The notes beneath the pieces are model-generated. The model did no database searches. It saw only the letters and a program-made list of their open reading frames with translations, and had not been told where the DNA came from. Of a stretch of DNA of 64,000 bases, positions 1-64,000 are shown one piece after another. Position 1 is the first letter of the stretch. Every line of letters begins with the position of its first letter. The translations under genes were made by a program, and so were the position numbers. The DNA lies in IMG/VR virus record IMGVR_UViG_3300046787_000286, positions 150,007-214,006 of that record, one strand, 5' to 3'.

Positions 1-389
1 CCTGGACTAGACCATTGCTAGACGTATTACGTGAGTATTATCGTCCGCAAGAAATTGCAGCAATGATCGAAGATCAAGTAATAGAGATAGCACCTCTAGC
101 ATTCATGCGTGGAAGAACTTTCAAACACTCATGGATTATCGCTGATGAAATGCAAAACGCCACACCAGCACAAGTAAAAATGCTAATGACAAGAATCGGA
201 TCAAACAGCAAGATCATTATCACCGGAGACGTGGAGCAGGCCGATCGCCAAAATGGCGACAATGGCTTAATGGACCTCTGCGAAAGGTTGCAGAAGGGAG
301 GTGTTAATGGAATTGCTGTGTGCCACTTAGATGGCCGTGATATTCAGCGGCACAAGATCATTGGATCTGTGTTAAAGTTGTATCAGTAA
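1..389 (+). CDS. phoH: PhoH-family ATPase, 5'-truncated by window edge
   Basis: Motifs FMRGRTF, IIADEMQN, MTRIG, ITGDVEQAD, IQRH. Confidence 0.95.
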   Translation, partial: WTRPLLDVLREYYRPQEIAAMIEDQVIEIAPLAFMRGRTFKHSWIIADEMQNATPAQVKMLMTRIGSNSKIIITGDVEQADRQNGDNGLMDLCERLQKGGVNGIAVCHLDGRDIQRHKIIGSVLKLYQ

Positions 390-960
390 TTAAGTCATAG
401 GCTTCGCGCCAATTTTTGACTACCGGATACGGGCACTCATGATTCATGTTGTGCCCGTGTTCCATTAATACGCTCCGTAAACCCATTGCATGGCCAACAT
501 CGGCATTTTCGGGCTTGTCCTCAAACCACCAACATCCTGATCCTGCATACTCTTCTAGTGCATAGTTCTTGTCTGCACCGGTATCCAAGCACACAATTTT
601 CTCAAATGCAGTAGCACCAAACAACTTGTTCAAGTTCATTTCACGCAGACGTTGTGCATTAATATCTCGGCTCAGACTTGTGATACAGTGAAACACATAG
701 CCATGCTCTTCATGCAAGCGTTTGATGTAATACATTGCATCACGGTGCGGGGGAAGAAATCCAATTGCAGCTGATTCGTTAAACATACGGATCAGCTTCT
801 TGGCCTGTGGTTTGTCGATGTTGTAACGTTCGCCAATATCGTAGATGAATTGGCCGCCTTCTATTTTAGAGAAGCCGTGCTCTTCCATCCAAATAGCAAA
901 CGCATACTCCCAATTCAAACACACTCCGTCCGCGTCTACTAAGATTAATTTATTTTTCAT
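358..960 (-). CDS. HAD-superfamily phosphatase (5'(3')-deoxyribonucleotidase-like)
   Basis: ILVDADGV DxD motif, ITSL, FEDK; start moved to MKNKLIL at 960. Confidence 0.8.
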   Translation of the reverse strand: MKNKLILVDADGVCLNWEYAFAIWMEEHGFSKIEGGQFIYDIGERYNIDKPQAKKLIRMFNESAAIGFLPPHRDAMYYIKRLHEEHGYVFHCITSLSRDINAQRLREMNLNKLFGATAFEKIVCLDTGADKNYALEEYAGSGCWWFEDKPENADVGHAMGLRSVLMEHGHNMNHECPYPVVKNWREAYDLITDTTLTQIQ

Positions 961-1228
961 TTTTTTCCAAGTTAACTTCGTAACCGTTTTCGTTAAACAA
1001 TCGAGTGATAATGTTTTCGTAGTGTTGCATATAGTAAGCAACAATAGTATCAAAGTTCTTGACTACATCCAATCCGCTCATTGAGGCTTTGGTTACTTCT
1101 AGCTTTTTAAAGTCCAAAATAACATTGGCAGTTTGGATGTCACGTGTTTTTAGATTTTTTGACACAGCCATTGCTTCGTCGATTTGACCGTTGGCTTTTT
1201 TATAATAAGTGATTACTAGATATCTCAT
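950..1228 (-). CDS. hypothetical phage protein
   Basis: 92-aa ORF, ATGA-coupled to clamp loader. Confidence 0.7.
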   Translation of the reverse strand: MRYLVITYYKKANGQIDEAMAVSKNLKTRDIQTANVILDFKKLEVTKASMSGLDVVKNFDTIVAYYMQHYENIITRLFNENGYEVNLEKNEK

Positions 1229-2148
1229 TGTAGTTGGCTCAATTCAATTAATGTTGCACTAAGGTTGATCTCGGGGTCTGCAACCATAGTATTGTTTACT
1301 AAACCATTGCGAATAATCACAATAGCTTGGTCTTGTTGTTCAGTTGTTTTACCAAACAAGTTCACGTTGTCGTACATCCAACGGAACACATCTTCTGCTT
1401 CTTCGGGACTTGCGCTTTGGCACAATAACTTGCGAGCTTCTAGCACACGACCATGCTTGAACAAGTCCACACAGTCCAGTTTCCAGTCACGAGTGCTTCG
1501 GTCAGCTTCACTGGGAGGTACTAGTTTGTTACTCTGAGAGTTAAGTTGAATCAAATTCAAACACTTGCGCAAGTCTGGATAAGTTGCTTTGACATAACTG
1601 TCTAGTGTATCTAAGTCAAACTCCACGCCTTCTGTTACTAACACAGTAGCAGCTCTAGCAGTAAATTCTGTTTGATCTGTTTTGGTAATGTGAAAGCCTT
1701 GACAACGTGAATGCAATGGCGGGATAATCTTGTTGGGATAGTTACAAGTTAGAATAAAACGCACACTCTGACTGTAGTCTTCCATCAAGTTACGCATGGC
1801 AGGCTGAACTGAGTTAGGGTTTAGATAGTCAGCTTCGTCAATCAGCACAACCTTGAACTTGCCAAACGGCATGGTTTGACAGAAGCTAATCAGCTTGTCT
1901 ACCCATTCAATCTTGCGACCTTCTTTGGATCCGTTAGCAAACATGATATCATATTCGTCTACGCCCAATTCATTGATCAGCATCTTGGCAAGAGTTGTCT
2001 TGCCTGTGCCTGGCGATCCTGACAACAACAAATGCGGAATTGATCCGTCCTTGATCCAGCTTTGTACTTGATCTCTCTGTGCTTCGTCTACAAACACATA
2101 ACCGTCTACTGTGTTAGGACGGTACTTTTCTACCCATAATTCTTTCAT
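1225..2148 (-). CDS. sliding-clamp loader AAA+ subunit (T4 gp44 / RFC small subunit-like)
   Basis: LWVEKYRP, GSPGTGKT, LIDEAD, SRC motif. Confidence 0.95.
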   Translation of the reverse strand: MKELWVEKYRPNTVDGYVFVDEAQRDQVQSWIKDGSIPHLLLSGSPGTGKTTLAKMLINELGVDEYDIMFANGSKEGRKIEWVDKLISFCQTMPFGKFKVVLIDEADYLNPNSVQPAMRNLMEDYSQSVRFILTCNYPNKIIPPLHSRCQGFHITKTDQTEFTARAATVLVTEGVEFDLDTLDSYVKATYPDLRKCLNLIQLNSQSNKLVPPSEADRSTRDWKLDCVDLFKHGRVLEARKLLCQSASPEEAEDVFRWMYDNVNLFGKTTEQQDQAIVIIRNGLVNNTMVADPEINLSATLIELSQLQ

Positions 2149-2396
2149 TGGTATCTGCTTCCTGGTTGTCCGGGGTCATTACTTCCGGTGCATGCTAAGT
2201 TATGATTAGTTGATTTGGGGCAACGCTTGTTGCCGCAATCTGGACACACAATAAACGTGGTGTAAGTTTTTTTCCACCCGTGTTCATCTGTAATCTTGTT
2301 TAAACAATTATAACACCAACAGGTGTAATTGTTAACCTGCTGTGTTGCCAGATTGCTCTGTCCGATTAAATTCTTCCAAACGCTTTTGATATTCAT
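2145..2396 (-). CDS. small Cys-rich metal-binding protein (start uncertain)
   Basis: CWCYNC...CPDCGNKRCPKSTNHNLAC. Confidence 0.6.
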   Translation of the reverse strand: MNIKSVWKNLIGQSNLATQQVNNYTCWCYNCLNKITDEHGWKKTYTTFIVCPDCGNKRCPKSTNHNLACTGSNDPGQPGSRYQ

Positions 2397-2559
2397 CTTC
2401 TGTTAATCCGTGCCAACCAATACACTTGCCTGTTGGGCTGCGTCCGCAACCGCACTTGCCAAAATCTTCACCGTTGTCTTTTGTTCTTGGTGTCATACGA
2501 CTCTTTCTATTCATTCTTTCCAAACTATTACTAAATTCTTCTTTACTCATCTTCGTCAT
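2332..2559 (-). CDS. CDGSH-like iron-sulfur domain protein
   Basis: CGCGRSPTGKCIGWH resembles the 3Cys-1His CDGSH motif. Confidence 0.65.
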   Translation of the reverse strand: MTKMSKEEFSNSLERMNRKSRMTPRTKDNGEDFGKCGCGRSPTGKCIGWHGLTEDEYQKRLEEFNRTEQSGNTAG

Positions 2560-2839
2560 CTATTACTTCTTCTAGCTCTTCGAAACCTTCGCAATTGTGA
2601 AGATTGTATTCTATGTTGCCTACACGCCAACTCTCTGTCCATACGTGCTGATTGTTTGATTGCTCTCCGGGCCCTAATAAACGTAGCATGGTTAACACTT
2701 GCTCACGTTCTTCGCCCTGAAGTGATCTACGCTTTTTAAGTAGTCCTAGCCCTTTTAAAAATCTTCTAGCTGTTTCGGGATCTTTTGTTACGTCTCTGGC
2801 AACGGCTCGAATCTGCTCTAAGTATTCTGCATGAGTCAT
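2543..2839 (-). CDS. hypothetical protein
   Basis: 98-aa ORF in tight operon. Confidence 0.6.
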   Translation of the reverse strand: MTHAEYLEQIRAVARDVTKDPETARRFLKGLGLLKKRRSLQGEEREQVLTMLRLLGPGEQSNNQHVWTESWRVGNIEYNLHNCEGFEELEEVIDDEDE

Positions 2840-2840
2840 T

Positions 2841-3077
2841 TTATTCTTCGTATGCAGGGTTAGGGAATTCTAATTCAAACACATGCCATTTGGGCTTGGA
2901 GTTTCCTGATGTGGTATCTTTCAACAACTCTAGTGTACGGTTGTGTTCGGCTTCGTGCAAGGTGGAGTAAAATCCAACGCCGAGCGTTGCACCTACTCCG
3001 CCGTAGCTAAATGTCAACCCAGTTTGCTTGACCAGTTGATACACTTTTAGTGTTTTAGGTGCCTTGATTGGTTCCAC
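2841..3077 (-). CDS. hypothetical protein
   Basis: 78-aa ORF in tight operon. Confidence 0.6.
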   Translation of the reverse strand: MEPIKAPKTLKVYQLVKQTGLTFSYGGVGATLGVGFYSTLHEAEHNRTLELLKDTTSGNSKPKWHVFELEFPNPAYEE

Positions 3078-3546
3078 GTAACAGTTCCTTTTCTACTTCG
3101 GCAGCAACCACACGCTTGCGAAGGCTTGAGCTGGAGAATGAGTGATCCCTGCCATTGAAAATAATTTCAATGCCGCGCTGCTTACATTCCCACATTCCAG
3201 AGAAATCTTTATCTGCGTATTCTATTCCAAGCACACGAACATCCAAGGGCAGGATTAGCAGAAGGTCAACAAGATCTTGTTCTGTTTGATACACAACAAC
3301 TTCATCAACATAACGGCATGCGGAAAGCTGTATTTGTCGCTCAACAATAGATTGTATAGGGCGATTTTTAGTGTCAGGACGATCGATAGTTGGGTCTGTC
3401 TGGAGCCCACAGATGAGGTAGTCACAGTGATTCTTGGCTTCCGAGAGCATAGCAATGTGGCCCGCGTGGAGCATGTCAAAGGTTGAGAAAGTGATGCCAA
3501 TTCGTTTACCTTCTGACTTGAGTTTTTTAATGTGATTAAAAATCAT
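3055..3546 (-). CDS. cytidylyltransferase (TagD / glycerol-3-phosphate cytidylyltransferase-like)
   Basis: TFSTFDMLHAGH (HxGH), YVDEV, FSSSSLRK. Confidence 0.88.
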   Translation of the reverse strand: MIFNHIKKLKSEGKRIGITFSTFDMLHAGHIAMLSEAKNHCDYLICGLQTDPTIDRPDTKNRPIQSIVERQIQLSACRYVDEVVVYQTEQDLVDLLLILPLDVRVLGIEYADKDFSGMWECKQRGIEIIFNGRDHSFSSSSLRKRVVAAEVEKELLRGTNQGT

Positions 3547-3752
3547 AGGCTGAATTCACTTAGTGCTGCTTTGATGTTGGCAAGATCACTTGGCTCTAGG
3601 CACAAGTCAAAATGCACACGCTCATCTTCGGGATGTTTAGATCCATCATATGTAGTAGTGATTCGCAAATGAGTTAAGCCAGCTACAGCCTCAACTGGTT
3701 TGATTTCCAGAAATGTGTTCATGCCGCCAGTGGTACTAATTAGTTTTTTCAT
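3543..3752 (-). CDS. hypothetical protein
   Basis: 69-aa coupled ORF. Confidence 0.6.
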   Translation of the reverse strand: MKKLISTTGGMNTFLEIKPVEAVAGLTHLRITTTYDGSKHPEDERVHFDLCLEPSDLANIKAALSEFSL

Positions 3753-3981
3753 TTAGTCTTTTCCAAACAAGTTGTTTATCAAGTTGATCTATAAACTCTT
3801 GTTCACCTTCAAACGTTGGTGAACCTCTTAGGAGTTCGTCTAACTGATATTTTACTATAAGCAAGTCTTGTTTGCAATGCCATTGGGTAAATCCGTCATT
3901 GTAATAGTTGTTCATGTTTGCCGAACAGGCAGAGAGTTGACGTTGAATGTCTCCAACGTCCCATCGCTTTTGGAAACCCAT
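3736..3981 (-). CDS. hypothetical protein
   Basis: 81-aa coupled ORF. Confidence 0.6.
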   Translation of the reverse strand: MGFQKRWDVGDIQRQLSACSANMNNYYNDGFTQWHCKQDLLIVKYQLDELLRGSPTFEGEQEFIDQLDKQLVWKRLNEKTN

Positions 3982-3984
3982 TTG

Positions 3985-4362
3985 TTAGCCCGAAACTGCG
4001 TTGGACATGGTGTCATCCACGCCCGGCTCTTCATCAGAAACTAGCAAAATGTCCTTGTGATCAATACGGCGAATAGTGTGTTCACCGGATTCGTCTTCTA
4101 TTTCTACACCACGAGTCCATCGACCGTGTGCAACACAGATCCACTGACCTGTTTTGATTTCACTTTGGTCAGGGCCCACTGCATAAACTTGTGCCCAGCG
4201 TGGGCGAATACCGCCTGCTTTACCGTTGTCGTTGAGCATGATAATCCCCGAGCTTAGTTGACGCCCAGTAAAGTTCATATCCTTGACAATCACATGATCG
4301 TTCAGTGGCTTGAATTGTTTCTTTTCAAATCGATGTGGTGCAAATGCAAGTTTTTGGGTCAT
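3985..4362 (-). CDS. groES: GroES-like co-chaperonin
   Basis: KPLNDHVIV, SSGII, VYAVGP, DILLV. Confidence 0.8.
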   Translation of the reverse strand: MTQKLAFAPHRFEKKQFKPLNDHVIVKDMNFTGRQLSSGIIMLNDNGKAGGIRPRWAQVYAVGPDQSEIKTGQWICVAHGRWTRGVEIEDESGEHTIRRIDHKDILLVSDEEPGVDDTMSNAVSG

Positions 4363-4363
4363 A

Positions 4364-4789
4364 TTAAATCTTTTTCACTCCTGCGGATTTAGCAGCTTGT
4401 TTAGGTGGGGTTAGTTTAGTTTGTTGAACTGTTTTGGCTTTGGCGATGGCAGCAGCAAGGCCACCTTGTAATGCCGGTGCTTCTTCTTTGACAAAATCAT
4501 TATCGTCAGGCAAATCAGTAAATGTATCCATTGGATCTACTGGCATTTCAACTTCTTGAGATTTAGTTGATTTTGTAACCTGTGGTTTGCTAGACACATT
4601 AGTGTGCTTTTTATTTTGTCGTTTGATCTGTTGAGTCTTTTTGTCAATAACTTTGTTGGCGCTGTTTAATTTGTCACCTTTGGCATTAACATGCATATTG
4701 CCAACTGCTCGCACGCCTTCGTTTTGAAGCATCAAGGCTCCCATATCAACAACTTTGCCCATTGCTGTTCGGTATTGTTTTCTAGTCAT
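4364..4789 (-). CDS. hypothetical protein (late promoter upstream)
   Basis: 141-aa ORF, AGGAG RBS, TAAATA at 4807-4812. Confidence 0.7.
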   Translation of the reverse strand: MTRKQYRTAMGKVVDMGALMLQNEGVRAVGNMHVNAKGDKLNSANKVIDKKTQQIKRQNKKHTNVSSKPQVTKSTKSQEVEMPVDPMDTFTDLPDDNDFVKEEAPALQGGLAAAIAKAKTVQQTKLTPPKQAAKSAGVKKI

Positions 4790-4809
4790 AATTTTCTCCT
4801 GTGTGGTAT

Positions 4810-5328
4810 TTAACGCAAGAACTCGTGTGGGTCTAAATCATAGAACATACTGTCAATGCGGTGTACTCCTAGCAAGTATAACACATAACTGGCTACACTA
4901 GAGCCACGACCTACACCCCAGATAACATTATTTTCTTTTAGTACGTTAACCAAATAGTGCAGATAACGTAGTAAATTAAATAAGTCTCGTTCTTGATACA
5001 ATAGTAGTTCTTCGCCTACCCGTTGTAGTTCTGCATCGGTTTTGCAAAGACCTAGAATGTGTTCTGCAATATCTAGGTCTTGGTATTGTTGTGGCATTTT
5101 CCAATTGTTTTGGCAACGGTGGTCAAAGTCTTCAGTTGAGCCCGACTCTGCCAATTCATTGTAACGAATAAACAACGGAACGTCTTCAATGATCGACACT
5201 GCAACTTCTAGATCTACAGTTTGATCTACAATTACATCTTTTAGTGCGGTAATGTCTCTGCCTTGCATTAGAAGATTACATAGGTCTTCCTCGGCAAAGA
5301 TCATCTCACCATTAGTGTTTTGTCTCAT
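4810..5328 (-). CDS. dnaE: stand-alone fragment of DNA polymerase III alpha (family C palm region)
   Basis: RVGEEL...WGVGRGSSVASYVLYLLGVHRID...EFLR; ends before the PDxDxD catalytic motif. Confidence 0.85.
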   Translation of the reverse strand: MRQNTNGEMIFAEEDLCNLLMQGRDITALKDVIVDQTVDLEVAVSIIEDVPLFIRYNELAESGSTEDFDHRCQNNWKMPQQYQDLDIAEHILGLCKTDAELQRVGEELLLYQERDLFNLLRYLHYLVNVLKENNVIWGVGRGSSVASYVLYLLGVHRIDSMFYDLDPHEFLR

Positions 5329-5932
5329 TCTCAGTATGTCCAAAATTAGCAAATACAACTTGGCCTAAGTCAGTTGTAACTTCTGCATGTGTCCAGCCTA
5401 ATTCCTGATCTTCCCAATCTGTGTTGGCGCCAATAGATACAACATTTTCGGCACCCTCGTCGTCATCAAACTCAATGTTGCTATGAGAAAGGGTAGCATC
5501 ATGCCACCAGCCTGTTTCGGGAAATAACTCAGTGTGTTCAGTCTCGTTGTGGAAGTATTCAATCCCATCGCCGGCTTCGCTACTCATTACTAGTTCAGTA
5601 ATTTTCATTCTACCTTCCATGATGGCATTGAGCTTGTGGTATAGCATGATACAAACAACTTGATCAACTGGCTCTTCGGGCAATGTTGTAACATTCAACC
5701 CAACGTCGGCAAATGCTTCTGCTCGCTCTACATCTGCTTGATTAATAAACACAGTGCTATGAAGTTCGTTAATCAAGAAATACTTAACACGATCGAGCGC
5801 AATGTTTTGATCTTGCGGGTCCAGAGTCTGTGTTAGAAAGTTAAGAGCTAACGTATAGTTGGTCATCATTAACTCATCGTCAAACCATACGGCGGCTGGA
5901 AAAGTAATATTGTATCGTAGTCTAACGTTCAT
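5312..5932 (-). CDS. hypothetical protein, possibly degenerate QueD/PTPS T-fold
   Basis: Hydrophobic pattern resembles PTPS; Zn-binding His residues not evident. Confidence 0.55.
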   Translation of the reverse strand: MNVRLRYNITFPAAVWFDDELMMTNYTLALNFLTQTLDPQDQNIALDRVKYFLINELHSTVFINQADVERAEAFADVGLNVTTLPEEPVDQVVCIMLYHKLNAIMEGRMKITELVMSSEAGDGIEYFHNETEHTELFPETGWWHDATLSHSNIEFDDDEGAENVVSIGANTDWEDQELGWTHAEVTTDLGQVVFANFGHTENETKH

Positions 5933-6171
5933 TGTATGTTAATCTTATCGTTAAGATTTTTGCCAAGATCTTTGTTAGCAGCTTGGTAAATTTCTTGTAG
6001 TCGTTGGGAATGTTTTGCTTGATAACTTTCGATAGCCATTCTAATTTGATTGCAGAGATGGCCATTGCCCATGCTCTGGGCAATTCGAAGTTTGTTGTTT
6101 AGTTCAGAGATTTTAGCCCCCAACTCGTCAATTTTAAGTTCGTCGAGATTGGGGATTAGAGGATGTTCCAT
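5929..6171 (-). CDS. hypothetical helical protein (predicted leaderless)
   Basis: 80-aa ORF, ATG 6 nt after a -10 box. Confidence 0.7.
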   Translation of the reverse strand: MEHPLIPNLDELKIDELGAKISELNNKLRIAQSMGNGHLCNQIRMAIESYQAKHSQRLQEIYQAANKDLGKNLNDKINIQ

Positions 6172-6177
6172 GTATAT

Positions 6178-6206
6178 AGTTTATAACATACACGAGATGT
6201 TGTCAA
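6178..6206 (-). promoter_or_regulatory. sigma70-type promoter
   Basis: TTGACA-17-TAAACT. Confidence 0.7.
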
Positions 6207-6215
6207 TGCTTTTGG

Positions 6216-7130
6216 TTAGGCAAGTGTTGGGAATGTATCGCTTACACCTGGGCCAACACCAGTAACAAACCACTTTGAGTTAATATACATTAGGGTTGCA
6301 GTTTGACCAAACTCAGTAAATGTCACTGTACCTGTGCCCGAAGATTTCCAGCCAGCGTTTGTTACTGTAACAATTCGTGTGTCGCTTGAGTTGCCTTCGG
6401 CATAATACGCTAGCACTTTTACTTGACCGTTTACGCCAGCGGCTAGAGTGTTAGTTTCACCTGTGCCAGCTGTGGTAAAGTATTCGGTAGTCAGTGCCAA
6501 GTTAGATGCACCTGACGCTGCAATAGTTGCTGAACTGTTGTTAAATGGTGCAAGTTCTTTGTTTGATTCTACCACTGTAATAGTTGTGCCACCATCGCTA
6601 GTGATGAATTGGAACAGATATGTTCCAGTAGCAGCAAAAGTAATTACGTTAGTTGACGTATTAAGACCTTGAATACCTTGAGCATTTACGCTAACGGCCG
6701 AAGGTAATGTCAGTGTGTAACTTGTGCTAGCTACTCCGACTTGAACATACACAATACCCACTGTGCCAGCAGCTGGGAAATTACTAAATCCCAAGCTAAC
6801 CGATGCACCAGTTGTTAGTGTATGAAAATGCCCTAGTGCATAGTTAATAGTTTGGCTACCGCTAACAGTGCCAAGTGCAACTCTAGAAAGTCCAAAGTCT
6901 GCTATAACACCATTGTATACCAAACTACCGAGCATGTTGTTGTCTAAAGTAGTTCCGGCAAGTGCTGCCTTGAGAATTGCGTTTGATTGCAAATCTGTAA
7001 TTTCGTCAGATGCATACTGGAAATTGGTTTTTGTGTTTGTGAAATTATCACGGAACCCTTGTGAGTTATTGTCCTGCCCTGCTACTGGGTAGGTTCCGTC
7101 GATGTTATTCGGGTTAATATTACTTGTCAT
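6216..7130 (-). CDS. virion structural protein (baseplate/fibre-associated)
   Basis: Thr/Gly/Ser-rich beta protein, N-terminal GQDNNSQGFRDNF, inside a structural operon. Confidence 0.7.
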   Translation of the reverse strand: MTSNINPNNIDGTYPVAGQDNNSQGFRDNFTNTKTNFQYASDEITDLQSNAILKAALAGTTLDNNMLGSLVYNGVIADFGLSRVALGTVSGSQTINYALGHFHTLTTGASVSLGFSNFPAAGTVGIVYVQVGVASTSYTLTLPSAVSVNAQGIQGLNTSTNVITFAATGTYLFQFITSDGGTTITVVESNKELAPFNNSSATIAASGASNLALTTEYFTTAGTGETNTLAAGVNGQVKVLAYYAEGNSSDTRIVTVTNAGWKSSGTGTVTFTEFGQTATLMYINSKWFVTGVGPGVSDTFPTLA

Positions 7131-7133
7131 AGT

Positions 7134-10007
7134 TTATCCTAAAATTGTTTGTTTGGGAAATACAAGATATTTATCGTATATCTGTGTATTGGTATACATA
7201 TCTACCGGCGCAATGAATCTCACGCTTTGGCCGTCGAACGTTGTTTCATCTTCGCCGACTACTTCTATATCCCAGGTAGCCCCAGAACCTGTACCAGTAA
7301 CGTTTGTGCCGGCTATGTTGTAATAGACATTGCCTACACTAAACATCGGTGCAGTTCCTTGGCAAAATACTTGCTCAATAGTTCCGTTTGTGTCAACTAC
7401 TGCCACAGTTAATGTTATATCGTTTAGCGTATTAGTGCCGCCCACTTGCGATCCGTTGATGCGAATGACATCACCAACTGCATATCCTGTTCCGCCGACA
7501 AATACAAAACTTGAATCATTTGGCACAGGTAATTGATAGTGTGCATTGTAATCGAATGTGGTTTCTGCAGGGGTCGGTTCCCAGGCACCAGTACTGCTGT
7601 CAGCAATCGGATCCCAATTCTTGCTGAGCAAGCGGTCTAACTCATATCTATCAACTTCAAAATCAATTAGGTTCAAACGCTCACCAAACTTGGTTTTGAT
7701 ATAATAAGCTATCTGATCGCCTTTGCCTGGCTTGGCATAAGCTAATACCCAAGAAGGAGTGAACCCGAGCACTTTTCCGTCGGCTTGTTTTGATGTCATC
7801 CACAATGGTAATACATCGTCGACTTCGCCAACTGTATCAATAACTTGATCTCTCATGTTGATCAGGCTGTTTGGGTAAACTACAGATACTTCTGTAGAAT
7901 CATCTTCGTTAATCGGGTATGGCAACGTAACTTGCTTGCTAACGCTTTCGCCTTCGTTGTTTAATAAATTGTCAATCACACGGCTGTAAATTACTTCGTA
8001 AATCACTACGCCTGCTGTGTTGCGAGCTTGGGCAACACTAACTTCGCCTAGTGTTAGATTTTTCCAGTAATGATTTTCATACAGGCTGCTAACATATTCG
8101 TCGTATGTGGCTGCTGTTAATCCAAACGCATGATCATAAACAACTTTTGTAGCTCTTCCAAAATTTGGATCGGTGGGGCGATACAATAAGTCAGGCTGGA
8201 ATATGTCTGCATTCTGTAATAAATCTTGTATTAACGCACGATCATTTTCTGGTGGCATTGCCTCAATGTAAAGATTATCGTAAGGCTCGTTATACAAGCG
8301 TTTTACTGTGACACTAAATTCTTTAGATACATTTACCAATCCATTTGAACTAAATGCTCGAACTGTGAACACATGGGTCATGTCAAATGTTGTTTCAGTG
8401 TCTTGTCCTGTGATTGACAAGTCGTTCATGGTAACGTCGAATGTTGTTGTGCCTAAGTCCAGTGCAAATGTATCAAAGCTCACACGACCTGCAATATCGC
8501 CCGAAGGCAATAACGCTAATCCTTGTGGCAAACTTGATGTACTTCCGTTTAGCAATTCATATTGCAACGGAATACCGGCTGTGTTATAAGCAGCGACATA
8601 TAGTGTGCTGGTTGCGCCATTAACAATAGTGCCCAAATCTGCGTCAACTAGCCAGGTAATTTCTGTATCAACTGCACCAATGATTGACAGGCTGTAGCTA
8701 TATTCGTTGCTAATCAGCGGATCAATGTCTTTGCTAATTCTAACACTAAATGTATATTCACGTTCGGTTAATCCCAAGTTTGGAATATATCCGTATAACC
8801 ATCCAGAGTTTTGATCTAGTGTGAGCCCAGGGATGCCCGAACTGTCGCCTGCATCGTATATCAATTCAAAATCAACTTGGTCGCCGTCAAGGTCGAGCCC
8901 GATGAATTGATAAGCGAACCAGTTGTCATTTCTAACTGTGCCAATTGTTCCTTCGGGGTTGGTAATAATTGGTGGGCGAATTGGTGTTACGTCTGCTGTG
9001 ACAAAAGTGTTGTCAGCAGTGATATCTGTAGTATCTGCACTCAAGCTATCCTTGCTGTAAACGTAGATACTAAAGGTTCGTAAATCACTATATACCCCGT
9101 CAGAGATTTCCAATGTAAATTCGTAATTGGAATTGTAACTCATGGTGCTAAAGTCGAAACTATATTCGTCGTAACCTTGCCCATCGCGGCCAAACCCAGC
9201 TTCTGCATCGTTTGATGCAAGTGGTGTAATGAACCCTGAAATTAACCCCGTGCTCGATATACCAAGACCTTTGGGTAAAGTTCCACCTACTAGTTTAACA
9301 ACTACTTCGGCATTGGGGTCCACATCAGTATATTCAATTTGTAAACCTGCAACTAAACTGCCGTCGTAGTATTGTGCAATTTGCCCACTAGGTGTGGTAA
9401 ACTCAGGAGGATTAGGTCCTGTAACAGTTAATGTAAATGTTCTATCACGGATTTGATCTACAACGTAATTGCTGCCGACATATTTTTTTGTATAAGCTCT
9501 AACAGTAAACTTGCTAGTTACGTCTACTGCAACTTGTGTAGGGACGCCCTGAATACTTGCAACAGCTTTTGGTGTGCCGATAATTAACCCGTTATCAGCT
9601 ACTTGAATTCCAGAAGGAAGCTGACCAGCTTGTAGATTAAAAAGAATGTGCTGTTTAAATTCTGCAGGCATTGTGCCCGATGCAGTTGTTAGCGTAATTG
9701 GGGTAGTTGTAAATTCTGATGTTGTAATGGAAAATTGTGTGCTGTTGTACACATCCAGCACAAAGTATCTTGTTAGGGCACTTATGCCACCGTACACTAA
9801 CCCGGTGGTTCCGCCAAACATTACGTTTAGCCCAGGGTAAATATTTGCTGTACTATCACACGTGATTCTGTTTGTAGTACCGCTTGTGGCTGTGCAAGTT
9901 ACATTAGCTACAACAGGTGTGTCGGCCAACATGGCCAGCTGATAAAACACCCCTTCCGGGATGCTACCTAAAGTGCCTGCGGGCGTGATCCAGACCGGTT
10001 GCGACAT
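7134..10007 (-). CDS. large virion protein with repeated Ig-like (putative Ig) domains, probable baseplate component
   Basis: Repeated W-x-T-P-x-G-x-L-G and G-x-LP-x-GL...G-x-I-x-G motifs; 957 aa. Confidence 0.8.
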   Translation of the reverse strand: MSQPVWITPAGTLGSIPEGVFYQLAMLADTPVVANVTCTATSGTTNRITCDSTANIYPGLNVMFGGTTGLVYGGISALTRYFVLDVYNSTQFSITTSEFTTTPITLTTASGTMPAEFKQHILFNLQAGQLPSGIQVADNGLIIGTPKAVASIQGVPTQVAVDVTSKFTVRAYTKKYVGSNYVVDQIRDRTFTLTVTGPNPPEFTTPSGQIAQYYDGSLVAGLQIEYTDVDPNAEVVVKLVGGTLPKGLGISSTGLISGFITPLASNDAEAGFGRDGQGYDEYSFDFSTMSYNSNYEFTLEISDGVYSDLRTFSIYVYSKDSLSADTTDITADNTFVTADVTPIRPPIITNPEGTIGTVRNDNWFAYQFIGLDLDGDQVDFELIYDAGDSSGIPGLTLDQNSGWLYGYIPNLGLTEREYTFSVRISKDIDPLISNEYSYSLSIIGAVDTEITWLVDADLGTIVNGATSTLYVAAYNTAGIPLQYELLNGSTSSLPQGLALLPSGDIAGRVSFDTFALDLGTTTFDVTMNDLSITGQDTETTFDMTHVFTVRAFSSNGLVNVSKEFSVTVKRLYNEPYDNLYIEAMPPENDRALIQDLLQNADIFQPDLLYRPTDPNFGRATKVVYDHAFGLTAATYDEYVSSLYENHYWKNLTLGEVSVAQARNTAGVVIYEVIYSRVIDNLLNNEGESVSKQVTLPYPINEDDSTEVSVVYPNSLINMRDQVIDTVGEVDDVLPLWMTSKQADGKVLGFTPSWVLAYAKPGKGDQIAYYIKTKFGERLNLIDFEVDRYELDRLLSKNWDPIADSSTGAWEPTPAETTFDYNAHYQLPVPNDSSFVFVGGTGYAVGDVIRINGSQVGGTNTLNDITLTVAVVDTNGTIEQVFCQGTAPMFSVGNVYYNIAGTNVTGTGSGATWDIEVVGEDETTFDGQSVRFIAPVDMYTNTQIYDKYLVFPKQTILG

Positions 10008-10010
10008 GAT

Positions 10011-10277
10011 TTACCAAGGTGTGGTGTCAAACGCCACACGTCTCCAAATTTCAGTTGATGTATCGTAGTTCGACAAACATACGTACAAATACTGATCATC
10101 AAACGCAATCATTCCTGCTGCGTCGCCGTTGGTTCCGGCAGGGCTAGCAGGTGGTGCTTCTTGAACTCGGCTGTAAAGTTCGGCGAAATTGTCGTTACAT
10201 TTAATGTAGGCTGTGCGTATTGCATCGCCTTGCCCGTCATTTGGGGTAGTTCCTACATTGATTACTTGTAATGTCAT
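10011..10277 (-). CDS. small structural protein with T4 gp9/gp10-like N-terminal module
   Basis: QVINVGTTPNDGQGDAIRTAYIKCNDNF; TAAATA at 10297-10302 and RBS upstream. Confidence 0.75.
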   Translation of the reverse strand: MTLQVINVGTTPNDGQGDAIRTAYIKCNDNFAELYSRVQEAPPASPAGTNGDAAGMIAFDDQYLYVCLSNYDTSTEIWRRVAFDTTPW

Positions 10278-10323
10278 TATTGAATCCTCTGGCAAGTATT
10301 TACCAGAAATTCAAAAGGACAAG

Positions 10324-10866
10324 TTACAGACGTTCGTTGCAAACGTCCCAGTTGATAATTTTCCAGATATTATCTAGGTACTTTTCTTTATCGCTTTGGT
10401 AGTCTAGCGCCCAGGCATGCTCCCACCAGTCTACTAGCACTGCAATATCTGTGCGAACTTGGTGATTTGGGATTGTTTTGATAGCACCACTAGTGCTCAA
10501 GTAGACCCACCCGGAACCTTGGATTTTCATTGCTTCTTCTTTGAACGCAATCTTGAAATCTTCGTAGGTTTTAAAGTGCTCTTCGATTAGCGTGAGTATT
10601 GCACCACGGGGTTTGTTTGCGCCCTTAGGAGCCCTAAGCTGAGGGAAGAACTTATTGTGTAAAAAACTGCCAGCACGATTAAAATTCGCATTACCTTCTC
10701 CTGCGTTATAACGTTTTGCATAGCCCTTGGCTAGATGCTCATAGTGATAGTCAATTGTTTCTGCGCTCATTACAGGGTCAAGGTCTTTGACACCGTAGGG
10801 CAGGGGAGTGGTTTCCAGTTTTGCTGGACGGGTACTTGCTTCGATTAAGTCAATTTGTTCACGCAT
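10324..10866 (-). CDS. sod: Fe/Mn superoxide dismutase
   Basis: LPYG..LDP, YHYEH, FLHN, GSGW, DWWEHAW. Confidence 0.92.
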   Translation of the reverse strand: MREQIDLIEASTRPAKLETTPLPYGVKDLDPVMSAETIDYHYEHLAKGYAKRYNAGEGNANFNRAGSFLHNKFFPQLRAPKGANKPRGAILTLIEEHFKTYEDFKIAFKEEAMKIQGSGWVYLSTSGAIKTIPNHQVRTDIAVLVDWWEHAWALDYQSDKEKYLDNIWKIINWDVCNERL

Positions 10867-10873
10867 CTAATAT

Positions 10874-11092
10874 TTAGCGTCTACGTGTAATACGCCCTTT
10901 AGTAAGGTCGTAAGGTGAAAATTCTAGCTCAACTCGATCGCCCAAAAGGACTTTAATGTTGTGTTTTCTCATGCGGCCCGATAAGTGGGCTAACACCAAT
11001 GTTTCTACGTTATCTAATTTTACACGAAACATAGTAGCGGGTAGCACCTCAAGGATCTTGCCCTCCATGTTAATAATATCTTCTTTTGCCAT
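10874..11092 (-). CDS. infA: translation initiation factor IF-1
   Basis: MAKEDII..EG...LP..MFRVKL...LAHLSGRMR...[14 protein letters not shown]. Confidence 0.97.
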
Positions 11093-11098
11093 AAGCAA

Positions 11099-11476
11099 TT
11101 ACTTAGTCTCAAAAGAGATAGAAGCTCCGACTTTTTGCAGTCGATCAAAGCGGAAACTGCGCCACTCGTTTTTGTCTAAATCGAATACACGGATACTTTC
11201 GGGATCCGGTGCTTTACGCTGTTTGCTTTCCTTTACAATCCCGTCCACTGGACCAGTTGGCACAGGAGGTGGCGGCAGTTTGTCGGGATTTAGTGTGCAA
11301 CGCATTTCGCGCACAGTGCCATCTGCTTTTGTAAATTCTACATTTACTTCAGTAACGTGCAACAAACTCTTTACCCAGTCCCGGATAATAACTTTGTTCA
11401 CATCATCAGCTTCCTGATAGCTAGTACCAGGTTTGTTTTTAAGAATACGAAATACTTCTTGTTGTTCCCATGTCAT
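11099..11476 (-). CDS. WYL-like / Sm-SH3 beta-barrel protein common in T4-type phages
   Basis: VEFTKADGTVREMRCTL...VFDLDKNEWRSFR. Confidence 0.8.
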   Translation of the reverse strand: MTWEQQEVFRILKNKPGTSYQEADDVNKVIIRDWVKSLLHVTEVNVEFTKADGTVREMRCTLNPDKLPPPPVPTGPVDGIVKESKQRKAPDPESIRVFDLDKNEWRSFRFDRLQKVGASISFETK

Positions 11477-11489
11477 GATATTTTTCCTT

Positions 11490-11957
11490 TTAACTAATAC
11501 GATTCATTGCTGCCCACATGTCAATCTGCTCTTTGAGTTTGTCATTTTGCTTTTTGACTTGATTAATTTCTTCTTGAGCTTGTTGCACTTTGGCAGTGGC
11601 ACTTTTCTTTTCCTGCCACACTTCTTGCACAAAGTCCATGATACTTCGAGTTTTAAGTTCGTTGTATTTGTCTTCGAGCTCGTGGTGATCGTCTTGCAAC
11701 CAGCTAAGGGTTGATTGAACTTCCTCAAGATCACCACGAAGCTTTTGAATGTAGTCCCCTGGATACATACTCTGCCAGTCAGTTTCGAACTGCCAGGTAT
11801 GTGGGTCCATGCCTGCTGCTTCGAGATCAGTGATTAGACCACCGCGAGTGTTTGATAAAAAGTTAACTAGTCTACGTATTACCGGATCTTCTGAGTGGAG
11901 ATCCAGATAGTGCAGTAGCTCAAAATCTGTCATTGAGTTATAGTTCACATCAGCCAC
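11490..11957 (-). CDS. hypothetical coiled-coil protein
   Basis: Probable GTG start at 11957; heptad-rich C-terminus. Confidence 0.65.
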   Translation of the reverse strand: MADVNYNSMTDFELLHYLDLHSEDPVIRRLVNFLSNTRGGLITDLEAAGMDPHTWQFETDWQSMYPGDYIQKLRGDLEEVQSTLSWLQDDHHELEDKYNELKTRSIMDFVQEVWQEKKSATAKVQQAQEEINQVKKQNDKLKEQIDMWAAMNRIS

Positions 11958-12342
11958 GGCGCATCTTTGAAATTTCGATTGCTTCTTCGTCACTGAACAC
12001 AGGCACAGCGTTTGACTTGTGCATGGTTGCAATGCCTTTTACTTTGGTACCAGTGTATACTTTTGGTGCTGCCATTGTAGCGTTACCACCTGTATTCACA
12101 CTTGGGATATGATGCGTGTTGCTACGACCAACCGGTGTGGTCAGTTTGTATTGCAACGGTTCGGCTTTCATAGCACGGCTACGGCGCTTTTCGTCAGCAT
12201 CCACTTCCCACTTCTTTTGCAGTTCTTTCCAGGCAGCATCAAGCTCACGTGCTTTCTTTGCTTCTTCTGCATTACGGAATTTAACTTTGCCCTTGCGCTT
12301 GCCGTTGTAGCTCAAGCTAGGGTGATGTAAGTGCATGCTCAT
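11950..12342 (-). CDS. conserved hypothetical phage protein
   Basis: YTGTKVKGIATMHKSNAVPV motif familiar from T4-like phages. Confidence 0.75.
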   Translation of the reverse strand: MSMHLHHPSLSYNGKRKGKVKFRNAEEAKKARELDAAWKELQKKWEVDADEKRRSRAMKAEPLQYKLTTPVGRSNTHHIPSVNTGGNATMAAPKVYTGTKVKGIATMHKSNAVPVFSDEEAIEISKMRRG

Positions 12343-12575
12343 TGTAGTGTGCGAGGTTCGTTGTTGAGTGTTTGTTTGAGGATCTCGATTTCCTCTTCAG
12401 AGAGATTGTCCCAGTCAACTGGCTTGCTCGCGGCTTCAAGTTCTTCAGGGCTCATGTTACTAAACATGTCCATGATTTCTGCCATCATCTGATCAAGCTC
12501 TTCTTGCGTTCCATCAAAATGATCAAACGCACCAGGTGCAAATTCTATTTCTAACGGTTTTTTAGTATCAGTCAT
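12339..12575 (-). CDS. acidic hypothetical protein
   Basis: 78 aa, FDGTQEELD; ATGA-coupled. Confidence 0.65.
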   Translation of the reverse strand: MTDTKKPLEIEFAPGAFDHFDGTQEELDQMMAEIMDMFSNMSPEELEAASKPVDWDNLSEEEIEILKQTLNNEPRTLQ

Positions 12576-12796
12576 TTCTTCATTAACTCCCAGGTGTATT
12601 CTTCGTTACGTAAGTTAGCAACAGGCTGGACCCAACCCTTGGCAATAGCAAAGTTAACCTTGTCACGTATCTCGGCAGGGCATTGTTCCAAGATCTCAAC
12701 ATGAGCTCGTGGAACAACACTGATACCGTCGGGACAAAACATAAAGTTATCTTGTCCGCGGTATATAGAAACATACGATCGATTTTGCTTGAACAT
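12572..12796 (-). CDS. hypothetical protein (predicted leaderless)
   Basis: ATG 6 nt after TATAAT. Confidence 0.7.
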   Translation of the reverse strand: MFKQNRSYVSIYRGQDNFMFCPDGISVVPRAHVEILEQCPAEIRDKVNFAIAKGWVQPVANLRNEEYTWELMKK

Positions 12797-12802
12797 GAGT
12801 GT

Positions 12803-12831
12803 ATTATAGCAGATTAGGATTTATTGGTCAA
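12803..12831 (-). promoter_or_regulatory. sigma70 early promoter
   Basis: TTGACC-17-TATAAT. Confidence 0.85.
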
Positions 12832-13220
12832 TAGTAAGACAATGCCTCTAGCGGCTCGCCTTTAAGGATCATCCAAGTTTCTTGCTCTTCGGAAAAGACA
12901 AGATCCCGCTCTACTAAAAATTTTCGGCGGTCGTCGTCTCTCATTTTCATCCAAGCATTAACCTTTTCATAACTGCCCTTGGCTGATACGGGCATGCAGT
13001 TAAGCATCCATTTGGATAGATCTTTGAGAGATTGAACTGCGTTAGCAGGATGACTATGAATGATTGCCATAGCATCACCAGCATACCATCCTTTAAAGAA
13101 GCTACCGGGCTCAATCCCAAACACTAGGTAGTTATACATAGGATCTGCAAAGTCTTTGGCCACACGCCAATGGGCCATTGACTTCCGTAAACGGTGTTCA
13201 CTGTATGTTGATAGCTTCAT
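12828..13220 (-). CDS. hypothetical protein
   Basis: 130 aa, YLVFGIEPGSFF; GGAGG RBS. Confidence 0.7.
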   Translation of the reverse strand: MKLSTYSEHRLRKSMAHWRVAKDFADPMYNYLVFGIEPGSFFKGWYAGDAMAIIHSHPANAVQSLKDLSKWMLNCMPVSAKGSYEKVNAWMKMRDDDRRKFLVERDLVFSEEQETWMILKGEPLEALSYY

Positions 13221-13231
13221 GCTACCTCCGA

Positions 13232-13741
13232 TTAGTCGTTGAACAGTTTCACTAGTTCTTGTGCTAGGGCGTTGTTGCCCAGCACAGGGCTGAGTGCGGA
13301 ATGTTCGTCTCGGTACATGTTGTATAAACCCATTTTCTTTTCTGCTTTAGAAGCACTTGCATTCGAAAGACGGTCTGCTGACTTCACAAAGTCTGCACCC
13401 GGAGTACGAGCAATTTTTTCAATTACATTGGACATTTTTTCAGCACGGTCGCTGCCGTGTGCTGTTACAGCCCAAACCATGTCTGCTACATTAGTGCCGA
13501 ACATTTTGCGGATGTCGTCAATTGTGACTTCCGGGCTGTCTTCTACTGTGTCGTGCAACCAGGCAGCGGCAATAATTTCAGGGTCGTCGGTGATTTGCTT
13601 CACACGGCGCACCACATCTTCCAAGTGAACTGAGTATGGCTGCTCGCCATACTTTTGATCTTTGTGTGCGGCACGAGCAACAAGCTCGGCGCGATGGACT
13701 AGACTGTTACCAATAGTTGCGTTTACTTCGTTAATTTTCAT
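13232..13741 (-). CDS. HD-domain (p)ppGpp hydrolase-like protein (small alarmone hydrolase / Mesh1-type)
   Basis: AHKDQ..PYSVH, AAWLHDTVED, VKSADRLSN. Confidence 0.85.
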   Translation of the reverse strand: MKINEVNATIGNSLVHRAELVARAAHKDQKYGEQPYSVHLEDVVRRVKQITDDPEIIAAAWLHDTVEDSPEVTIDDIRKMFGTNVADMVWAVTAHGSDRAEKMSNVIEKIARTPGADFVKSADRLSNASASKAEKKMGLYNMYRDEHSALSPVLGNNALAQELVKLFND

Positions 13742-13769
13742 GGTGCCCTTTTTTTTACTCTATGTACAT

Positions 13770-13826
13770 ATTATAGCAAAAGGGCAATAATTGGTCAACC
13801 AGTAAAAAGTAGTACTCAAGTATTAC
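13770..13826 (-). promoter_or_regulatory. early promoter cassette with 18-bp palindrome
   Basis: TTGACC-17-TATAAT (13770-13798); GTAGTACTCAAGTATTAC at 13809-13826. Confidence 0.85.
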
Positions 13827-14155
13827 AGTTGATCGGGCCAGTCACGGAACAGTGCATGCTGGATATCCCCTGCTACAAACTGGTTGAACGACTTGTGTTT
13901 TGTTTCGAGCTCGCCTTCTAGTGGTGCAACACGTTTGAACGCAGAGTCCATTTGCGCCATGTCCTTGAATTCCATGAGTATCATCCATTCAGGCATGTCA
14001 GCAATCGAACGGAATCCCATTTTGCATCTTGTGATACGATAGCTTTCCATACGACCTTCGGATACCAAATGATCAAAGAATCCCTTCATGCCATTTACCC
14101 ACTCGAGGTCAGAAATGTCGCCTTGTTTATTTGCCCAAATTGTATAAATGTCCAT
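13823..14155 (-). CDS. dimeric alpha/beta-barrel-type protein (DUF6614-like)
   Basis: MDIYTIW...YRITRCKMGF...MEFKDMAQMDSAF...FRDWP; family recalled from motif. Confidence 0.6.
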   Translation of the reverse strand: MDIYTIWANKQGDISDLEWVNGMKGFFDHLVSEGRMESYRITRCKMGFRSIADMPEWMILMEFKDMAQMDSAFKRVAPLEGELETKHKSFNQFVAGDIQHALFRDWPDQL

Positions 14156-14583
14156 TAGCAAGGTCCCAGTAGTTCGTAGCCGTCAAATTGTGCTTTGTAG
14201 TTGGCACTTTCGCCCAGGTACAAATACTTGTATCCTGATGATTTGTAATATGCACACTCATGTTCCAAGCTACGGCGACCTAGTTCCAGACTAGGGGTCT
14301 GATAGTCCCATGCAAATTGCATGCTCTCTACGTTGTATTCATCCCAGCGACGACATAAACTCCATGCAACAATTTGATCGTTGTGATAGTAAATGTGAAT
14401 ATCGTTTGCTTTGTCTTGAAACTGACTCAAGAAAAGTGGCATCACACTCATAAATTGTTTGTGAGCACAATACTGCCTATAAATCTGCTCAAACGGTTCT
14501 ACACTAGATGCCCAGGTCCATCTAGCTGTTTCAGGGTACTCATTATAGTTTGTATGAGCTAGTTTAATTCTACAAAATTTCAT
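14155..14583 (-). CDS. stand-alone ATE_C / Bpt-like aminoacyl-tRNA-protein transferase domain (GNAT fold)
   Basis: IYRQYC, WDY...LGRRSLEHEC..K..GYKYLYLG...YKAQF...E.L matches the ATE1/Bpt C-terminal signature. Confidence 0.72.
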   Translation of the reverse strand: MKFCRIKLAHTNYNEYPETARWTWASSVEPFEQIYRQYCAHKQFMSVMPLFLSQFQDKANDIHIYYHNDQIVAWSLCRRWDEYNVESMQFAWDYQTPSLELGRRSLEHECAYYKSSGYKYLYLGESANYKAQFDGYELLGPC

Positions 14584-15077
14584 TTTTCATAACGCCAAGT
14601 AACTACATCGTCTAGAGACTTTTGATCCCATGTATCATAGTAGCCTTGCGATTTTAATTTGTCTGCGGCATTATTTAACTTGCTTAATTTCTGAATTACT
14701 AAAAGCCCGCACAAACCAAAATTCATGTTTACTCGGTTAACATACTCTGGCGCATCGGGATGGTCTTCGAGTATAACATAGTTTATGGGTATTAGTGTTT
14801 GATTCATGTTACTAACCCATTCCTGCAAGGATACTGGATCAATTGTGCGGTGATCAAAACACACTACTACAACATCTTTATGTTCTAGCATGCTAATACT
14901 TTCACGAATTACATCTGAGAATTCAAACACTTCGCAAAATATTGTACTGATCATGTCAGACAGTCTTGCAGCTCGAGCATACGGACAAGGTGCCCAGTTG
15001 GCCAGATCAGGATGTTCGACTTCTACAAACTCGATCATCCATTGATCAAGTTCTGCCTTGATTTTTACTTGGTCCAT
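14580..15077 (-). CDS. DUF1415-like protein
   Basis: W..FVE...PCPYAR, DHP, C-terminal GYY..W. Confidence 0.55.
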   Translation of the reverse strand: MDQVKIKAELDQWMIEFVEVEHPDLANWAPCPYARAARLSDMISTIFCEVFEFSDVIRESISMLEHKDVVVVCFDHRTIDPVSLQEWVSNMNQTLIPINYVILEDHPDAPEYVNRVNMNFGLCGLLVIQKLSKLNNAADKLKSQGYYDTWDQKSLDDVVTWRYEK

Positions 15078-15391
15078 TACTTAAACAATATCAATGCCAT
15101 GCAACTAGCTTGTAGAATAAACCCAATACCGATTGTAATAATGTTAAGCATGTCTTTGAGTACAACTGCTCGCATAAACAACAAAATCAACCCACCCCAG
15201 AGAAACAGGATCATGTCTAGGCCAGGAGTCTTGTCGCTTAGACCCGACATCAGTGCTAGGAAGCTAGGCAGTGTTGCACAATGCAACACAATTGCTGATA
15301 GCCATCCCAGTGTGTCTGCTGAAAGTTTAGCAAGGCTGTCTGTAAGGAATTCACGGATAGCAATAATTGTCATTGGAAATTTAAAAGGCAT
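15077..15391 (-). CDS. 3-TM membrane protein
   Basis: Three hydrophobic segments; follows the cell-wall hydrolase. Confidence 0.7.
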   Translation of the reverse strand: MPFKFPMTIIAIREFLTDSLAKLSADTLGWLSAIVLHCATLPSFLALMSGLSDKTPGLDMILFLWGGLILLFMRAVVLKDMLNIITIGIGFILQASCMALILFK

Positions 15392-15393
15392 TG

Positions 15394-15966
15394 TTATGCT
15401 CCGTAAAAAATGTGACGACCAATTTTATCAATCTTGGGCTTTTTCCAACCTGGACTGACATAATCCGCATGGTAAAATAATGCTTCTTTAAGTCCCGGCA
15501 GTCGGAAGTTTTCTAGCAAAACTTTTTTAGCCACTTCCTCAGACTCTCGCCATAGTGGTGTATGCACTGGACGAACTTTATGTGTAGTTTCGCATACCCA
15601 GCTAAACTGACAGATCAGTTTTTCATATATAACATTCTTTTGATAAACAACTCCGCACACTGAATCAGCAAAGCGGCCGGATTCAACTCGGTTCATTGTT
15701 ACCTGGGCTACAGCTACTTTGCCTTCGAATGATTCCGATGCAGCTTCCCAATAAATGTTTCGTGTCAAGCAATCAAGTTGCTTGATTTTCTCTGTTGTAC
15801 TGACATAACCCGCGGGCATGCTTTCGATGTCAGAACGAAGATCGTTGAGTTTGTGGTTACTAACAGCAATAACTGCTAGTGCCACTAACCAAAGTCCGGC
15901 AGCTTTTAATGCTCGCGAACTCCACGTTGTAATTTGATTATTAATGTAGTTTACTTGTGCTTTCAT
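15394..15966 (-). CDS. cell wall hydrolase, SleB/CwlJ (Hydrolase_2) family, with N-terminal anchor
   Basis: CLTRNIYWEA.SE...VAQVTMNRV...VCGVVYQ...CQFSW...FYHADYV.P.W...IGRHIFY. Confidence 0.92.
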   Translation of the reverse strand: MKAQVNYINNQITTWSSRALKAAGLWLVALAVIAVSNHKLNDLRSDIESMPAGYVSTTEKIKQLDCLTRNIYWEAASESFEGKVAVAQVTMNRVESGRFADSVCGVVYQKNVIYEKLICQFSWVCETTHKVRPVHTPLWRESEEVAKKVLLENFRLPGLKEALFYHADYVSPGWKKPKIDKIGRHIFYGA

Positions 15967-16046
15967 GGTAGTTTTACTTACTCAATTGGACTACGAACCA
16001 GTGAGTTACTGGTTCAAACGAATGCTTTTTGTCGTTATGTTAGCCG

Positions 16047-16439
16047 TTAACGGTTATCTTTGTCTTGAGCTTGAAGTTTGTTCCAAGTTTCAAGTTTATC
16101 CTTGATTCGTTGTTCCAACTCACGATATTGGTTGCCCAACTCCCGGAGTTCTTCCCACTCAGATTCAAGTTTGTGATTTACCGTTAAGAGATTGATGCGC
16201 TCTTCGATGCGCTTTAACATTGTTACAAGGCTCTCGCCGTTGATCTCAATGTCGGCACCCTCGCCCTGCAAACTTATTTTACCTGATGGATTTACATTGA
16301 GTGGCGAGCTAATTCTATAGTCGACTCCAGAGGTAACCCAAGGCGATGCCATTGTGTATGATGTGCTTGACGCAGAACCTATTGTTAGATTAGCGTCAAG
16401 ACTTGAGAGCGATACTGTTGGTGATACAGTATAAGTCAT
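16047..16439 (-). CDS. hypothetical protein
   Basis: Ser/Thr-rich N-terminus, coiled-coil C-terminus. Confidence 0.7.
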   Translation of the reverse strand: MTYTVSPTVSLSSLDANLTIGSASSTSYTMASPWVTSGVDYRISSPLNVNPSGKISLQGEGADIEINGESLVTMLKRIEERINLLTVNHKLESEWEELRELGNQYRELEQRIKDKLETWNKLQAQDKDNR

Positions 16440-16640
16440 TTACTTTGCAGCCAATGCCTCTTTTTCAGCAGTGATTTCTTTGCGGCGTTCTTTAATGCCC
16501 TTGCTCATTTCTTGAAGAGCTTTGCGAGCGCGAGCTGCCGATGCCTTTACACCTTTTGCTGTAAACTTTTCGTTTTCGGCAATGTATGTTTCGTAAGCGG
16601 TAACAATTTGTTCGTGTTGTGTAGGTGTTGGTGATGTCAT
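16440..16640 (-). CDS. histone H1-like (Hc1-family) small basic protein
   Basis: ENEKF..KGVKASAARARKALQE...RRKEI; AAGGAG RBS; promoter at 16667-16694. Confidence 0.75.
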   Translation of the reverse strand: MTSPTPTQHEQIVTAYETYIAENEKFTAKGVKASAARARKALQEMSKGIKERRKEITAEKEALAAK

Positions 16641-16700
16641 AATATTCTCCTTGATAGACAAAAGTAATTATAACACTTTCCGCACACTTGTCAAATTTCT

Positions 16701-16970
16701 TTAGTCCAGATAGATATGACGTCTGCTCCAGGTGTCCCAGATCGTGACGTTACTCCAGCTTCCATTCCAAGTTACTTGAAAAAGATTTAGGCTGTTCTGA
16801 CTATAAAGACTCATCTTGTTGTTGGCCAAATGAACGTCCTGCTTGTTCTTGGTTGCCCAATTTTTTAGTAGTGCGTTGGCTTGTGAGTCTCGAAGAATTA
16901 TAATATACAGGGCTTCGCCTGACTTCGAATGGTATGTACTCATTGTTTTTATTTTACTTAGCACACTCAA
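16701..16970 (-). CDS. hypothetical protein
   Basis: 89-aa ORF. Confidence 0.55.
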   Translation of the reverse strand: MSVLSKIKTMSTYHSKSGEALYIIILRDSQANALLKNWATKNKQDVHLANNKMSLYSQNSLNLFQVTWNGSWSNVTIWDTWSRRHIYLD

Positions 16971-16987
16971 TTAAAAAGGCCAAAAGA

Positions 16988-17007
16988 AAAGCGGCCGAAG
17001 CCGCTTT
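16988..17007 (-). terminator. intrinsic terminator
   Basis: AAAGCGGC-TTCG-GCCGCTTT followed by a T-rich tract on the minus strand. Confidence 0.8.
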
Positions 17008-17027
17008 GTAGAAGAAGCACAAGCTGA

Positions 17028-17372
17028 TTAGGCTTTTGCGGCCTCGAGCACTTGCTCGGCAGTAACTTCTTTCTTGGCAGGCTTGGATGCCTTGACCTTG
17101 ACTTCGCCCTTCTTAGCGAGCTTGGCTTTTTCTGCCAACTTGTTGGCAACAGCAAAACCTGCATCACCTTCGGTGATACCTTGCTCTGTTAGATACTGGA
17201 GACATTCCAGCTTGGTCATTGCATGTGGCAACTCAACCAAGTTAATATCAGTGCAACCTGCTTTGTTGAGGATCTTAATACGAGCTACCAGGTCGTTTGC
17301 AAAACGTGCCTTAACGGTGCCATCGGAGTTTTTAGCGGTACCAGCCACGGTAAAAGTTTTTTCTGCTGTCAT
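17028..17372 (-). CDS. hypothetical protein with Lys/Ala-rich tail
   Basis: FTVAG...KARFAND..RIKIL.K.G; own promoter at 17441-17469. Confidence 0.75.
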   Translation of the reverse strand: MTAEKTFTVAGTAKNSDGTVKARFANDLVARIKILNKAGCTDINLVELPHAMTKLECLQYLTEQGITEGDAGFAVANKLAEKAKLAKKGEVKVKASKPAKKEVTAEQVLEAAKA

Positions 17373-17440
17373 TTTGTGTTGCCTTAAAAGTTGATTTAGA
17401 GAGTTAAAAAATGTTTTGCATTACTGCTCAACATATCAAT

Positions 17441-17469
17441 ATTATAGCAAAAGATGATATTTAGGTCAA
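17441..17469 (-). promoter_or_regulatory. sigma70 early promoter
   Basis: TTGACC-17-TATAAT. Confidence 0.85.
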
Positions 17470-17506
17470 CCATTTTCTGCAATAATTTTGATTTGGTTTG
17501 CCCGTT

Positions 17507-17635
17507 TTACTGGGCGAGTTCTTTGCTTTGCGTTTGGATCGTTTGGACACCTTTGTCCATAATGCGAGCAATTCCTGAGAAGCCCACGGTAGTGACTACT
17601 ACACCTAAAACAAACCCAATAACTAGATTACGCAT
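17507..17635 (-). CDS. 42-aa single-TM peptide (not in ORF track)
   Basis: MRNLVIGFVLGVVVTTVGFSG..., AAGGA RBS, promoter TTGACG-17-TATAAT at 17666-17694. Confidence 0.65.
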   Translation of the reverse strand: MRNLVIGFVLGVVVTTVGFSGIARIMDKGVQTIQTQSKELAQ

Positions 17636-17729
17636 TCGATTTCCTTTTGCAGTTTTGATAAGTTAATTATACCAGATTTAGGGTTTTTCGTCAACCGTTT
17701 TTGTATAGAAAAAAGTTAGTACTTAACAC

Positions 17730-19256
17730 TTACTTGTTGATCAGGTGTCGCACAGCTTCTAATTCAGGAATGTAGTCACCAAGTTGACTGTTTCTGGCTG
17801 CGTCCAATTTATCATTGAATTCAAAAAACTTACGCAACTTCTCTACATCAAAGGTAGGATTTGTTTTGTAATACTCGTACATAGAATCAATTGCGCTCTT
17901 GTTAGATTTGCCATCGCTCATGTACATATTGGTTTTCATACACCTAGACAAACTGTCTAACGCCATCTCAACATTGGGATGGATAAACGGGCTTTGATGT
18001 TCGACATAATTTATCTGTACGTACACCGAAGTGTCTGGCAATTCTCGATCTAAAAATTCATAAAGCAAATGTAAGTTCGTAACATTGTAAATTCCTGGAA
18101 CACAGTTGATAGATATACGATGCCCATGGCTTTTTAATAATTTTATATTTTTAATAATAGTATCAAAGTTACTGCCCCAACGCCAATAATCGTTCACACG
18201 CCCGTATCCGTCTAAACTTATGCTGAAATTTACTACAGAAAAGTGATTGCACAGATTTAAAAAGCGTTGACTAATTTTTTGTCCGTTTGTGCCAAACGTG
18301 AGTTCAAAATCTGTTTTGTTTGCTGCTATACATCTTTCCATGAAAGTGAGAACTTCCGGGATAACAGTTGGATCGCCACCGGTCAAGTATATCCGTGACA
18401 ATGGTGACAATGTATTGATGTCGATCCTATCAATATTGGAATATTGGTACTGCTCGGTATCATTTACCCACTTACTAAAAGTGATGTTGTGCTGTTTAAA
18501 TTCAGCTTCAATCCGATGACTGTATGCTGGACGGCAACCTCTGCACATTAGATTGCACTTGTTGCTCAGTCGCAATTCATATAGATAAGGATGAGTAATC
18601 TTGTCGAGATCCTCAAACGATTGGATGTTTAATTTATTAATCCAATCCCGAGTTTCAAATTGCCGATAGCTCTCAATACCTTTATCTTCGTATTCTTCGT
18701 AGCAAAACCCGCAGTGCTCAGGTATGCGTTCTCCTGCTAACATTTTTTGTCTAATAGCCTGATAATCAGGATTGGTCTTCCAGTCAACAATTTTATCAGG
18801 GGTTGTTACATTTGCCCTGGCTCTGGGACAAAGGCGTGTGGTGCCATTTTCCTCAGTGAAATTTATCCATGGGTAAATGCAAAAACTTTTATTCTCGGTT
18901 GTTAGTTTGTCAATTGAGTGAGCAGCTAGCACATTGGCATTGTCTTTGTATACTACATCATAGCCGCGTTGGTCAATCTCTTCCATGATCTTTATAGTAC
19001 TCAACAATGGCTTCCAATTAGTCCATTGACTAATCGGCTGATCTAATAGAACAATTTGATCAAAGTAATCAGCCAACTTGACTATAGCGCCAAACGGTAT
19101 GTCTAAAACAGTAGTATGATAAAATCCATCATGGGCAGGCACAAAGTCTGCCTGACTAATAAGACCGTGATTAATTGTGTTATGCGTTGCGGCCAACACA
19201 CTTACACGACGATCGGTATCTTCATCGTTGTTTCCTAAATATAAAACTTTGTTCAT
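17730..19256 (-). CDS. radical SAM enzyme with N-terminal twitch/SPASM-like Cys cluster
   Basis: CIYPW...C...CGFC; CNLMCRGC; GGDP; TNG; SLDG. Confidence 0.9.
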   Translation of the reverse strand: MNKVLYLGNNDEDTDRRVSVLAATHNTINHGLISQADFVPAHDGFYHTTVLDIPFGAIVKLADYFDQIVLLDQPISQWTNWKPLLSTIKIMEEIDQRGYDVVYKDNANVLAAHSIDKLTTENKSFCIYPWINFTEENGTTRLCPRARANVTTPDKIVDWKTNPDYQAIRQKMLAGERIPEHCGFCYEEYEDKGIESYRQFETRDWINKLNIQSFEDLDKITHPYLYELRLSNKCNLMCRGCRPAYSHRIEAEFKQHNITFSKWVNDTEQYQYSNIDRIDINTLSPLSRIYLTGGDPTVIPEVLTFMERCIAANKTDFELTFGTNGQKISQRFLNLCNHFSVVNFSISLDGYGRVNDYWRWGSNFDTIIKNIKLLKSHGHRISINCVPGIYNVTNLHLLYEFLDRELPDTSVYVQINYVEHQSPFIHPNVEMALDSLSRCMKTNMYMSDGKSNKSAIDSMYEYYKTNPTFDVEKLRKFFEFNDKLDAARNSQLGDYIPELEAVRHLINK

Positions 19257-20035
19257 TAAATAATGCTTACGCGATTGAGTTGGGTTTTGCCATCTTTGTG
19301 AGATTTAACAGTTCCTATAACTGTATGTTTCGACCCATTTGATAGCTCTGGGCGATAACTGAAAAATACAGCATGGTTGTCAGGGGTGATTGCAGTTACA
19401 AAATTTACGTTCCAGTTTTTACTAAACACGGTTTGGATAACTTCGATATCCAGTTTAATTTTGTCGCCTATGTTGCTGATGTATTTACCTGTGGTCTCTG
19501 CAAGCCGGTCTTGAACAGTCTCGCGAGTTTTTGCTCTAAAGAAGGAGTTGGGCAAGGCAGCGATTACAGCAAGTTCGTAACGATGTCCCACTGAGTAGAA
19601 TTTGTCCTTTACAGCAAGACATTTCTGTGCCGCTGAGTCAAATTCAGTGAGTTGGCTTTTAAGGGCACGGAACGTCAAGTCATTGTTTAGCCAGCGCCGA
19701 AGCTCTTCGCCGGTTTCAACATCGCCTACTGTGAGCCGGTCAGGATTTTGTAAAAACTCCAACATAACATCTCGATTTCGAAGTTGCACACTTAACACCC
19801 GCCCAGGATTTTCAGGATCTGCAATAGGTTTAGTTTCTTTTCGATATTCGCCGTTTACACGGTGCGCGGCACAGGCTGCGGCCCACACATCGCTTACAGA
19901 GTAGCCAACTTGATGTACAGGATGTGAGGTTTTACGGAAACCATAACGTTGTGGCTCCTCATCATAGTCATCGGCATGGCCCATGCGTCGAACTTCTTCG
20001 CTTGTCATATTTGATACGTCAACAAAACCAGGCAT
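19256..20035 (-). CDS. hypothetical protein with C-terminal OB-fold
   Basis: C-terminal IGTVKSH...TQLNRV; similar to 28732-29427. Confidence 0.7.
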   Translation of the reverse strand: MPGFVDVSNMTSEEVRRMGHADDYDEEPQRYGFRKTSHPVHQVGYSVSDVWAAACAAHRVNGEYRKETKPIADPENPGRVLSVQLRNRDVMLEFLQNPDRLTVGDVETGEELRRWLNNDLTFRALKSQLTEFDSAAQKCLAVKDKFYSVGHRYELAVIAALPNSFFRAKTRETVQDRLAETTGKYISNIGDKIKLDIEVIQTVFSKNWNVNFVTAITPDNHAVFFSYRPELSNGSKHTVIGTVKSHKDGKTQLNRVSII

Positions 20036-20044
20036 AACGATTCC

Positions 20045-20398
20045 TTAGACCAGCACAGAGGACATGTTGCTGGAGTAGCTAGCAATGAAATTTTCGCCAA
20101 CATCCAGGCTCACATAAGTGTCGCCTTGCATGCCTTGCTCAGAGTAGCCAACATCGCTATCGTCAAGGCCCATGGCAGTCAACAATTCTTTCAAGTCTTT
20201 TTCAAATTGACGATCTGTATAAATCAATCCGTCTTTGTTTACGTCCCAAGACTTGGTGTCAAAGTAAACACGGAGTTCGCCAAAGTCTTGCTCGTCATTA
20301 ACATACGCTAGGTTAATGCCAGTGACCTTAACGTCCTTGGCAACTTCTGACCAGTAGCCGCATCCGTTTGTGGACAAAATTGCAGTGACTTTACGCAT
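20045..20398 (-). CDS. hypothetical early protein
   Basis: GYWS...GELRVYF...IYTD..F...YSEQGMQG; AAGGAG RBS. Confidence 0.75.
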   Translation of the reverse strand: MRKVTAILSTNGCGYWSEVAKDVKVTGINLAYVNDEQDFGELRVYFDTKSWDVNKDGLIYTDRQFEKDLKELLTAMGLDDSDVGYSEQGMQGDTYVSLDVGENFIASYSSNMSSVLV

Positions 20399-20427
20399 TC
20401 GAACTCCTTTTGTTTCTGTATGTGTAT

Positions 20428-20507
20428 ATTATAGCAAATTGGGCAATTCTGGTCAACCAAAAAAATACCCTGCCAACTAGCAGGGTTTTGTAACACTTTG
20501 GGTTTAA
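20428..20507 (-). promoter_or_regulatory. palindrome-terminator-promoter cassette
   Basis: TTGACC-17-TATAAT (20428-20456), hairpin 20467-20486, degenerate palindrome 20490-20507. Confidence 0.85.
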
Positions 20508-20875
20508 TCTGTAAACTGCTGATTTTGCAGTTGTTGCCCTAGACTCTTTTGGGTTTTGATGTTGGCGTTGTTGCCTGTGCCCGAGTCCTTGTGACTAAAA
20601 ATACCATACAAATTAAACACAGTTGGATCTCTACCGCTGAGTGTGTAAAACACCGAAAGGTCTTGTGTTAGGTGAGCATGCTTGATACCGGGCACAGCTC
20701 TACCTAATGGGCCAGCTGATACCATTTGAGTATCACTTTTGCCAAACTGCTGGATTGGATTGTTAGTTTTAGTACCAACAAAATCTGCAAACTTTGCAGC
20801 CAGTCCCGGAACTGCCTGAGTCTTTTCAGCATAAGTTTTTTTAAACAACGGGCTCATCATGAACCGAACACTCAC
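20504..20875 (-). CDS. RelE/YafQ-like ribosome-dependent ribonuclease homolog
   Basis: S..FKK.Y N-terminus; HAHLTQDLSVFY...LYGIFSH; GTG start overlaps the upstream stop. Confidence 0.65.
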   Translation of the reverse strand: MSVRFMMSPLFKKTYAEKTQAVPGLAAKFADFVGTKTNNPIQQFGKSDTQMVSAGPLGRAVPGIKHAHLTQDLSVFYTLSGRDPTVFNLYGIFSHKDSGTGNNANIKTQKSLGQQLQNQQFTD

Positions 20876-21045
20876 TTTAGACTCTCCAGTAATTGTTCGC
20901 CTGTCATGGGCTCGCTCCATTCATTGGCTTGATGGGTGCGAACTACCTTAACTAAATCTTCAGTTAGGTAGCCGGTGTTGTTTTCAGCATCAATGCTTTC
21001 AAACAATGCTCGATCAGATGGTTGTTGGACTTCGTTAATACGCAT
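20872..21045 (-). CDS. 57-aa acidic protein, candidate antitoxin (not in ORF track)
   Basis: MRINEVQQPSDRALFESID...WSEPMTGEQLLESLK; TAAATA 4 nt upstream; GTGA overlap with the RelE-like gene. Confidence 0.6.
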   Translation of the reverse strand: MRINEVQQPSDRALFESIDAENNTGYLTEDLVKVVRTHQANEWSEPMTGEQLLESLK

Positions 21046-21048
21046 CAG

Positions 21049-21450
21049 TTATTTACTCTTTTTGGCTGCTTTGTTTTCTGCGTCTGAGGACTTTAGCACA
21101 CGCATCATTTCTGCTTGCTCAATTTCCTTTTTAACTTTGGCTTGGTATGCACGAACTTTAACTTCGCACTTTTCACGCTTGTTCTTGTCGGACACTTTGA
21201 TCAAGAAGTCGTAGTCACGTGCCCACTTTACACCAGCCAGCCATTGCTGGAGCTCTGTAATAGAACCGTTGAACAACATAGCATCTCGTGCGTAGGCAGG
21301 CAGTTCTTCGTCCTGGGGGAACACAGCTACAGTATCGCCGAATTTGCCGTCGCCCCAGCTGCCATGCTTGTCGTAGCCCCAACGCATGCCCAAGTCATGC
21401 AGTTGCTTTTCCAAGGCTTGGATTTTGAGAATTAGTGCATATCCGCTCAC
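21049..21450 (-). CDS. hypothetical protein
   Basis: 133-aa coupled ORF. Confidence 0.7.
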   Translation of the reverse strand: MSGYALILKIQALEKQLHDLGMRWGYDKHGSWGDGKFGDTVAVFPQDEELPAYARDAMLFNGSITELQQWLAGVKWARDYDFLIKVSDKNKREKCEVKVRAYQAKVKKEIEQAEMMRVLKSSDAENKAAKKSK

Positions 21451-21674
21451 GACAACAAATCTTTCATAATATTGATCCCCTCTGGTGGCAAGTTAACCAG
21501 GAGATACATCATTTGCGATTCTTCAACAACCACTTCTTCGTCGGGCCCGTTGGGATTAGATGCAATCTTTTCGTTGATAAACTTTGCCTGTACACTTTCT
21601 TCACCAAAGAAGATGTTGCACAGTTTCAAGTAACTGCCCAGGGTAGAGGGCTGACCGGTGCTGAGAGTAATCAT
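21447..21674 (-). CDS. hypothetical protein
   Basis: 75-aa coupled ORF. Confidence 0.65.
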   Translation of the reverse strand: MITLSTGQPSTLGSYLKLCNIFFGEESVQAKFINEKIASNPNGPDEEVVVEESQMMYLLVNLPPEGINIMKDLLS

Positions 21675-21982
21675 AATGTTTCCTTGTATTCAGGGTGAGA
21701 GGATTTGGCTTTTTCTGCACGCCAAGATTCTTGTTGTTCTTCATATTCACGAGTGGTACGAGCAATCGTTAGTTCCACCCAGAGCCATGTGCCAGATGCA
21801 ACGATAAGCATCACTGCCAGGCTCTGCAAGAAAAAGTGAGCCATAAGGTACACTACTGTGCCTAACACAGCAAGACCTACTACCGTTGCGGTTGCTACTT
21901 TGACTGCCATGATTGCAAAAAATACAATACCGTGCCCAATTTCTTTGAGTGCAAGTTTCAAATCCTGTTTGGTAAATGTCAT
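21671..21982 (-). CDS. membrane protein
   Basis: Two long hydrophobic segments; ATGA-coupled start at 21982. Confidence 0.65.
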   Translation of the reverse strand: MTFTKQDLKLALKEIGHGIVFFAIMAVKVATATVVGLAVLGTVVYLMAHFFLQSLAVMLIVASGTWLWVELTIARTTREYEEQQESWRAEKAKSSHPEYKETL

Positions 21983-22170
21983 TCTGTGTAGTCCTTTTTC
22001 AATGCTGTCCACGTTGCATTGTGCTGTTCTGCGATGTAATGTTGTGCCACTTTGAGCATAAACACAGCATGTTCATAACTTACTGGTATCACAACTTTAT
22101 CGCCGCACTCGATTTCTTTAAGAAGCTCAAGACGTTCCCAATCAGTATGAGGGAGCATTATTTGCCCCAC
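21979..22170 (-). CDS. hypothetical protein
   Basis: 63-aa coupled ORF. Confidence 0.55.
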   Translation of the reverse strand: MGQIMLPHTDWERLELLKEIECGDKVVIPVSYEHAVFMLKVAQHYIAEQHNATWTALKKDYTE

Positions 22171-22394
22171 AACAGTAAAAAGCGCCAGATTACGATTTCA
22201 TACATGGTCTGACCCTTCATGTTACGCACTTTACCAAAGTGCAAGTAGTCAGTCTTTTCATTTTCACGATCTGTAATATGCGTCCAACAATCGTTGGCCC
22301 AGTTTACTGAAAACAAGTAACCAAACAGGGTAAAGTACTTGGGTTCGTTAGGACATGGATATGTTTTGAAATATTCTCTTGCTCGTTCACTCAT
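22158..22394 (-). CDS. hypothetical protein
   Basis: 78-aa coupled ORF. Confidence 0.6.
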   Translation of the reverse strand: MSERAREYFKTYPCPNEPKYFTLFGYLFSVNWANDCWTHITDRENEKTDYLHFGKVRNMKGQTMYEIVIWRFLLLWGK

Positions 22395-22624
22395 TCTTCA
22401 ACTCCGAAATGTTTTAAAATATCAATACCAGCCCAAGAGCGACCTGAATTGTAATCTGAAGTATCACCATCTTCTTTTTGCACGGCGACTCGGAAACATT
22501 CTTTCACAATCAACTCGGCGAACTTTTCCATTAATTCGTGAAGTTGTTTGGCTTCTTCCATCTTAAATGTGTAGCCTATATCTTTATTAGCCTTATTAGC
22601 AAGGGATAGAATTTGTTCGTTCAT
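22391..22624 (-). CDS. small protein, FAELIV.EC/FGVEE family
   Basis: Paralog of 51480-51698 and 51695-51922. Confidence 0.75.
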   Translation of the reverse strand: MNEQILSLANKANKDIGYTFKMEEAKQLHELMEKFAELIVKECFRVAVQKEDGDTSDYNSGRSWAGIDILKHFGVEE

Positions 22625-22848
22625 TTTTGTTGCAGTAAAAAAGCAGTTAAATCCGGGCCTTCAACTTTTACAAGTTGCGAACCTTCTTGAAGCAGGGTTT
22701 GCCATTTGTGCTCTCCCCAGCGAATACGAGCTTTGCCCGACTCAGTGAATGCGTAGATCTTTGCCAGGCGGAGTCGGCGATAGTGTTGTTCCATAAACAC
22801 CACATGGTCGTCAATTTCTAGCGGGCGGAGCAAATAGTCTTTGGTCAT
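22621..22848 (-). CDS. hypothetical SH3/KOW-like protein
   Basis: D.L.RPL.IDD.VV pattern. Confidence 0.6.
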   Translation of the reverse strand: MTKDYLLRPLEIDDHVVFMEQHYRRLRLAKIYAFTESGKARIRWGEHKWQTLLQEGSQLVKVEGPDLTAFLLQQK

Positions 22849-23318
22849 TCTGCAGCCACCGACATTTCATTTTGCTCAATCACTTCGTCGGCAAGTGCTT
22901 CTGCCAACAGCACCAACTTGCCACCCAGCTTGTCATCGGAACCGTATGTAGTGCCCACATACCACTCACCGTCTTTCATGATGTAGTAATACTCGGCACC
23001 GCAGTCATCACATAGATTGATGAACTCTTCAAAAGTAGAAGTTGTTTTCCACTCAGTGCCAGTCTCGCCACGATCGCGACCGTAAAAAACACAGATGTCT
23101 TCTGCTGGCTTTTCAAATGAGTGCTCAACACCTTCTGCAACAAGCACATCAGGACGCAGGCTACTCAAGTCACCTAGTGCCACAAGGAAGTTGGCTTTGG
23201 TGCTGTCGTAGTGCTCTAACAAGAGACGACCGTTAAAGTCCAAATAACCATCCCAGTGACAATAAACACTTTTGCAGTTGCTACCGTGCATAACGCCAAT
23301 ACGTGAACGAGTTCCCAT
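22845..23318 (-). CDS. conserved hypothetical phage protein (YCHWDGY family)
   Basis: MGTRSRIG...SVYCHWDGY...FYGRDRGE...EYYY; AAGGAG RBS. Confidence 0.8.
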   Translation of the reverse strand: MGTRSRIGVMHGSNCKSVYCHWDGYLDFNGRLLLEHYDSTKANFLVALGDLSSLRPDVLVAEGVEHSFEKPAEDICVFYGRDRGETGTEWKTTSTFEEFINLCDDCGAEYYYIMKDGEWYVGTTYGSDDKLGGKLVLLAEALADEVIEQNEMSVAAE

Positions 23319-23328
23319 GTTTTTCTCC

Positions 23329-23532
23329 TTAAGCAGTAAAGTCGTAAGCAAATTCGTCGCCCACTTTGCTTGGGCTAACTTTGAAGTCGTATTCTTTGCA
23401 GAGCATAGAGAACACTCGGCGAGCTTGTTTTTCTTCCGCCTGGACAAACAATGTACCTTGGAAGAAATATGCTTGTGTGCCAGTTTTAAGAACAGTTGCA
23501 ACCTTGTCGAGCACTACTTTTTCAAACGCCAT
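23329..23532 (-). CDS. hypothetical early protein
   Basis: 67 aa after promoter and AAGGAG RBS. Confidence 0.7.
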   Translation of the reverse strand: MAFEKVVLDKVATVLKTGTQAYFFQGTLFVQAEEKQARRVFSMLCKEYDFKVSPSKVGDEFAYDFTA

Positions 23533-23554
23533 TTCAAACTCCTTTTGTTTCTTT

Positions 23555-23596
23555 ATGTGTATATTATAGCAAATCGGGCAATTTTGGTCAACCAAA
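23555..23596. repeat. 42-bp exact repeat containing a sigma70 promoter (copy 1)
   Basis: ATGTGTATATTATAGCAAATCGGGCAATTTTGGTCAACCAAA, identical at 23823-23864 and 52111-52152. Confidence 0.95.
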
Positions 23597-23824
23597 TGCT
23601 TTAACTAATCCTGTGAGTCCAAGTCCCAAGGCCACAAGATTCACTGCCATTTGTGGTTTATTTGCAACACGAACAGTCCATGTCAGGAACAATATTGTGC
23701 CTACAAAAAATGCAAGAATATTGTAAGGATAGGCTGCAGGTCCCACAGCGTTGAGACTGTGCCCTGCTATGATAAACACAGCACCGGCCCACTGTAAAAT
23801 TTCGTTTGTATCTAATTTCTTCAT
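23588..23824 (-). CDS. 3-TM small membrane protein (predicted leaderless), bounded by direct repeats
   Basis: ATG lies in repeat copy 2; TGA lies in the -35 box of copy 1. Confidence 0.75.
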   Translation of the reverse strand: MKKLDTNEILQWAGAVFIIAGHSLNAVGPAAYPYNILAFFVGTILFLTWTVRVANKPQMAVNLVALGLGLTGLVKAFG

Positions 23825-23911
23825 GTGTATATTATAGCAAATCGGGCAATTTTGGTCAACCAAAAAAATACCCCGCATTTCTGCAGGGTTAATGTAACAC
23901 TTGAGTATTAC
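23823..23911 (-). promoter_or_regulatory. palindrome-terminator-promoter cassette (contains repeat copy 2)
   Basis: TTGACC-17-TATAAT, hairpin 23870-23889, GTAACACTTGAGTATTAC at 23894-23911. Confidence 0.9.
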
Positions 23912-24117
23912 TTTTTAAACTCGTGTTCCACGTAGTACTTGACTAGGCTTTGCTGGCACATAGTAATCAAGTCACCGTGGGAGTCCGGCACAATGAAACG
24001 ATATGGGCATCGTCCCCAAGTGCCATGTTTTGTAAATTGCGAATACCAACGTCGATGTTCTTTGTTGGCAGGATCAAATACTGTCCAGGGACGGGCTTTG
24101 AAATGCAATACGCTCAT
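23908..24117 (-). CDS. hypothetical protein
   Basis: FDPANKEHR...WGRCPYRF; AAGGAG RBS. Confidence 0.7.
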   Translation of the reverse strand: MSVLHFKARPWTVFDPANKEHRRWYSQFTKHGTWGRCPYRFIVPDSHGDLITMCQQSLVKYYVEHEFKK

Positions 24118-24125
24118 GCTACTCC

Positions 24126-24686
24126 TTAGTTGATTACAAGATGTTTAAAATATTCAAAATGTTGTTCTAGTGTCCATGTTTCTGGGTCAATGGCGGTACC
24201 GTCATGTGTTTCAAACTTGGCCTCAAACACTTGACTGTATCGACGGAATGGCAACCACATGTCTGGTGTATGACTTGCCCAACCTGCTTCCTTGAGTTGT
24301 GCATGTTTTGCACGGCTCAATTTCACCGTAGGAGCGTTCAGTGCTTGCTCTACAGAGATAACACCGGCCAACAAAAGGTCACGGATACGTGCGGCAGGAA
24401 TTAGATGCTCAAAATCTGTTTCTGCGTCTGCACCTTGCTCATGATAGTGAGCGCCCATGCTGTCACGTTGCTTGATGCAGTACTCGTGATATCGACGAAG
24501 TTTTTCGTCAATGTCGTTGCGAAGCTCTCGCAACAGTTGCTGATCATTGCGCACAGCCTTGTATTCATCAACCAAGCGAGTTAGATGATTGGTACAGTGT
24601 TGAGACACAGTTTTGTATGTAGCAGTACTGCGTTGAGTCTTGCCGTACACAGGAGCAGTAAATTGTTGGAGAGATTCTTTTAACAT
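24126..24686 (-). CDS. hypothetical protein with HNH-like EH-x-I-P motif
   Basis: DFEHLIPA...H..L..AGW...P....PFRRY. Confidence 0.65.
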   Translation of the reverse strand: MLKESLQQFTAPVYGKTQRSTATYKTVSQHCTNHLTRLVDEYKAVRNDQQLLRELRNDIDEKLRRYHEYCIKQRDSMGAHYHEQGADAETDFEHLIPAARIRDLLLAGVISVEQALNAPTVKLSRAKHAQLKEAGWASHTPDMWLPFRRYSQVFEAKFETHDGTAIDPETWTLEQHFEYFKHLVIN

Positions 24687-25102
24687 TAGATAACCTCAAA
24701 AAGATTTGGGTCCAGGTCAACAACATTTGAATAACGATTGTGTTGATGCCCACTGTCTACTGTTACACGAGCATGGCATACTCGGCACAAACATTCAATG
24801 TTACTAGGATCAGTATTCATCTTATTGCCATCAATGTGATTCACGTCAATTTGAGAAGGATGAGTAATTGTAGTAGTGCAAGCAAATCCATGATGCGTGT
24901 CTCGATTCTCGCAACCACGCTTTAATTTCCAAGCATCAAACTCTGCTTTACGAGCTCCTCGATGGTCAGGGCAAGCCTGCATCCATTTAAAGCCGGGTCC
25001 TCCGTGGTTTAACTTAGAATACTTTTTATGGTAAGATACAAGATTATTGCATCCATCCATGACACATTTTGGTGCCCAGTTCTTTGAAATAGTTGCCTTC
25101 AT
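24686..25102 (-). CDS. HNH endonuclease
   Basis: IDVNHIDGNKMNTDPSNIECLCRVCH; additional Cys pairs. Confidence 0.85.
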   Translation of the reverse strand: MKATISKNWAPKCVMDGCNNLVSYHKKYSKLNHGGPGFKWMQACPDHRGARKAEFDAWKLKRGCENRDTHHGFACTTTITHPSQIDVNHIDGNKMNTDPSNIECLCRVCHARVTVDSGHQHNRYSNVVDLDPNLFEVI

Positions 25103-25103
25103 G

Positions 25104-26150
25104 TTACGCCTCAGGGAAAAGACCGTCTGCAATATTGCCAGCCTCGACACCCATTTTAGCACCTTCGCCGTGGTAGGGCAAGTTCAATGAGCCACCGTTG
25201 CGTAAATGCAACTCACGCAAGAAGTTTGCCATTGCGCTGGGCGCTGACCAAGTTGCACCTGGGTTCACGTGTTCCCACTGTACTTTGGCTTTGGCGTGGA
25301 TCAAGGCACTTGACTTGAATGTGGGCTTGATGCTTTCCAGCAAAGTCTTCATCCAACCTGCAGGCAGTTTTTCGTTGGGGTTTGTGCTAGAGATGCGGTG
25401 CAACTCATACAAGCCAATAAAACAACCCTGATCAATTTCTTCTTGCAGTGGGAAAGTGTCTTTGATTGCGCTGAGAATGTTGAACAGCACTGTGCCGCTT
25501 TCGTCTACTTCGATGCCTTTTTGTGCATACTTAAAGTGACTCATAAAGTAGTCATTGTCGCCACGCAGGTTGTCACTAGCACGAGAGCCTTTGTCTTGTA
25601 AGTCAATGCCGCAAGCATCAAATTGATCTTGCATTGTGCGAGCACGAACGTTTTTAATGTCACGGCTACCGTTTTTATAGCGCACCAGAGCATTACGATG
25701 CAAATCGCCAGGGCCTAAGCGTTTGACGCCGGTGTCGTTGAGCATTTCGAATGCATAACTTGCAAAGTTAGGGTCGTTAGTTTCCACCACAGCACAAGGA
25801 ACTTCCGCAAAGCCCAGGATAGCCGAGGCAATAGTACGATGTTGACCATCATATGTATCCGTTTGCTTTTTACCGTTCAGGCGGCATGCGCTTACAGGTG
25901 AGCAGATACGTGGATCCCACTTTTTCATGATGTTGATAATATGCTTGTGCAATACATCACGTTGAACTTCGTAGTCAATACTCAGTTCATCAATAGGAAC
26001 CATTGCAGTATTAGGGAAGGCAAACTTGCTGGCTTTGGCTGCTGCTCGCCATGTATCGAGTTCTTTTTGTGTCACACCATAGTGTGCTTTGAGCTGGGCT
26101 TCAACTTCGCGAGCCACATCAATGAGTTTACGAGTAAGGCGTTTTGCCAT
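25104..26150 (-). CDS. ParB/Srx-fold protein with DGQHR motif
   Basis: IDYEVQR...YDGQHRT...F..LN..G.K. Confidence 0.8.
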   Translation of the reverse strand: MAKRLTRKLIDVAREVEAQLKAHYGVTQKELDTWRAAAKASKFAFPNTAMVPIDELSIDYEVQRDVLHKHIINIMKKWDPRICSPVSACRLNGKKQTDTYDGQHRTIASAILGFAEVPCAVVETNDPNFASYAFEMLNDTGVKRLGPGDLHRNALVRYKNGSRDIKNVRARTMQDQFDACGIDLQDKGSRASDNLRGDNDYFMSHFKYAQKGIEVDESGTVLFNILSAIKDTFPLQEEIDQGCFIGLYELHRISSTNPNEKLPAGWMKTLLESIKPTFKSSALIHAKAKVQWEHVNPGATWSAPSAMANFLRELHLRNGGSLNLPYHGEGAKMGVEAGNIADGLFPEA

Positions 26151-26226
26151 GATAATTTCCTTTTAAATGATGCACAATGCATCGGGTTGTAAGCTGCCTA
26201 GTACCATACTTGGCTTGCTTATGAGT

Positions 26227-26284
26227 ATTATATAGCAAATACCCTATGCTGTCAACCTCTAAATGTGTAGTACTATCGTATTAC
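26227..26284 (-). promoter_or_regulatory. early promoter with palindrome
   Basis: TTGACA-17-TATAAT; GTAGTACTATCGTATTAC at 26267-26284. Confidence 0.85.
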
Positions 26285-26635
26285 ACGTTCAGTAGTTTCT
26301 CTGTGGCTCACATACATGTGGCCAATACGTCGAATTGTGTCTGCGGCATTTTGCGGGTCTGCTTCGAACATATCACGTATGTGATCTTCGCTGATACCCG
26401 GTGTGGCAGTAATGATGTAGATTTCGTAGTTGCGTTGAGGATTGAAACGTGCTCGCAGTTCCCACATGTTGATGTTAGGCATTGCTGGTGGCTCAACCCC
26501 TTTTAGCAGTGCAAAGGTGGTGTCAGCAGGGTCGGGACATCGTGCCACGGCTTCAAGTCCGTTGCAGTCCCACATGATAGCGAACATGCCATTGCGGCGA
26601 TCTTCTGCTTCTTCGTCGTCCCAGTCTTCAATCAT
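26273..26635 (-). CDS. hypothetical protein
   Basis: MWDCNGLE...LRARFNPQRNYEIY. Confidence 0.7.
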   Translation of the reverse strand: MIEDWDDEEAEDRRNGMFAIMWDCNGLEAVARCPDPADTTFALLKGVEPPAMPNINMWELRARFNPQRNYEIYIITATPGISEDHIRDMFEADPQNAADTIRRIGHMYVSHRETTERVIR

Positions 26636-26796
26636 TTTGGAACTCCAACTGCTACACAATGTTGATCTCGCGGTAATGATTTTTCACAATGTTTAATTGC
26701 CTGCCGATACTTTTCAGCATCGGCAAACGGCATGGTGTGTAGTATAGAACAGATAAAGAATCCCAACACAATGCACCACATGTTGTCTTTTGTCAT
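26632..26796 (-). CDS. 54-aa membrane-anchored peptide (not in ORF track)
   Basis: Hydrophobic N-terminus, CEKSLPRDQHC; ATGA overlaps on both sides. Confidence 0.6.
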   Translation of the reverse strand: MTKDNMWCIVLGFFICSILHTMPFADAEKYRQAIKHCEKSLPRDQHCVAVGVPK

Positions 26797-27017
26797 AACA
26801 TGAACTTTTTCAATACTAAATTGGCTTCAGTAAGGTCTGAATCTTCAAGTGCATCCAACAATTCTTGTTCCTGGATTATGTTTAGCAGTCGTGCGGCTTG
26901 AATGAGCTCAATTGCATACTTGATGTCGTCGCTGGGAAGGCTCATGGCCCAGGCGTCAAACTCCTGGTCCGAAAGACTCATGATAAAGTTTAGTTGATCT
27001 TGATCATACGGGTTCAT
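26793..27017 (-). CDS. hypothetical acidic protein
   Basis: AAGGAG RBS; promoter TTGACC-17-TATAAT at 27044-27072. Confidence 0.7.
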   Translation of the reverse strand: MNPYDQDQLNFIMSLSDQEFDAWAMSLPSDDIKYAIELIQAARLLNIIQEQELLDALEDSDLTEANLVLKKFML

Positions 27018-27068
27018 TGCTACACTCCTTAGAACATAGCCATATTATAGCAAATGATTAATTAATGG

Positions 27069-27308
27069 TCAACCGCCCCATTTTAGCAGAAAAGCACAGT
27101 AATCACGCTCGTTGTCGAAGTAAAATAGGTAGCGACCATCTGCGTGATCCGAACTAACTTGTATCAATTGCCAACGCCATTCGCCTTGCATTTCTGATTC
27201 CTTGCACCAGGCGATCACTGAGTCCAGGCCGCCAAATGGTTGATGGATTTCGACTGCATGTTTAAAACTATCTTTTGCTCTTACAACTAGGTTGTCTAAA
27301 ACATTCAT
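27069..27308 (-). CDS. dispersed member of the F-x-L-[RK]-W small-protein family
   Basis: VIAWC...W.W...FYFDNERDYCAFLLKW. Confidence 0.8.
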   Translation of the reverse strand: MNVLDNLVVRAKDSFKHAVEIHQPFGGLDSVIAWCKESEMQGEWRWQLIQVSSDHADGRYLFYFDNERDYCAFLLKWGG

Positions 27309-28129
27309 AAGTTAGGGGTTAGTTCCATTTCTGGTAGCTGGTTATCTATAACATGATTATACATAACCTTCTCAACTGTGCGTATACGGTCTTGTTTTGT
27401 TTGGGACCCTAATACCACAATAATGTATTGTTGTTGCTTTTGTTCAACTACTAATCCCAAACAAAAACCTGCTCGAGACGTGAATCCAGTTTTGCTCACA
27501 ACAATGTTATCAAACTCAAACAGCAACGGAGAATTTGTATTTTTTAAATTTACAGTTCTAACACGTTTTTTAAATTGAGCTTCAACAGCCACTTGCTTGC
27601 GTGTGGTTACTTCTTGAATAATCCAATATCCTGAAGCAGTTTCCATCATGCTAACAACTTCTGTTGCTGTACTTATATTGTTAGCACTGAGGCCAGTAGG
27701 ATCTTCGAATCGAGTGTTCTTCATGCCCCATTCACGGGCTTGTTGATTCATTGCTGCAATAAACGCAGATCTCCCGCCTGGGTAATCGTTTGCTAGTGTT
27801 TCAGCCGCAGCATTGTCCGATCTAACCAGCATGGCTTGTAGCAGTTGCCAGCGATTATAAGTTTGTTTGGGCAAATGACTGCCCACACGACCATCTAACT
27901 TTAACCTGCGTTGTAGATTTTTATCGTAGTCCAACGCAACCATTGCGGTCATAATTTTAGTCACTGATGCAATTGGGCGAACTGCATCTTTGTTATGCGA
28001 GTATTCAATACGATCTTTTGCCGAATTGTAAACAATTACACTGGGTTCTGCTTTTTGAACTCGAGGTTTTGCTACTGCTGTGCCTGCTACTAAAATTAGT
28101 GTTATGAAGAAATATTTTATTATGCCCAT
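27305..28129 (-). CDS. D-alanyl-D-alanine carboxy/endopeptidase (peptidase S11, PBP7-like)
   Basis: Signal peptide; IASVTK (SxxK), SDN (SxN), KTG. Confidence 0.93.
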   Translation of the reverse strand: MGIIKYFFITLILVAGTAVAKPRVQKAEPSVIVYNSAKDRIEYSHNKDAVRPIASVTKIMTAMVALDYDKNLQRRLKLDGRVGSHLPKQTYNRWQLLQAMLVRSDNAAAETLANDYPGGRSAFIAAMNQQAREWGMKNTRFEDPTGLSANNISTATEVVSMMETASGYWIIQEVTTRKQVAVEAQFKKRVRTVNLKNTNSPLLFEFDNIVVSKTGFTSRAGFCLGLVVEQKQQQYIIVVLGSQTKQDRIRTVEKVMYNHVIDNQLPEMELTPNL

Positions 28130-28347
28130 TTTAACCTGTAAAAACTAGCCATAGCTGGATCTGCAAACTCAAATATAACTTGGCTATCAGATTCCGGGGT
28201 CGAGCTAAAACTATCGCTGTATTTAACGGGCTGAAATCTCCATGTATAATCCTGATCTACTACTAGACCTGTCCGATCCAGATCTATCTTTAATGCAATA
28301 GCTTCAGCAGCGGATAGTTTAGTAATAGTAAGAGAGTTCAGTGTCAA
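28120..28347 (-). CDS. dispersed member of the F-x-L-[RK]-W family (start uncertain)
   Basis: DYTWRF...VIFEFADPAMASFYRLKWA; probable TTG start. Confidence 0.65.
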   Translation of the reverse strand: MTLNSLTITKLSAAEAIALKIDLDRTGLVVDQDYTWRFQPVKYSDSFSSTPESDSQVIFEFADPAMASFYRLKWA

Positions 28348-28735
28348 AATCTTGTACCAAATGATCAAACGGTTGATTGAAATATCTATACACAGAACGA
28401 ATGTCATCCACATAACACTTGCTAGGGTTGCCTTCGCGAAAGGATGCCATTTCGTAAAAGAAAAACTTTTGCTTGCTTTGGCGCATTTGGCGCTTGGTGT
28501 AGTAAGATGGAAAACCTTCAAACGAATCCAGTGAGCGCTCGCATTCAGGAGTAATATCCCACAGGATTCCCCAAACAGATTCGCCAGGGCTAGGCTCCAC
28601 TGTTGCATGAGAGTAGAACTTTAGTTTCCAGCCTTGCAAAACAAACGGGCGTGGATTAGTGGCACCAGGGCAACGGCGTGCCATGCTAGCTTGACTCATA
28701 TTTGCCCCGTAGGCAAAATACAATTTCTTGGTCAT
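28319..28735 (-). CDS. gamma-glutamylcyclotransferase (AIG2-like)
   Basis: YFAYGANM...RCPGA...LDSFEGFP..Y. Confidence 0.88.
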   Translation of the reverse strand: MTKKLYFAYGANMSQASMARRCPGATNPRPFVLQGWKLKFYSHATVEPSPGESVWGILWDITPECERSLDSFEGFPSYYTKRQMRQSKQKFFFYEMASFREGNPSKCYVDDIRSVYRYFNQPFDHLVQDFDTELSYYY

Positions 28736-29427
28736 ACTAATCTTAAATTTCCCAGTTGTATGTAATTGAATCCTCGACGACCTTGCATGCCTTTGTAGTA
28801 AGCAGTGGCTGTGAATTCTCTAGGTGTTGTTAATACACTTTCTACTAGTGATCGTAATACGTCGTCGGACTTGGCTACCAGCTTGTAAAGATATGGGGAT
28901 CCTTCTTGCTTTAACCAGTAATAGTAATACTCGCCGTTGCGACGACTTCGCAACATTCTTTTATGCAAAGAGAACACACCCCGGAGTTCTTTGTTTACTG
29001 ATACTTCCACGCTTTTGAATTCTGATACCATTTGATCAAGTGCAAGATCTTCTTCGTACAAATACGGTAGTCGATGCAACAAACCAATATCGTCTTTGGT
29101 ATACTCGTGACAGCCTGTGGCAATAGCATAGAGCTTTTGTCTAAATGTTGTTTTAATTCCTGTGCCTTTAAGTGCAGCAAAGGTCATTTGACCAGCGTAG
29201 TATTTTCTCAACTCATTGGCACGAACTCTATCTTCATCTTGTGCAGTTGTGTTCTCCAAGTCGGTCCAGCGAATTCCTGTGTGCAACCAAATACGATAAC
29301 TGGCCATTGCCAGTGCCACTGGATCGTCGGGCAGTTTCAGCGGCACTGATTCAGGCTTGGGTCGGTTTGCTAACCAAGCTCCAAAGTCAAACTCGTCGTT
29401 AGATTCTATAATATTCACAGTTGTCAT
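28732..29427 (-). CDS. hypothetical protein, paralog of 19256-20035
   Basis: Shared ELR..Y/W...TF.ALK...T.F and LP motifs. Confidence 0.7.
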   Translation of the reverse strand: MTTVNIIESNDEFDFGAWLANRPKPESVPLKLPDDPVALAMASYRIWLHTGIRWTDLENTTAQDEDRVRANELRKYYAGQMTFAALKGTGIKTTFRQKLYAIATGCHEYTKDDIGLLHRLPYLYEEDLALDQMVSEFKSVEVSVNKELRGVFSLHKRMLRSRRNGEYYYYWLKQEGSPYLYKLVAKSDDVLRSLVESVLTTPREFTATAYYKGMQGRRGFNYIQLGNLRLV

Positions 29428-29471
29428 GTTAATCCCATAGTCCTTTATACGTTAAAATCATAAATAAAAGT

Positions 29472-30041
29472 ATGATACCATACACATACTTGATCGGTTG
29501 GAGTAAAGAAAATAAATTTTATTACGGAGCGAGATGGGCAAAAAATTGCCACCCCTCTGATCTGTGGAAAACATACTTTACCTCTTCAACACATGTTAAA
29601 AAATATCGCAATCTCTACGGTGATCCTGATATTATTCAAATTAGAAAAACATTTAGTGACGTCGATCAGTGCAGAATTTATGAGCAAAAAACTCTACGTC
29701 GAATTAATGTATTATACAATAATAAATGGTTAAACAAGAACATAAACGGAAGATTCCTTCCGTATGGTCCTCAAACAGAAGAACACAAAGCTGCGAGATC
29801 GATTGCCCTTAAAGGCCATGCACCAACATTCACTAGAAAACATTCAGCAGAATCCTTAGAAAAAATGCGTTTAGCTCAACTTGGAAAACCTAAGTCTGCG
29901 GAGCATATCCTTGCTATGCGTAGCCGTCCTCAAGATACTGCGAAACTTGTTTGTCCACATTGTGGTAAAGAAGGCGATTATAAGAATATGAAACGTTGGC
30001 ATATGGACAGGTGCAAACATCAATCCCAGAGGCCGGAATAA
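29472..30041 (+). mobile_element. free-standing homing endonuclease (GIY-YIG-like with NUMOD3 repeats and C-terminal Zn ribbon)
   Basis: YTYLI..FYYG.R..YFTSS; HSAESLEKMR; CPHCGKEG..NMKRWH..C; antisense insertion with TAAATA promoter. Confidence 0.8.
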
Positions 30042-30646
30042 TATTTTCCGAACAATCGATATCCGTTTGCCTTACGTGCAGTGTGGGCATCTAGACCTGC
30101 ACGATCAACTTTCATCTGGTTAATTTGTTGATTGAGACTGGCACCAGATTGAACTCCGGAATGATCGTAAAACTGAGCATCATCGTCGTCTTTGAGTTTT
30201 TGTTCAAATGCCCAGATCATTTCGTCCATGATCCAGTTCCAGCGATCATGCACAGTTTCGTCATCGTAATTGTTGTGAGGACCAGGTGCCACCTTGGGGT
30301 GCAGATGTTCAGGAGTATCTTCAAGGTCTGTCATGGGACTGCCATGTTTGGTAGCCTTGAGCTGCTTTAGCATAGGCACAATAATATGTGCCAGGGTATG
30401 ATCCATGCTCCATGTGTCGTGGTAGTCGACCTTGACATATCTGAGGGGAGGATGAATCCAATCCAAGAAGTCACGCAACTTTTCACAAACAGGCGCTAAA
30501 CGAAGGGCCCACTTTTCAATCCAGGGATCATCTTCAAAACTTTCATTATCGTCGTCACGCGGAATCACTCGCCAAAAACACACACGCTGAAGGATAGTGT
30601 ATGGCGAGATCCAGTGGTCGCGATAAGGTGATAGATATACTTTCAT
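30020..30646 (-). CDS. conserved hypothetical phage protein
   Basis: DTWSMDHTLA..I.PML.QL...WIMDEMIWAFE...LFGKYY..LWD. Confidence 0.8.
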   Translation of the reverse strand: MKVYLSPYRDHWISPYTILQRVCFWRVIPRDDDNESFEDDPWIEKWALRLAPVCEKLRDFLDWIHPPLRYVKVDYHDTWSMDHTLAHIIVPMLKQLKATKHGSPMTDLEDTPEHLHPKVAPGPHNNYDDETVHDRWNWIMDEMIWAFEQKLKDDDDAQFYDHSGVQSGASLNQQINQMKVDRAGLDAHTARKANGYRLFGKYYSGLWD

Positions 30647-30882
30647 TTTACAGGTTGCATGCTTTCTGTTGTATAGTCAAGGAAATCGCCAGCTTCACTG
30701 CGGATAAAAGCAGCATGTGGATCGATAATTACTACTTCGCAATCGTGGTTGGTAATTTCGTAATCTGTAAACGAATGATCCTTGGACCCTTCGTGATATA
30801 CACGAAACCAAATCTCGTTGTCAAGCCCGCGAATTAAAAATCCTCGTTGTCCGATTGCGAGAGCTTCTTCCGTATTTCCCAT
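30643..30882 (-). CDS. hypothetical protein
   Basis: FRVY...FTDY...DY pattern. Confidence 0.6.
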   Translation of the reverse strand: MGNTEEALAIGQRGFLIRGLDNEIWFRVYHEGSKDHSFTDYEITNHDCEVVIIDPHAAFIRSEAGDFLDYTTESMQPVK

Positions 30883-31022
30883 GTACCGTCTCCTCTGTCA
30901 TACCATTCTAAATTATCGCCAGGTTTCCAGCCCACTTCGTCTAGCATTTCCTGGGGAAAGGGAAGAATTAAATCTTCGCCTTCCTCTTCGATCATTACAC
31001 TCCATGTTTTGACTTTTGTCAT
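30834..31022 (-). CDS. AbrB/MazE/SpoVT-type DNA-binding protein
   Basis: DLILPFPQEMLDEVGWKPGDNLEW. Confidence 0.75.
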   Translation of the reverse strand: MTKVKTWSVMIEEEGEDLILPFPQEMLDEVGWKPGDNLEWYDRGDGTWEIRKKLSQSDNEDF

Positions 31023-31903
31023 ACTTCCACCGTTAGCAGTTCAAAGTCAATAGCACGTTGTTCATGTCCAGTGTAGCCACGTGGGTTGCAAACAACTCGA
31101 GTTTCCCCAACCATATAATCAAACACATGATGAGTATGGCCGTGTGTCCACAATTTAATTTGCGGGTGATCCACAATAAACTCGTCTAGGTCTGAACTAT
31201 ATCCGCCGTTCATGATAGTGTCATCGGCATACATTGGATGTGTTGACTGCTTGCTGGGTGAGTGATGGCCGCACACAACAAACTTTTGATCAAACTTGCC
31301 TTCAACAATTTGCTGAATATAGCCCTTCATCTTTACATGCTCTTCAAACGCATCCTCGGGCTGAAACTTAGCTGTACGAGTTTTAAAGATTGGCTTTTCA
31401 CGATTGTCGACACCGTTGATTTGTTCGTAAGCCTTGTAGTTTACAACACGGTTAGAGTTTTCGACAACACGGAAATCGTTCATCATAGCTTTCATATGAT
31501 ATAAAGTTAACGTGTCACCGTTGTTCATGTCAGTCCACAATGTGCCACCGATAAACGTAACATCATCGATAACTTTGACTTCCTTTTCCAACACGTACAC
31601 ATTCTTCAAGTAGCCAAGCACATCCTTCAAGTGTGTTTCTGTCTTGGCAAAGTCGCCGTTGTAGTGTTCGTGGTTGCCCATCACGTAGATAACATGTGGG
31701 AACAGGGCAGAGCAGCGTTGCATAAAATCATGGTAACGATTACTACGATACTCTGTGCCCATTACGCCGTAAGGGTCACGCTGTGTTATATCTCTAGCAA
31801 CAAGAATGTCGCCTGATAAAATTAAAACGTCTGCTTGATCGGTGTTGTTGATTTCTAAGTCGCCAAACTCAAGATGCAGATCCGATGCTATTGCTATTTT
31901 CAC
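31019..31903 (-). CDS. calcineurin-like metallophosphoesterase
   Basis: SDLH, GD, GNHE, HH.P, HGHTH, NPRGY. Confidence 0.92.
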   Translation of the reverse strand: MKIAIASDLHLEFGDLEINNTDQADVLILSGDILVARDITQRDPYGVMGTEYRSNRYHDFMQRCSALFPHVIYVMGNHEHYNGDFAKTETHLKDVLGYLKNVYVLEKEVKVIDDVTFIGGTLWTDMNNGDTLTLYHMKAMMNDFRVVENSNRVVNYKAYEQINGVDNREKPIFKTRTAKFQPEDAFEEHVKMKGYIQQIVEGKFDQKFVVCGHHSPSKQSTHPMYADDTIMNGGYSSDLDEFIVDHPQIKLWTHGHTHHVFDYMVGETRVVCNPRGYTGHEQRAIDFELLTVEV

Positions 31904-32288
31904 GATTGTCTTTCAGTTGTTGTCGCAGTACTGCTAATGCAGCCTCGTCGCCGGAATTAAAAAATGCGTTGAGTCCCGGGAAACGTTGTTGAAACTGATC
32001 AGTAAGTTCTTTTACATCTGATCCTTGACAAACAAATTGGTTTGTATTGCTATTATAGCAGTAATACAAATTGTTTTCAACCTCTACGGTTAGTGGGATA
32101 ATCTTGTCCGAAGCAAGTGCTTGTTCTTTGGACACCGAAGTTGTGGTTTTTCCAGACTCATCTGCTAATGCTTCTTCTAGCAACACTCGAAGACGCTCTG
32201 CCCACCGGCGAACAAAGATCGCCATGACCCAAACAGCAACGACCATTCCAACTACAAATGCCAAAAACAATTCGCCCCATCCAAACAT
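31869..32288 (-). CDS. membrane-anchored hypothetical protein
   Basis: N-terminal TM; FVCQG. Confidence 0.65.
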   Translation of the reverse strand: MFGWGELFLAFVVGMVVAVWVMAIFVRRWAERLRVLLEEALADESGKTTTSVSKEQALASDKIIPLTVEVENNLYYCYNSNTNQFVCQGSDVKELTDQFQQRFPGLNAFFNSGDEAALAVLRQQLKDNRENSNSIGSAS

Positions 32289-32289
32289 A

Positions 32290-32580
32290 TTAACCTCGCA
32301 TTGCTTCTAAAGTGATCAACTTGCCCAACTCGCGCTCAAAATCCCGATCATCTGGGATAAGGTAAACTTGATTGTTACTGCGGTCACTTTTACGATCGTA
32401 TTTACGAAACGTTACAATACGCCCGCCGTGTGCCGAGTGAACTTGGATATTGAGTCCATCGCCCCAGTCACTTTCGGGTGACATACTGACTTTGGCACTT
32501 GACATGCTTCGATCATATAGTTCAGGCTCATTACCGATGTCACGCATCTTTTTAAACAAATAACGCCAAATAAACTTCAT
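32290..32580 (-). CDS. hypothetical protein
   Basis: AHGGRIV...YDRKSD; ATGA-coupled. Confidence 0.7.
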   Translation of the reverse strand: MKFIWRYLFKKMRDIGNEPELYDRSMSSAKVSMSPESDWGDGLNIQVHSAHGGRIVTFRKYDRKSDRSNNQVYLIPDDRDFERELGKLITLEAMRG

Positions 32581-33041
32581 ACTTTTGCCTTTCGATTTTT
32601 TAAATAATCTTCCCACTGCACCCACTTGTTTTTAACAAGGAATCCCCAGTCACGTTGTTTAGCGCCTGGCATGAACAAGGTCCAGCATGTTACTTCGGGG
32701 TCGAGCTCAATACGGTGGAGGCTTTTCGCCCCAGCCATCCGGAAGCTGCCCGGACCGCACCACCGAGCAATCTCGCCAATTTTCTTTCCATCGCTCCCAA
32801 ACTGCGGAGTCCATTCATAGTAGCCACCTTTTAAAATAAGTGTAGCAAAGGGCCAGGGATGATCGTGTAAGTCATCAACATCTGATTTCAAAAACTTGTG
32901 CAGGAACACGTTAAACGGAAAGTTCTCTCGATCTTTAAGAAACAAGTAGTACCGTTCCAGATATGGTTCATTGTCTACACGGTCATAAACAATGCGTTTA
33001 CGCCCACGGGCTTCCAAAAACTTTAGAAATTTTGAGAACAT
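32577..33041 (-). CDS. cupin-fold protein
   Basis: LHDHPW...LKGGYYE...HRIEL...WTLF. Confidence 0.8.
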   Translation of the reverse strand: MFSKFLKFLEARGRKRIVYDRVDNEPYLERYYLFLKDRENFPFNVFLHKFLKSDVDDLHDHPWPFATLILKGGYYEWTPQFGSDGKKIGEIARWCGPGSFRMAGAKSLHRIELDPEVTCWTLFMPGAKQRDWGFLVKNKWVQWEDYLKNRKAKV

Positions 33042-33061
33042 GCTAACTCCTTTACACCTGT

Positions 33062-33131
33062 ATTATACAGGGTTTTTATTTGCTGGTCAAGAGAAACCCG
33101 CCACTTGGGCGGGTTAATACTTTGGGTTGAC
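33062..33131 (-). promoter_or_regulatory. palindrome-terminator-promoter cassette
   Basis: TTGACC-17-TATAAT (33062-33090), hairpin 33095-33115, degenerate palindrome 33114-33131. Confidence 0.8.
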
Positions 33132-33140
33132 CTAAGTAAC

Positions 33141-33407
33141 TTAGACCAAGCCCATTGCCAAAGCGCGATAGCCTGCGGCGATCAACTTGCGTGATGGCTT
33201 GCCAATTTGGTACTCGGTGACCTTGACACCGTTGCCTGCAACGCGGCTGTTGGAGTAAACGCAGAAACCAGCAGCGCGAACGCGACTGACTTCAGCACTC
33301 AAGTTACCAACGCCGAAACGCTTTTTGGCTTCAGATGGGGTTAAAGTTTCGCCATTGTGCAAGGCTGTAAAGACTTTAAAAGTTTTGGATTTAGGATTAA
33401 AACGCAT
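33141..33407 (-). CDS. winged-helix DNA-binding protein
   Basis: L..GETLT..EA..RFGV.NL.AEVS..R..G..VY; promoter TTGCAT-17-TACAAT at 33455-33483. Confidence 0.75.
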   Translation of the reverse strand: MRFNPKSKTFKVFTALHNGETLTPSEAKKRFGVGNLSAEVSRVRAAGFCVYSNSRVAGNGVKVTEYQIGKPSRKLIAAGYRALAMGLV

Positions 33408-33507
33408 AATATTACCTTTCATGTAAGTTAGCTGTTTGCGTACAGCATATGACTATTGTATGCGAGTATAACACAAAATGCAACGGCTTTTGGATGCAGT
33501 TTAGCCA

Positions 33508-33513
33508 TAAATA
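33508..33513 (+). promoter_or_regulatory. T4-type late promoter
   Basis: ATAAATA about 22 nt upstream of the fibre gene. Confidence 0.65.
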
Positions 33514-33535
33514 ACAAAAAAGGTAGAGTTCTCAC

Positions 33536-36500
33536 ATGGCAAACCAAATTAACATTGATATCGGTGCAGCAGCAAATGACGGCACAGGCGATCCGTTACG
33601 CACCGCGTTTAATTACGTAAACAACAACTTTTCTAACGTTTGGAATACAGGATTACCTAACTCAAACGTTCAATTTTCTGACAATAGAATTTTAACAGTT
33701 AACACCAACGCTAACTTGGTGTTGGCACCTAATGGCATTGGCAAAGTTGCATCCAACGTTGATATTGTGCCTAACACAGCTAATGTATTTGCGCTAGGTG
33801 GGGCAAGTCGTCGTTGGAACACAGTTTACGGACAGTATTTAGATTTATCGCACAATGCAGTTATTGGCGGGAATTTAGTTGTTACAGGTAACTTATCAGC
33901 AGGGAATATCAGTTACACATCTAATGTATTTGTTGGCGACCTAGAAGGATCAGTGTTCGACGGTGCTAGTTCGATTGTGTTGGATGTAATTGACAGTACC
34001 ATTTACGTAGACAACTATCGTTATGCAAATGGCGTTCCTGTTTCTTTTGGCGGCAATTATAGCAATGCAAACGTGGCAGCATATTTGCCAACTTACACTG
34101 GCAATCTCAGTGCTAATAATATCACAGCTGGCAATGTGTTCACTGCACAGACAGTAACAGCAAATGATGCATACATTAACACTGGCACCTTTGCCGGGGA
34201 TGAGAATACCGGAGACGCTGCAATGTACGTTGGATCGCCAACGTTTACTAACCTGGGCTCAGATATCATGGCCCAGTTTACAGGCAACGTAACAACCTAC
34301 GCTCAAATCAACTTGCAGAACTGGAGTAATGCTGCCACTGCATCCGGCGATTACATTTTAACAGCAGACAACGGCAACGACTCTACTCACTTCCTGGATA
34401 TGGGTATAACCAGTTCTACCTGGGACGGTACACAAACAAACGTCTTAACCGGTCTCAATCCAAACAACGGTTACTTGTATGTACAAGATGGCAACTTAAC
34501 ACTGGGCACAAGAGCAGGCAACGTAAGTTATAGCTGGAAGTTTGATACCACAGGCAACTTAACTGTGGCCGGAAACGTTATCCCCACAGGCAACAACACA
34601 CAGAGTTTAGGTAGTGCAACCCAGCAATGGAATGACTTGTATTTGTCCAATGCTACAATTTACATGAACTCTGTGCCGATCAGTTTGACTGCCGACAATG
34701 TGCTCACAGTCAATGGTGCAGATGTTGTAACAACCAACAGTGAAGGACAGGCAAACATTGGTAACCTTGACATCAACGGCACTGTTATTCAAATTGCAGA
34801 AGGTGCTTCAGAAACTCTAATCAATATTACTCCTAGTGGACCTACCGCAGGTTGGGCATATTTACAACTTCCCACAAATGGCACTGCAAATACAGCCAAC
34901 ACACGCTTGCATAACGATGCCGGCAATATAGAATTTGGTACAGGAGATTTTTCAACAGGTAGCACCAACTATACTTGGACATTTAACAACACCGGAACCT
35001 TGGTTTTTCCTGCCAACCCTAATGGTCAAATCTATGGTGGCCAAGACAACGATTTTATCATCACCACCTCCAATGCCAATGCTGCCACATACTATTTTAC
35101 TTTCAGTCAGTTAGGCGATCTCACAGTTCCTATCAATCTCAATGTGTCGGGCAATGTCTATACAAATGATATTGTAGGAGCAGGAGCTGGCAACATCACA
35201 ATCACAGCTAACACACAGTCATGGTTATTTGATGACACTGGCATGTTGACTTTGCCCAGCGAGGGTCAGATTAGATCTGTGGCCAACACTGGCATGAGAC
35301 TCAGTGCTGGTGCCAGCGATGTCACTGGCTTGTTGTTAAACAACACTGGCGATGCTGAACTCTATGCTAATGCCAATGTATCCGTATACACTGACTCTGG
35401 AAACACCGGCTGGACGTTTGACACTGCTGGTAATCTAACACTTCCTGGTAACGCTGGTGCAAACAATGCAAGCATTTCAGCAACAGTCAATGGTAGTATT
35501 CTAGGCCTAAACAGTCAGGCTAATGGTTCAGTAAGATTGAGAGCATATGGCAGTGCTGCCAACCTGGTTGCTGGCATGGCTGTGTTTGGTGAAGACGGTG
35601 AAGTTGATCGTGTTCAAATCAGCACTTATAACCCTGGCATTGATGATAACAACGCTTGGGTATTTAACACTAGTGGCGATTTAACCACGCCAGATGGTAA
35701 CATATTCTTTGGCACAGGCGCTAATAGTGCTGTTATTGTGCCAGCAGGTAATTCTGTTAAAATAGCCGCAGATCGCGGAAATACTTCAAAAAATTATATT
35801 GATATAACCAGCAGTGGAATAACCATTGATGCACTAGGTGGTTCCACTGCTGACATTAGAATAAGAGCCGCAGATGATATTTTTGTGCAAGGCGGGGACA
35901 AAACAAGTGCTCCGGGACAACGCGGTGGTGATATCAATATTGATGGTGGCCAAGGTGGCCCAGACAATGGTGTCAATGCAGGCGACGGCGGCGACATTGC
36001 CATTCAAGGTGGCCTGGGCGGCGAGATATTAGCAGGTGGATCAGGCGACGGCGGCGATGTGACACTGCTTGGTGGTACAGGTAGCACCGCCAACGTTGCT
36101 AATTTACTAGGGGCAGGCCGCGGCGGCCTGGTGGTGATACAAGGTGGTCAAGGTGGCGATCAAGCAGGCAACACTTCTCTATCAGAGCGCGGCGGCAACG
36201 TTGACATCTACGGCGGCCAAGGCAGTTTTGACTTTGCGAACACTTTGCCAAGTGGTCTTCCAGGCCATGTTAACCTCTATGGTGGCAACTGGGGATTTGT
36301 CAATGCTCCAAGTGGCAACATCTATCTCAATACCTATGACGGAACAAACTTCAAGACATTGACCTACGATACTGCTGGCAATGTCACAATGGCCGCTGGT
36401 GGTGCATTAAACATGGTGGGATCAAGTTCGGGCATTGTTCAATCGCCAAACAATGATTTGATTGTCACAGTTCAAGATGATGACAATGACGATTGGGCAT

Positions 36501-37540
36501 TATACAATCGAATCACTGACACTGGCGCAACATTGGGCGAAACAAGACTACGCCGTGGCGATTTTCGAATTGATTTTCCTGGTGTGTCAAAGACCTTTAC
36601 CTTTGATGATAGTGGTGTACTTAGTTTACCCGGTGATATTGCTTCTAGCACTCAAGGCGGAGATATCAGTCTTTATGCAATCGACGATGGCGACAGTGGA
36701 TCTGCAGAGATAAAAACTATCAGTTTTGCTGGTAGTACGCTAGGTAGTAATGTCAGAGTAACCCAAAGCAACGCCACTATTTCGACCAGTAACGCTGCAT
36801 ACACCTGGACATTTGATAACACTGGTAATCTAACAGTTCCAGGAAACACCATTGTTTCCACAGCCAATGCCACAGGCGGTCTAGGTGGTAAGAGCGTAAG
36901 CATTACTGCTGGCGCCAGTGACGCAGTTACTTGGAATTCAAACCCAGGTGGCAATGTAAACATCACAGGCGGATACGGCTCGTTTGGCGGCGGCGGCGGC
37001 GGTCCTGGTGGTAATGTTAATATCACAAGTGGTGGTAGTTCAGATAGCCATGCAGGCAATGTAACTATCAATTCCGGCGCTAATGCATGGAACTTTGATT
37101 ACACCGGTAATTTAGACGCCCCGGGTAATATTACATCCACTAACTTTGTCGGCAACGGCGCAGCATTGACCAATGTTGCTACACAAGTAACAGGTTCCTG
37201 GACATTAGCCGCAGGGACAAACACTGCAAATATTACAGTTCCGCCAAACGGTACTTACACAATCTGGGTCAATGGAAACATTCCAAACGGTATTGCAGTA
37301 TGGAACGCTACTGTAACTATTACCAACAATAACGTGCCAGTAATTGGACAACAATTTGCTTGGAATTATTCTGGTAATGCGTTGGTGATTACTTCAATTC
37401 CATCACAGATCATTGGAACAGCAGGTGCTATTAGTAATGCATCACCGGCTGTTGGCACAACTACCAATGTGTTTGAGTTCAGCATTGACAACAACAGTGG
37501 TAATAGTCAGACTGTGGACTACGGATGGACTAAACTTTAA
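33536..37540 (+). CDS. long tail fibre / adhesin-like virion protein
   Basis: gp9/gp10-like N-terminus (IGAAANDGTGDPLRTAF), ten W-x-F-D-x-x-G-x-L-T-like repeats, Gly-rich repeats; 1334 aa. Confidence 0.85.
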   Translation: MANQINIDIGAAANDGTGDPLRTAFNYVNNNFSNVWNTGLPNSNVQFSDNRILTVNTNANLVLAPNGIGKVASNVDIVPNTANVFALGGASRRWNTVYGQYLDLSHNAVIGGNLVVTGNLSAGNISYTSNVFVGDLEGSVFDGASSIVLDVIDSTIYVDNYRYANGVPVSFGGNYSNANVAAYLPTYTGNLSANNITAGNVFTAQTVTANDAYINTGTFAGDENTGDAAMYVGSPTFTNLGSDIMAQFTGNVTTYAQINLQNWSNAATASGDYILTADNGNDSTHFLDMGITSSTWDGTQTNVLTGLNPNNGYLYVQDGNLTLGTRAGNVSYSWKFDTTGNLTVAGNVIPTGNNTQSLGSATQQWNDLYLSNATIYMNSVPISLTADNVLTVNGADVVTTNSEGQANIGNLDINGTVIQIAEGASETLINITPSGPTAGWAYLQLPTNGTANTANTRLHNDAGNIEFGTGDFSTGSTNYTWTFNNTGTLVFPANPNGQIYGGQDNDFIITTSNANAATYYFTFSQLGDLTVPINLNVSGNVYTNDIVGAGAGNITITANTQSWLFDDTGMLTLPSEGQIRSVANTGMRLSAGASDVTGLLLNNTGDAELYANANVSVYTDSGNTGWTFDTAGNLTLPGNAGANNASISATVNGSILGLNSQANGSVRLRAYGSAANLVAGMAVFGEDGEVDRVQISTYNPGIDDNNAWVFNTSGDLTTPDGNIFFGTGANSAVIVPAGNSVKIAADRGNTSKNYIDITSSGITIDALGGSTADIRIRAADDIFVQGGDKTSAPGQRGGDINIDGGQGGPDNGVNAGDGGDIAIQGGLGGEILAGGSGDGGDVTLLGGTGSTANVANLLGAGRGGLVVIQGGQGGDQAGNTSLSERGGNVDIYGGQGSFDFANTLPSGLPGHVNLYGGNWGFVNAPSGNIYLNTYDGTNFKTLTYDTAGNVTMAAGGALNMVGSSSGIVQSPNNDLIVTVQDDDNDDWALYNRITDTGATLGETRLRRGDFRIDFPGVSKTFTFDDSGVLSLPGDIASSTQGGDISLYAIDDGDSGSAEIKTISFAGSTLGSNVRVTQSNATISTSNAAYTWTFDNTGNLTVPGNTIVSTANATGGLGGKSVSITAGASDAVTWNSNPGGNVNITGGYGSFGGGGGGPGGNVNITSGGSSDSHAGNVTINSGANAWNFDYTGNLDAPGNITSTNFVGNGAALTNVATQVTGSWTLAAGTNTANITVPPNGTYTIWVNGNIPNGIAVWNATVTITNNNVPVIGQQFAWNYSGNALVITSIPSQIIGTAGAISNASPAVGTTTNVFEFSIDNNSGNSQTVDYGWTKL

Positions 37541-37752
37541 GCCCACCGTAAGTTAAACCAGGCACGGTCTTGGTCGTTGAGCACTCGCCACACGTCAAAA
37601 CCACCAAGTGTGCCTTGGTATTCAATTGTGATGCTATTCTCACCTGCCCACTCATACACTTCTTGACGCTTTGAGTACGGTGTTGCAATATCACGAGCAT
37701 CACTCATGAACACATATCCACGATCGTCACGAGCAAACTCTTTGAGTGCCAT
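37537..37752 (-). CDS. array member 17 (71 aa)
   Basis: Ends NDQDRAWFNLRWA. Confidence 0.8.
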   Translation of the reverse strand: MALKEFARDDRGYVFMSDARDIATPYSKRQEVYEWAGENSITIEYQGTLGGFDVWRVLNDQDRAWFNLRWA

Positions 37753-37973
37753 TACTGCCACCTCATTGCAAACACTGCGGCTTTTTTAGAGCAGTCGAAT
37801 TTCCACTCTGGATTACCGATCCATCGCGGATCGTGCCATCCGTCGTCTACACAAGGGCCAAAGTTCTTTTGACACCATTCAAACATCTCCATGTAGTGGT
37901 GCCAGTCTCGTGTGGGTACATTAATAATGTATTTCCACTTTCGTCGATCTTTTCTACGTTGATGACTATTCAT
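37752..37973 (-). CDS. array member 16 (73 aa)
   Basis: MNSHQRRK...EWCQKNFG...AAVFAMRWQ. Confidence 0.8.
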   Translation of the reverse strand: MNSHQRRKDRRKWKYIINVPTRDWHHYMEMFEWCQKNFGPCVDDGWHDPRWIGNPEWKFDCSKKAAVFAMRWQ

Positions 37974-38203
37974 TTCCATCTCAGCAAGAACATTGTGTAG
38001 GATTTTTCATCCGGGAACTCAACCATCATTTCCTTGCTCAAGCCATACTTGCCGCCAAACGAGCCAGCACGAACTTTGCGAGCACCGTAGTCACGGGCTA
38101 GCACATCCCAGATACTCATGTGGGTACCGTTGGCGGGTTGATCAAACTTTTCCCAATACCAGTCGGCAATTTTTTTAAAATAGGGTTCGATGTTTACTCT
38201 CAT
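37970..38203 (-). CDS. array member 15 (77 aa)
   Basis: Ends FPDEKSYTMFLLRWK. Confidence 0.8.
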   Translation of the reverse strand: MRVNIEPYFKKIADWYWEKFDQPANGTHMSIWDVLARDYGARKVRAGSFGGKYGLSKEMMVEFPDEKSYTMFLLRWK

Positions 38204-38595
38204 GACGTATATTTTAACGCAATCATCATAGCGTCCCTTTCATCGTTTGTTGCCACAAATACTTTATCTCTATCACCCATTCCGTTAATGTCCCATTCCC
38301 CAGTCCATTGGTTCCACATGACTCGTTCAAATTGCCAAACGCAAGTGTTAGTAACTGGACGCTGTGGCCAAAAATATTGCCTAGCATCTTCGCATGGCAC
38401 ATAAGCAAATGGTTCGCATATATCAAAGAACTTGTTTGGGCTGACTATGATAACATGTTTAAAGTTTTGGAACATGTTAGGGATTGTGCTAGCACGATAG
38501 ACTACATTCTCTTCGTACCACGCTTCCCACTCTCGTGTAGCCTTGTCCTTACCGGTACGCCAGGTTAGCCACCGGTCTTTGATCCATTCAATCAT
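38200..38595 (-). CDS. array member 14 (131 aa)
   Basis: Ends NDERDAMMIALKYTS. Confidence 0.75.
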   Translation of the reverse strand: MIEWIKDRWLTWRTGKDKATREWEAWYEENVVYRASTIPNMFQNFKHVIIVSPNKFFDICEPFAYVPCEDARQYFWPQRPVTNTCVWQFERVMWNQWTGEWDINGMGDRDKVFVATNDERDAMMIALKYTS

Positions 38596-38774
38596 GACCA
38601 TTTCAACTTATATACGATGTAAATATCTTCGTCCATGTAGATATTGTCTAGCCCGTAGTCATACTGTGTACCCCAACGACGACCTTCTGGACCAAAGTTG
38701 AGCCCTAGCCAATGTCGTACCTCACTCTTACGAACTGCTGGCCAGTTCTCAATTGCTATTCCGTATTGCTTCAT
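38592..38774 (-). CDS. array member 13 (60 aa)
   Basis: WLGLNFG...EDIYIVYKLKWS. Confidence 0.8.
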   Translation of the reverse strand: MKQYGIAIENWPAVRKSEVRHWLGLNFGPEGRRWGTQYDYGLDNIYMDEDIYIVYKLKWS

Positions 38775-38775
38775 G

Positions 38776-38997
38776 TTACATCTTTAACAAAAACATCATG
38801 TAGTCCTTTTCTTCTTTGAACACAATGTAGTTCTTGTCTTTGCGCCAACTAAACTCTTGGTCACCGTTGTACTCTGCTTTAACAAACTGCCAAAAGCTCT
38901 TGCTGTACACGCCCTTGCCGCGACTAAGCATTGCATCAACGATTCTTGCACTGTATTCCTCTGCAAGTACCCTGTGTTTTTTGCGGAATACGTTCAT
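38776..38997 (-). CDS. array member 12 (73 aa)
   Basis: Ends FKEEKDYMMFLLKM. Confidence 0.8.
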   Translation of the reverse strand: MNVFRKKHRVLAEEYSARIVDAMLSRGKGVYSKSFWQFVKAEYNGDQEFSWRKDKNYIVFKEEKDYMMFLLKM

Positions 38998-39281
38998 AGC
39001 CATTTCAACTTTATAAACGTCATCAAGTCCTCGCGCACATGATAGATAGCACGATGTCGCTCACCGGAGGCTTCCCATTGTTCATCTTTAGTGCCATTAG
39101 CTTCGATCCAGTCTCCGAACCAGTAACTGCAATTTAAGCGATACCAAAGGATCCCGTCATTACGATCGTGTGGGTAGAAACCGACTTCTCCCCCGAGCTC
39201 GTAGTGATATAACTTGTCGCCGTATAGCGGATCACCTTCAATCGGACGCTTTCTGTAAACCCATTTTTGAAAATCTCCCAT
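38994..39281 (-). CDS. array member 11 (95 aa)
   Basis: Ends EDLMTFIKLKWL. Confidence 0.8.
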   Translation of the reverse strand: MGDFQKWVYRKRPIEGDPLYGDKLYHYELGGEVGFYPHDRNDGILWYRLNCSYWFGDWIEANGTKDEQWEASGERHRAIYHVREDLMTFIKLKWL

Positions 39282-39481
39282 TATGCAAACCTCAACTTAA
39301 ACCACATTAGATCTTTCTTGCGCTTGAAGTAGATTTCATCACTAAAGTGATAGTAGTGCCAATTTTTACGCAGGAAGTTTTCGTTGCAAAAAGCAAAGTG
39401 CTGTTCTCTTTCGGTAGGGTGTGTTGGCACACAATGCTTGAACTTTTCTTCATACGTGCCGTAATCAACAATCAGTGTCAT
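39281..39481 (-). CDS. array member 10 (66 aa)
   Basis: Ends YFKRKKDLMWFKLRFA. Confidence 0.8.
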   Translation of the reverse strand: MTLIVDYGTYEEKFKHCVPTHPTEREQHFAFCNENFLRKNWHYYHFSDEIYFKRKKDLMWFKLRFA

Positions 39482-39708
39482 GACCACTTCAGTGCAAAGT
39501 ACACTGCATCTTTTTGCTCACTAAATTTAAACTCAGCGTGAGACCACCCATTCTCGTTTTTCCAACTGCCTTTGCAATTTTTCCTACACCAACGAGCTGC
39601 TAGTTCAACCTTTTGGTCATGCTCGAAGTAGCGTTTTTGTTCGGCAGTGCGAAGTGTGATAATGTGAGGATGCTCACGTTTTGCTTTGCGTCTTTGTGCT
39701 GAATTCAT
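39478..39708 (-). CDS. array member 9 (76 aa)
   Basis: MNSAQRRK...WCRKNC...QKDAVYFALKWS. Confidence 0.8.
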   Translation of the reverse strand: MNSAQRRKAKREHPHIITLRTAEQKRYFEHDQKVELAARWCRKNCKGSWKNENGWSHAEFKFSEQKDAVYFALKWS

Positions 39709-39953
39709 GATGCCCACTTTAATACAAACGCGGTATGACTGGATTCTTTATCCCACCGCAAATACCAACCTTGTGTTTTTGTGATAACAAGTTTGCCCCC
39801 AAGCGGCCTAAGTTGATAGTTCATAACAGTTGCAGTAGACCAGCCATTTGTACGAGCAATCCCTTGGCAATGTTCCAAGAAGTTATCAAACCACTTAGGG
39901 CTGTCATCTTTCCAATAGCTTTTTAAAATAGTAACACGAAATTTATCAGGCAT
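39705..39953 (-). CDS. array member 8 (82 aa)
   Basis: Ends ESSHTAFVLKWAS. Confidence 0.8.
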   Translation of the reverse strand: MPDKFRVTILKSYWKDDSPKWFDNFLEHCQGIARTNGWSTATVMNYQLRPLGGKLVITKTQGWYLRWDKESSHTAFVLKWAS

Positions 39954-40147
39954 TATTTCCACCTCAACATAAACCACTCTGCGTCTTGTTTACGCTCAAA
40001 CTTAACAGCCGTGCTTGAGCGATGAATATGATACATACCTTTGCTGTCGTGTGTCCGCAACCATTCCCACTGGTCGTTATTCAACGGCCGTTTTAACAGA
40101 ACATTCGTCCAGTCTTTTGTATTGTGCGAATCTGGCGTGTGAATCAT
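39953..40147 (-). CDS. array member 7 (64 aa)
   Basis: Ends FERKQDAEWFMLRWK. Confidence 0.8.
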   Translation of the reverse strand: MIHTPDSHNTKDWTNVLLKRPLNNDQWEWLRTHDSKGMYHIHRSSTAVKFERKQDAEWFMLRWK

Positions 40148-40602
40148 GACCACTTCAACTTATAAAACACAAAATCTTTTTCATCGCGGAAGTGAATTTC
40201 TCCGACACCAACCCACCAACGACTCCACGCATCTGGTTTGTCGGGGTGCTTTCCGAACTGCTCGGTACACCATTCGATGATTTCGTTATACTCACGGCCT
40301 AGACGCCAGATGCCATTGCCAATGTCAACAGTGTGCCACTTAGCACGGCTAAATTGGTATTTGGGTTTTGTAACAGGATGCATTGGCAAGAAAATTTCCT
40401 TACATAAGTTAGAACCCATTACAGAAACGCTTCGCTGTTTCAATGCTGAATAGTAGTATAAAGAAATCAGACTCTTACCAGTTTGTCGACCACCGGAGAA
40501 AATCATCATTTCACTAGGATGAATACCGCCAGTAGTATTACTTAATACCGTTGGCGTCAGGGCGTCCCAAGCTTCGAGATCAACTATTGTTTTATTTTTC
40601 AT
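40144..40602 (-). CDS. array member 6 (152 aa) with N-terminal helicase-like P-loop remnant
   Basis: TGGIHPSEMMIFSGGRQTGKS ... EWCTEQFG...FRDEKDFVFYKLKWS. Confidence 0.8.
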   Translation of the reverse strand: MKNKTIVDLEAWDALTPTVLSNTTGGIHPSEMMIFSGGRQTGKSLISLYYYSALKQRSVSVMGSNLCKEIFLPMHPVTKPKYQFSRAKWHTVDIGNGIWRLGREYNEIIEWCTEQFGKHPDKPDAWSRWWVGVGEIHFRDEKDFVFYKLKWS

Positions 40603-40811
40603 GACCACCTCAGTATAAACCAATTGCGTGTTTTTTCATCGGGAAATGCCACCACTATTTGCTGGCTGGCTGCGCTGCCAAAGGTGTGGCTAATACCATA
40701 CTCGCGGTCAAGCCAATCCCAGATACTAACATTGGACTTGTATGGGTTATCCCAATAGTGATTAGCGACCTTCTTGAAGTAGGGATAGATGTCTGCATAG
40801 ATTTTAGTCAT
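40599..40811 (-). CDS. array member 5 (70 aa)
   Basis: Ends FPDEKTRNWFILRWS. Confidence 0.8.
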   Translation of the reverse strand: MTKIYADIYPYFKKVANHYWDNPYKSNVSIWDWLDREYGISHTFGSAASQQIVVAFPDEKTRNWFILRWS

Positions 40812-41020
40812 GACCACCTCAGTACAAATAACACAGCATCCTGTTTGGATCTAAAATGCCACACAGTTTGGTCCCGGCGAAACATAGCACCCCTGTAGTC
40901 TTCTTGACAGTTTTGTTTGCACCACACAAACCTCTCGTCCTTGCCCCATACCCAACCACCTGAATGTGGTACTTCCACACGATGCTGGAGATCTCGGCTG
41001 CGACTGTATTTTGCTGTCAT
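40808..41020 (-). CDS. array member 4 (70 aa)
   Basis: WCKQNC...FRSKQDAVLFVLRWS. Confidence 0.8.
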   Translation of the reverse strand: MTAKYSRSRDLQHRVEVPHSGGWVWGKDERFVWCKQNCQEDYRGAMFRRDQTVWHFRSKQDAVLFVLRWS

Positions 41021-41202
41021 AACCACTTCAATGCAAACATTGTAGCATCTTTTTCATGTTGAAAGTTAAATGTAACATACTGTCGTTTATCAATAACTTC
41101 CCATGTGCGATTAAGCAAGTTCATGCCATGCTCTTGTGCCCATTCCTGGCGCTCTGACACTTCAATGATATTGCGACATGCAACAGTTACAGGATACCAC
41201 AT
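41017..41202 (-). CDS. array member 3 (61 aa)
   Basis: Ends FQHEKDATMFALKWL. Confidence 0.8.
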   Translation of the reverse strand: MWYPVTVACRNIIEVSERQEWAQEHGMNLLNRTWEVIDKRQYVTFNFQHEKDATMFALKWL

Positions 41203-41393
41203 TACGACCACCTCAATGCAAATAGCACAGCACTCGCTTGCTCGTTAAACTTGAAAATAAAATCTGCTTTTCCAGCAGCCATGCCATAAGTCCAATCTCT
41301 TTGCCATTGAAAATCGTTGTCTACTTCGAGCCAGTCAAATACATCGGGTAACACTTTGTCCCGTGGGAGCTTGATTGAAACATCGTAAGTCAT
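41202..41393 (-). CDS. array member 2 (63 aa)
   Basis: Ends FNEQASAVLFALRWS. Confidence 0.8.
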   Translation of the reverse strand: MTYDVSIKLPRDKVLPDVFDWLEVDNDFQWQRDWTYGMAAGKADFIFKFNEQASAVLFALRWS

Positions 41394-41632
41394 GACCACC
41401 TCAACAAAAACAATGTGTAGTCTTTTTCATTTTCAAAATAAACAGTTTCGTTCCGCCAAAACCAGTATACATAACCAAAGGCGTCACGGCACCATTGAAC
41501 TATTTCGTTAAATGGCGCAGAACCGTTATACTGCCAAACGTATACTTTCGACGTGCTTACAGCCCCCACGGAACCGGAAGCCGGAACAAGTGCAGTTGAA
41601 ATTTCCACTATTCTCTGTGACTTTGTATTCAT
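41390..41632 (-). CDS. array member 1 (start uncertain, overlaps SWIM gene)
   Basis: QWCRDAFG...FENEKDYTLFLLRWS. Confidence 0.75.
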   Translation of the reverse strand: MNTKSQRIVEISTALVPASGSVGAVSTSKVYVWQYNGSAPFNEIVQWCRDAFGYVYWFWRNETVYFENEKDYTLFLLRWS

Positions 41633-41882
41633 CGCCTTTGCTACCTTTCACAACCCACATACGACCTAGGGGCTCATCCTCTTTGAGTTTTGTTTTAAAC
41701 TGCACAGGATTCACAATAAACTTGCGGCCACGAGTTTCAATCTTGATGGGATTCCGGAACACTTTGATGTCGCCTGTGCCCCGGGGTTTGAAAGCATACA
41801 TCTTGACCTTGGCATCATCCAGCAAGTAGATACCGTTGGGAACAGAGTCCTTGTAGTCAGTTGTTTCAGCAAACCATTTCAT
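41526..41882 (-). CDS. SWIM zinc-finger protein
   Basis: V.GSKG..Y.V...CTCSGF.FRG.CKH. Confidence 0.85.
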   Translation of the reverse strand: MKWFAETTDYKDSVPNGIYLLDDAKVKMYAFKPRGTGDIKVFRNPIKIETRGRKFIVNPVQFKTKLKEDEPLGRMWVVKGSKGDEYKVTENSGNFNCTCSGFRFRGGCKHVESIRLAV

Positions 41883-42085
41883 TCTTCAACTCCGACTATT
41901 TCAAGGAAATCACTGCGGTAAAGTTCCTCTATCTCTTTAGCAAACTCTTTGTTGCCAAACTCATGCGTGAATACAGGTCGACCCAGACGCTTCTCAACAT
42001 CGCCGTGAAAGTCACTAAATTTACATGCCAACTTACCAGTAAAGCCGGTAATCACAATAGCCTGTTCTTTAGAAAGTTTTTTCAT
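41879..42085 (-). CDS. hypothetical protein
   Basis: EKRLGRPVFTHEF; ends GVEE. Confidence 0.7.
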   Translation of the reverse strand: MKKLSKEQAIVITGFTGKLACKFSDFHGDVEKRLGRPVFTHEFGNKEFAKEIEELYRSDFLEIVGVEE

Positions 42086-42213
42086 TTTGCCATTACCTTT
42101 GCTAACACTTCGCGGGCTAAAGTCAAATCTACAATTTCTGGTTCCTGTTCAACAGGCCATGCTTCGTAAGTTTGAGTCCAAACAATGCGATACAGTTCGT
42201 TGTCTTTGTTCAT
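42082..42213 (-). CDS. 43-aa hypothetical protein (not in ORF track)
   Basis: Fills the gap exactly, with TAATG and ATGA overlaps. Confidence 0.55.
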   Translation of the reverse strand: MNKDNELYRIVWTQTYEAWPVEQEPEIVDLTLAREVLAKVMAK

Positions 42214-42485
42214 TACACTGCCTCTAACATGTTAGCAGGAACGTTGAACACCGAACTACCAGTCTTGACAAGAACATACTTGATTTTAACCTTGTTTACT
42301 GTGCCAGTGTACGTGATACCATTGCGATTGCTGGTAAATTTCACAGCATCGCCAACACGGAATGAACGAGTCTTTTGTTTGGTCATTTGTGCGCGAGCAT
42401 ATTTTACTGCTTCGACTACACTGTTGATTTCGTCGTTGGTGAGATTACCAAACATGATTGCAGAGTTGATGTCTTTGATGTCCAT
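42213..42485 (-). CDS. small KOW/SH3-like protein
   Basis: FRVGDAVKF...GTV.KVK.K.V.V...VPA.ML; AAGGAG RBS. Confidence 0.7.
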   Translation of the reverse strand: MDIKDINSAIMFGNLTNDEINSVVEAVKYARAQMTKQKTRSFRVGDAVKFTSNRNGITYTGTVNKVKIKYVLVKTGSSVFNVPANMLEAV

Positions 42486-42515
42486 TTGGGGCTCCTTTTT
42501 ACTGTCTATGCGTAT

Positions 42516-42544
42516 ATTATAGCAAATCGGTAATTTTTGGTCAA
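42516..42544 (-). promoter_or_regulatory. sigma70 early promoter driving the operon that contains the array
   Basis: TTGACC-17-TATAAT, close variant of the 42-bp repeat. Confidence 0.85.
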
Positions 42545-42545
42545 C

Positions 42546-42812
42546 TCAATTTACCACTTTGTAGCTGTCTTTTTCGAAGAACAACCCGTATACTTTAGTA
42601 TTAACTCTGCGTTCTGTTCCCACACGCCAATCTGAGCAGTGATGGGTTCCGCCTGACCCAGCCCAAGCACCGCAGTAGGAGTAGGATACTGTATAGGGCT
42701 CGCTTACAACTTCGTAAGTGCCAAACACATCATTGACAATGCTAGTACCCACAATTCCAAAAACTGTTAGTACACAAGCCACGATGCAGAAGTTTGTTTG
42801 TTTTGCTGTCAT
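42546..42812 (-). CDS. membrane-anchored protein (predicted leaderless) between two promoter repeats
   Basis: N-terminal TM, C...C pair; ATG 6 nt after TATAAT. Confidence 0.65.
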   Translation of the reverse strand: MTAKQTNFCIVACVLTVFGIVGTSIVNDVFGTYEVVSEPYTVSYSYCGAWAGSGGTHHCSDWRVGTERRVNTKVYGLFFEKDSYKVVN

Positions 42813-42818
42813 GTGTAT

Positions 42819-42876
42819 ATTATAGCAAAACGGAAAATTCTGGTCAACCAAGCAAAATGTAATACTTTTGTAATAC
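42819..42876 (-). promoter_or_regulatory. early promoter with palindrome
   Basis: TTGACC-17-TATAAT; GTAATACTTTTGTAATAC at 42859-42876. Confidence 0.85.
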
Positions 42877-42925
42877 TAGTGTTTATACTGAGATATTTCC
42901 TCCAATAATATGTGTAAATATTTGT

Positions 42926-43303
42926 ATGAACTCCAGAGAATACGCAAAATTTAAAAGACTGTTTGTTGGGCCAATTATGCCAAGAAAAGTAGTCAAAGAA
43001 AGATTTTATAGTGTAATGCCTACAAAATCAAATCCTCGGCCCTTGTTAGAAAAGGGAGATGTTAGAAAGTTGTGGGACAGAGCCGCGGTGCGTAGATATG
43101 CTACTCCTTCTTGGGCTGACAAAAATCAAATTGATCAACTATACACTGAGGCTAGAAAACTAACACTAGAAACTGGAATACCACACGAAGTTGATCATAT
43201 TATACCTGTCAAGCATCCTTTGGTATGTGGGCTACATGTAGAAACTAATTTACGTATTCTATCAGGAACTGTAAACAATAAAAAATCAAATTTTTATAAT
43301 TAA
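42926..43303 (+). CDS. HNH endonuclease
   Basis: ATPSWAD...HEVDHIIP...VCGLHVETNL...N.KKSN; TAAATA 5 nt upstream. Confidence 0.88.
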   Translation: MNSREYAKFKRLFVGPIMPRKVVKERFYSVMPTKSNPRPLLEKGDVRKLWDRAAVRRYATPSWADKNQIDQLYTEARKLTLETGIPHEVDHIIPVKHPLVCGLHVETNLRILSGTVNNKKSNFYN

Positions 43304-43364
43304 TAGGGTTCCTTCTTATGGTTTCTACTGAGTATCATGGTAAATACTACGAAGGAAAAATATC

Positions 43365-43520
43365 ATGAAATTACTACAATGGATCAAAAGTCTGTTTGCA
43401 GCACCGTCTTATCAAGACCAGCTAGACAGTTTCGTAGCTAGCAAACGCCCAACATCAACTGCCGAAGTTGAACATTGGCTCAGAGTCTACGATCAACATC
43501 AAAAAGGATGCACACTATGA
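43365..43520 (+). CDS. 51-aa hypothetical protein (not in ORF track)
   Basis: TAAATA at 43341, AAGGA RBS; MKLLQWIKSLF...AEVEHWLRVYD. Confidence 0.6.
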   Translation: MKLLQWIKSLFAAPSYQDQLDSFVASKRPTSTAEVEHWLRVYDQHQKGCTL

Positions 43521-43612
43521 AAAAGTTTTTAACAGCAGTTTGGGATTTTTTTGTCGAGTGGGGCGAGTATCGCTACCAAGTGGCCAAACGTCGTGGCTTC
43601 ATGACTTACTGA
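43517..43612 (+). CDS. 31-aa peptide (not in ORF track)
   Basis: ATGA-coupled, AAGGA RBS; MKKFLTAVWDFFVEWGEYRY. Confidence 0.5.
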   Translation: MKKFLTAVWDFFVEWGEYRYQVAKRRGFMTY

Positions 43613-43854
43613 GGTTCTAACAACCAACCCTGCCCGCTTGCTCGATGATACCAGCGGTAAAAAGGCTCAGATATAATTAATTTTCCATCTACAGCCATAT
43701 ACGAGTATTTGGGCAGTATTTCTATTCTATCTATTACAACCGCATCGTTGGCAGAAAATGATAATATATCGTGAAGGCCAGCTTCATGTTCTATTCCATT
43801 TATAACAACAGTTAACGTTGGCTCAGTAGCCAGCAGTTCTGAAAAGTTCTTCAT
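43606..43854 (-). CDS. hypothetical protein
   Basis: PFYRWYH..SGQGWLL.P; coupled to the radical SAM gene. Confidence 0.65.
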   Translation of the reverse strand: MKNFSELLATEPTLTVVINGIEHEAGLHDILSFSANDAVVIDRIEILPKYSYMAVDGKLIISEPFYRWYHRASGQGWLLEPQ

Positions 43855-45094
43855 ATTCGGGTAGGTAGGTTAAGACAGAGTTTCCTCTGTTGGATTCAAG
43901 CTGCTTCAAGTATTTGACCAAGTCTGGCAAGCGCCAACTTTCATCTGGTTCAGTACTTAGATAATTTACGTAACTTTGTAAGTCTTGCACCAATTGTGCT
44001 TGCACAGTGTTGGGATTTCTAATGTTCACTATTTGATCGCTTGTGATCATATGAGCATCGATCCAGGCTTGCATTTTATCTATAATCTGTTGTCTATAAC
44101 TCATTGGCAATACTGAAGGTTTTAGAACTTCCGGTCTATATAAAAAATTACAGCTTTCAACGATAATGCTATGTGCTAGTGCATAATCGTATATAGGAAG
44201 CAGTGTATGAACAGTCAAACAAGTAGGCGTTGTTCTAAATTGCATTAACCATTTGAGTTCATTGGCTACTGTTTTCCATCGTTCTAGATTTTCAAACACT
44301 GTTGGCAAGCATACTGGCCAACGAACATAGTCGTTGATAATGCTAAAACTTTCAACACTGAATCCAAGATTAACACCCTTGAATTGTTTAAGTAAATCAA
44401 CAATATCATTGTCCCATACTGACAGATTAGTAGTGAACCCAATGGTTGCATTTGTGTTTAGCCCTGCGTCAACTAGTGCTTGTAGGATAATTCTAAACGC
44501 CGGGGTAATTAATGTTTCGCCGCCAATAAAGTGCAAATACTGTATATGTGGACTTTGCTTTAATGTGTTGATAAATTTCTGAACTAATAAAGGATCATCG
44601 CTCCAGTTAGCAGGTGGCATCTCAGTGATGAACCCAATTTTTTTCCATTCAGCAGCAAGGCGTGAACTTGACTCTGGTCTGCAAAAGACGCAGGCACTGT
44701 TACAAAAATTTCCCAAATCTATTTGCCAATCTTGTGGGTACTGGCTACACTTACTGTCGCCAAATGTAGACACCCATGGGCTGCTTGCTAACGTTTTTTC
44801 AAACTCATCTAGTCTAACTCCAACTTTGAGTAACTGTTTTTGCCTGCCGCTGATTTTATCATGCTTTTCCATGCTGCGACAAGTGTGGCATCCTGCAGGG
44901 CTTGCGCCTTGCAGTAACTCATTTCTCAGGGGTTGCATTATTGTTTGAAAATAATCAACTGGATCAATATCTCTAATATTGTGAGTGCGCGGGGATTGGG
45001 CCCAGCGACAATACTCAAAATCACCAGAATTTGTTATTCTCATGTGAATCCAAGGGCTTGAGCAAAAGTTATTTTTGATATTGTTCTCTGACAT
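43823..45094 (-). CDS. radical SAM enzyme with twitch-like domain
   Basis: CSSPW...YC...CHTC; CNSACVFC; GGET; TTN. Confidence 0.9.
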   Translation of the reverse strand: MSENNIKNNFCSSPWIHMRITNSGDFEYCRWAQSPRTHNIRDIDPVDYFQTIMQPLRNELLQGASPAGCHTCRSMEKHDKISGRQKQLLKVGVRLDEFEKTLASSPWVSTFGDSKCSQYPQDWQIDLGNFCNSACVFCRPESSSRLAAEWKKIGFITEMPPANWSDDPLLVQKFINTLKQSPHIQYLHFIGGETLITPAFRIILQALVDAGLNTNATIGFTTNLSVWDNDIVDLLKQFKGVNLGFSVESFSIINDYVRWPVCLPTVFENLERWKTVANELKWLMQFRTTPTCLTVHTLLPIYDYALAHSIIVESCNFLYRPEVLKPSVLPMSYRQQIIDKMQAWIDAHMITSDQIVNIRNPNTVQAQLVQDLQSYVNYLSTEPDESWRLPDLVKYLKQLESNRGNSVLTYLPEYEELFRTAGY

Positions 45095-46028
45095 AAATTT
45101 TAAATCTGTTTTGATTGTACAGTAGTTTTTCTTGAAGTTGCAAAAATTTCATTTGCAAATAATCAGTTGGTTGTTTACACAATTCTGTTAAAAATACAGG
45201 AATATTATATGGTGCTGTTAGATCTGCATCAGTGATATCTTCAAAATCATCAACGTATGTTTCGAATCCCCGACTGTGCAAACATTCCACGCCCCCATTG
45301 GGTGCATAAAGTAAAAAAGGTCTTAGCCCTAGTATAGGCTTAAATGTTTTTTCACTTAGGAAATTACTAGGCTCAATGTCCCAGATAGTTTCAGTGATAA
45401 TGTTAACAAAATGTCGTTTCCAATTGCTGATGTTTCCCAAACTCACGATGTCATTGCCAATTCCGTATTGTTCAGTTCCGCCATTGGGTGCAAGATCTTG
45501 CCCCGGACTATCTTCATTAAGTAGTCTCAGTGGTGGCGTACCGCCCATGCTTACAAATCCACAATCTAGTAGCCCTGCTGCTTCTAACCCTTGATATAAT
45601 CTCATTCGATGTTGATGCGGCTTTCTATTCAAGCACATGTATGCCGTATCTATCATGTCATGAGTTAGTAAAAGAGACTGATCAACCGGCTGATAAAAAT
45701 GCTCCATAAACAATGGAAAATAATCAACATACCCCTGGCCTGAATAATACCCAATGCCATGCACTTCACAATTTAATTCGTCAAACCAATCGAGTTGAAC
45801 AATCGGAGGATCTAACATTGCAACAACAAAAATATGACTGGGTTGTATCTTGCGTAATTCTGCCATCACCTGTTGATGATAATCACCTGTGTACCAGACA
45901 CTGTTGATTATCACTGCTCTGCTATCGTCAGCGTAATACTTTGATAACTTAGTCTTGATGATTTGTCGCTCAAGTTGCTTCATGGGCCAATTTGTGCCCC
46001 AGCCTATGTCATACTCCTTTAAAATCAC
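45069..46028 (-). CDS. glycosyltransferase-like protein (SEK..KPI family, GT10-like C-terminus)
   Basis: CLNRKP..HR, NIITET, FLSEKTFKPI, GFETY. Confidence 0.6.
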   Translation of the reverse strand: MILKEYDIGWGTNWPMKQLERQIIKTKLSKYYADDSRAVIINSVWYTGDYHQQVMAELRKIQPSHIFVVAMLDPPIVQLDWFDELNCEVHGIGYYSGQGYVDYFPLFMEHFYQPVDQSLLLTHDMIDTAYMCLNRKPHQHRMRLYQGLEAAGLLDCGFVSMGGTPPLRLLNEDSPGQDLAPNGGTEQYGIGNDIVSLGNISNWKRHFVNIITETIWDIEPSNFLSEKTFKPILGLRPFLLYAPNGGVECLHSRGFETYVDDFEDITDADLTAPYNIPVFLTELCKQPTDYLQMKFLQLQEKLLYNQNRFKIYVREQYQK

Positions 46029-46986
46029 GAATTTTCTTTCTTACTATACTTCTATTATGTCGAGTGATATTAGCAGCCTGGTTGATAATTTCTTGCCACT
46101 GAGCATCAGGCAGGTTTGCTAACGTATCAATTAACTTTGATATCGCTGACCAACGAGCAACACCCTCAAGTTGATCATAACTTTCGTCCCAAAGATCGCT
46201 AAATGTTTGAAAGTTATCCTTCTTTAAATTATTTAAGTAATTTACAGGGCCGTAAACTATAAAGGGCTTGTTGCCCACAATTGGACGTATTGTTTTTTCT
46301 GTAGGGAAAAAAGTATCACCTAATGTATACGTTTCACAAACAAGTTCGATATTAAACATGGGATAATACTGGAACAAACTTCTTGCCATATCTCCTGAAC
46401 TGATTTCGGGCACACGATATTGATCTTGTATCACATGATTATCAATACTGCACACTGGCGCAGTACCAAGCCAGGCTACAGCTTGTTCTGCATCGTCAAA
46501 CCAGTCGTTTACATTTTCACAATGTGATGCGTGTGGCGATAATTTCATGCCCCAGTTATCTCCATGCAGACTAGACATTTTGCTTACTAGAAATTTCCCG
46601 GGCCACTTGTGGAATGTATCGTATAAAATACGGTTTCTACTTGGACATCCGCGGCCTTGGAACAACCCAAAACGGGAATCTGTTGGAGATGTATTTTCAA
46701 TTTCATCTACCCAATAGTGCCAACTCATTGGAAAAAAATGACTGTGACTATTGCAATAATTTCGTTTGTACGGCACAGATTCAATGCCGTTAGACCAGCG
46801 TGTAACCCATACATCTAAGTCGTAGTTACTGATCAAATCAGTTACTCCTAGTTTTTTTAAACTAGGGCCTTCGGAACAGAGATCTAGCATTATACTCTGC
46901 CCCGGTTGCGTTTGATCTAACAGTTGTTTTGCAGTGTCTCTGTTGTTCCAAATGTCGCCAGAAACTTGTATAGGTATTGTAATCAT
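46009..46986 (-). CDS. glycosyltransferase-like protein (TEK..RPI family)
   Basis: ELVCET...FFPTEKTIRPI..KPF...FQTF..WDESYD. Confidence 0.6.
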   Translation of the reverse strand: MITIPIQVSGDIWNNRDTAKQLLDQTQPGQSIMLDLCSEGPSLKKLGVTDLISNYDLDVWVTRWSNGIESVPYKRNYCNSHSHFFPMSWHYWVDEIENTSPTDSRFGLFQGRGCPSRNRILYDTFHKWPGKFLVSKMSSLHGDNWGMKLSPHASHCENVNDWFDDAEQAVAWLGTAPVCSIDNHVIQDQYRVPEISSGDMARSLFQYYPMFNIELVCETYTLGDTFFPTEKTIRPIVGNKPFIVYGPVNYLNNLKKDNFQTFSDLWDESYDQLEGVARWSAISKLIDTLANLPDAQWQEIINQAANITRHNRSIVRKKIRDFKGV

Positions 46987-47003
46987 GTAGATAAGTATAT
47001 ATT

Positions 47004-48572
47004 ATGATGCGCGACTTACTTAACATTCTTGACAAAATAACCCTTACTGAAGGTGTGGGATTAACTAACCGTAAACCTGGCGAAAAATTCAAAAATCATG
47101 TGGATGACATTGTGTCGTACCAGAACATGGAATTTTATCCAGACTCAGGCCGATACGAAACCCCAGACGAACTAGCACAGGCCAAAACCTCAGTTGAGCA
47201 GTCTGGTAGAAACATACACTGGATCAATCAACCTAACTCATCAACTGGTGGATTCATGATTGCCACGTTCACTGGCGAAGATGGAAAAGAATATTATCTA
47301 GGCAAATGGGTCAAAGCAATTAGTCCAAACAAGGCCCTGAACAATTTTGCGCACAATGAGATTCCCGGTGGATTCAAGTTCCAAAGCAAGGCAGGGCAAA
47401 AGGAAAACTCTGGACTCAAGCCCAGTGAGTGGTTAGAGCAATATCAAAACAACACTCCACAAACAATTTTAGATCAAGCCCGCAAGGCATTTGGACCAGA
47501 CAGCGCAGAAGCTCAAGCACTGGCAACATTTATTAACGGAGATATTCCAGTGGAAGTTGCCCGTGGTAACATGAACGCTACTGCCTTCCGCGATTACTTT
47601 GCTGAGGTACTACAGCCTATTGCACTAGTGCTAGGTAAAAAAGTATCCGGTAATGCCGCAGAAGCGGCTCAAATCTTCTTTGGTCCAGGTGCTGATTACT
47701 CAGATTGTACAATTAGTTTCAACAACAATACCATTGGTGGCCTGTACGATTCCTTGTTGGTTAACCCCGAAGGTAAACAGATCAAGCTGTCGAGCAAAGG
47801 TAAAGATGGCGCTAACGCATCAGTTACTAACTTGATTAAATCTGTACAAGAACTTGAAAAAGTACCTGCAGGTAAAAAGCTCAAGGCCACATTTGCCGAA
47901 GAAATAGAAATGTTGACCAACATTGAAAAACTGGGACACTTCGGTGCTCCTATTGCTATTGCCGAAAAGTACGGAATTATCGACCAAGGCGACGGAGCAA
48001 GAGTTATGCAGTTAAAAAATCTGGGTCCCAACGATGATGTTACTGGTATCTTGAGCAAGAAGCTACAGGCGTTGTACAATGACCGCAAAGCCAAGGACAT
48101 GGGACGCATTATCCCGGCTGAACACATGATTGCTGCCATTGCTTACAAAGTTGCCGATTATGTTAACAAGAACACACGCTTTGGCGAAGCAGCTTCTTCT
48201 ATCCTAAACAACGCGGCACTGGTACAAATGTATACAAACACTACCGACACTGCTGATACAATTACTATTACTAAACTAGAAGCAGTATACCCATCGCAGA
48301 CAGTTACAGGTGTGCTGCTAGATGCTACCAAGGCTTACATGAGCACACAAGGCAAAGGTAACTTTACATTTAAGATCTTGAAGAATGGTGCCAAGCCAAC
48401 TGATGTAAACGACATCGACGGAATGGATAGTTTAGAAGAGCCCGGGGTAGATACATCTAATCCAGACGAGTTAGACGCTGCTACACAACGTAGAAGTTCT
48501 GTAAAAGCAGCTGGAGCAGCACCTGAGAAATTAGGGTCTAAACAAAGTTTAGGTAGAGCACGTCAACGCTGA
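47004..48572 (+). CDS. 522-aa protein with PD-(D/E)xK-like nuclease motif; probable late/virion protein
   Basis: FAEV..P...LYDS...IKLSSK; TAAGTA upstream; leader ending LTE. Confidence 0.6.
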   Translation: MMRDLLNILDKITLTEGVGLTNRKPGEKFKNHVDDIVSYQNMEFYPDSGRYETPDELAQAKTSVEQSGRNIHWINQPNSSTGGFMIATFTGEDGKEYYLGKWVKAISPNKALNNFAHNEIPGGFKFQSKAGQKENSGLKPSEWLEQYQNNTPQTILDQARKAFGPDSAEAQALATFINGDIPVEVARGNMNATAFRDYFAEVLQPIALVLGKKVSGNAAEAAQIFFGPGADYSDCTISFNNNTIGGLYDSLLVNPEGKQIKLSSKGKDGANASVTNLIKSVQELEKVPAGKKLKATFAEEIEMLTNIEKLGHFGAPIAIAEKYGIIDQGDGARVMQLKNLGPNDDVTGILSKKLQALYNDRKAKDMGRIIPAEHMIAAIAYKVADYVNKNTRFGEAASSILNNAALVQMYTNTTDTADTITITKLEAVYPSQTVTGVLLDATKAYMSTQGKGNFTFKILKNGAKPTDVNDIDGMDSLEEPGVDTSNPDELDAATQRRSSVKAAGAAPEKLGSKQSLGRARQR

Positions 48573-49135
48573 GTTAGGTCTGAAATGTAATTGCAGATTC
48601 TCAATTGAACTGCTTCTTCTGCACTAAGGTAAACATCTTGTGGAGGAAGCAGTTTTTCTTTTATAGTTTTTTCGTCTAGTCCAGTTGCCAACTTGTAATG
48701 TGCTAGCATGCGTTCGTGAACTAAATTAAACTCTTTTGTAACTGCCCATAGTTCGTGGTGCTTGCCTTCGCTTCCCCAGGAGTACTGGTGGCTTAGTATA
48801 CTGGTATTTGGTGTTAATATGCGGGGCTTGCCTGCTAAGAATATCATCAATCCTGCTGATGCAATTTGCCCTAGTCCCACAGTTTTAACAGGAATCAAGC
48901 TGCTTCGTATTACATCGATTAGTGCAAATGCAGATTCGAGCTCCCCGCCTGAGCTGCAAATCATTAACAGTAATTCTTTTTTCTTCTTTTTAACCACATG
49001 ATTCTCTGCCAGAATCCACTCTATAATAGGCTGTATTGACTCTTCGTCAACTTCGCCCATGAAGACATACATCCCGTTGTCTTGCAGTTGTTCCGAATGT
49101 GATCTTGATTCTGGTAGGTCTTTTTCTTGTGGCAT
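48563..49135 (-). CDS. clpP: ClpP protease subunit
   Basis: ICSSGG, GQIASAG (Ser), SHQ (His), DVYLSAEEA (Asp). Confidence 0.92.
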   Translation of the reverse strand: MPQEKDLPESRSHSEQLQDNGMYVFMGEVDEESIQPIIEWILAENHVVKKKKKELLLMICSSGGELESAFALIDVIRSSLIPVKTVGLGQIASAGLMIFLAGKPRILTPNTSILSHQYSWGSEGKHHELWAVTKEFNLVHERMLAHYKLATGLDEKTIKEKLLPPQDVYLSAEEAVQLRICNYISDLTQR

Positions 49136-49170
49136 AATAAGTAACCGGTTACCCAATTACTTATCATGTA

Positions 49171-50178
49171 TCACAGAGAACGACATTGCGAATTTGTTAC
49201 AACTTCCACTAAAATGTTGTCAGTTTTTGCCATCGCCGCAACATCTTGCCCTAGATTCACACTTGCACGGAATCGATGTGCCCCATTCTGCAATCGAAGA
49301 CTATTCCCGTAATAAGAATAAAATTCAACATTGTGCAAATAACAAACACGCTTGACTGGCTGTCCGTAAATGTTTTGCACTTCGACCATTACAGTAGGGG
49401 ACGATGATCTAAAGTACTGATCAATATCAACCAGCTTTTGGATGTCATAAAACTCACGATCTTGAATAAAGTAACGCAAGTCTGCACAACCAAACCTACA
49501 CATTTTGTTGCCAGTTTTTTCTGCGGCATCATTAAATGCATTTACAAACCGTTCGTCCCAGCTAATTGTTATTGGGATGGACACCTGGGTGTTTCGGTAT
49601 GCATCCATGTATACATCAGGGGTCTCCATTTTTACACGAAATGCGCGACGAGGGAAATCACGCAGTACAGCACGAAAAATGTCATCTCCTCGGCTTCGCT
49701 CGTCCAGGATGCTTTCTGCACGAGTGCTTAATGCACCGCCGTCGATCCCTTTTTCAGTAGCACTTTTGGCCAATAACCGTTGTGCCATTACACTTTCTGT
49801 AATCCAAACATCCATGGTCAACTTTACAAACCCTGCACCGTTGTAGCGTTCAACGATTTTGTATTCGTCAATTAGCCCAGAACTGTAAGTAACGATTTCA
49901 TCACGGGTTAGTTTGCTGTTACGCAGTTCGCTTTCGCTTAGGACCACAGTTCCTGCAACTTGCTCACTTGCTAAACGGAATGCTTGTTTCTTTGCTTTTT
50001 CAAAATCCGGTGCTTGGGATTCTACACGAATGTAGTATACCTTCTTTTGGTCTTTCAAATAAGACTTAACTGCAATAACCACACCTAGCGGACTAGGTGT
50101 AATCAATACTGACACCGGTGGTACTGCTAGGGCATTAAAACTCAATGCCACTAGCAGAGTAGCTACTAGCTGTTTCAT
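49171..50178 (-). CDS. exported protein with LPP20/FlgT-N-like motif
   Basis: Signal peptide; AKKQAFRLASEQVAG.VV.SE. Confidence 0.65.
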   Translation of the reverse strand: MKQLVATLLVALSFNALAVPPVSVLITPSPLGVVIAVKSYLKDQKKVYYIRVESQAPDFEKAKKQAFRLASEQVAGTVVLSESELRNSKLTRDEIVTYSSGLIDEYKIVERYNGAGFVKLTMDVWITESVMAQRLLAKSATEKGIDGGALSTRAESILDERSRGDDIFRAVLRDFPRRAFRVKMETPDVYMDAYRNTQVSIPITISWDERFVNAFNDAAEKTGNKMCRFGCADLRYFIQDREFYDIQKLVDIDQYFRSSSPTVMVEVQNIYGQPVKRVCYLHNVEFYSYYGNSLRLQNGAHRFRASVNLGQDVAAMAKTDNILVEVVTNSQCRSL

Positions 50179-50849
50179 TGCTGAACACGCCACTTATTGC
50201 GGAAGAACTCGCTAGCACGTTCTGAATCTTTGTCCCAACGAATTGTAACCTGCACAGTTTGGCGATCCACAATCTTCTCGTCAACTGCACGAACTCCACG
50301 CAAGATGCCTGCGGCATTGATACGCACAGTTTCTGTCAAGGTTTGCACAGTGTCATTGGTGTTTTCGCGAATGGCCCAGTTTGTTTCTTTAGTGGCCTCG
50401 TCGTCAGTCATGCTAACTTCTTCGTTGGCATTGATACGTTGTTTAATACGATCATTTGCCTTTTCAATGTTCTTAGCAATCACAGTTTTAACCTGCGAGC
50501 TAGACACGTCTTCTTGGATGAAGTGACGCAGTTTGGCCTTGGCTCGCATTTCTGCGACACGGAACGCCTGTTCACGGTTGTTTTCAGAGTTGCCGTAGCT
50601 TGGTGCATAAGCAGTAACTTCGATTGCTTTGATATCAGTCTTGCTACACATAGCATCTGTCATGCCAAATGCACCAGTGCCAAATGCACAATCATATTCT
50701 AGCTTGATACCTTTTCGGGTAAAGTTGCTAGACAGTTTCTGCGAATGGATAGGTGTCATGGACCCGGGGTTTTCTGCTTTGTTTAATTTAACAGAGCTAC
50801 ATGCACTCAATGTCAGTGCAATCGCGGTAACTAAAAGAACACGTTTCAT
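50175..50849 (-). CDS. lipoprotein (LPP20-like)
   Basis: Lipobox LSAC; A...AEMRAK..L..F...GILRGV; promoter at 50886-50914. Confidence 0.75.
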   Translation of the reverse strand: MKRVLLVTAIALTLSACSSVKLNKAENPGSMTPIHSQKLSSNFTRKGIKLEYDCAFGTGAFGMTDAMCSKTDIKAIEVTAYAPSYGNSENNREQAFRVAEMRAKAKLRHFIQEDVSSSQVKTVIAKNIEKANDRIKQRINANEEVSMTDDEATKETNWAIRENTNDTVQTLTETVRINAAGILRGVRAVDEKIVDRQTVQVTIRWDKDSERASEFFRNKWRVQQ

Positions 50850-50885
50850 ATGGCCTCCTTAGCCTGAAAGTTTGTTAATGTGTAT

Positions 50886-50914
50886 ATTATAGCAAAATGG
50901 AAATTATTGGTCAA
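50886..50914 (-). promoter_or_regulatory. sigma70 early promoter
   Basis: TTGACC-17-TATAAT. Confidence 0.85.
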
Positions 50915-51101
50915 CCGATTCCACATCCTGCAAGATACGCTTGAGTTCGTCGATGTTGACTTCCAACATCTTGACAACAGCATAGGCCATCATACGCACA
51001 TGGGCATCTTCTGATTTACGATTCTCGTTTTCACGAGCCAAGTATGCTTCCTTGCCGGCGATTGTGTTACGCAGATTTTCTGCTACGGTTTGGATGTTCA
51101 T
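50904..51101 (-). CDS. hypothetical protein
   Basis: 65 aa, ATGA-coupled. Confidence 0.65.
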   Translation of the reverse strand: MNIQTVAENLRNTIAGKEAYLARENENRKSEDAHVRMMAYAVVKMLEVNIDELKRILQDVESVDQ

Positions 51102-51307
51102 TTCAATTCCTTTACAACCCAAGGTTCAGGTTTAACTTTCCAATGATCCTTGTTCCAGATACCATGAACATTTTCTTCCCACAATCCAATGATTGCGTTC
51201 ATGTTAACGGCATGTGCTTCTGCATCCTCTTTGGTGTAAAACTTCATAGGAACTGGACTTGGATCATTGGGACTCATTGCCCCGTGTGTGAATTTTGGTT
51301 CGTTCAT
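51098..51307 (-). CDS. hypothetical protein
   Basis: 69 aa, ATGA-coupled. Confidence 0.6.
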   Translation of the reverse strand: MNEPKFTHGAMSPNDPSPVPMKFYTKEDAEAHAVNMNAIIGLWEENVHGIWNKDHWKVKPEPWVVKELK

Positions 51308-51483
51308 TTTGATTCTTTCAATCGTTTTACATTCAAGAAAATTCGTTGTTCATGCAAGCCAACAGCGGCCTGTCGCAGTTCTCTCAATCTTGCTTCGCTT
51401 TGATTTTCTTTGGATTTATTGTGTTCTACGATAAACTGATCCTTGACTAATTGTAGCAAGATTTCAGTTGCTTCCCAGTTCAT
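51304..51483 (-). CDS. 59-aa hypothetical protein (not in ORF track)
   Basis: ATGA overlaps at both ends. Confidence 0.55.
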   Translation of the reverse strand: MNWEATEILLQLVKDQFIVEHNKSKENQSEARLRELRQAAVGLHEQRIFLNVKRLKESK

Positions 51484-51698
51484 TTTTCAACTCCAAACTG
51501 TTTCAACATATCATACGCATTGTCATCATCGACAACAAGACTGGCACATTCTCGCACAATCAACTCAGCGAACAAGTCAAGGTCAAAGTGACGGGTCACT
51601 GATACTGACTTGATAGTAGGATCAACCACAGAACTAAAATATTCTTGTCGGCGTTCTATATGAGCCTGCTCATACAGTTTTTTAATTCGTAGGTTCAT
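51480..51698 (-). CDS. FAELIV.EC/FGVE family protein
   Basis: LFAELIVREC...KQFGVEK. Confidence 0.75.
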   Translation of the reverse strand: MNLRIKKLYEQAHIERRQEYFSSVVDPTIKSVSVTRHFDLDLFAELIVRECASLVVDDDNAYDMLKQFGVEK

Positions 51699-51922
51699 TC
51701 TTCAACTCCGAAATCTTTGTTAATAGCACGGATGTAATCTTCCGATGTTGGTACTTGCCCTTTTTCTTCCATTACCACATCTGTAATTAGAATACTTGCA
51801 ATTACCTTACGGTGCATATCTTGCATAATCAACTCAGAGAACTTTCGCTTGTCAAGATACCGAAAACCATCGTGCTCTTCGGTAGTGGCTTGTTCGGCTA
51901 GTTGTTTAATCGGTTCGTTCAT
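51695..51922 (-). CDS. FAELIV.EC/FGVEE family protein
   Basis: MNEPIKQLAEQA...KFSELI...FGVEE. Confidence 0.75.
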   Translation of the reverse strand: MNEPIKQLAEQATTEEHDGFRYLDKRKFSELIMQDMHRKVIASILITDVVMEEKGQVPTSEDYIRAINKDFGVEE

Positions 51923-52089
51923 ACCATCTCTACCTTGCCGTTGAGTTGTTGTGCAACTTTGTCAGCTTGGGCACGGCTACGGTATGTTTGGGGCTGACGC
52001 ACGAAAGAAATCTTACCACTGCGGTCGTATTCGTTACGGCCAATTGCAAATTTCTCGTCGCTTTGATCCAGGGCAATCACATAAAACAT
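51919..52089 (-). CDS. 56-aa early protein (not in ORF track)
   Basis: AAGGA RBS after promoter; ATGA overlap. Confidence 0.55.
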   Translation of the reverse strand: MFYVIALDQSDEKFAIGRNEYDRSGKISFVRQPQTYRSRAQADKVAQQLNGKVEMV

Positions 52090-52110
52090 ACTCGGTCCTT
52101 TTTGCTGTCT

Positions 52111-52197
52111 ATGTGTATATTATAGCAAATCGGGCAATTTTGGTCAACCAAAAGAAAAGCCCCTTGCGGGGCTCAAAATGTACTACTTGAGTATTAC
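52111..52197 (-). promoter_or_regulatory. palindrome-terminator-promoter cassette (contains repeat copy 3)
   Basis: 42-bp repeat 52111-52152, hairpin 52158-52173, GTACTACTTGAGTATTAC at 52180-52197. Confidence 0.9.
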
Positions 52198-52460
52198 TTT
52201 TTGAAGCTGAACTTTTCTGCCATGTCAGCGTATGCTTTGTTGAAGTCATACTTGGTAGCTTCTTGAGCTGTCTTTACTGCTTCGCTTGTGAGTGAAGTGA
52301 AAGTGTCCATGCCAACCTTAGCTGCCTTCTTTGTGTAGTCGGCTTGTGCATCAATGAACTTGATCAATGGTGCTTTGACTGCTTCGTTTGTTACGAATGT
52401 GTTGATGAAAGTCTTTTTTGCAGTTTGAACTGCGTCGATGGTTGCGTCTGCTGTAAACAT
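52194..52460 (-). CDS. phasin-like amphipathic helical protein
   Basis: Ala/Thr/Lys-rich helices, IDAVQTAKK..FV, FIDAQ..YTK. Confidence 0.5.
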   Translation of the reverse strand: MFTADATIDAVQTAKKTFINTFVTNEAVKAPLIKFIDAQADYTKKAAKVGMDTFTSLTSEAVKTAQEATKYDFNKAYADMAEKFSFKK

Positions 52461-52516
52461 AATGTTCTCCTTAAATAAGCAAGTTTGCTACAAGACCCGG
52501 CCTATCCAGCGTCTCA
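52455..52516 (-). ncRNA. ROSE-like structured 5' UTR (putative RNA thermometer)
   Basis: 5' hairpin, then CUUGCU pairing with AGGAG with a bulged G. Confidence 0.45.
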
Positions 52517-52567
52517 TAGTATATTATATATGATCTATATATTGAAGATCAATGGGTTTTTGTATGT

Positions 52568-53743
52568 TTAGTGACGACTCACTAAATCTGCAACCTTTTT
52601 ACCTGTAGCCGGGCCTAGTGTCCATCCCAAATGTCCGTGTCCTGTGTTGTAAAACACATTTGGGGTAGATACACTTTGGCGAATAATTGGCATCATGTCT
52701 GGTGTCATTGGACGCAAACATGCATACTGAGTGTAATCATGTGTGTTAATGTTTGGGAAATTAGTATGCACCCATTTCAACAACGGGTCGATTCGATCTC
52801 TAGTGATGTCGTAGTTTTCACCTGCCAGCTCTGCTGTGCCTGCAACACGGAAACGATTGCCTAATGTTGCTGTAACAATTTTTGCTTCGTCATCTAATAA
52901 ACTCACTCGAGGCAAATACTTAGGATCGACATTGTTGATTGTGATAGAGTAACCCTTGACTGGGTATACATCAATTGTGTCTCCCGCTGTCTTGGCCAAT
53001 GCTCGACTGCCAACTCCGTTTGCAATCACAATAGCATCGTAAAAGGAAAGTTCTTCCACATGTCCAATTTTCCAGTTGTAGTGAAATTCAACTCCGTACT
53101 TGGTCTCTAAGATTTCTGCAAGGCTATAACAGAACTTGTGAATGTCTCCTGTCCAATCTTCCTTGGTCCATGTGCCACCGATAATATTCTCAATATCACC
53201 TAGTGCAGGATCCATTGACTTTACATGTTGACTGCTTTGTAGCAAATCCCAACTGCATCCGTTGGCATTATAAAGTTCTTTAATATCTTGTGCATTTTTC
53301 CAATAGTCGGGATTCTTGTAAAAATGCAAGATGCCGCAATCGTTACGATCAAAATCGATATTCTCATCGCTACAAATCTCATCGTATAGCTGTCTGCTTT
53401 GAATACCCATCTGAACAGTCGAACTAGAGTTGCGATAACAAACATCGTTGACTGTTGCTAACAAAAATTTAAACACCCAACGCCACATTGCCCAGTCTAG
53501 TCTCCAACGAAACTTTAACGGAGCGTCTTTCTTGAACATCCATTTGAAGCCTTTCTTGACATTGCTCCATGTTGTCCATGTTTCTGAATTACTAACTGAT
53601 ATTTGTCCACCGTTGGCAAAACTTGTTTTCATGCCAGCATAACGTTCAGCTTCGTATACTCTAACTTTGTGACCGGACTTTGCCAGATAATACGCTGAAC
53701 ATAGTCCCGTAATGCCTGCGCCTACTACTGCTACTTTTTTCAC
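52568..53743 (-). CDS. dadA: D-amino acid dehydrogenase (FAD-dependent)
   Basis: GAGITG, TSFANGGQIS, YPVKGYS, RVAGTAE, LRPMTPD, NTGHGHLGWT. Confidence 0.93.
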   Translation of the reverse strand: MKKVAVVGAGITGLCSAYYLAKSGHKVRVYEAERYAGMKTSFANGGQISVSNSETWTTWSNVKKGFKWMFKKDAPLKFRWRLDWAMWRWVFKFLLATVNDVCYRNSSSTVQMGIQSRQLYDEICSDENIDFDRNDCGILHFYKNPDYWKNAQDIKELYNANGCSWDLLQSSQHVKSMDPALGDIENIIGGTWTKEDWTGDIHKFCYSLAEILETKYGVEFHYNWKIGHVEELSFYDAIVIANGVGSRALAKTAGDTIDVYPVKGYSITINNVDPKYLPRVSLLDDEAKIVTATLGNRFRVAGTAELAGENYDITRDRIDPLLKWVHTNFPNINTHDYTQYACLRPMTPDMMPIIRQSVSTPNVFYNTGHGHLGWTLGPATGKKVADLVSRH

Positions 53744-53815
53744 TGTTAATTCCTTAAGACAAACTATTTATAAGGTACCATTAACCACCTACTAAATAAA
53801 ATCGGAGGATATCAC

Positions 53816-54085
53816 ATGATACGATTTTTTAAAAACTTATTCAAAGGCAAGGAACCTATTCCTGCGCCCGAAGCACCTTACAAGGTAGAAACGCCAGTTA
53901 CTAAAGTTGCCGCAGTAAATGCACAACCTGTTGTTGCCGAGGTAGTAACTGCCAAGGCTGTTACCAAGGCACCTGCTAAGAAACGCACGTTTGTTAAACG
54001 TGAAGAAGGTGGCGTTGCCAAAGTAGCACCTGTCAAAGCAAAGCCCAAGGCACCTGCAAAACCCAAGGCACCTAAAGCAAAATAA
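53816..54085 (+). CDS. Lys/Ala/Pro-rich low-complexity protein
   Basis: TAAATA and GGAGG upstream; APYKVETP, KAPAKPK repeats. Confidence 0.7.
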   Translation: MIRFFKNLFKGKEPIPAPEAPYKVETPVTKVAAVNAQPVVAEVVTAKAVTKAPAKKRTFVKREEGGVAKVAPVKAKPKAPAKPKAPKAK

Positions 54086-54107
54086 AAAGCCCCGAAAGGG
54101 GCTTTTT
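54084..54107. terminator. bidirectional intrinsic terminator
   Basis: AAAAAGCCCC-GAAA-GGGGCTTTTT between convergent genes. Confidence 0.9.
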
Positions 54108-54409
54108 TATTGAAATATCATTCTGGCTAGTGCTACACTATCTATGCTGACTAACAAGAAGTAGTTGGCTAACATACCTAGACTCTTTCGTGTCCATGCC
54201 GCCCATGCAAAGATAACGCATTGTGTAATGAACAATGGGTATAGGATCAAGAAAGGCGGATTAGGAACAGTTAGCATCATAGTAAATGAGCATCCGATAC
54301 TCAAGAACCATGCCAAGATTTCTAATCCACAACGTAGAGGATTACTGCGCCAGTCCTCCCGTATCCATGCAACAATATTAAGCAGTAAATTGTTCATACA
54401 GTTGTTCAC
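54107..54409 (-). CDS. 3-TM membrane protein
   Basis: Hydrophobic segments, PPFL.LYP. Confidence 0.7.
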   Translation of the reverse strand: MNNCMNNLLLNIVAWIREDWRSNPLRCGLEILAWFLSIGCSFTMMLTVPNPPFLILYPLFITQCVIFAWAAWTRKSLGMLANYFLLVSIDSVALARMIFQ

Positions 54410-55400
54410 TTGCTAGATTCTTGCTCTTGGCCTCGCACTGAATATCAAAGTTGTCAGCAAAGCCTAACACCCAGTCATTACAAGCTGTATTCCACATCAT
54501 ATCAGAGTGTGCGCGGAGCTTTTGCTTTTTAAAACCTCCAGCAAGAAGTTGATCAAGGTCTGGTCGAACTCCTGTATCATGACCAACCAAAACATCTTCG
54601 CGGCTAACAGAGTAGTGAAGAGTAGGACGCTGGTCGCGCCAAGACTCAATAACCCGCATCGTGCGAGCGTCCTTGGGATCGATGTACTCGCCGGAATTAA
54701 TCCAATGGTGGTGAACGTCCAGAACAAGAGCAACATGCTCAGCCACAAGTAAAGTACTATCAAGTCCATTTGTCATCTCGTCGTTTTCGATGGAAATTAA
54801 GTTCCTGGCCTCTGGAGTGAGACGACCTAGTGTCTTCAGGAATTTAGTGGCACCACCTTTGCCACTCAAATGCACGTTTATTTTAAATCCATGATCATGC
54901 CAACTTGAACCGTAACCCATCCAGCGAGCCATGTCCGCGTGATACTCAAATTCGAGTATCGAACGTTCCACGATGTCGTCGGACTCACTAGCCAGTACAC
55001 AGAATTGCCCAGGGTGAAACGACAATCGAACACCAAGTTCTCGAGCACGAGCACCAATCGGAGCAAAGATTCGGGCACAGTGATCTTGAACATCTTGCTG
55101 TTGCCAAAACGGAATCCAATCTTCATGTGTGTATCCTTGTAGCATTTCTGAGCCCAGGCGCACCATGCGGCGGCCTTCGGGCATGGCACCCACACGTTCC
55201 ACCATAAGCAGAGCCGCACGAGCATTGTGATTCATAATGTCCCACTGACGCTGTTCTGCTTCGCTCTTGTGTTCGCGAAGCCAGCGCATTGTAGTAGAAC
55301 GCCCGTTTAGTTCACGGCTCTCAACTGTGGGCTTGCGACCCGCAGTTTCAGAGGGATGATCGAGCCATTTGCAGCAAAAGCCAATTCGAGGTGTATTCAT
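54378..55400 (-). CDS. uvsE: UV-damage endonuclease (predicted leaderless)
   Basis: RIGFCC, RLSFHPGQF, INVH, IENDE, LDVHHH, HYS, HSD, EAKSK; TTGACA-17-TATAAT at 55407-55435. Confidence 0.93.
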   Translation of the reverse strand: MNTPRIGFCCKWLDHPSETAGRKPTVESRELNGRSTTMRWLREHKSEAEQRQWDIMNHNARAALLMVERVGAMPEGRRMVRLGSEMLQGYTHEDWIPFWQQQDVQDHCARIFAPIGARARELGVRLSFHPGQFCVLASESDDIVERSILEFEYHADMARWMGYGSSWHDHGFKINVHLSGKGGATKFLKTLGRLTPEARNLISIENDEMTNGLDSTLLVAEHVALVLDVHHHWINSGEYIDPKDARTMRVIESWRDQRPTLHYSVSREDVLVGHDTGVRPDLDQLLAGGFKKQKLRAHSDMMWNTACNDWVLGFADNFDIQCEAKSKNLASEQLYEQFTA

Positions 55401-55417
55401 GATGTAATTATACAACA

Positions 55418-55972
55418 TTACGAAAATTGTGTCAACACGTTATCTAACTTGTCAAACAACAAATTTGGTAAATCTTTGAACATTTTTTCAATTTGATCTG
55501 GGTGGTCCAAAATAACCCATTGGATTGTAGGGTTATCTTTTACAAGATGTAATACATATTGCTTATAATTGTGCCACTTATGGATAGCCAATTTATCTGT
55601 GCCAAGATCCTTGGGCTGCAAATCAAACCCAACTAACAATACAATATCGCTATTAGAAGTTGACAAGTGCATACTCACAATATCATCTGGATGGTCTACT
55701 ATTTCGTGAAAGTCACCTTGATATAACTTAACACCCGGTGGCCTACCAATTGACTGATATGCAGAATTAGGCACATACAAATTGCATCTTGTATGGAAAC
55801 TTCTATTAACTAAATCCTGTGCCTCTGGCTCGGAGTGACATATGACATTGTCAGTTGCGTAACTGCGCCAGGTGCGCCAGCCACCCCAAAATGGACCAAC
55901 GCTTTTGAGTCGTTCTATATCTATAGTTGGATGTATAGTTGCAGCATCGGCTAGTACCCAGGATATTTTCAT
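55418..55972 (-). CDS. Maf/DUF115-like or sialyltransferase-fold protein (degenerate)
   Basis: G..WG.....S..TDNVIC ... IVLLVGFDL pattern. Confidence 0.45.
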   Translation of the reverse strand: MKISWVLADAATIHPTIDIERLKSVGPFWGGWRTWRSYATDNVICHSEPEAQDLVNRSFHTRCNLYVPNSAYQSIGRPPGVKLYQGDFHEIVDHPDDIVSMHLSTSNSDIVLLVGFDLQPKDLGTDKLAIHKWHNYKQYVLHLVKDNPTIQWVILDHPDQIEKMFKDLPNLLFDKLDNVLTQFS

Positions 55973-57231
55973 TCAACTGCCTTGATTAATTTCCATTTAA
56001 ACCCGCCCAAGCATTGCCACGCAAACACCGGGTTCTCAACAGTAGGGTTAGCATTAAAAACAATATCACCTTTGGTTCCAGAATAGTTCGGAACTTCGGT
56101 TCCGTGACTGACTTTATGAATTCCCACTTGCAATTGCTTGATTGATGTAAGGCCAACATCACTAATTTCAATAGCAGGGGTTTTGTTAACGCCGATCGAC
56201 AATGCTTGTTTTCTAGTTGTGCCAATGAATCCAGTTTGGTTTTTAAATTTACCAGCAGAAATAGTAACTTCTTCATCCCATATACTCAGTGCCATGTCCG
56301 GATCAGCAGTATTGATACCAACACGTCTTTTTGTAACACTCATTGTTTCAGCTAAGTTAGTTTCGCCTGTTACTGTTAATTTTGATAGCACACCAACTGA
56401 CTGTAAATTACTTTCCGTGATAGTACGTGCTAATTTACCCGAATCAACCAGCAGCTCTCCGCTGATTTTAACTTTATCAAAATCAATTCCTTGATCTGTA
56501 ATAGCTTCTTTAACTTGCTTTACTAATGATTCTTTCCACTTAGCATCAAGTTTTTCAAATGTTTTTGTACCAACATTGTTTGCTAGCTCTTGCCAGGCGT
56601 AGTTGTCTGTATTGATAGACCCTTTGACTACCAGGTCCTTGACAGTCAATGAGTTTACAGCCGAAATATCTTTTGCTGTGAAATTGTTTTCAACTACAAC
56701 ATGAGCATCAAGCACTGTTAGCTCAACTGATTCTGAGTTAGACTGTATTCCTTTAAAGACTGAGGTGTTTAGATTTTTTACAGTCTCTTCTATGCTTTGT
56801 TTGATGATAGGACGAATATCAGTGCTTGACAAACTTGCCAACACACGTTGAGTGGCATGTTGATTGACCACTGTTTCAATTTTTTCAAGCCACACAGGAT
56901 CTAATGTTAGTTCTGAAATAGCTTGCTTAATCAAATCCTGTGTACTGTCATTAATGCTACGAGTAATAAATCCGTAATCAATATATTGGGCCAATCCAGG
57001 AATCTTGCCACTGTGAAACAAGTCCTTTACTGAGGACTTAACTGCATCAATGAGCTCTGGCATTGCTTCGCTGTTAGCAAACTTTGCAACAACTCGATCT
57101 TGAATAAACTTAATAGCATCTGCTTCTACAGTCTTGAGCCATTCTTCAGACATTGTTTGCTGGATTTTATCAGCAACTTCTTTTTTAACTTGTTGTTCAA
57201 CTAATTGTTGTAATGCATTGGAATCAAGCAT
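55969..57231 (-). CDS. helical N-terminus plus fibre-like beta C-terminus, probable virion-associated protein
   Basis: SNLQSVGVL, RVGINT.DP, KGDIVFN..P....W.CLGG..W. Confidence 0.6.
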   Translation of the reverse strand: MLDSNALQQLVEQQVKKEVADKIQQTMSEEWLKTVEADAIKFIQDRVVAKFANSEAMPELIDAVKSSVKDLFHSGKIPGLAQYIDYGFITRSINDSTQDLIKQAISELTLDPVWLEKIETVVNQHATQRVLASLSSTDIRPIIKQSIEETVKNLNTSVFKGIQSNSESVELTVLDAHVVVENNFTAKDISAVNSLTVKDLVVKGSINTDNYAWQELANNVGTKTFEKLDAKWKESLVKQVKEAITDQGIDFDKVKISGELLVDSGKLARTITESNLQSVGVLSKLTVTGETNLAETMSVTKRRVGINTADPDMALSIWDEEVTISAGKFKNQTGFIGTTRKQALSIGVNKTPAIEISDVGLTSIKQLQVGIHKVSHGTEVPNYSGTKGDIVFNANPTVENPVFAWQCLGGFKWKLIKAVE

Positions 57232-58144
57232 GTTCTCTCCATAAATCTAACGTAACACAATGAAATCCGCCGCCCAGTGTACGACTGTGACGTAGTGTTA
57301 GAGGAATAACCGTGAATCCCCGTTTCTCCAAACTAGCGTGAAGCCCTGTTTGTTGAGCGTCACATATAACAGTTTGGGGGTCCACAACGAGCATATTAAG
57401 GGCGATCCATTTACTAGCATACGGGTACTGGTAAAAATCTTGAGGTTCAACGTCATCCACATAAATCTTCTCCCAATCCTGGAAAACTCTTGGACAATTT
57501 TCTTCTGTAACTCGGCTTCCATTTAATAATACCAACCCTTCTCTCAAAGGAACAATTGTGCTGTCAATATGCACACCTGCATAGAAGTTGCACAGCTCAA
57601 TTTTAACATCAGGCAATATATTACACAACCAATCGTATGCAGCCCGATTACCCGACGACGACTCCAAGAATAGCATTTTGTCTTTGCCTAGTCGACACAC
57701 ATTAGCAGCATCTAACACAAAGCCTTCGTTACGTGGCATAAAATGATACTGGGTTGCTGCATCAACAATATCGTGGTAACATTGCAATTCCATGTCACGA
57801 CAAGGATACATCATGGCAGGATTTACAATAGTATCTCCATGTACAAGCAATCGGTCACGAGGGCAATAATTGTACAGGCCATCATGCACCTGAAAGTTTA
57901 AAGGATCTGGACGAACTACATCTACCCCAAGACTGACCAATGTACTACATAACTTTTGTAGGTCCTGTTCAGTTTCGTCAATAATCCACTGAGGTACCGG
58001 ACCGCTCGGTAACGGAGTTTCTTTCCATAACGTGTTTTGTTCTTCTGCTCTAAATATTTTGTCATGTACTGGCCAATTTGCATGCTCGGCTGTTCCTACA
58101 ACAACCTTTTTAAGTGGATCCCACTCGTTATAACTTGATATCAT
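57224..58144 (-). CDS. amidinotransferase (glycine / inosamine-phosphate amidinotransferase family)
   Basis: NEWDPLKKVVVG, CPRD, DAAN, HIDST, GGGFHCVTLD (catalytic Asp/His/Cys). Confidence 0.92.
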   Translation of the reverse strand: MISSYNEWDPLKKVVVGTAEHANWPVHDKIFRAEEQNTLWKETPLPSGPVPQWIIDETEQDLQKLCSTLVSLGVDVVRPDPLNFQVHDGLYNYCPRDRLLVHGDTIVNPAMMYPCRDMELQCYHDIVDAATQYHFMPRNEGFVLDAANVCRLGKDKMLFLESSSGNRAAYDWLCNILPDVKIELCNFYAGVHIDSTIVPLREGLVLLNGSRVTEENCPRVFQDWEKIYVDDVEPQDFYQYPYASKWIALNMLVVDPQTVICDAQQTGLHASLEKRGFTVIPLTLRHSRTLGGGFHCVTLDLWREHA

Positions 58145-58659
58145 ATATGCCCTGTAATCTGAAGAGTATATCTATCTTCTATCCCAATGTTTGCAGCCAT
58201 ATGTGGCTCATCATATACCCATTCAACGGTATCTCCTGCACGCCAACATGTGTATGGTTTTCCTGCCACTTCGAGATAGTGTCCGGATTTCCAATCTTCC
58301 AACAACACTAACGAACGTCTAATAGTTGTTTCTTTGCCTTGTAAATTAAACAGCTCAATATACCGCTTGTATAGGTCTCTATGAACTGGCATCACTGTGC
58401 CAGTTGGCATACGATAAAACGCAAGCCCGACATCTTGCCAGCCTTGCTGTTCGTATATGTTAATAAACGTCTTTGCCCAGGCAGGTAATCGATGGCGCAT
58501 ATCGCACAGGTCACCAGTAATTTTATTTTGGTAACCTTGCGAGATCCAGAGTTCAACACTGCTTGGATCATTGAACGGTTCCTGGATGTAATCTAATGTT
58601 TTAAACTCATCATCCCAAAACCGTTCTATACGATATTTAAGCGGCACGTGTATTGCCAT
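58141..58659 (-). CDS. 2OG-Fe(II) oxygenase (Asp/Asn hydroxylase-like)
   Basis: MPVHRD (HxD), PHMAAN, RYTLQITG. Confidence 0.8.
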   Translation of the reverse strand: MAIHVPLKYRIERFWDDEFKTLDYIQEPFNDPSSVELWISQGYQNKITGDLCDMRHRLPAWAKTFINIYEQQGWQDVGLAFYRMPTGTVMPVHRDLYKRYIELFNLQGKETTIRRSLVLLEDWKSGHYLEVAGKPYTCWRAGDTVEWVYDEPHMAANIGIEDRYTLQITGHI

Positions 58660-59878
58660 AGTGGACAACTTCGATCTTGTCTGTTGATTTGAGTTTGCGC
58701 CATGGGTCAACAATCATTGACCCATCTGGGATAGCACAATACGGCTGTGTCTTGTCTTGGTCGCCTGTGTATTCGTAAGTAATTTGGCGGTCATGTGCCC
58801 ACAAGATGATGCTTGCTTGTTCAATGCTGTCAACTACTTTATCCTTGTTATCAGCTAGTGGATCAATATAAACAACTGACTTGCCTTCTTGCTCAATATA
58901 ATGACCTACCAATGTTGAGTAACTACCGATACAGTACTCAACATCTGGCTTGTATGCTTTGCCATGGATCACAATCGGCATGTTATCGTGCATCACACTC
59001 AAGTCCAGCAAGAACATTGCAAGGTTCTTTGCTTGGATTTCACGAGCATGCATAACTGTGTCGAACAAGTCGTAACCAATGTTGTATTCCTGTGCTAGCC
59101 AACGTAGAGCAATATTGTCTCGTGGGTGGCAAGCACCTGCATCGCCCATGCCAGCAGTCATGTACTTGGGTCCCATGATACGCATAGTGCTTCGTGCCAA
59201 GGCATTTGTAACAACATCAACATCGATATTACCAATACGCAAAGCAAAGTCTTGAATCATGTTCACTAAGCCAACTTTAGCACTGATGAATGTGTTGTAA
59301 AAGATTTTAATTGCTTCGCATTCGTCCCAGGTGCCAATTTCGTAGCGAGGATTGTTCTGCATAACAGTATCATACAATGCACGAAGCTCACCTGCTAATG
59401 CATTAGGATTTCCGTCCTCGGTACCAATCATAATCATCTCAGGATTAACCATGTCCCACTTAACTGATCCCATAGCAATCAAATAAGGGTTGTACAAGAA
59501 TTGATGTTTCTTGTCCAGCAACGGGTAAAAGTGTTTGCGAGTTGTGCCTGGTAATACTGTAGAGATTAGTACAACTTTTTTAGAGTCTTTGGCATATTTG
59601 TTAATGTTGTTAATAGCATCGAGCACAGCATCTCGGCCAAAATCTCGTGGTTCCATGTGCGAGCTAGGGACTGATCCGTCATATCCTTCTGCATGCGGAG
59701 TTGGCACAGCGATAAAAATCCATTCGCTTTCGTTCACAAGCTCTTCAATCTCACAAACTTTTACCGAGTCGCTTGTGCGTGGGTAAATATCGTAGCCCCA
59801 AACTTCGTGCTTTTCTGCCATAACTTCAGCGCAATCGAGGCCAAGTTTTCCAATTCCAATAAAACCAATTTTTGACAT
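58637..59878 (-). CDS. ugd: UDP-glucose/GDP-mannose dehydrogenase family
   Basis: GIGKLG, IAVPTP, STVLPGT, K..YN.F, GACHPRD, YKP. Confidence 0.88.
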   Translation of the reverse strand: MSKIGFIGIGKLGLDCAEVMAEKHEVWGYDIYPRTSDSVKVCEIEELVNESEWIFIAVPTPHAEGYDGSVPSSHMEPRDFGRDAVLDAINNINKYAKDSKKVVLISTVLPGTTRKHFYPLLDKKHQFLYNPYLIAMGSVKWDMVNPEMIMIGTEDGNPNALAGELRALYDTVMQNNPRYEIGTWDECEAIKIFYNTFISAKVGLVNMIQDFALRIGNIDVDVVTNALARSTMRIMGPKYMTAGMGDAGACHPRDNIALRWLAQEYNIGYDLFDTVMHAREIQAKNLAMFLLDLSVMHDNMPIVIHGKAYKPDVEYCIGSYSTLVGHYIEQEGKSVVYIDPLADNKDKVVDSIEQASIILWAHDRQITYEYTGDQDKTQPYCAIPDGSMIVDPWRKLKSTDKIEVVHYGNTRAA

Positions 59879-59881
59879 ATT

Positions 59882-61171
59882 ATGAGTATTCCTTTAGATC
59901 GTCTGTATCACCACATAGAAAATTTAAGCGGTGATAATATATTAATTTATCGCTGGGTGCCACATGGCTCAAAAAAAATCAGCGATCTGCAACCGTTGTA
60001 TCCAATTGACCGTGTTGCCCAATGGGACAAATTTATAACTTCGTTGCCAATAATCTGTCACGACCAAGAACCGTTAACACATGATTCGCACACCAGTGAC
60101 GAACTTTTAAAAATCATTATGATACAGGAACCGTTCCATAATGTAGCAGAAGATGCAGCATTGTTTATCAGAGACATAAAGCAAAAGATGCACATATATC
60201 GAGTTTACGCTTCGTCATTGTCAGTGTACGATCGATTGCTGTTGTGTCATTCAGAAAAAAACAGTGTAGAACTTGCAAAATTTGAAGCTAATGGATTTAT
60301 AGGGGTTTATTACTGGTCACATGCTCTGATTGCAAGGGACTGGTTTAGATTTGCCGAGCACGATAACTCTATTGCAAACCCTGCATTTAAATTTGCAAAT
60401 GACTTTTTGATTTACAATCGTGCTTGGCAAGGCACAAGAGAGTATAGATTAAAATTTACAGAATTATTATTAAAAAATAGTTTAATACCTAACAGCAATA
60501 TAAAATTTAACCCGCACGACAACGACATGCATTACACTCAGCACACATTTACAAATCAAAGTTTTGCTGTGACCAATGAACGGATGGAAAGATTAATTCA
60601 AATAAACGATTCGTCAAGTTCATGTAGTGCTGATTATGTAAGCACTGATTACCACGATGCCGGGTTAGAAGTTGTGCTAGAAACATTGTTTGACGATAGT
60701 CGGTTGCACTTAACTGAAAAATCTCTAAGGCCTATCGCCTGCGGGAAACCATTTATATTAGCTGCTACTCCAAACAGTCTTCAGTATCTCAGAGACTACG
60801 GATTTAAAACATTTGATGGGTTAATTGACGAATCGTATGATACTATTCAAGACCCGCTAGCTAGACTAGTTGCAATTGTTACAGAACTCAAACGTATTGC
60901 TAGCATGCCCTTTGCCGAAAAACAAAAACTTTGGGAAGACCTACATTCAATAGCTGACTATAACAAAAAGTTGTTTTTCTCAAAAGAGTGGGAATCTACA
61001 ATTTCCGACGAACTCAAAGCTAACTTAGCCGCAGCCCGCGCAGCAGCGGATCAATATTGTGCCGGAACATACTGGAGAAAAATACACACAGAATTTAAAA
61101 ACGAACGAGGTACTTCTCAAGGCAAACGATTTTTAGACAACTGGCTTAGTCAACGTGGGTACGGGTATTAA
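59882..61171 (+). CDS. glycosyltransferase-like protein (TEK..RPI family)
   Basis: HDQEPL, YNR..R.YR, VVLET...LTEKSLRPI..KPF...GFKTF..IDESYD. Confidence 0.6.
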   Translation: MSIPLDRLYHHIENLSGDNILIYRWVPHGSKKISDLQPLYPIDRVAQWDKFITSLPIICHDQEPLTHDSHTSDELLKIIMIQEPFHNVAEDAALFIRDIKQKMHIYRVYASSLSVYDRLLLCHSEKNSVELAKFEANGFIGVYYWSHALIARDWFRFAEHDNSIANPAFKFANDFLIYNRAWQGTREYRLKFTELLLKNSLIPNSNIKFNPHDNDMHYTQHTFTNQSFAVTNERMERLIQINDSSSSCSADYVSTDYHDAGLEVVLETLFDDSRLHLTEKSLRPIACGKPFILAATPNSLQYLRDYGFKTFDGLIDESYDTIQDPLARLVAIVTELKRIASMPFAEKQKLWEDLHSIADYNKKLFFSKEWESTISDELKANLAAARAAADQYCAGTYWRKIHTEFKNERGTSQGKRFLDNWLSQRGYGY

Positions 61172-61525
61172 TTATCGTTCAACTACACCGTCCCAGTCGT
61201 CGCTGGGTTCGTTGTCAACGTACTCTTGAATTCTTGTGCGAAGGATATCATAAAATGTATCTACTTCATGACCCCAAAATCCAGTCAGATGCTCCAATGC
61301 CTGAATGCAATAGTTCCAATCGCGCTTTTTATATTCAGCCAGTAAATTGCTGTGCAAATTTTTCATGCTCTCGAGTTTTGGCATGTCTAGGATAGGCATG
61401 GATTCAATTACGCAGAATGCAGTAATTTCAGTGTTTGTAGGCTTTACTCTAATTGTGTCTAGCTCTAACACAGTATATCTTTCACCAAGTGCTAATGCCT
61501 GGTCTCTTCCAAAAATTATGTTCAT
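61172..61525 (-). CDS. C-terminal fragment of a class III adenylate/guanylate cyclase with TPR-like tail
   Basis: LELDTIRVK...Y...DW......FY..L..RI.EY...P..WDGV. Confidence 0.55.
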   Translation of the reverse strand: MNIIFGRDQALALGERYTVLELDTIRVKPTNTEITAFCVIESMPILDMPKLESMKNLHSNLLAEYKKRDWNYCIQALEHLTGFWGHEVDTFYDILRTRIQEYVDNEPSDDWDGVVER

Positions 61526-61550
61526 CTCTTAATCCTTTTAAATATGTATC

Positions 61551-62339
61551 ATGGAATTTACTTTTGATTTAATTTCTGACTTACATGTCGAAACCTGGGA
61601 CAAATTTGACTGGACCAATCAGGCCACCAGTCCTTACTGTGTTGTTGCAGGTGATGTAAGTACAGATAGAAAACGGTTAACAGAGACCCTAAAACATTTG
61701 GGTAGCTGTTACCAGGGTGTGTTTTACATCGACGGCAATGATGAGCACAGAAATAATTTAGAGAACCTAGGGCAAAGTTACAAAGACCTAAGTCACTATG
61801 TTGATAAGTTTAAAAATGTAGTGTTTATGCAAGACAATGTGGTAGTAATCAATGGTGTTGCATTCTTGGCTGCAAATGGGTGGTATAGTTTCGACCTTGA
61901 CCCTAGTGTTGATTACATAAAGAGCACCGAGTGGTTTACCGAACGCTACGGGGTAAATTCAACTGTTGCTCCTGTTGTTTCGAACTTAGCAATTACTGAT
62001 GCAGCGTACTTAAAAAACAGTGTTCGTAAACTACAAATGCATCGAGATGTCAAAGCTATTGTCATGGTCACACATACTGTACCAGATTACCGGTTAGTGT
62101 CACATGATCTAGAGTTAGAAAATCACTACAGAATGAACACTACTGGAAATCCTCACTTGCAGATTGCATTAGACGAAGATTCTGAAAATAAAATCAAGGC
62201 TTGGTGTTTTGGACATTATCATAGATCAATTGATCGTACTATTGACGGCATCCGTTATGTAAACAACTGCAAAGGAAGGGGTAATACACCCTGGAGTCAG
62301 GCAGCATATTACCCCAAACGAATTACAATAAATTTTTAA
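61551..62339 (+). CDS. calcineurin-like metallophosphoesterase
   Basis: ISDLH, AGD, DGNDEH, THTVP, FGHYH. Confidence 0.88.
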   Translation: MEFTFDLISDLHVETWDKFDWTNQATSPYCVVAGDVSTDRKRLTETLKHLGSCYQGVFYIDGNDEHRNNLENLGQSYKDLSHYVDKFKNVVFMQDNVVVINGVAFLAANGWYSFDLDPSVDYIKSTEWFTERYGVNSTVAPVVSNLAITDAAYLKNSVRKLQMHRDVKAIVMVTHTVPDYRLVSHDLELENHYRMNTTGNPHLQIALDEDSENKIKAWCFGHYHRSIDRTIDGIRYVNNCKGRGNTPWSQAAYYPKRITINF

Positions 62340-62644
62340 ATAGTGTCAGGTCTGATTTCGATTTGCAAAGGATAATTTTGTTTCCTTGCGCTATGCAAAA
62401 CTTCGTGACCTTTTTGTTCTGCAATTTCAAATGGCAATACTGCTACAGTAGCTTGCCCGCCTGTGTGAATGTCTTCGGTAATCTTGAGTGCTGTCTCAGT
62501 ACTGTAATCAAAAAATTCAATCAAACTTTCAATTACAAATTCCATAGTAGTTTGGTTGTCGTTTAAGTAAATGACCTTGAACATCGAAGGTTCCTTGATC
62601 GACTCGTTGATTTTAATTTTTGTTGCGGCGTCAGCTTGCGACAT
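62336..62644 (-). CDS. clpS: ClpS N-degron adaptor
   Basis: FKVIYLNDNQTTMEFVI..L...IHTGG...EIAEQK...YPL. Confidence 0.93.
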   Translation of the reverse strand: MSQADAATKIKINESIKEPSMFKVIYLNDNQTTMEFVIESLIEFFDYSTETALKITEDIHTGGQATVAVLPFEIAEQKGHEVLHSARKQNYPLQIEIRPDTI

Positions 62645-62674
62645 ATCCAGTCCTTAAAAAATACAATTACAAAG

Positions 62675-62697
62675 CAGTGGGAGATTGACTCCCACTG
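62675..62697. terminator. GC-rich hairpin (terminator or leader structure)
   Basis: CAGTGGGAG-ATTGA-CTCCCACTG between hsp20 and clpS, next to TAAATA at 62698-62703. Confidence 0.55.
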
Positions 62698-62713
62698 TAT
62701 TTACACTATTATA

Positions 62714-63157
62714 TCACTTTTGATAAGTGATTGCAATAGATTTTGGCTTCTTCTCTTCAGGAACAATGCGTTCCAGTTTGATTGACAAGATACCATTGGT
62801 CATTTCTGCATTAGTAACTTCTACATATTCAGCTAGTGTGAATGTGCGTTCGAAATCACGCATGCTAATACCGTGGACTAGGTATTCGCCTTCAGAATCG
62901 CGAGTAGTGCCGCCTTGGATAGCAAGGACATTCTTCTCCAAACGGATATCGATTTCACCTTCTGCAAATCCAGCCACTGCCAAGTCAATCACAAAATGAT
63001 CTTCATCAATTTTGCGAACGTTGTGTGGGGGATAATTAGTTTGTTGCTGTGAAGTCACACGCATGAGTTCGTCAAGCATGTTGTCAAAGCCGATACCAAA
63101 CTTGTGAAGTTGTGGAATATCGAAACTGCGAAGAGTGAGGGTTTTGTTTTGTGTCAT
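62714..63157 (-). CDS. ibpA: small heat-shock protein (Hsp20/IbpA)
   Basis: IGFD, YPPHN, LAVAGF, GIS.RDF.RTFTL, NGILSI, PEEKKPKSIAI. Confidence 0.93.
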   Translation of the reverse strand: MTQNKTLTLRSFDIPQLHKFGIGFDNMLDELMRVTSQQQTNYPPHNVRKIDEDHFVIDLAVAGFAEGEIDIRLEKNVLAIQGGTTRDSEGEYLVHGISMRDFERTFTLAEYVEVTNAEMTNGILSIKLERIVPEEKKPKSIAITYQK

Positions 63158-63218
63158 GTTATTCTCCTTATAGCAAGATATGACTAGTATGTGGGCCCAA
63201 CCATTGGCACCCACATAC
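63153..63218 (-). ncRNA. ROSE-like RNA thermometer in the hsp20 5' UTR
   Basis: Hairpin 63187-63218, then UCUUGCU-AUA-AGGAGA, with GUCAU/AUGAC pairing over the start codon. Confidence 0.65.
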
Positions 63219-63242
63219 ATATTTATGACCTCAAAGGGTCAT

Positions 63243-64000
63243 TTACATGCCCATTCCCATGTGTGGCATGCCTGGTGCAGTGTCACCTTTCGACGGAATC
63301 TCTGCAATAGAGCAATCCGTAGTAAGGATCAAGCCTGCAATCGATGCAGCATTAACTAATGCTGTTTTTGTTACTTTGGTTGGGTCAATAACACCTGCGT
63401 CAACCATGTCACCGTAAGTGTGGTTGCCTGCGTTATAACCATAGTTGCCAGTGTTAGCTGCAATTTGATTAATTACAACATCAGCAGAGTCGCCGGCATT
63501 GCTGGCAATGCAGCGAGCTGGTGCATCCAATGCACGTAGCAAAATATTCCACCCTGCAAATTGGTCGTCGTTGGCTGGACGGTTAGGTGCAGCTTGGAGA
63601 GCTTGGCGAACACGAATTAGTGCAACACCACCGCCTGCAACAATGCCTTCTTCTACAGCAGCGCGAGTTGCATGGAGAGCATCGTCGATGCGATCTTTCT
63701 TCTCTTTCATTTCTACTTCTGTAGCGGCACCAACTTTGATAACTGCAACACCGCCTGCTAGTTTAGCCAAGCGTTCTTGTAGTTTTTCACGGTCGTAATC
63801 ATTGGTAGCTTGATCACACTGTGAGCGAATTGCCTTAACACGAGCTTCAATAGCTGCTGACTCGCCTGCGCCGTTGATGATGATAGTGTTTTCTTTATCA
63901 ATCTCTACTCGAGCTGCCATGCCAAGATGTTCAACTGTTGCTTTTTCAAGTGTTAATCCAACTTCGTCGGCAATAACAGTAGCACCTGTCAAGATAGCAA
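63243..64000 (-). CDS. groEL: chaperonin GroEL, C-terminal part (5' end outside window)
   Basis: [52 protein letters not shown] tail. Confidence 0.97.

What the first reader, a model, noticed from the sequence alone, without database searches (positions are those of the whole stretch)
12803..55435. Near-identical promoter cassettes, including a 42-bp exact triplicate, delimit gene modules
Seen: about 16 minus-strand TTGAC(C/A/G)-17-TATAAT promoters (one with a 16-nt spacer). The 42-mer at 23555, 23823 and 52111 is identical, spacer included, and 20402-20461 versus 23537-23596 differ at 3 of 60 nt. Spacer identity exceeds what sigma70 needs. Established: promoter/stem-loop cassettes (PeSL elements) have been proposed to mediate modular shuffling in T4-type phages. 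Inference: these repeats are recombination hubs for accessory early genes.
Basis: partly seen in the sequence, partly recalled or inferred. Interest (0 to 1): 0.6.

Follow-up and report, generated by a model that had tools for sequence, protein, structure and literature searches.

The report
Early promoter cassettes of a jumbo phage
The repeats are the strong, host-type early promoters, with their leader sequences, of an uncultivated freshwater jumbo phage; they are kept alike mainly by selection and only occasionally serve as recombination points, as known T4-type 'PeSL' cassettes do.

Summary
The window holds 15 perfect TTGAC-N18-TATAAT sites plus one with a 16-nt spacer, all on the minus strand (0.03 expected). 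The 42-mer is an exact triplicate, and the 60-mers differ at 3 positions.

The window is the end of a 214-kb IMG/VR contig of a ~345-kb freshwater jumbo phage. Its nearest cultured kin are PA5oct-like phages. The whole contig has 30 such sites and 0 on the other strand. Four near-complete relatives have 35-40 each, again on one strand.

The unit is larger than a promoter: GG, -35, a spacer with a family-wide consensus and an extended -10 TG, -10, a conserved leader, Shine-Dalgarno and ATG. About half of the copies also carry an upstream hairpin.

The spacer consensus is shared by genomes whose proteins are about 55% identical, so selection explains most of the similarity.

Recombination among copies is also visible:
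- one hybrid-cassette indel
- neighbouring cassettes are more alike than distant ones
- each lineage has its own upstream hairpin
- a 268-bp unit consisting of a cassette core and one gene

Cassettes are not the main indel sites. In a 91%-identical genome pair, 3 of 52 gaps touch one (null 6.7). In deep comparisons, synteny breaks are 2-4 times commoner at cassettes.

Verdict: a PeSL-like system in a new phage clade. The 'hub' reading is partly supported.

The parts
12803..12831 (-). Cassette core (-35 to -10), TTGACC, 17-nt spacer. An ATG 6 nt after the -10 (12796) opens ORF 12572-12796, so this is a leaderless-type start.
13770..13798 (-). Cassette core. The AT-rich hairpin GTAATAC-N4-GTACTAC (13809-13826) and a T-run lie just upstream. 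It drives the HD-domain gene 13232-13741.
16667..16694 (-). Cassette core with a 16-nt spacer (TTGACA). It lies upstream of 16440-16661. Gene adjacency across it is conserved in relatives.
17441..17469 (-). Cassette core upstream of 17028-17372.
17666..17694 (-). Cassette core (TTGACG) with Shine-Dalgarno and ATG about 30 nt downstream.
20402..20486 (-). Full composite cassette: GC hairpin plus T-run (20467-20486), core 20428-20456, and leader with Shine-Dalgarno down to the ATG of 20045-20398. It is a mosaic: the upstream part resembles the 23859 copy and the leader resembles the 23591 copy (20/24).
23555..23596 (-). Exact 42-mer, copy 1 (core 23563-23591). Its -35 contains the TGA stop of the 78-aa gene. 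Its leader and Shine-Dalgarno drive 23329-23532 and the genes downstream.
23588..23824 (-). 78-aa membrane protein gene (DUF6552). It starts 6 nt after the -10 of the upstream cassette and ends inside the -35 of the next one. Gene plus one core make a 268-bp repeat unit.
23823..23919 (-). Exact 42-mer, copy 2 (core 23831-23859), with a GC hairpin plus T-run (23870-23889) and an AT hairpin (23894-23911) upstream.
26227..26255 (-). Cassette core (TTGACA, no TG). An AT hairpin lies at 26267-26284 upstream. It drives the ParB-like gene 25104-26150.
27044..27072 (-). Cassette core upstream of 26793-27017.
32052..32080 (-). One-mismatch copy (TTGAAA ... TGCTATAAT).
33062..33115 (-). Cassette core 33062-33090 with an upstream GC hairpin (33095-33115). 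It drives 32577-33041.
42516..42544 (-). Cassette core. Its upstream edge (42545) is the left boundary of a 2.6-kb segment that is replaced by 390 bp in relative G006.
42819..42847 (-). Cassette core with a leaderless-type ATG at 42812.
50886..50914 (-). Cassette core. Homology with G006 ends at 50920, its upstream edge.
50921..52095 (-). Body of one transcription unit (six small ORFs), bounded by cassettes on both sides. G006 has 481 unrelated bp here, carrying an extra cassette.
52111..52205 (-). Exact 42-mer, copy 3 (core 52119-52147), with a GC hairpin (52159-52172) and an AT hairpin (52180-52197) upstream. The stretch 52177-52205 is 90% identical to 23891-23919.
55407..55435 (-). Cassette core (TTGACA) inside the junction of 55418-55972 and 54378-55418, with an in-frame ATG 6 nt after the -10 (55400).

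Best explanation
The repeats are the early promoter-leader cassettes of an uncultivated freshwater jumbo myovirus of about 345 kb, distantly related to Pseudomonas phage PA5oct.

Each cassette is a near-consensus promoter for the host sigma70 RNA polymerase. It consists of GG, TTGACC, a 17-nt spacer ending in an extended -10 TG, and TATAAT. This is followed either by a conserved leader with a GGAG Shine-Dalgarno or, in about one copy in five, directly by the start codon (a leaderless-type start). About half of the copies are preceded by a hairpin plus T-run that would stop read-through from the unit upstream.

The cassettes head co-oriented transcription units of mostly small accessory genes.

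Shown:
- The cassette consensus, spacer and leader included, is shared across the phage family.
- Orthologous spacers change more slowly than their flanks.
- Copies exchange sequence or are duplicated within a genome. Neighbouring copies are more alike, upstream hairpins are lineage-specific, the window has an exact triplicate, and one indel carries a hybrid cassette.

Inferred:
- Transcription is early and uses the host polymerase.
- The 42-69-nt homology lets the phage's recombination system occasionally delete, insert or swap the unit between two cassettes, as proposed for T4-type PeSLs.
- This is a secondary and minor route of gene gain and loss. It is not the main one.
For: Strand-exclusive excess:
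- 15 sites in the window against 0.03 expected.
- 30 on the minus strand and 0 on the plus strand of the 214-kb contig.
- 35-40 on one strand only in each of four 340-345-kb relatives.

Anatomy:
- The aligned copies show GG, -35, spacer, TG, -10, leader, Shine-Dalgarno and ATG.
- The top-scoring terminator-like hairpins lie directly upstream of cassettes 20456 and 23859.

Kin:
- PA5oct is 53% identical in the clamp loader.
- PA5oct depends on the host RNA polymerase and has 32 promoters with TTGAC and TATAATA motifs at mapped transcript starts (PMC7318152).

Selection:
- The same spacer and leader consensus is found in five genomes with a median protein identity of about 55%.
- Orthologous spacers of G001 and G002 are 93.5% identical, against about 88% for the flanks.

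Exchange:
- Pairs of cassettes less than 600 bp apart are 0.56 identical, against 0.40 for distant pairs (permutation p < 0.0002).
- G000 has 9 near-identical pairs, against 0-3 in the other genomes.
- The hairpin GTAATAC-N4-GTRYTAC has 6 copies in G000 and none in G001/G002. G001 has its own upstream motif.
- A hybrid cassette sits at a 409-bp indel.
- The cassette at 20456 is a mosaic.
- The unit of cassette, 78-aa gene and cassette is conserved in at least 15 relatives, in at least 6 different upstream contexts.

Synteny:
- Adjacency is broken at 31 of 59 cassette junctions, against 172 of 628 others (odds ratio 2.9).
- With local controls the odds ratio is 2.2-3.0.
Against: - No transcript starts, timing or promoter activity were measured for this phage.
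- Only 4 of 16 window cassettes have a GC hairpin plus T-run. Terminator-like sites as a whole are not enriched over shuffles.
- Mean within-genome similarity of cassettes is not above between-genome similarity (0.436 against about 0.41, p = 0.18).
- In the close pair G001/G002, gap boundaries are not enriched at cassettes (3 of 52, null 6.7).
- The synteny counts reuse junctions across genome pairs and rest on crude ORF calls, so their p-values are optimistic.
- All genomes are metagenome assemblies.
Confidence: 0.7

Rival explanations
1. Strong form of the first reader's idea: the cassettes are the principal recombination hubs, and exchange between them accounts for most gain, loss and shuffling of accessory early genes, as claimed for PeSLs in RB49/phi1.
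For: - Three of 8 indel boundaries against G006 lie at cassette edges, and one replaced unit is bounded by cassettes on both sides.
- A hybrid cassette sits at one indel.
- Synteny breaks are enriched at cassettes.
- The 78-aa gene sits between two cassettes in many different contexts.
Against: - Only 3 of 52 gaps between G001 and G002 touch a cassette, fewer than the 6.7 expected for random junctions.
- 172 of 203 deep adjacency breaks lie at junctions without a cassette.
- Other indels are flanked by other short repeats, namely ends of paralogous genes and tRNA T-arms.
- Any cassette aligns with any other, so homology that ends at a cassette edge is partly a by-product of promoter conservation.
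Confidence: 0.15
2. Pure functional constraint: the copies are alike only because one promoter-leader sequence is optimal. Recombination between copies plays no part.
For: - The consensus, spacer and leader included, is shared by five divergent genomes.
- A G000 variant recurs at 37 of 38 positions in G003.
- Orthologous spacers are more conserved than their flanks.
- There is no global excess of within-genome similarity.
Against: - Orthologous spacers still diverge. The upstream cassettes of the 78-aa gene differ at a mean of 7 of 18 positions between lineages, so an exact 42-nt triplicate is not expected from constraint alone.
- Similarity falls with distance between copies.
- The upstream hairpins have lineage-specific sequences although any hairpin would terminate.
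- A hybrid cassette sits at one indel.
- PA5oct promoters work with unrelated spacers.
Confidence: 0.12
3. The spacer and the bases around the -35 are conserved because they are an operator for a phage-encoded regulator (for example an early shut-off repressor), not because of sigma70 or recombination. This can coexist with the best explanation.
For: - Spacer conservation is specific to this clade and absent from PA5oct.
- GG before the -35 co-occurs with C after TTGAC, giving the dyad GGT-TG-ACC, which extends to TTGGT-TG-ACCAA in the main G000 subfamily (52/15 against 27/42, p = 6e-6).
Against: - The co-occurrence can equally reflect descent of a subfamily.
- The outer dyad positions do not covary (p = 0.42).
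- No candidate regulator was identified.
- Part of the spacer signal is simply the extended -10 TG.
Confidence: 0.2
4. Assembly artefact: identical cores and apparent rearrangements arise because metagenome assemblers collapse or mis-join repeats shared by co-occurring related phages.
For: - Contig depth rises 8-10-fold at the cassettes in the source-like run.
- The k = 31 unitigs break exactly there.
Against: - Logan's independent contigs of run X1 reproduce the window with no differences right up to the cassettes (table 8).
- A 42-nt repeat is shorter than the usual final k-mer and than a read.
- G001 and G002, from different samples, are collinear across 30 shared cassettes.
- G006 is collinear with the window across four cassettes.
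Confidence: 0.03

Closest known systems
PeSL (promoter-early stem-loop) cassettes of T4-type phages RB49/phi1, T4/PST and KVP40/nt-1 (Arbiol et al. 2010, PMC2839356; Comeau et al. 2014, PMC4122927)
   Same: - Both are composite intergenic elements: stem-loop, T-rich stretch, near-consensus sigma70 promoter with a 17-nt spacer, Shine-Dalgarno and ATG.
- Both occur as dozens of co-oriented copies concentrated among small variable genes.
- The stem-loop consensus is lineage-specific in both.
- Single genes can be flanked by two copies.
- Some indels have a crossover inside the element.
   Different: - The host phage is not a T4-like. It is a ~345-kb freshwater jumbo phage whose nearest cultured kin is PA5oct.
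- Only about half of the copies carry a hairpin.
- The spacer and a roughly 25-nt leader are themselves conserved across the family.
- About one copy in five is leaderless-type, and about one in five overlaps the stop codon of the upstream gene.
- In the one close genome pair available, indels are not enriched at the elements.
- Mini-circles, promoter activity and terminator activity are untested.
Promoters of Pseudomonas phage PA5oct (Lood et al. 2020, PMC7318152)
   Same: PA5oct is the nearest cultured relative. It depends on the host RNA polymerase and has about 32 promoters with TTGAC and TATAATA boxes at transcript starts. A copy number of about 30-40 per genome on one strand matches.
   Different: PA5oct spacers are unrelated to one another. 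No role in recombination has been described for them.
T4 early promoters (my own knowledge of the T4 literature; not checked here)
   Same: They are strong promoters for the unmodified host sigma70 polymerase, with conserved positions beyond the two hexamers, including an extended -10 TG. They head clusters of small nonessential early genes.
   Different: The T4 -35 is GTTTAC-like, and A-rich UP elements are prominent. Here the -35 is TTGACC, with GG upstream.
Morons of lambdoid phages (promoter-gene-terminator units; my own knowledge)
   Same: They are self-contained transcription units inserted between other genes. The 268-bp unit of cassette core and 78-aa gene is of that kind.
   Different: Morons do not share a common repeated promoter sequence that could serve as homology.

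Membership tests
PeSL cassettes (T4-type phages) | Near-consensus sigma70-like promoter, -35 and -10 separated by 17 nt | tested here: met
   There are 15 copies with a 17-nt spacer and 1 with a 16-nt spacer in the window, and 30 in the contig, all on one strand.
PeSL cassettes (T4-type phages) | Stable stem-loop (terminator/attenuator) directly upstream of the promoter | tested here: inconclusive
   Four of 16 window copies have a GC hairpin plus T-run (20456, 23859, 33090, 52147). About 4 more have the AT-rich hairpin GTAATAC-N4-GTRYTAC. Eight have none, and their -35 lies in or at the end of the upstream ORF.
PeSL cassettes (T4-type phages) | Shine-Dalgarno and start codon of the downstream gene at the 3' end of the element | tested here: met
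   Most copies have GGAG/AGGA and an ATG 20-40 nt after the -10. About 18% instead have the ATG 6 nt after the -10.
PeSL cassettes (T4-type phages) | Concentration in hyperplastic regions rich in small genes without known homologues | tested here: met
   Cassettes cluster, for example 19 in 30 kb of G001. More than half of the window ORFs have no homologue in four relatives. Pfam finds few domains.
PeSL cassettes (T4-type phages) | Indels and replacements between closely related genomes bounded by the elements, with crossovers inside them | tested here: inconclusive
   One clean hybrid-cassette indel was found. Three of 8 boundaries against G006 lie at cassette edges. However, only 3 of 52 gaps in G001/G002 touch a cassette, against a null of 6.7. 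Deep synteny breaks are enriched with an odds ratio of 2-4.
PeSL cassettes (T4-type phages) | Formation of mini-circles by recombination between flanking elements | not testable with these tools
   The runs that hold the phage are kept only as contigs. The joints seen (20465 to 23885 and others) are ambiguous because a cassette fits two places.
PeSL cassettes (T4-type phages) | Measured promoter and terminator activity | not testable with these tools
   This needs reporter assays. No RNA run holds the stretch.
PA5oct-type host-polymerase promoters | TTGAC and TATAATA boxes upstream of transcript starts, in a phage that lacks its own RNA polymerase dependence | tested here: inconclusive
   The motifs are identical, with an A following TATAAT in the consensus (PMC7318152). 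Transcript starts and polymerase dependence are not testable here.

The most novel reading that the evidence does not exclude
The cassette core may be a self-propagating regulatory module, not just a passive patch of homology. Units such as the 268-bp 'core plus 78-aa gene' form a complete promoter-ORF unit only when circular: the ORF starts at the transcript start and stops inside the -35. Such units would excise and reintegrate at other cores, within a genome and between co-infecting jumbo phages. The clade-specific conserved spacer, or the dyad around the -35, would then serve as the recognition site of a dedicated phage protein.
Probability: 0.1. Interest if true: 0.75.

Novelty: new member of a known kind. 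Interest (0 to 1): 0.4.

Why it matters
PeSL-type cassettes have so far been described only in T4-like phages. They are one of the few concrete proposed mechanisms for how large lytic phages swap accessory genes without wrecking neighbouring expression.

Finding the same architecture in an abundant, uncultivated freshwater jumbo-phage clade shows that the design is not peculiar to T4-likes. This clade has a well-defined consensus and hundreds of related contigs available. It therefore offers a large natural data set on which the recombination claim can be tested against a proper null, which the original papers did not do.

The first such test here is sobering: cassettes mark some exchange points but not most of them.

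The cassette consensus is also a practical marker. It can be used to annotate early transcription units in this clade, including leaderless ones.

Tried and rejected
- A near-identity DNA search of the phage collection found nothing. Cultured relatives are reachable only at the protein level.
- No close relative of the window's own genome was found. The best is G006 at 70-87% identity, covering 41.5-64 kb only. Eighty loci found with one window protein reach 53-73% amino-acid identity at most. The nucleotide-level indel test therefore had to be run on the family pair G001/G002.
- Read evidence for excision products was sought, but the runs are kept only as contigs. Joints between 20.46 kb and 23.88 kb have sides of about 30 nt that fit two cassettes, so I do not count them.
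- Global concerted evolution, meaning higher similarity within than between genomes, is not significant (p = 0.18).
- The same-genome versus cross-genome comparison of the two cassettes flanking the 78-aa gene is only marginal (p = 0.053).
- A T4 MotA-box reading of the enriched TGCTTAA motif was rejected. The motif shows no strand bias, and in G001 it is part of a lineage-specific upstream motif or hairpin.
- A general excess of intrinsic terminators was not found (27 against 18.2 +/- 4.8, and 17 against 18.5).
- A position weight matrix trained on perfect copies added almost no further sites. A one-mismatch scan adds about 12 per contig, with 2 on the wrong strand.
- The costly protein searches, structure prediction and complex prediction were not used, because no claim depended on them.

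Full report
**Observation**

A pattern search finds 15 exact TTGAC-N18-TATAAT sites in the window. Shuffles give 0.03. A sixteenth site with a 16-nt spacer lies at 16667-16694. The 42-mers at 23555, 23823 and 52111 are identical, and identity stops within 0-1 nt on either side. The stretches 20402-20461 and 23537-23596 differ at 3 of 60 positions. An independent consensus scanner ranks these same sites as the only 11-12/12 matches.

**Where the window comes from**

The window is the last 64 kb of a 214,006-bp IMG/VR virus contig, rated 62% complete, which implies a genome of about 345 kb.
- There is no near DNA match among deposited phages.
- The clamp-loader protein (1225-2148) is 53% identical to that of the Pseudomonas jumbo phage PA5oct and its kin, and about 40% identical to other giant myoviruses.
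- The runs that hold the stretch are freshwater and lake metagenomes.
- The cassette-bearing region encodes many small ORFs without recognisable domains. It also encodes accessory enzymes: an HD-domain protein, a cell-wall hydrolase, two radical SAM proteins, a D-Ala-D-Ala carboxypeptidase, a metallophosphatase and ClpP.

**Anatomy of the repeat**

In the whole contig there are 30 perfect sites on the minus strand and none on the plus strand. Allowing one mismatch gives 41 on the minus strand against 2 on the plus strand.

Aligned on the -10, the copies share more than the hexamers:
- GG before the -35, and C after TTGAC
- a spacer consensus that is A/T-rich, then GC-rich, then TTTGC; its TG is an extended -10
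- A after TATAAT
- ATACACAT and a purine-rich leader ending in GGAG, then the ATG

In eight copies of the contig this conserved stretch reaches 60-69 nt (family D1).

About half of the window copies have a hairpin upstream:
- Four have a GC-rich stem plus T-run (20456, 23859, 33090, 52147). Two of these are the best terminator-like sites of the region.
- About four have an AT-rich hairpin, GTAATAC-N4-GTRYTAC, followed by a T-run.
- In the others the -35 lies in or at the end of the preceding ORF.

The units headed by the cassettes run from one cassette to the next cassette or hairpin. They contain one to about twenty genes.

**Relatives**

A degenerate 37-mer of the cassette hits 50 loci of many IMG/VR contigs, among them four genomes of 340-345 kb that are 95-99% complete. 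I fetched these four (G001-G004) and the 32-kb contig G006.
- Each large genome has 35-40 perfect sites, always on one strand only.
- G000 shares only 40-45% of its ORFs with them, at a median of about 55% protein identity.
- G001 and G002 are 91% identical over 304 kb.

**Why the copies are so alike: selection**

The consensus, spacer and leader included, is the same in all five genomes. One G000 variant recurs at 37 of 38 non-hexamer positions in G003. Between orthologous cassettes of G001 and G002 the spacer is 93.5% identical and the first 14 transcribed bases 93.3%, against about 88% for the flanks. PA5oct has the same boxes, but its spacers are unrelated. The spacer is therefore under purifying selection in this clade for a reason beyond bare sigma70 recognition. 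Part of that reason is the extended -10 TG. A dyad around the -35 (GGT-TG-ACC) shows co-occurrence of its arms, but that can also come from subfamily descent.

**Why the copies are so alike: exchange**

Constraint alone does not give an exact 42-nt triplicate. The orthologous cassettes upstream of one conserved gene differ at a mean of 7 of 18 spacer positions between lineages. Several results point to duplication or conversion among copies:
- Pairs less than 600 bp apart are 0.56 identical at 38 non-hexamer positions, against 0.40-0.44 for all others (permutation p < 0.0002).
- G000 has 9 near-identical pairs, against 0-3 in the other genomes.
- The upstream hairpin has a lineage-specific sequence. 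G000 has six copies and G001/G002 have none, while G001 has a different upstream motif. Any hairpin would terminate, so this specificity is not explained by function.
- The cassette at 20456 combines an upstream part like that of 23859 with a leader like that of 23591 (20/24).

Against a strong homogenization, mean within-genome similarity is not significantly above between-genome similarity (p = 0.18).

**A telling unit**

The two identical cores at 23563 and 23831 lie 268 bp apart and flank one gene, a 78-aa DUF6552 membrane protein. Its ATG lies 6 nt after the -10 of the upstream core, and its TGA stop is the TGA inside the -35 of the downstream core. Gene plus one core is thus exactly one repeat period. 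As a circle it would be a complete promoter-ORF unit.

The same geometry is found in at least 15 relatives. There the two cores differ at 2-10 spacer positions, and the upstream neighbours fall into at least six unrelated contexts. This is what the PeSL mini-circle model would produce (PMC2839356). It does not prove that model.

**Do gain and loss boundaries coincide with cassettes?**

Three tests gave different answers.

1. Window against G006, over 22 kb at 70-87% identity. There are four indels or replacements.
   - The segment 50921-52095 is bounded by cassettes on both sides.
   - The segment 42545-45111 is bounded by a cassette on one side.
   - The segments 52534-53767 and 59975-61251 are bounded on neither side.
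   - In total, 3 of 8 boundaries lie at cassettes, against about 1 expected. This is not significant.
2. G001 against G002.
   - There are 52 gaps of 150 bp or more, and 3 have a boundary within 62 nt of a cassette.
   - Random gene junctions give 6.7 +/- 2.4.
   - Within 3 kb of a cassette the figure is 3 of 28, where 15% of junctions carry one.
   - One of these gaps is a clean case: a 409-bp unit flanked by two cassettes in G002 and a single hybrid cassette in G001.
   - Other indels are flanked by other short repeats, namely ends of paralogous genes and tRNA T-arms.
3. Deep comparisons among G000, G001, G003 and G004. These used adjacent sense-strand genes that both have reciprocal best hits.
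   - Adjacency is lost at 31 of 59 junctions with a cassette, against 172 of 628 without (odds ratio 2.9).
   - With intergenic gaps of 40 nt or more as control, the figure is 23 of 85 (odds ratio 3.0).
   - Per unique junction and within 1.5-2.5 kb of a cassette, the odds ratio is 2.2-3.0 (p = 0.08-0.009).
   - These counts are not independent and rest on simple ORF calls.
   - The enrichment can also arise from selection against breaking operons, without any crossover in the cassette.

**Reads**

One 5.9-kb stretch was laid on four runs, within the operators' limit of 6,000 letters.
- Only contigs are kept for these runs. Contigs of run X1 reproduce the window without a difference up to the cassettes.
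- Unitigs break at the cassettes, and depth there rises 8-10-fold. This fits a repeat shared by many related phages.
- Joints between cassette regions are ambiguous and are not counted.

**Comparison with what is known**

The architecture and setting match the PeSL elements of T4-type phages (PMC2839356, PMC4122927). The promoter class matches that of PA5oct (PMC7318152). The differences are:
- the phage clade
- the partial presence of the stem-loop
- the family-wide conserved spacer and leader
- the leaderless-type copies and those that overlap a stop codon
- the lack of enrichment of recent indels at the cassettes

I file it as a new member of a known kind. It works like a PeSL in part. Membership by the recombination criterion is inconclusive, and the mini-circle criterion is untested.

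**Verdict**

The repeats are real, and they are almost certainly strong early promoters. Their similarity is due mainly to selection, plus occasional exchange among copies. They mark some module boundaries and some recombination events, but not most. Interest is moderate.

Noticed in passing
window 12796, 23824, 42812, 55400; genome-wide in G000, G001, G003, G004: In 25 of 136 perfect cassettes an ATG lies 5-8 nt after TATAAT (exactly 6 nt in 22 of them) and opens an ORF of 40 codons or more. This suggests that about one early unit in five starts with a leaderless mRNA.
   Followed up: partly
window 23588-23591 and 28 other cassettes in four genomes: The TGA inside the -35 hexamer TTGAC serves as the stop codon of the upstream ORF in 29 of 136 cassettes. 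For the 78-aa gene this overlap is conserved in at least 15 relatives.
   Followed up: partly
window 13809-13826, 23894-23911, 26267-26284, 52180-52197: An AT-rich hairpin with a fixed stem sequence, GTAATAC-N4-GT(A/G)(C/T)TAC, followed by a T-run lies just upstream of cassettes. G000 has six sense copies and G001/G002 have none, while G001 has its own motif, CTGCTTAAAAA...GCAG. It could be a terminator, an RNA processing site or a protein-binding site; I could not tell which.
   Followed up: partly
window 37537-41632, minus strand: A tandem array of about 20 small overlapping ORFs (60-160 aa) is joined by a repeated stop/Shine-Dalgarno/start junction (TGAGGTGGTCATGA). None has a homologue in G001-G004 (families D4/D5).
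   Followed up: no
window 22391-22624, 41879-42085, 51480-51698, 51695-51922: A family of small proteins of about 70-77 aa ends in (F)GVEE. One member matches DUF7736. Copies are scattered over three cassette-led units, and their conserved ends are extremely deep in lake metagenome contigs.
   Followed up: partly
window 7134-10007, minus strand: A 957-aa protein has a central part resembling S8 (subtilisin-type) peptidases of the giant phages Phosso and Atu_ph07 at 28-29% identity. It has no PHROG match.
   Followed up: no
window 17730-19256 and 43823-45094, minus strand: Two radical SAM proteins (508 and 423 aa) sit in cassette-led units. The second lies in the 2.6-kb segment that is absent from relative G006.
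   Followed up: no
G001 129517-130090 / G002 49019-49045; G001 56222-56272; G001 160482-161787: Several indels between G001 and G002 are flanked by short direct repeats that are not cassettes: conserved tRNA T-arm sequence and ends of paralogous genes. Short-homology recombination therefore seems to be general in this clade.
   Followed up: partly
all cassettes; window examples 20456-20460, 23591-23595: GG before the -35 co-occurs with C after TTGAC (p = 6e-6), giving the dyad GGT-TG-ACC, which extends to TTGGT-TG-ACCAA in the main G000 subfamily. This is either a possible operator overlapping the -35 or simply subfamily descent.
   Followed up: partly

What the first reader, a model, noticed from the sequence alone, without database searches (positions are those of the whole stretch)
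13809..52197. 18-bp palindrome GTAnTACT-NN-AGTAnTAC at helically phased distances upstream of early promoters
Seen: good copies at 13809, 23894, 26267, 42859 and 52180, and degenerate ones at 17716, 20490 and 33114. Gaps between the -35 hexamer and the palindrome are 10, 11, 11 (13809, 26267, 42859), 21, 23 (17716, 33114) and 32, 33, 34 nt (52180, 20490, 23894), i.e. about one, two or three helical turns. In four of the five longer cases a terminator hairpin fills the gap. Established: same-face spacing is typical of class I activators contacting the RNAP alpha-CTD. Inference: an undescribed dimeric regulator controls the early regulon. Candidates in the window are the winged-helix protein (33141-33407) and the AbrB-like protein (30834-31022); a host factor or a recombination site is also possible.
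Basis: partly seen in the sequence, partly recalled or inferred. Interest (0 to 1): 0.75.

Follow-up and report, generated by a model that had tools for sequence, protein, structure and literature searches.

The report
Palindromic operator in phage early-promoter cassettes
An 18-bp two-fold symmetric DNA motif sits at fixed, roughly 11-bp-stepped distances upstream of the strong early promoters of an uncultured freshwater jumbo phage and hundreds of its relatives; it is most likely the docking site of a still unidentified dimeric regulator.

Summary
All eight sites and all eight gap values reproduce. The window has five copies with at most 1 mismatch, against 0.01 expected.

The window is the end of a 214-kb IMG/VR record of an uncultured freshwater jumbo phage of the T4 superfamily. 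The same palindrome-plus-promoter unit occurs in more than 119 viral contigs. It is absent from the closest cultured relatives.

Consensus, in the direction of transcription: GTA-R-TACT-YR-AGTA-Y-TAC. In a sample chosen without reference to the motif, 26 of 31 sites have a consensus promoter on one side. Gaps fall at 0-1, 10-11, 20-24, 32-35 and 42-43 nt (period 11.0-11.1 bp, p <= 2e-4).

Invariant arms, no compensatory changes and weak hairpin energies argue for recognition of duplex DNA by a protein rather than an RNA hairpin.

The unit is a PeSL-like cassette (terminator plus early promoter, known in T4-type phages) with an extra palindromic module. The upstream gene's stop codon is usually the TAA inside the palindrome. 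Cassettes occur in different gene contexts in different relatives.

The binding protein and the direction of regulation are unknown. A conserved HTH_39 winged-helix protein is only a circumstantial candidate. The core promoters are near-perfect, so a classical activator requirement is doubtful.

The parts
13770..13826 (-). Cassette: palindrome 13809-13826 (0 mismatches), 10-nt T-rich spacer, -35 TTGACC 13793-13798, -10 TATAAT 13770-13775. The TAA at palindrome positions 2-4 is the stop codon of ORF 13823-14161.
17666..17733 (-). Cassette with a degenerate palindrome 17716-17733 (4 mismatches; proximal half kept), 21-nt gap holding only an A/T hairpin, -35 TTGACG 17689-17694, -10 17666-17671. 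The stop codon of the 508-aa radical-SAM ORF lies in the palindrome.
20428..20507 (-). Cassette: half-site-only palindrome 20490-20507 (5 mismatches), terminator hairpin in the 33-nt gap 20457-20489, -35 20451-20456, -10 20428-20433.
   Evidence: this stretch has 400x depth against about 25x around it in the source metagenome, so it is a repeated cassette
23831..23911 (-). Cassette: palindrome 23894-23911 (1 mismatch), terminator in the 34-nt gap (-15.4 kcal/mol), -35 23854-23859, -10 23831-23836. The block 23539-23917 recurs as a unit next to other genes in at least 11 related contigs.
26227..26284 (-). Cassette: palindrome 26267-26284 (1 mismatch), 11-nt gap, -35 TTGACA 26250-26255, -10 26227-26232.
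33062..33131 (-). Cassette just downstream of the wHTH gene: degenerate palindrome 33114-33131 (5 mismatches), terminator in the 23-nt gap, -35 33085-33090, -10 33062-33067. This intergenic spot is an insertion hot-spot: 10 relatives have 393-2884 bp here.
42819..42876 (-). Cassette: palindrome 42859-42876 (1 mismatch; distal centre base is T, and no co-directional gene lies upstream), 11-nt gap, -35 42842-42847, -10 42819-42824.
52119..52197 (-). Cassette: palindrome 52180-52197 (0 mismatches), terminator in the 32-nt gap (-14.9 kcal/mol), -35 52142-52147, -10 52119-52124. The stop codon of ORF 52194-52460 lies inside the palindrome.
33141..33407 (-). Candidate binder (circumstantial only): 88-aa winged-helix protein of family HTH_39, expressed from its own weaker sigma-70-like promoter.
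   Evidence: Pfam E = 3.6e-5. It is the only HTH_39 in the record, which has no HTH_3 or RHH_1 match. It is 63-85% identical in more than 160 contigs of the clade. AF2 pLDDT 86, helix-helix-helix-wing-helix.
30834..31022 (-). Weaker candidate: 62-aa MazE/AbrB-like protein.
   Evidence: Pfam E = 4e-4, below the cutoff. Found in 3 of 5 related large records.
24..41 (.). Stray copy with 2 mismatches inside coding sequence and no promoter on either side. Probably chance or a relic.

Best explanation
The 18-bp dyad is a duplex-DNA operator for a sequence-specific, two-fold symmetric (dimeric) DNA-binding protein. It has two GTA-R-TAC cores whose centres lie 11 bp apart, plus a symmetric T8/A11.

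It forms the promoter-distal module of a repeated PeSL-like early-promoter cassette: [palindrome] - [optional terminator] - [T-rich spacer] - [GG TTGACC, 17 bp, TGnTATAAT] - [leader with a Shine-Dalgarno sequence].

The module is placed only at about 0, 11, 21, 33 or 43 bp from the -35 hexamer. The bound protein would therefore sit on one face of the helix relative to RNA polymerase and touch it, probably through the alpha C-terminal domain or sigma region 4.

Because the core promoters are already near-consensus, I think it more likely (about 55:45) that the contact damps or times early transcription than that it is needed to switch it on. Possible routes are over-stabilising the polymerase, or competing with it for the T-rich upstream segment. 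More likely than not the protein is phage-encoded. The conserved HTH_39 winged-helix protein is the best but unproven candidate (about 0.25).

Shown: motif, symmetry, promoter association, quantised spacing, clade-wide conservation.
Inferred: protein binding, contact with RNA polymerase, sign of regulation, identity of the binder, the 'early' timing of the promoters.
For: Non-random occurrence:
- Five copies in the window against 0.01 expected.
- Heptamer pairs occur almost only at 11 bp.

Promoter association:
- In the motif-selected loci plus the record itself, 189 of 210 sites have a promoter within 80 bp, all but one on one side only.
- In loci selected by a protein rather than the motif, 26 of 31 sites have one. 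The reversed-pattern control gives 8 sites.
- When anchored on promoters alone, half-sites pile up at 0, 9-12, 20-24, 31-35 and 42-46 nt upstream and hardly occur downstream.

Spacing:
- Period 11.0-11.1 bp, R about 0.8, p <= 2e-4 in two samples.
- Several visibly different hairpin fillers all give total gaps of 29-36 nt, with variance 2.2.

DNA recognition rather than structure:
- In the protein-selected sample, position 8 is T in 23 of 25 sites and position 11 is A in 22 of 25.
- The half-site centres prefer a purine symmetrically.
- Pairing of positions 4 and 15 occurs in 49% of sites, against 46% expected from the base frequencies alone. Positions 9 and 10 pair in 4%.
- When position 4 is G, position 15 is mostly G.
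- The arms were never seen replaced by another complementary sequence.
- Predicted RNA hairpins are -1.7 to -7.6 kcal/mol, two of them no better than shuffles, against -15 for the real terminators.

Conservation and candidate:
- More than 119 IMG/VR contigs carry the unit, and 212-349-kb relatives have 2-6 perfect copies each.
- The nearest cultured relatives have neither the motif nor the wHTH protein.
- Pfam scans of about 60 window proteins found no other sequence-specific regulator.
Against: - No binding data of any kind exist. The protein-DNA co-fold was not run by the tool.
- The spacing classes equal sums of fixed modules (0; a T-rich spacer of about 10 nt; a terminator plus T run of about 33 nt). 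Quantisation could therefore come from tight packing of functional blocks rather than from helical phasing. An 11.0-bp period is also slightly longer than the 10.5-bp repeat of B-DNA.
- Many sites are orthologous or belong to a repeat family that may be homogenised by recombination, so counts overstate independence.
- About half of the TTGACC promoters have no palindrome. These are the ones embedded in the 3' end of the upstream gene. The element is therefore dispensable for promoter function.
- Co-occurrence of the wHTH protein with the motif is confounded by shared ancestry. The distant homologue in Pelagibacter phage HTVC008M comes without the motif.
- One 71%-complete relative has the motif but no detected wHTH gene.
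Confidence: 0.6

Rival explanations
1. The palindrome is the A+T-rich 'stem-loop' of a PeSL cassette and works in RNA. As a weak hairpin followed by a U run, it would attenuate read-through from the upstream gene, alone in the short-gap class and backed by a G+C-rich terminator in the long-gap class.
For: - PeSLs of other T4-type phages carry stem-loops of conserved sequence just upstream of early promoters (PMC2839356, PMC4122927).
- In the 8-12-nt class, 60-66% of sites are followed by at least 4 T in 6 nt, and positions 4 and 15 pair in 64-69%. The figures for pairing are 43-47% in the terminator class and 4% in the gap-0 class.
- An A run often precedes the palindrome.
- Perfect copies fold at about -6 kcal/mol.
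Against: - There is no covariation. Pairing of positions 4 and 15 equals what the base frequencies predict (49% against 46%). Sites with G at position 4 mostly have G at position 15.
- The arms keep one fixed sequence instead of drifting to other complementary pairs.
- A third to a half of sites have a central mismatch that leaves 3+3-bp stems (-1.7 to -3.2 kcal/mol, no better than shuffles).
- The gap-0 class has no U run at all.
- Quantised distance to the -35 hexamer is not needed for a terminator.
Confidence: 0.1
2. The palindrome is mainly a recombination feature. It would be either extra homology kept uniform by gene conversion among mobile promoter cassettes, or the target of a dedicated recombinase or nuclease that moves [palindrome-terminator-promoter-ORF] units. 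The latter would be integron-like, with the stop codon inside the site.
For: - Whole cassettes recur in different gene contexts, and homology ends at the distal edge of the palindrome (window 23539-23917 in at least 11 contigs).
- Indels between relatives map to cassette positions.
- The upstream stop codon lies at palindrome positions 2-4 in 73 of 124 cases.
- The promoter spacer and leader are also unusually conserved, as expected for a homogenised repeat.
- PeSL-mediated shuffling and mini-circles have been shown experimentally in RB49/phi1 (PMC2839356).
Against: - PeSL shuffling works without any palindrome.
- The insertion hot-spot downstream of the wHTH gene has no good palindrome in most relatives.
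- Homology breakpoints coincide with gene ends anyway, so they do not single out the palindrome.
- Selective conservation of 14 of 18 positions with free centre bases, and phase-locked spacing to the -35 hexamer, are not explained by recombination.
- No recombinase was found next to the sites. There are only weak SegE-like GIY-YIG and HNH matches elsewhere.
Confidence: 0.1
3. The palindrome is a protein roadblock or insulator. A bound protein at the very end of each upstream gene would stop read-through polymerases, or convergent late transcription, from running over the next early promoter, without touching the initiating polymerase.
For: - The site always starts at, or within about 7 nt of, the upstream stop codon.
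- It precedes the terminator when there is one.
- It is two-fold symmetric, so it could act in both directions.
Against: - It is also present where no co-directional gene lies upstream (window 42859; and after a tRNA in the record).
- A roadblock needs no fixed register with the -35 hexamer.
- Contact with the stop codon is equally explained by genome compaction.
Confidence: 0.08
4. This is a rival only on who binds, and it is compatible with the main reading. The binder would be a host transcription factor exploited by the phage, not a phage protein.
For: - Early promoters must work before any phage gene is expressed.
- No phage protein is linked to the site.
- The record is only 62% complete.
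Against: - The motif is conserved unchanged across many diverged phage contigs that need not share one host.
- A scan of 185,579 species genomes for the motif-plus-promoter pattern found only three contigs, all in one Haliscomenobacter MAG. One of them carries the same phage cassette gene. There is therefore no sign of a host regulon, although the pattern searched was phage-specific.
Confidence: 0.2

Closest known systems
PeSL (promoter-early stem-loop) cassettes of T4-type phages (Arbiol et al. 2010, PMC2839356; Comeau et al. 2014, PMC4122927)
   Same: - A repeated intergenic unit made of a terminator-like stem-loop, an A/T-rich segment, a near-consensus sigma-70 early promoter and a Shine-Dalgarno leader.
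- It lies between small ORFs of unknown function in a T4-superfamily genome.
- It is associated with gene-cassette indels between relatives.
   Different: - The papers describe no palindromic operator-like module ('palindrom' occurs 0 times).
- Here an 18-bp dyad of fixed sequence precedes the stem-loop, or replaces it.
- The dyad keeps discrete distances to the -35 hexamer and usually contains the upstream stop codon.
- The host phages are jumbo relatives of Atu_ph07 and Phosso, not T4-like phages proper.
phi29 protein p4 sites, and CRP class I/II sites (own knowledge, not tested here)
   Same: A dimer-type site upstream of the -35 hexamer at helically related positions, which in those systems allows contact with the polymerase alpha C-terminal domain. 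For p4, the same contact activates a weak promoter and represses a strong one.
   Different: - The sequence is unrelated.
- Site centres here are about -44.5, -55, -65.5, -77 and -87, not -41.5, -61.5 and -71.5.
- The promoters here are uniformly strong.
- No protein, contact or effect has been shown.
E. coli trp operator / TrpR (own knowledge; a look-alike only)
   Same: An 18-bp dyad of the same geometry. The trp operator core agrees with 12 of the 14 specified positions.
   Different: - It differs at the symmetric positions 7 and 12, which belong to the CTAG core that TrpR reads.
- The trp operator overlaps the -10 region rather than lying upstream.
- No TrpR-like protein was found.
T4 MotA/AsiA promoter switching
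   Same: A phage-encoded, sequence-specific device acting on host sigma-70 polymerase at a defined promoter position in a T4-superfamily phage.
   Different: - The MotA box replaces the -35 hexamer at about -30. Here the -35 hexamer is perfect and the site lies upstream of it.
- No AsiA or MotA domain was detected in five records. That search had no positive control.

Membership tests
PeSL cassette (T4-type phages) | Near-consensus sigma-70-type early promoter followed by a Shine-Dalgarno leader | tested here: met
   TTGACC, 17-bp spacer, TGnTATAAT, then a conserved leader with AAGGAG. Logo of 150 unique promoters.
PeSL cassette (T4-type phages) | Stable stem-loop/terminator immediately upstream of the promoter | tested here: inconclusive
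   Met in the 29-36-nt class (hairpins of about -15 kcal/mol plus a T run). Not met in the 0-1 and 8-12-nt classes, where only the weak palindrome is present.
PeSL cassette (T4-type phages) | Sits at indel or replacement points between related genomes | tested here: met
   The cassette block 23539-23917 occurs in other gene contexts. There are insertions of 393-2884 bp at the cassette after the wHTH gene. One contig joint skips ORF 20045-20398.
PeSL cassette (T4-type phages) | Formation of mini-circles by recombination between cassettes | not testable with these tools
   Needs inverse PCR on infected cells. The host is unknown.
Class I activator site | Site upstream of -35 at positions related by whole helical turns | tested here: met
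   Gaps cluster at 0-1, 8-12, 18-24, 29-36 and 42-43 nt. Period 11.0-11.1 bp, p <= 2e-4. The result is confounded with modular packing.
Class I activator site | The target promoter is sub-optimal and depends on the activator | tested here: not met
   The core elements are consensus with and without the palindrome.
Class I activator site | The bound protein contacts the alpha C-terminal domain and raises transcription | not testable with these tools
   No protein has been identified and no expression data exist.
Intrinsic terminator / structured RNA | Stable stem supported by compensatory changes | tested here: not met
   Energies are -1.7 to -7.6 kcal/mol. Pairing of positions 4 and 15 matches the marginal expectation and the arms are invariant. 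No Rfam family matches.
TrpR operator | CTAG core in each half-site | tested here: not met
   Positions 7 and 12 are C and G in 153 and 154 of 156 sites, where the trp operator has G and C. The trp sequence is from my own knowledge.
HTH_39 winged-helix protein as the binder | DNA-binding fold, presence wherever the motif is present, and specific binding | tested here: inconclusive
   Fold: met. Co-occurrence: 4 of 5 large relatives have it, and 3 cultured relatives have neither protein nor motif, but this is confounded by ancestry. Binding: not tested (job not folded).

The most novel reading that the evidence does not exclude
The palindrome is both an operator and the boundary or recombination site of a phage gene-cassette system. 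Units of [palindrome-terminator-promoter-ORF] would be moved between genomes by a protein that recognises the dyad, much as integron cassettes carry attC sites that often overlap the stop codon. The same protein would then set the expression of every newly acquired early gene.
Probability: 0.08. Interest if true: 0.85.

Novelty: new variant of a known kind. Interest (0 to 1): 0.55.

Why it matters
Early promoter/terminator cassettes (PeSLs) are thought to drive gene shuffling in T4-type phages, but no dedicated regulator site has been described in them.

Here a whole clade of abundant, uncultured freshwater jumbo phages carries a sharply defined operator at phase-locked distances from its early promoters. 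That defines an 'early regulon' from sequence alone.

The promoters are sigma-70 consensus, so the system can be tested directly in E. coli or in vitro without the unknown host. It may show how jumbo T4-relatives, in which no AsiA or MotA was detected, time their early transcription. The motif is also a practical marker for gene-cassette boundaries and for recognising this clade in metagenomes.

Tried and rejected
- Protein-DNA co-folding of two wHTH copies with a 30-bp palindrome duplex. The tool did not fold it, so it is not evidence either way.
- Expression evidence. The source is a freshwater metagenome. The one metatranscriptome holding part of the region gave only scattered contigs of 47-225 nt, with no informative ends.
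- Cultured relatives. megablast and blastn of the window and of one cassette against 50,697 phage records found nothing relevant. Phosso, Atu_ph07, a Vibrio jumbo phage and HTVC008M lack the motif.
- Known RNA families: none in the window.
- Literature word search for the motif halves: only unrelated primer hits.
- Autoregulation lead. The two small ORFs flanked by the best-conserved palindromic promoters (in L007) show no obvious DNA-binding features by eye. The wHTH gene itself has no palindrome upstream, and most relatives have none downstream either.
- NtcA (GTA-N8-TAC), LexA, Fur/Zur, WalR/PhoB and GntR-type boxes were compared from memory and rejected because spacing or sequence is wrong.
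- The variance-partition test of terminator lengths is inflated by A/T pairs that can be counted either in the stem or in the flanks. Only the total-gap variance is used.

Full report
THE OBSERVATION

The pattern GTAnTACT-NN-AGTAnTAC occurs five times in the window with at most 1 mismatch, at 13809, 23894, 26267, 42859 and 52180. Dinucleotide shuffles predict 0.01.

Genes here run on the minus strand. Read in that direction, each copy lies upstream of a promoter of the form TTGACC, 17-bp spacer, TGnTATAAT.

The three 'degenerate' copies keep only the promoter-proximal half-site. Four of the five longer gaps hold G+C-rich hairpins followed by T runs; the two I folded give about -15 kcal/mol. 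The 17716 gap holds only an A/T hairpin.

WHERE THE WINDOW COMES FROM

The window is the last 64 kb of a 214,006-bp IMG/VR virus record that CheckV rates 62% complete. It comes from a freshwater metagenome.

Its family-B DNA polymerase is 52% identical to that of Sinorhizobium phage Phosso. It is 46% identical to Agrobacterium phage Atu_ph07 and about 43% to the GAP32/121Q group. The phage is therefore an uncultured jumbo member of the T4 superfamily.

The window encodes typical auxiliary genes: GroEL and GroES homologues, ClpP, Hsp20, superoxide dismutase, UvdE, radical-SAM enzymes and a clamp loader.

THE MOTIF GENOME-WIDE AND CLADE-WIDE

In the whole record there are 86 GTANTAC heptamers. 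Seven pairs lie exactly 11 bp apart and only one other pair lies within 60 bp. All eight copies with at most 1 mismatch sit upstream of strong minus-strand promoters.

They are mostly lake metagenome contigs of up to 349 kb. Five large relatives (212-349 kb) have 2-6 perfect copies each.

Phosso, Atu_ph07 and a Vibrio jumbo phage have none. No cultured phage matched a whole cassette.

Pooling those loci with the record itself gives 210 sites. Of these, 189 have a promoter within 80 bp, all but one on one side only.

That sample was biased by my own search pattern, so I took a second one. It consists of 80 loci (1.22 Mb) fetched through a protein, not through the motif.

- It holds 31 sites, against 8 for the reversed pattern. 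Of the 31, 26 have a promoter.
- The gaps are 0 (four sites), 1, 10, 11 (three), 20, 21, 24 (two), 32 (two), 33, 34 (seven), 35, 42 and 43.
- The two gap-24 sites carry a third half-site at gap 10.

Anchoring on promoters alone (596 unique promoter matches), GTANTAC heptamers pile up at 0, 9-12, 20-24, 31-35 and 42-46 nt upstream. They are almost absent downstream.

A Rayleigh scan gives R = 0.83 at 11.0 bp for the record itself and R = 0.81 at 11.1 bp for the unbiased sample. Both give p <= 2e-4 against uniform gaps.

ANATOMY

- Position 8 is T and position 11 is A in the unbiased sample (23 of 25 and 22 of 25). The element is therefore an inverted repeat, not a direct repeat.
- The half-site centres prefer a purine when each half is read outward-in.
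- The consensus is GTA-R-TACT-YR-AGTA-Y-TAC, with A/T-rich flanks.
- The TAA at positions 2-4 is the stop codon of the upstream ORF in 73 of 124 cases, and most other upstream ORFs end within 7 nt before it. Where no co-directional gene lies upstream (window 42859, or after a tRNA), the centre base is not A.
- TTGACC promoters embedded in the 3' end of the preceding gene have no palindrome. In these the upstream stop codon is often the TGA inside the -35 hexamer itself.
- Fourteen promoters with free intergenic space carry a full copy or at least the proximal half.
- TTGACA/TTGACT promoters in the tRNA region of the record have none.

DNA OR RNA?

- The arms never switch to another complementary sequence.
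- Pairing between positions 4 and 15 occurs in 49% of sites. The base frequencies alone predict 46%.
- When position 4 is G, position 15 is usually G as well.
- Predicted hairpins are -1.7 to -7.6 kcal/mol. Two of the five are no better than shuffles.
- No Rfam family matches.

One point favours an RNA role. In the 8-12-nt class the palindrome is more often perfect (64-69%) and followed by a T run (60-66%). A minor attenuator role there is therefore not excluded.

CONTEXT: A PeSL-LIKE CASSETTE

T4-type phages are known to carry PeSLs. These are repeated units of a stem-loop terminator plus an early sigma-70 promoter that flank ORFs of unknown function and mediate modular shuffling (PMC2839356, PMC4122927).

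The unit here has the same plan, and it behaves the same way:

- The block 23539-23917 (palindrome, terminator, promoter, small ORF, next promoter) recurs in at least 11 contigs next to other genes.
- The cassette after the wHTH gene is an insertion hot-spot in 10 relatives.
- One contig joint skips ORF 20045-20398.
- The cassette stretch has 400x depth, against 25x around it, in the source metagenome.

The PeSL papers mention no palindromic module. That module is what is new here.

MECHANISM

The evidence consists of fixed sequence at 14 of 18 positions, two-fold symmetry with 11 bp between half-site centres, A/T-rich flanks, strict promoter association and discrete spacing. I read this as an operator for a dimeric DNA-binding protein that meets RNA polymerase on one face of the helix (confidence 0.6).

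The site centres would lie near -44.5, -55, -65.5, -77 and -87.

The spacing evidence has a caveat. The classes equal sums of modules: nothing, a T-rich spacer of about 10 nt, or a terminator plus T run. Dense packing alone could therefore give steps. Against that, visibly different hairpin designs all give total gaps of 29-36 nt, and no intermediate spacer lengths occur.

On the sign of regulation, the core promoters are near-perfect with or without the palindrome. An activator requirement is therefore not indicated. By analogy with phi29 p4, which represses strong promoters through the same alpha-CTD contact that activates weak ones (own knowledge), I lean slightly towards damping or timing of early transcription.

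WHO BINDS?

- Pfam scans of about 60 window proteins found only the 88-aa HTH_39 winged-helix protein and a sub-threshold MazE/AbrB-like protein.
- The record has no HTH_3 or RHH_1 match and a single HTH_39.
- The wHTH protein is 63-85% identical in more than 160 contigs of the clade, and its putative recognition helix is almost invariant.
- It models confidently (pLDDT 86). It resembles small PadR/ArsR/MarR-type dimeric regulators only weakly, with all matches at E > 1e-3.
- It is absent from the three cultured relatives that lack the motif.
- All of this is confounded by ancestry. A distant homologue in Pelagibacter phage HTVC008M comes without the motif.
- I give this protein about 0.25.

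A scan of species genomes for the motif-plus-promoter pattern hit only three contigs, all in one Haliscomenobacter MAG. One of them carries the same cassette gene as the window. This gives no evidence of a host regulon, and only a weak hint about the host from binning.

VERDICT

I file it as a new variant of a known kind, a PeSL-type cassette with an added operator. Interest 0.55.

Noticed in passing
window 12831, 17469, 23591, 27072 (-35 start, minus strand); seven such promoters in the 214-kb record: Several TTGACC promoters are embedded in the end of the preceding gene, so that the TGA inside the -35 hexamer is that gene's stop codon. This is extreme compaction, and these promoters have no palindrome.
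   Followed up: partly
all TTGACC promoters, e.g. window 52119-52149: The promoter family is conserved beyond the hexamers: GG just upstream of -35 (71-75%), AAwAATTCCC in the spacer, TnTGc before TATAAT, then A..CAT. GGTTGACC with its flanks forms a partial dyad (TTGGT-nn-ACCAA) centred on the -35 hexamer. This could be a second operator or a host sigma preference.
   Followed up: partly
window 33423-33535: This is a divergent control region. The 1334-aa plus-strand gene is preceded by ATAAATA, which resembles the T4 late promoter TATAAATA. The wHTH gene has a weaker TTGCAT, 17-bp spacer, TACAAT promoter without a palindrome.
   Followed up: no
window 29472-30041 (+) and 24686-25162 (-): There is a weak SegE-like GIY-YIG match (E = 1.2e-4) on the opposite strand inside the early region, and a weak HNH_3 match (E = 2.2e-4). 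These may be homing endonucleases.
   Followed up: no
L141-L165, about 20-70 nt after the wHTH stop codon: A second conserved hairpin (GTCCA...TGGAC, within 'cgctgtcc...ggacac') lies between the wHTH gene and its terminator in many relatives. It is not present in this form in the window.
   Followed up: no
L011, L045, L113, L143, L144, L025, L036, L060: Some cassettes carry two palindromes 25-28 bp apart (start to start), or a third lone half-site ending 10 nt before the -35 hexamer. The tandem spacing is not a whole number of helical turns.
   Followed up: partly
G000:C1:1239-15566 (+), outside the window: There is a single open reading frame of 4775 codons at the start of the record. At least three large radical-SAM proteins occur in the record.
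   Followed up: no
L138-L140 (Haliscomenobacter sp. MAG EUL_031 contigs): Three contigs (18-39 kb) of a Bacteroidota MAG carry the motif-plus-promoter pattern, and one of them carries the window's cassette gene. They are probably phage contigs binned with the MAG. The canonical TTGACC/TATAAT promoters fit a Bacteroidota host poorly (own knowledge).
   Followed up: partly
window 42877-43605: This stretch of about 730 bp upstream of the 42859 palindrome has no minus-strand ORF of 60 aa or more. It has only a plus-strand ORF (42926-43303) with no Pfam match.
   Followed up: no

What the first reader, a model, noticed from the sequence alone, without database searches (positions are those of the whole stretch)
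14155..62644. Possible phage-encoded N-degron pathway: ATE/Bpt-like transferase, ClpS and ClpP
Seen: a stand-alone 142-aa protein with the ATE_C signature (14155-14583), an intact-looking ClpS (62336-62644) and a ClpP with Ser/His/Asp triad (48563-49135). Established: bacterial Bpt and L/F-transferases add destabilising N-terminal residues from aminoacyl-tRNA, and ClpS delivers such substrates to ClpAP. Inference: the phage could write and read its own degrons to destroy host or defence proteins. Caveats: the genes are unlinked, the ATE_N half is missing and no ClpA-type ATPase lies in this window.
Basis: partly seen in the sequence, partly recalled or inferred. Interest (0 to 1): 0.72.

Follow-up and report, generated by a model that had tools for sequence, protein, structure and literature searches.

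The report
Phage arginine-chemistry cassette, plus separate Clp genes
The three genes are real, but the small arginyltransferase-like protein belongs to a conserved virus-only gene cassette with arginine-modifying enzymes. It is not a demonstrable partner of the phage's own ClpS-ClpA-ClpP protease, so a phage "write and read your own degron" pathway is not supported as proposed.

Summary
All three ORFs exist and match their families: ATE_C 25.0 bits (exactly at cut-off), ClpS 83 bits, and ClpP 81 bits with a Ser/His/Asp triad.

The window is the end of a 214-kb fragment of a roughly 345-kb jumbo phage. Outside the window that fragment also encodes a true ClpA with an IGF loop, a canonical ClpP, DnaJ, 36 tRNAs and a permuted tmRNA. 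The "reader" half is therefore complete, and it is already known in kind for jumbo phages.

The "writer" half is not supported. The 142-aa protein is a genuine, virus-only homologue of the Ate1/Bpt catalytic GNAT domain:
- **Kept:** Ate1's Tyr-Lys pair, Trp260 and the acidic Glu of the arginine pocket.
- **Missing family-wide:** the ATE_N zinc site, the pocket for acidic N-termini and the basic tRNA helix.

Its gene neighbours point away from the clp genes:
- In 77 of 80 related loci it sits beside a DUF6875/DUF1415-like protein (thiolate-heme "P422"/AglA-like fold).
- It usually also sits with DUF6614 and an amidinotransferase homologue.
- It is never beside clp genes, which lie 12-126 kb away.
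- Longer relatives occur in complete phage genomes without ClpS.
- Cultured phages with ClpS and ClpA lack it.

Best reading: a tRNA-dependent, arginine-centred tailoring cassette whose acceptor is unknown.

The parts
14155..14583 (-). 'ATEC': stand-alone 142-aa Ate1/Bpt-type GNAT domain, the donor-side catalytic half only
   Evidence: Pfam ATE_C 25.0 bits. Profile hits only ATE1 in the PDB. AF2 pLDDT 92.9. Top 30 Swiss-Prot folds are all Bpt, residues ~63-226. VIA-align top hits are the C-terminal GNAT of MprF/aaPGS, FemX and Sba18. R5, W92, Y129 and K130 are invariant in 81 sequences; E109 is in 76 of 81.
14580..15077 (-). 'U165': DUF6875/DUF1415-like protein, candidate thiolate-heme oxygenase, overlapping ATEC by 4 bases
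   Evidence: Adjacent to ATEC in 77 of 80 loci. AF2 pLDDT 95.4, four-stranded sheet flanked by helices. Only standout PDB match is AglA 9ub3, Z 7.6 against 4.2 for the next. AFDB and Atlas neighbours are DUF1415/DUF6875. Weak DUF6875 hits in 17 of 25 members. Invariant Cys31-Pro32 compares with the P422 heme motif RxGxVCP.
13823..14161 (-). DUF6614 protein (ferredoxin-like alpha+beta barrel, Dabb/ABM/EthD-like), overlapping ATEC's end; the true start is probably the ATG at 14155
   Evidence: Pfam DUF6614 79 bits. Next to ATEC in 57 of 80 loci and up to 94% identical. Atlas structural neighbours are Dabb, ABM, EthD and HapK.
16667..16694 (-). Consensus sigma-70-like promoter site that could drive 16661..13823, including the cassette
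   Evidence: TTGACA-16-TATAAT, 12 of 12 matches, with an extended TG. A pattern match only.
62336..62644 (-). ClpS adaptor with a near-intact N-degron pocket
   Evidence: Pfam ClpS 83 bits. Alignment to E. coli ClpS structures. Pocket and ClpA-contact residues conserved in 81 phage homologues; D36 is replaced by N or S.
48563..49156 (-). Divergent second ClpP isoform with a Ser100/His123/Asp174 triad
   Evidence: CLP_protease 81 bits. 24% identical to the phage's canonical ClpP with the triad aligned. All PDB matches are ClpP proteolytic subunits. PHROG hits are split between ATP-dependent protease and head-maturation protease.
57224..58144 (-). Distant amidinotransferase-like paralogue inside a five-gene overlapping operon
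   Evidence: BLASTP E 3e-10 to the cassette amidinotransferase homologue of locus L099. No Pfam hit. The main cassette homologue 'X328' lies outside the window at G000:133575-134561 (-).

Best explanation
The 142-aa protein is the catalytic, donor-binding GNAT domain of the Ate1/Bpt lineage, reduced to a single domain and found essentially only in viruses. I infer that it takes an aminoacyl group with a basic side chain, most likely arginine from Arg-tRNA, and transfers it to an amine. I also infer that it does this within a co-transcribed, virus-specific cassette, not as a general N-degron writer.

The cassette has four parts:
- the transferase;
- a small DUF6875/DUF1415-like protein with the fold and Cys-Pro motif of thiolate-heme amino-acid hydroxylases (cytochrome P422; AglA, which N-hydroxylates an arginyl conjugate made by a tRNA-dependent GNAT);
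- a DUF6614 alpha+beta barrel;
- usually an L-arginine amidinotransferase homologue, which in this genome lies 30 kb away.

The likeliest output is a tailored arginine-derived conjugate. A small molecule or one dedicated peptide or protein site seems more likely than arbitrary protein N-termini.

ClpS, ClpA and the two ClpPs form a separate, complete phage-encoded protease system of a kind already reported in jumbo phages.

Shown: homology, the conserved residues, the gene linkage and the distribution. Inferred: the tRNA donor, arginine specificity, heme binding, and the nature of the acceptor and product.
For: Homology and fold. Structural neighbours are enriched in aminoacyl-tRNA-dependent transferases (MprF/aaPGS, FemX, Sba18/Sbb17, ATE1).

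Residue mapping onto klAte1 (alignment, mutagenesis in PMC9351520, counts):
- Y303/K304 correspond to Y129/K130, invariant in 81 of 81.
- W260 corresponds to W92, 81 of 81.
- E277, the essential acidic residue for the Arg side chain (Gln in Bpt), corresponds to E109, 76 of 81.
- S273 (Ala in Bpt) corresponds to S/T105, 81 of 81.
- The beta4-alpha3 loop reads like Ate1's SLGK-S, not the acetyl-CoA motif Q/RxxGxG/A.

Cassette linkage:
- U165 is next to the gene in 77 of 80 loci, DUF6614 in 57 and X328 in 36. Gene order and strand are shuffled but linkage is kept.
- The same trio surrounds a 37%-identical long-form relative.
- X328 homologues occur in 17 of 21 records that carry the gene.

Partner identities:
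- X328's nearest solved relatives are all true amidinotransferases (AGAT E 1e-9, StrB1, SxtG, HsvA), with the GGxHC catalytic Cys and the His kept.
- U165 matches AglA at Z 7.6 as the lone standout.
- DUF6875 is the thiolate-heme P422 family with motif RxGxVCP.
- AglA biology comes from PMC12866846.

Other support:
- The family is virus-only: 1 hit (a 6-kb MAG contig) in 185,579 species genomes.
- The phage carries three tRNA-Arg genes.
Against: - No biochemical data exist for any member.
- The basic helix that is essential for tRNA binding in klAte1 (K112/K115/K119/R120/K123) has no counterpart. The family is slightly acidic (median pI 6.1, net charge -2), so aminoacyl-tRNA use is not assured.
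- Only two to three of the four Arg-pocket positions are Ate1-like. Position 87 is A, C or S, and position 121 is Leu as in Bpt.
- The U165-AglA link is structural only. Z 7.6 is below the tool's safe line of 8, and HMMER finds no link. Pfam DUF6875 hits are all below cut-off.
- Complex prediction for ATEC with U165 gave no answer.
- In long-form loci U165 is detected in only 25 of 80.
- Guilt by association cannot tell a small-molecule acceptor from a protein acceptor.
Confidence: 0.5

Rival explanations
1. ATEC adds a destabilising residue (Arg or Leu) from aminoacyl-tRNA to protein N-termini. Phage ClpS then hands these proteins to phage ClpA-ClpP, giving the phage a private N-degron pathway against host or defence proteins.
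For: - ATEC is a true Ate1/Bpt homologue with the catalytic Tyr-Lys pair and an acidic donor pocket.
- The genome encodes ClpS with a conserved pocket, ClpA with an IGF loop, and two ClpPs.
- All four genomes of this roughly 340-kb clade that are at least 81% complete and carry one of the two genes carry both: G017, G020 and G021 with the short form, and G036 with a long-form relative plus ClpS.
- The count of 6 of 19 fragments with ClpS equals what universal presence would predict (summed completeness 6.2).
- By my recollection, bacterial ClpS does not read N-terminal Arg as a primary degron in E. coli. The phage ClpS carries a family-wide D36-to-N/S change that could alter specificity.
Against: - The ATE_N acceptor pocket (R80, Y25, Y87), the Zn site and the tRNA helix are absent.
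- The genes are never neighbours: 12-126 kb apart, with variable spacing.
- Co-occurrence is confined to one clade, so it is co-inheritance.
- Long-form relatives occur in complete genomes lacking ClpS, and G037, the one also checked for ClpP, lacks that too.
- Cultured phages with ClpA and ClpS lack the family.
- The tight, order-independent linkage is to arginine-tailoring enzymes instead.
Confidence: 0.12
2. ATEC arginylates a specific protein or peptide (host target, virion protein or small precursor peptide). The heme protein and amidinotransferase homologue then edit that arginine's guanidino group. The result is a post-translational modification system with a non-proteolytic role such as counter-defence or takeover.
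For: - The residue and cassette evidence is the same as for the best explanation.
- Ate1 family members act on proteins.
- An amidinotransferase homologue was detected in a cyanophage virion proteome (PMC12801897).
- The cassette shares a promoter-like site with lysis-type genes.
- A 44-aa anti-Druantia protein was loosely annotated as DUF6614. This is a very weak lead.
Against: - No acceptor-binding domain is recognisable.
- The characterised relatives of the partner enzymes named here (AglA, P422, AGAT, StrB1, SxtG) act on free amino acids or small conjugates.
- No candidate precursor peptide gene was looked for or seen.
Confidence: 0.15
3. ATEC is not tRNA-dependent. It has drifted into an acyl-CoA (or other activated acyl) N-acyltransferase, or into a non-catalytic GNAT scaffold, and the ATE_C similarity reflects ancestry only.
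For: - The Pfam score is only at cut-off.
- There is no basic tRNA-binding helix, and the family is acidic overall.
- Foldseek and VIA lists also contain CoA-dependent tandem GNATs: VipF, NMT, MshD and MAB_4324.
Against: - Sequence profiles hit only arginyltransferases in the PDB.
- The Tyr-Lys pair typical of Ate1/FemX-type aminoacyl-tRNA transferases is invariant, and the pocket Glu is conserved.
- The acetyl-CoA pyrophosphate motif is absent (alignment).
Confidence: 0.18

Closest known systems
Eukaryotic Ate1 arginyl-tRNA-protein transferase (klAte1 7WFX, ScATE1 7TIF/8E3S)
   Same: - Homologous GNAT core; the only PDB family hit by sequence profile.
- Equivalents of W260, S273, E277, Y303 and K304 are conserved, which implies a basic (Arg-like) aminoacyl donor.
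   Different: - 142 aa against about 500.
- No ATE_N Zn/Fe-S site, no R80/Y25/Y87 acidic-N-terminus pocket, no basic alpha3 tRNA helix and no C-terminal domain.
- Y289 is replaced by Leu.
Bacterial Bpt (Asp/Glu leucyltransferase) of the Leu/N-degron pathway
   Same: - Best structural match: all 30 top Swiss-Prot models, covering Bpt residues ~63-226.
- Leu at the fourth pocket position, as in Bpt.
   Different: - Lacks Bpt's first ~65 residues.
- The pocket has Glu where Bpt has Gln189 and Ser/Thr where Bpt has Ala185.
- Found in viruses only, and linked to different genes.
Argolaphos pathway pair AglC (tRNA-dependent GNAT Arg ligase) and AglA (YqcI/YcgG thiolate-heme guanidine N-hydroxylase)
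   Same: - A GNAT aminoacyl transferase homologue encoded beside a small protein whose only notable PDB fold match is AglA.
- Both systems centre on arginine.
- An invariant Cys is placed for heme ligation.
   Different: - No sequence-level relation to AglA was detected.
- The similarity of ATEC to AglC was not tested because no AglC sequence was available here.
- No phosphonate genes are present.
- The phage cassette adds an amidinotransferase homologue and DUF6614.
Cytochrome P422 (formerly DUF6875) thiolate-heme amino-acid oxygenases
   Same: - Weak Pfam DUF6875 hits in 17 of 25 U165 members.
- The same four-stranded sandwich architecture.
- Cys-Pro at the heme-ligand position.
   Different: - Scores are below the Pfam cut-off.
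- The RxGxV part of the motif and the Trp-binding motifs are not evident.
- The substrate here is presumably not tryptophan.
Phage-encoded Clp components in jumbo phages (Iyer et al. 2021, PMC7824862; PA5oct, Atu_ph07, Phosso)
   Same: ClpS, ClpA and ClpP (and ClpX in relatives) encoded by a jumbo phage; ClpA is 39-41% identical to those of cultured jumbo phages.
   Different: This clade combines ClpS, ClpA, two ClpPs, DnaJ, GroEL, HSP20 and a permuted tmRNA in one genome. Its ClpS has a family-wide D36-to-N/S change.

Membership tests
Ate1/Bpt aminoacyl-tRNA-protein transferases | ATE_C GNAT core homologous to the family | tested here: met
   Pfam 25.0 bits at cut-off. Profile hits only ATE1 in the PDB, E 4e-4 and 6e-9. 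Top 30 structural matches are Bpt.
Ate1/Bpt aminoacyl-tRNA-protein transferases | ATE_N domain with a Cys4 Zn/Fe-S site | tested here: not met
   No ATE_N hit in the protein or the 214-kb genome fragment. The protein starts at the last strand before the GNAT. Long forms have an N-extension but no Cys cluster.
Ate1/Bpt aminoacyl-tRNA-protein transferases | Positively charged pocket for an acidic N-terminal residue (klAte1 R80, Y25, Y87) | tested here: not met
   These residues lie in klAte1 1-109, upstream of the region the phage protein covers (Foldseek range). Long forms keep 'GW' but not the following basic residues. I recall the canonical motif as GWRRSG; this was not checked with a tool.
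Ate1/Bpt aminoacyl-tRNA-protein transferases | Catalytic or tRNA-3'-end Tyr-Lys pair (klAte1 Y303, K304) and W260 | tested here: met
   Y129, K130 and W92 are invariant in 81 of 81.
Ate1/Bpt aminoacyl-tRNA-protein transferases | Aminoacyl side-chain pocket (Ate1 S255/S273/E277/Y289; Bpt A/A/Q/L) | tested here: inconclusive
   The phage family has A/C/S, S/T, E (76 of 81) and L. This is a hybrid, but with Ate1's essential acidic residue.
Ate1/Bpt aminoacyl-tRNA-protein transferases | Basic helix binding the tRNA acceptor stem (klAte1 K112, K115, K119, R120, K123) | tested here: not met
   Residues 9-28 carry no basic cluster. Family median pI is 6.1 and net charge -2.
Ate1/Bpt aminoacyl-tRNA-protein transferases | Transfer of an amino acid from aminoacyl-tRNA to a protein N-terminus | not testable with these tools
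   Needs an enzyme assay.
Acetyl-CoA-dependent GNAT acetyltransferases | Motif A pyrophosphate loop Q/R-x-x-G-x-G/A between beta4 and alpha3 | tested here: not met
   The loop reads P97-x-L-x-L-G102-x-x-S105, like Ate1's SLGK-S. The motif definition is from general knowledge.
ClpS N-recognin | ClpS fold, N-degron pocket residues (E. coli N34, D35, D36, T38, M40, H66) and ClpA N-domain contacts (E79, K84; residue roles from memory) | tested here: met
   Pfam 83 bits. The N, D, T, H, E and K equivalents are invariant in 81 phage ClpS sequences. M40 is Met in 70 of 81. D36 is never Asp: N in 70, S in 10, T in 1. Binding specificity is untested.
ClpA unfoldase | Clp_N plus two AAA+ modules, pore loops, a ClpP-docking IGF/L loop and no ClpB middle domain | tested here: met
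   747 aa with Clp_N, AAA, AAA_lid_9, AAA_2 and ClpB_D2-small. Walker A and B in both modules, KYR, GYVG, and IGF at 608. Outside the window at G000:126988-129231.
ClpP peptidase | Ser-His-Asp triad in the ClpP fold | tested here: met
   S100, H123 and D174 align with the canonical phage ClpP. All PDB hits are ClpP.
Thiolate-heme sandwich-fold oxygenases (P422/DUF6875; YqcI/YcgG such as AglA) | Four-stranded sandwich fold with a conserved Cys(-Pro) heme ligand | tested here: inconclusive
   AglA Z 7.6, lone standout. DUF6875 hits below cut-off in 17 of 25 members. Invariant C31-P32 compares with RxGxVCP. Residue-level superposition and heme binding were not tested.
Amidinotransferases (AGAT/StrB1 type, GME superfamily) | Catalytic Cys in a C-terminal GGxHC motif, plus His | tested here: met
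   GGMHCITVD aligns with AGAT GGFHCWTCD, and the His aligns with the His of AGAT's HIDATF segment. Solved matches below E 0.001 are AGAT, StrB1 and SxtG; HsvA matches at E 0.004. No Pfam hit reached threshold.

The most novel reading that the evidence does not exclude
A large, virus-exclusive enzyme family (at least 1,000 IMG/VR contigs counting short and long forms) uses host or phage Arg-tRNA to build an arginine-derived product. A thiolate-heme oxygenase and an amidinotransferase then tailor that product, for example into an N-hydroxy- or otherwise edited guanidino compound, or a site-specific protein arginylation mark. This would be a previously unrecognised tRNA-dependent natural-product or PTM pathway carried by jumbo and T4-like phages of aquatic bacteria, possibly serving takeover or counter-defence.
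Probability: 0.3. Interest if true: 0.85.

Novelty: new variant of a known kind. Interest (0 to 1): 0.6.

Why it matters
If the cassette works as inferred, phages would be diverting charged tRNA into non-ribosomal arginine chemistry. Until now that has been seen in actinomycete antibiotic pathways and in eukaryotic or bacterial N-degron enzymes.

The family is abundant in environmental viruses. It is absent from all 50,697 deposited phage records searched, and I found no mention of it in the paper library. It is a clean target for biochemistry: four small soluble proteins.

Separately, the genome shows that one jumbo-phage clade carries ClpS, ClpA, two ClpPs, chaperones and a tmRNA (relatives add a ClpX-like gene). 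That makes phage-controlled proteolysis directly testable, with the tmRNA a better-founded degron writer than the ATE_C protein.

Tried and rejected
- **Complex prediction of ATEC with U165.** Score 0.00 and no verdict, so it counts neither for nor against.
- **HMMER profile of U165 against PDB sequences.** Only chance-level hits, and no AglA.
- **Atlas fold search of U165.** It returned only its own DUF1415/DUF6875 neighbourhood.
- **Fetching canonical Bpt sequences for a residue-level N-terminal alignment.**
  - A profile search with the long form found only family members.
  - "Relatives" are not available for a virus record.
  - I first thought invariant R5 might equal klAte1 R80. I dropped this because the paper places R80 upstream of Cys95/96, before the region the phage protein covers.
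- **megablast and tblastn of both forms against GenBank phages.** No match.
- **U165 as the "missing ATE_N half" supplied in trans.** Rejected: its fold is unrelated to ATE_N, and it has a single invariant Cys, not a Cys4 site.
- **Druad1 (anti-Druantia) as a DUF6614 relative.** At 44 aa against about 110 aa it is too short to be meaningful.
- **The window ClpP as a prohead protease.** Not excluded by PHROGs, but its best NCBIfam and PDB matches are cellular-type ClpP subunits.

Full report
**Context.** The window is bases 150,007-214,006 of a 214,006-bp IMG/VR virus record that CheckV rates 62% complete. That implies a jumbo phage of roughly 345 kb. Related records reach 340-344 kb, and one has terminal repeats. 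No deposited phage genome resembles it at the DNA level.

**Checking the observation.** All three ORFs are present on the minus strand.
- The 142-aa ORF (14155-14583) hits Pfam ATE_C at 25.0 bits, exactly the gathering score. ClpS (62336-62644) scores 83 bits. The ClpP-like ORF (48563-49156) scores 81 bits.
- The ClpP-like protein is only 24% identical to a canonical ClpP found elsewhere in the genome, but Ser100, His123 and Asp174 align with that protein's triad. Its nearest solved relatives are all ClpP subunits.
- The borderline ATE_C hit is real. A profile of 23 family members hits only arginyltransferases among 177,635 PDB sequences (klAte1 E 4e-4). The long-form profile reaches E 6e-9.
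- A confident AF2 model (pLDDT 92.9) is a complete single GNAT fold. Its 30 best Swiss-Prot structural matches are all bacterial Bpt, covering Bpt residues ~63-226.

The rest of the record encodes:
- a 747-aa ClpA with Clp_N, two AAA+ modules, KYR and GYVG pore loops and an IGF ClpP-docking loop;
- a canonical ClpP at 268 bits and a DnaJ;
- 36 tRNAs, including three tRNA-Arg, and a permuted tmRNA (Rfam RF04321, 91 bits against a cut-off of 47).

The window itself adds HSP20 and what reads by eye as a GroEL C-terminus. Near-complete relatives also carry a ClpX-sized AAA_2 gene 1-3 kb from ClpS.

ClpS keeps the residues that E. coli ClpS uses. N34, D35, T38 and H66, and E79/K84 (which I recall as the ClpA-contact residues), are invariant in 81 phage homologues. 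M40 is Met in 70 of the 81. D36 is always N, S or T.

So the phage has a full ClpS-ClpA-ClpP system. That is known in kind: Iyer et al. 2021 list ClpP, ClpS, ClpA and ClpX in jumbo phages (PMC7824862). PA5oct-like, Atu_ph07 and Phosso phages carry both ClpA and ClpS.

**The ATE_C protein itself.** It belongs to a family of 140-155-aa proteins present on at least 495 IMG/VR contigs.
- A sister "long form" of 225-275 aa is on at least 541 more, many of them T4-like marine myovirus contigs.
- Neither form matches any of 50,697 deposited phage records.
- Only one 6-kb MAG contig matches among 185,579 prokaryotic species genomes.
- The family is therefore effectively virus-only and unstudied. My literature searches found nothing on it.

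**Residue mapping onto klAte1.** I mapped the family onto klAte1 using the HMMER alignment (the chain numbering is native plus 4). I then read the mutagenesis in Kim et al. 2022 (PMC9351520) against residue counts in 81 family members.

| klAte1 feature | Phage family | Count |
|---|---|---|
| Y303, K304 | Y129, K130 | 81 of 81 |
| W260 | W92 | 81 of 81 |
| E277 (sole charged residue of the Arg pocket; E277K inactive; Gln in Bpt) | E109 | 76 of 81 |
| S273 (Ala in Bpt) | S/T105 | 81 of 81 |
| S255 | A, C or S at position 87 | mixed |
| Y289 | Leu121, as in Bpt | 71 of 81 |

Absent from the phage family:
- the ATE_N domain, meaning the Zn site C23/C26/C95/C96 and the R80/Y25/Y87 pocket that binds the acidic N-terminal residue of the substrate;
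- the basic alpha3 helix (K112, K115, K119, R120, K123), whose charge is essential for tRNA binding.

The family is slightly acidic (median pI 6.1).

VIA-align ranks the C-terminal GNAT of MprF/aaPGS, FemX and the tRNA-dependent peptide synthases Sba18/Sbb17 at the top (Z 13-15). CoA-dependent tandem GNATs appear alongside them.

The protein is thus the donor-side catalytic half of an aminoacyl-tRNA transferase, with an Arg-type pocket. It lacks the parts that define N-terminal Asp/Glu recognition.

**Gene neighbourhood.** This was the most informative evidence.
- In 80 related loci, the upstream 165-aa gene (U165, window 14580-15077, overlapping by 4 bases) is present in 77. The downstream DUF6614 gene (13823-14161) is present in 57. 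A roughly 330-400-aa gene (X328) is present in 36. Order and orientation are shuffled but linkage is preserved.
- In this genome X328 lies 30 kb away, outside the window.
- A 37%-identical long-form relative keeps the X328-ATEC-U165 trio.
- X328 homologues occur in 17 of 21 ATEC-bearing records.
- A perfect sigma-70-like site at 16694-16667 could drive the whole minus-strand run. This is a pattern match only.

**Identity of the partners.**
- *X328.* It ends in GGMHCITVD. Its matches among solved structures are true amidinotransferases: human AGAT at E 1e-9, StrB1, SxtG, and HsvA more weakly (E 0.004). The catalytic Cys and His are aligned, and the Atlas neighbours agree.
- *U165.* It folds confidently (pLDDT 95.4) into a four-stranded sheet flanked by helices. 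Foldseek finds no PDB match. An exhaustive VIA search gives one standout: AglA (9UB3), Z 7.6 over 146 of 165 residues, with the next hit at 4.2.
- *What AglA is.* It is a YqcI/YcgG thiolate-heme enzyme (Cys44) that N-hydroxylates the guanidine of AMPn-Arg (PMC12866846). I recall, but did not confirm in the text I read, that this substrate is made by the tRNA-dependent GNAT AglC.
- *U165 relatives.* They are DUF1415/DUF6875 proteins. DUF6875 has just been characterised as "cytochrome P422": thiolate-heme amino-acid hydroxylases with the same sandwich architecture and a heme motif RxGxVCP (bioRxiv 10.64898/2025.12.11.692455). U165 has an invariant Cys31-Pro32 at the start of a helix.
- *DUF6614.* It is a Dabb/ABM/EthD-like barrel.

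Three of the four cassette members therefore point to amino-acid chemistry, specifically arginine or guanidino chemistry.

**Co-occurrence with clpS.**
- Among 19 long ATEC-bearing records, 6 have ClpS. The summed CheckV completeness is 6.2, so this fits ClpS being present in every full genome of this clade.
- All four records of this clade that are at least 81% complete have both genes: G017, G020 and G021 carry the short form and ClpS, and G036 carries a long-form relative and ClpS.
- That is one clade, and the genes lie 12-126 kb apart.
- Among 16 ClpS-bearing relatives only the two most complete contain ATEC.
- Outside the clade the association fails in both directions. Long-form relatives are present in complete genomes of 203, 151 and 64 kb that have no ClpS. 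G037, the only one of these also checked for ClpP, lacks that too. Cultured ClpA/ClpS phages lack the family.
- In the same 19 records X328 is found in 15, against 6 for ClpS.

The proposed "writer" lacks the acceptor and tRNA-binding parts of Ate1/Bpt. It is wired to an arginine-tailoring cassette and not to the clp genes. I put about 0.5 on a tRNA-dependent, arginine-centred tailoring pathway with an unknown acceptor, probably a small molecule or one dedicated site. The rivals are:
- 0.12 for the N-degron model;
- 0.15 for a non-proteolytic protein modification;
- 0.18 for loss of tRNA dependence.

If the phage does write degrons, its tmRNA is the better-supported writer, although no SmpB was found in the 214 kb held.

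**Limits.**
- Every functional statement about the cassette is inferred from homology and linkage.
- The AglA match is below the tool's Z 8 comfort line.
- Complex prediction gave no answer.
- The genome is incomplete.

Noticed in passing
outside the window: G000:75405-75850 (-), within the tRNA block G000:59069-77194: The phage encodes a permuted (two-piece) tmRNA (ARAGORN; Rfam RF04321 at 91 bits against a cut-off of 47, with a weaker betaproteobacterial tmRNA match) among 36 tRNA genes. No SmpB was found in the 214 kb held. Together with ClpA and ClpP this is a plausible phage-controlled C-terminal degron system.
   Followed up: partly
outside the window: G000:126988-129231 (ClpA), 129281-130069 (DnaJ), 108552-109154 (ClpP); window 62714-63220 (HSP20), 63243-63992 (GroEL-like, cut by the record end): There is a full proteostasis suite in one phage genome. 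Related near-complete genomes add a roughly 406-aa AAA_2 (ClpX-sized) gene 1-3 kb from ClpS. In this record that position would lie beyond the contig end. The GroEL call is by eye only.
   Followed up: partly
window 13823-14161 (-) and loci L019-L098: DUF6614 is far better conserved (up to 94% identity) than its neighbours ATEC and U165 (about 30-60%) in the same loci. This suggests a constraint such as a tight interaction. A 44-aa anti-Druantia protein (Druad1) was loosely annotated as DUF6614 in a preprint, but it is too short to count as a member.
   Followed up: partly
window 13232-13741 (-): A 169-aa protein has a RelA/SpoT-type HD_4 domain (43 bits). It may be a small alarmone (ppGpp) hydrolase. 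It has its own promoter-like site at 13798-13770.
   Followed up: no
window 15077-15966 (-): A SleB-like cell-wall hydrolase (Hydrolase_2, 88 bits) and a 104-aa hydrophobic protein lie directly upstream of the cassette in the same apparent transcription unit.
   Followed up: no
window 55418-59878 (-): Five overlapping genes include a distant amidinotransferase-like paralogue (57224-58144) and a UDP-glucose/GDP-mannose dehydrogenase (58637-59878); three have no Pfam hit. Related genomes carry several amidinotransferase-like paralogues each.
   Followed up: partly
window 52568-55418 (-): An FAD-dependent oxidoreductase of the DAO family (212 bits) and a UvdE UV-damage endonuclease (100 bits) are encoded by the phage.
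   Followed up: no
window 62336-62644 (-) and loci L104-L183: In all 81 phage ClpS sequences the position of E. coli D36 is Asn, Ser or Thr and never Asp, while the rest of the pocket is invariant. This is a possible shift in N-degron specificity.
   Followed up: partly
window 33536-37540 (+): A 1334-aa ORF, the largest in the window and on the opposite strand to most genes, was not examined.
   Followed up: no
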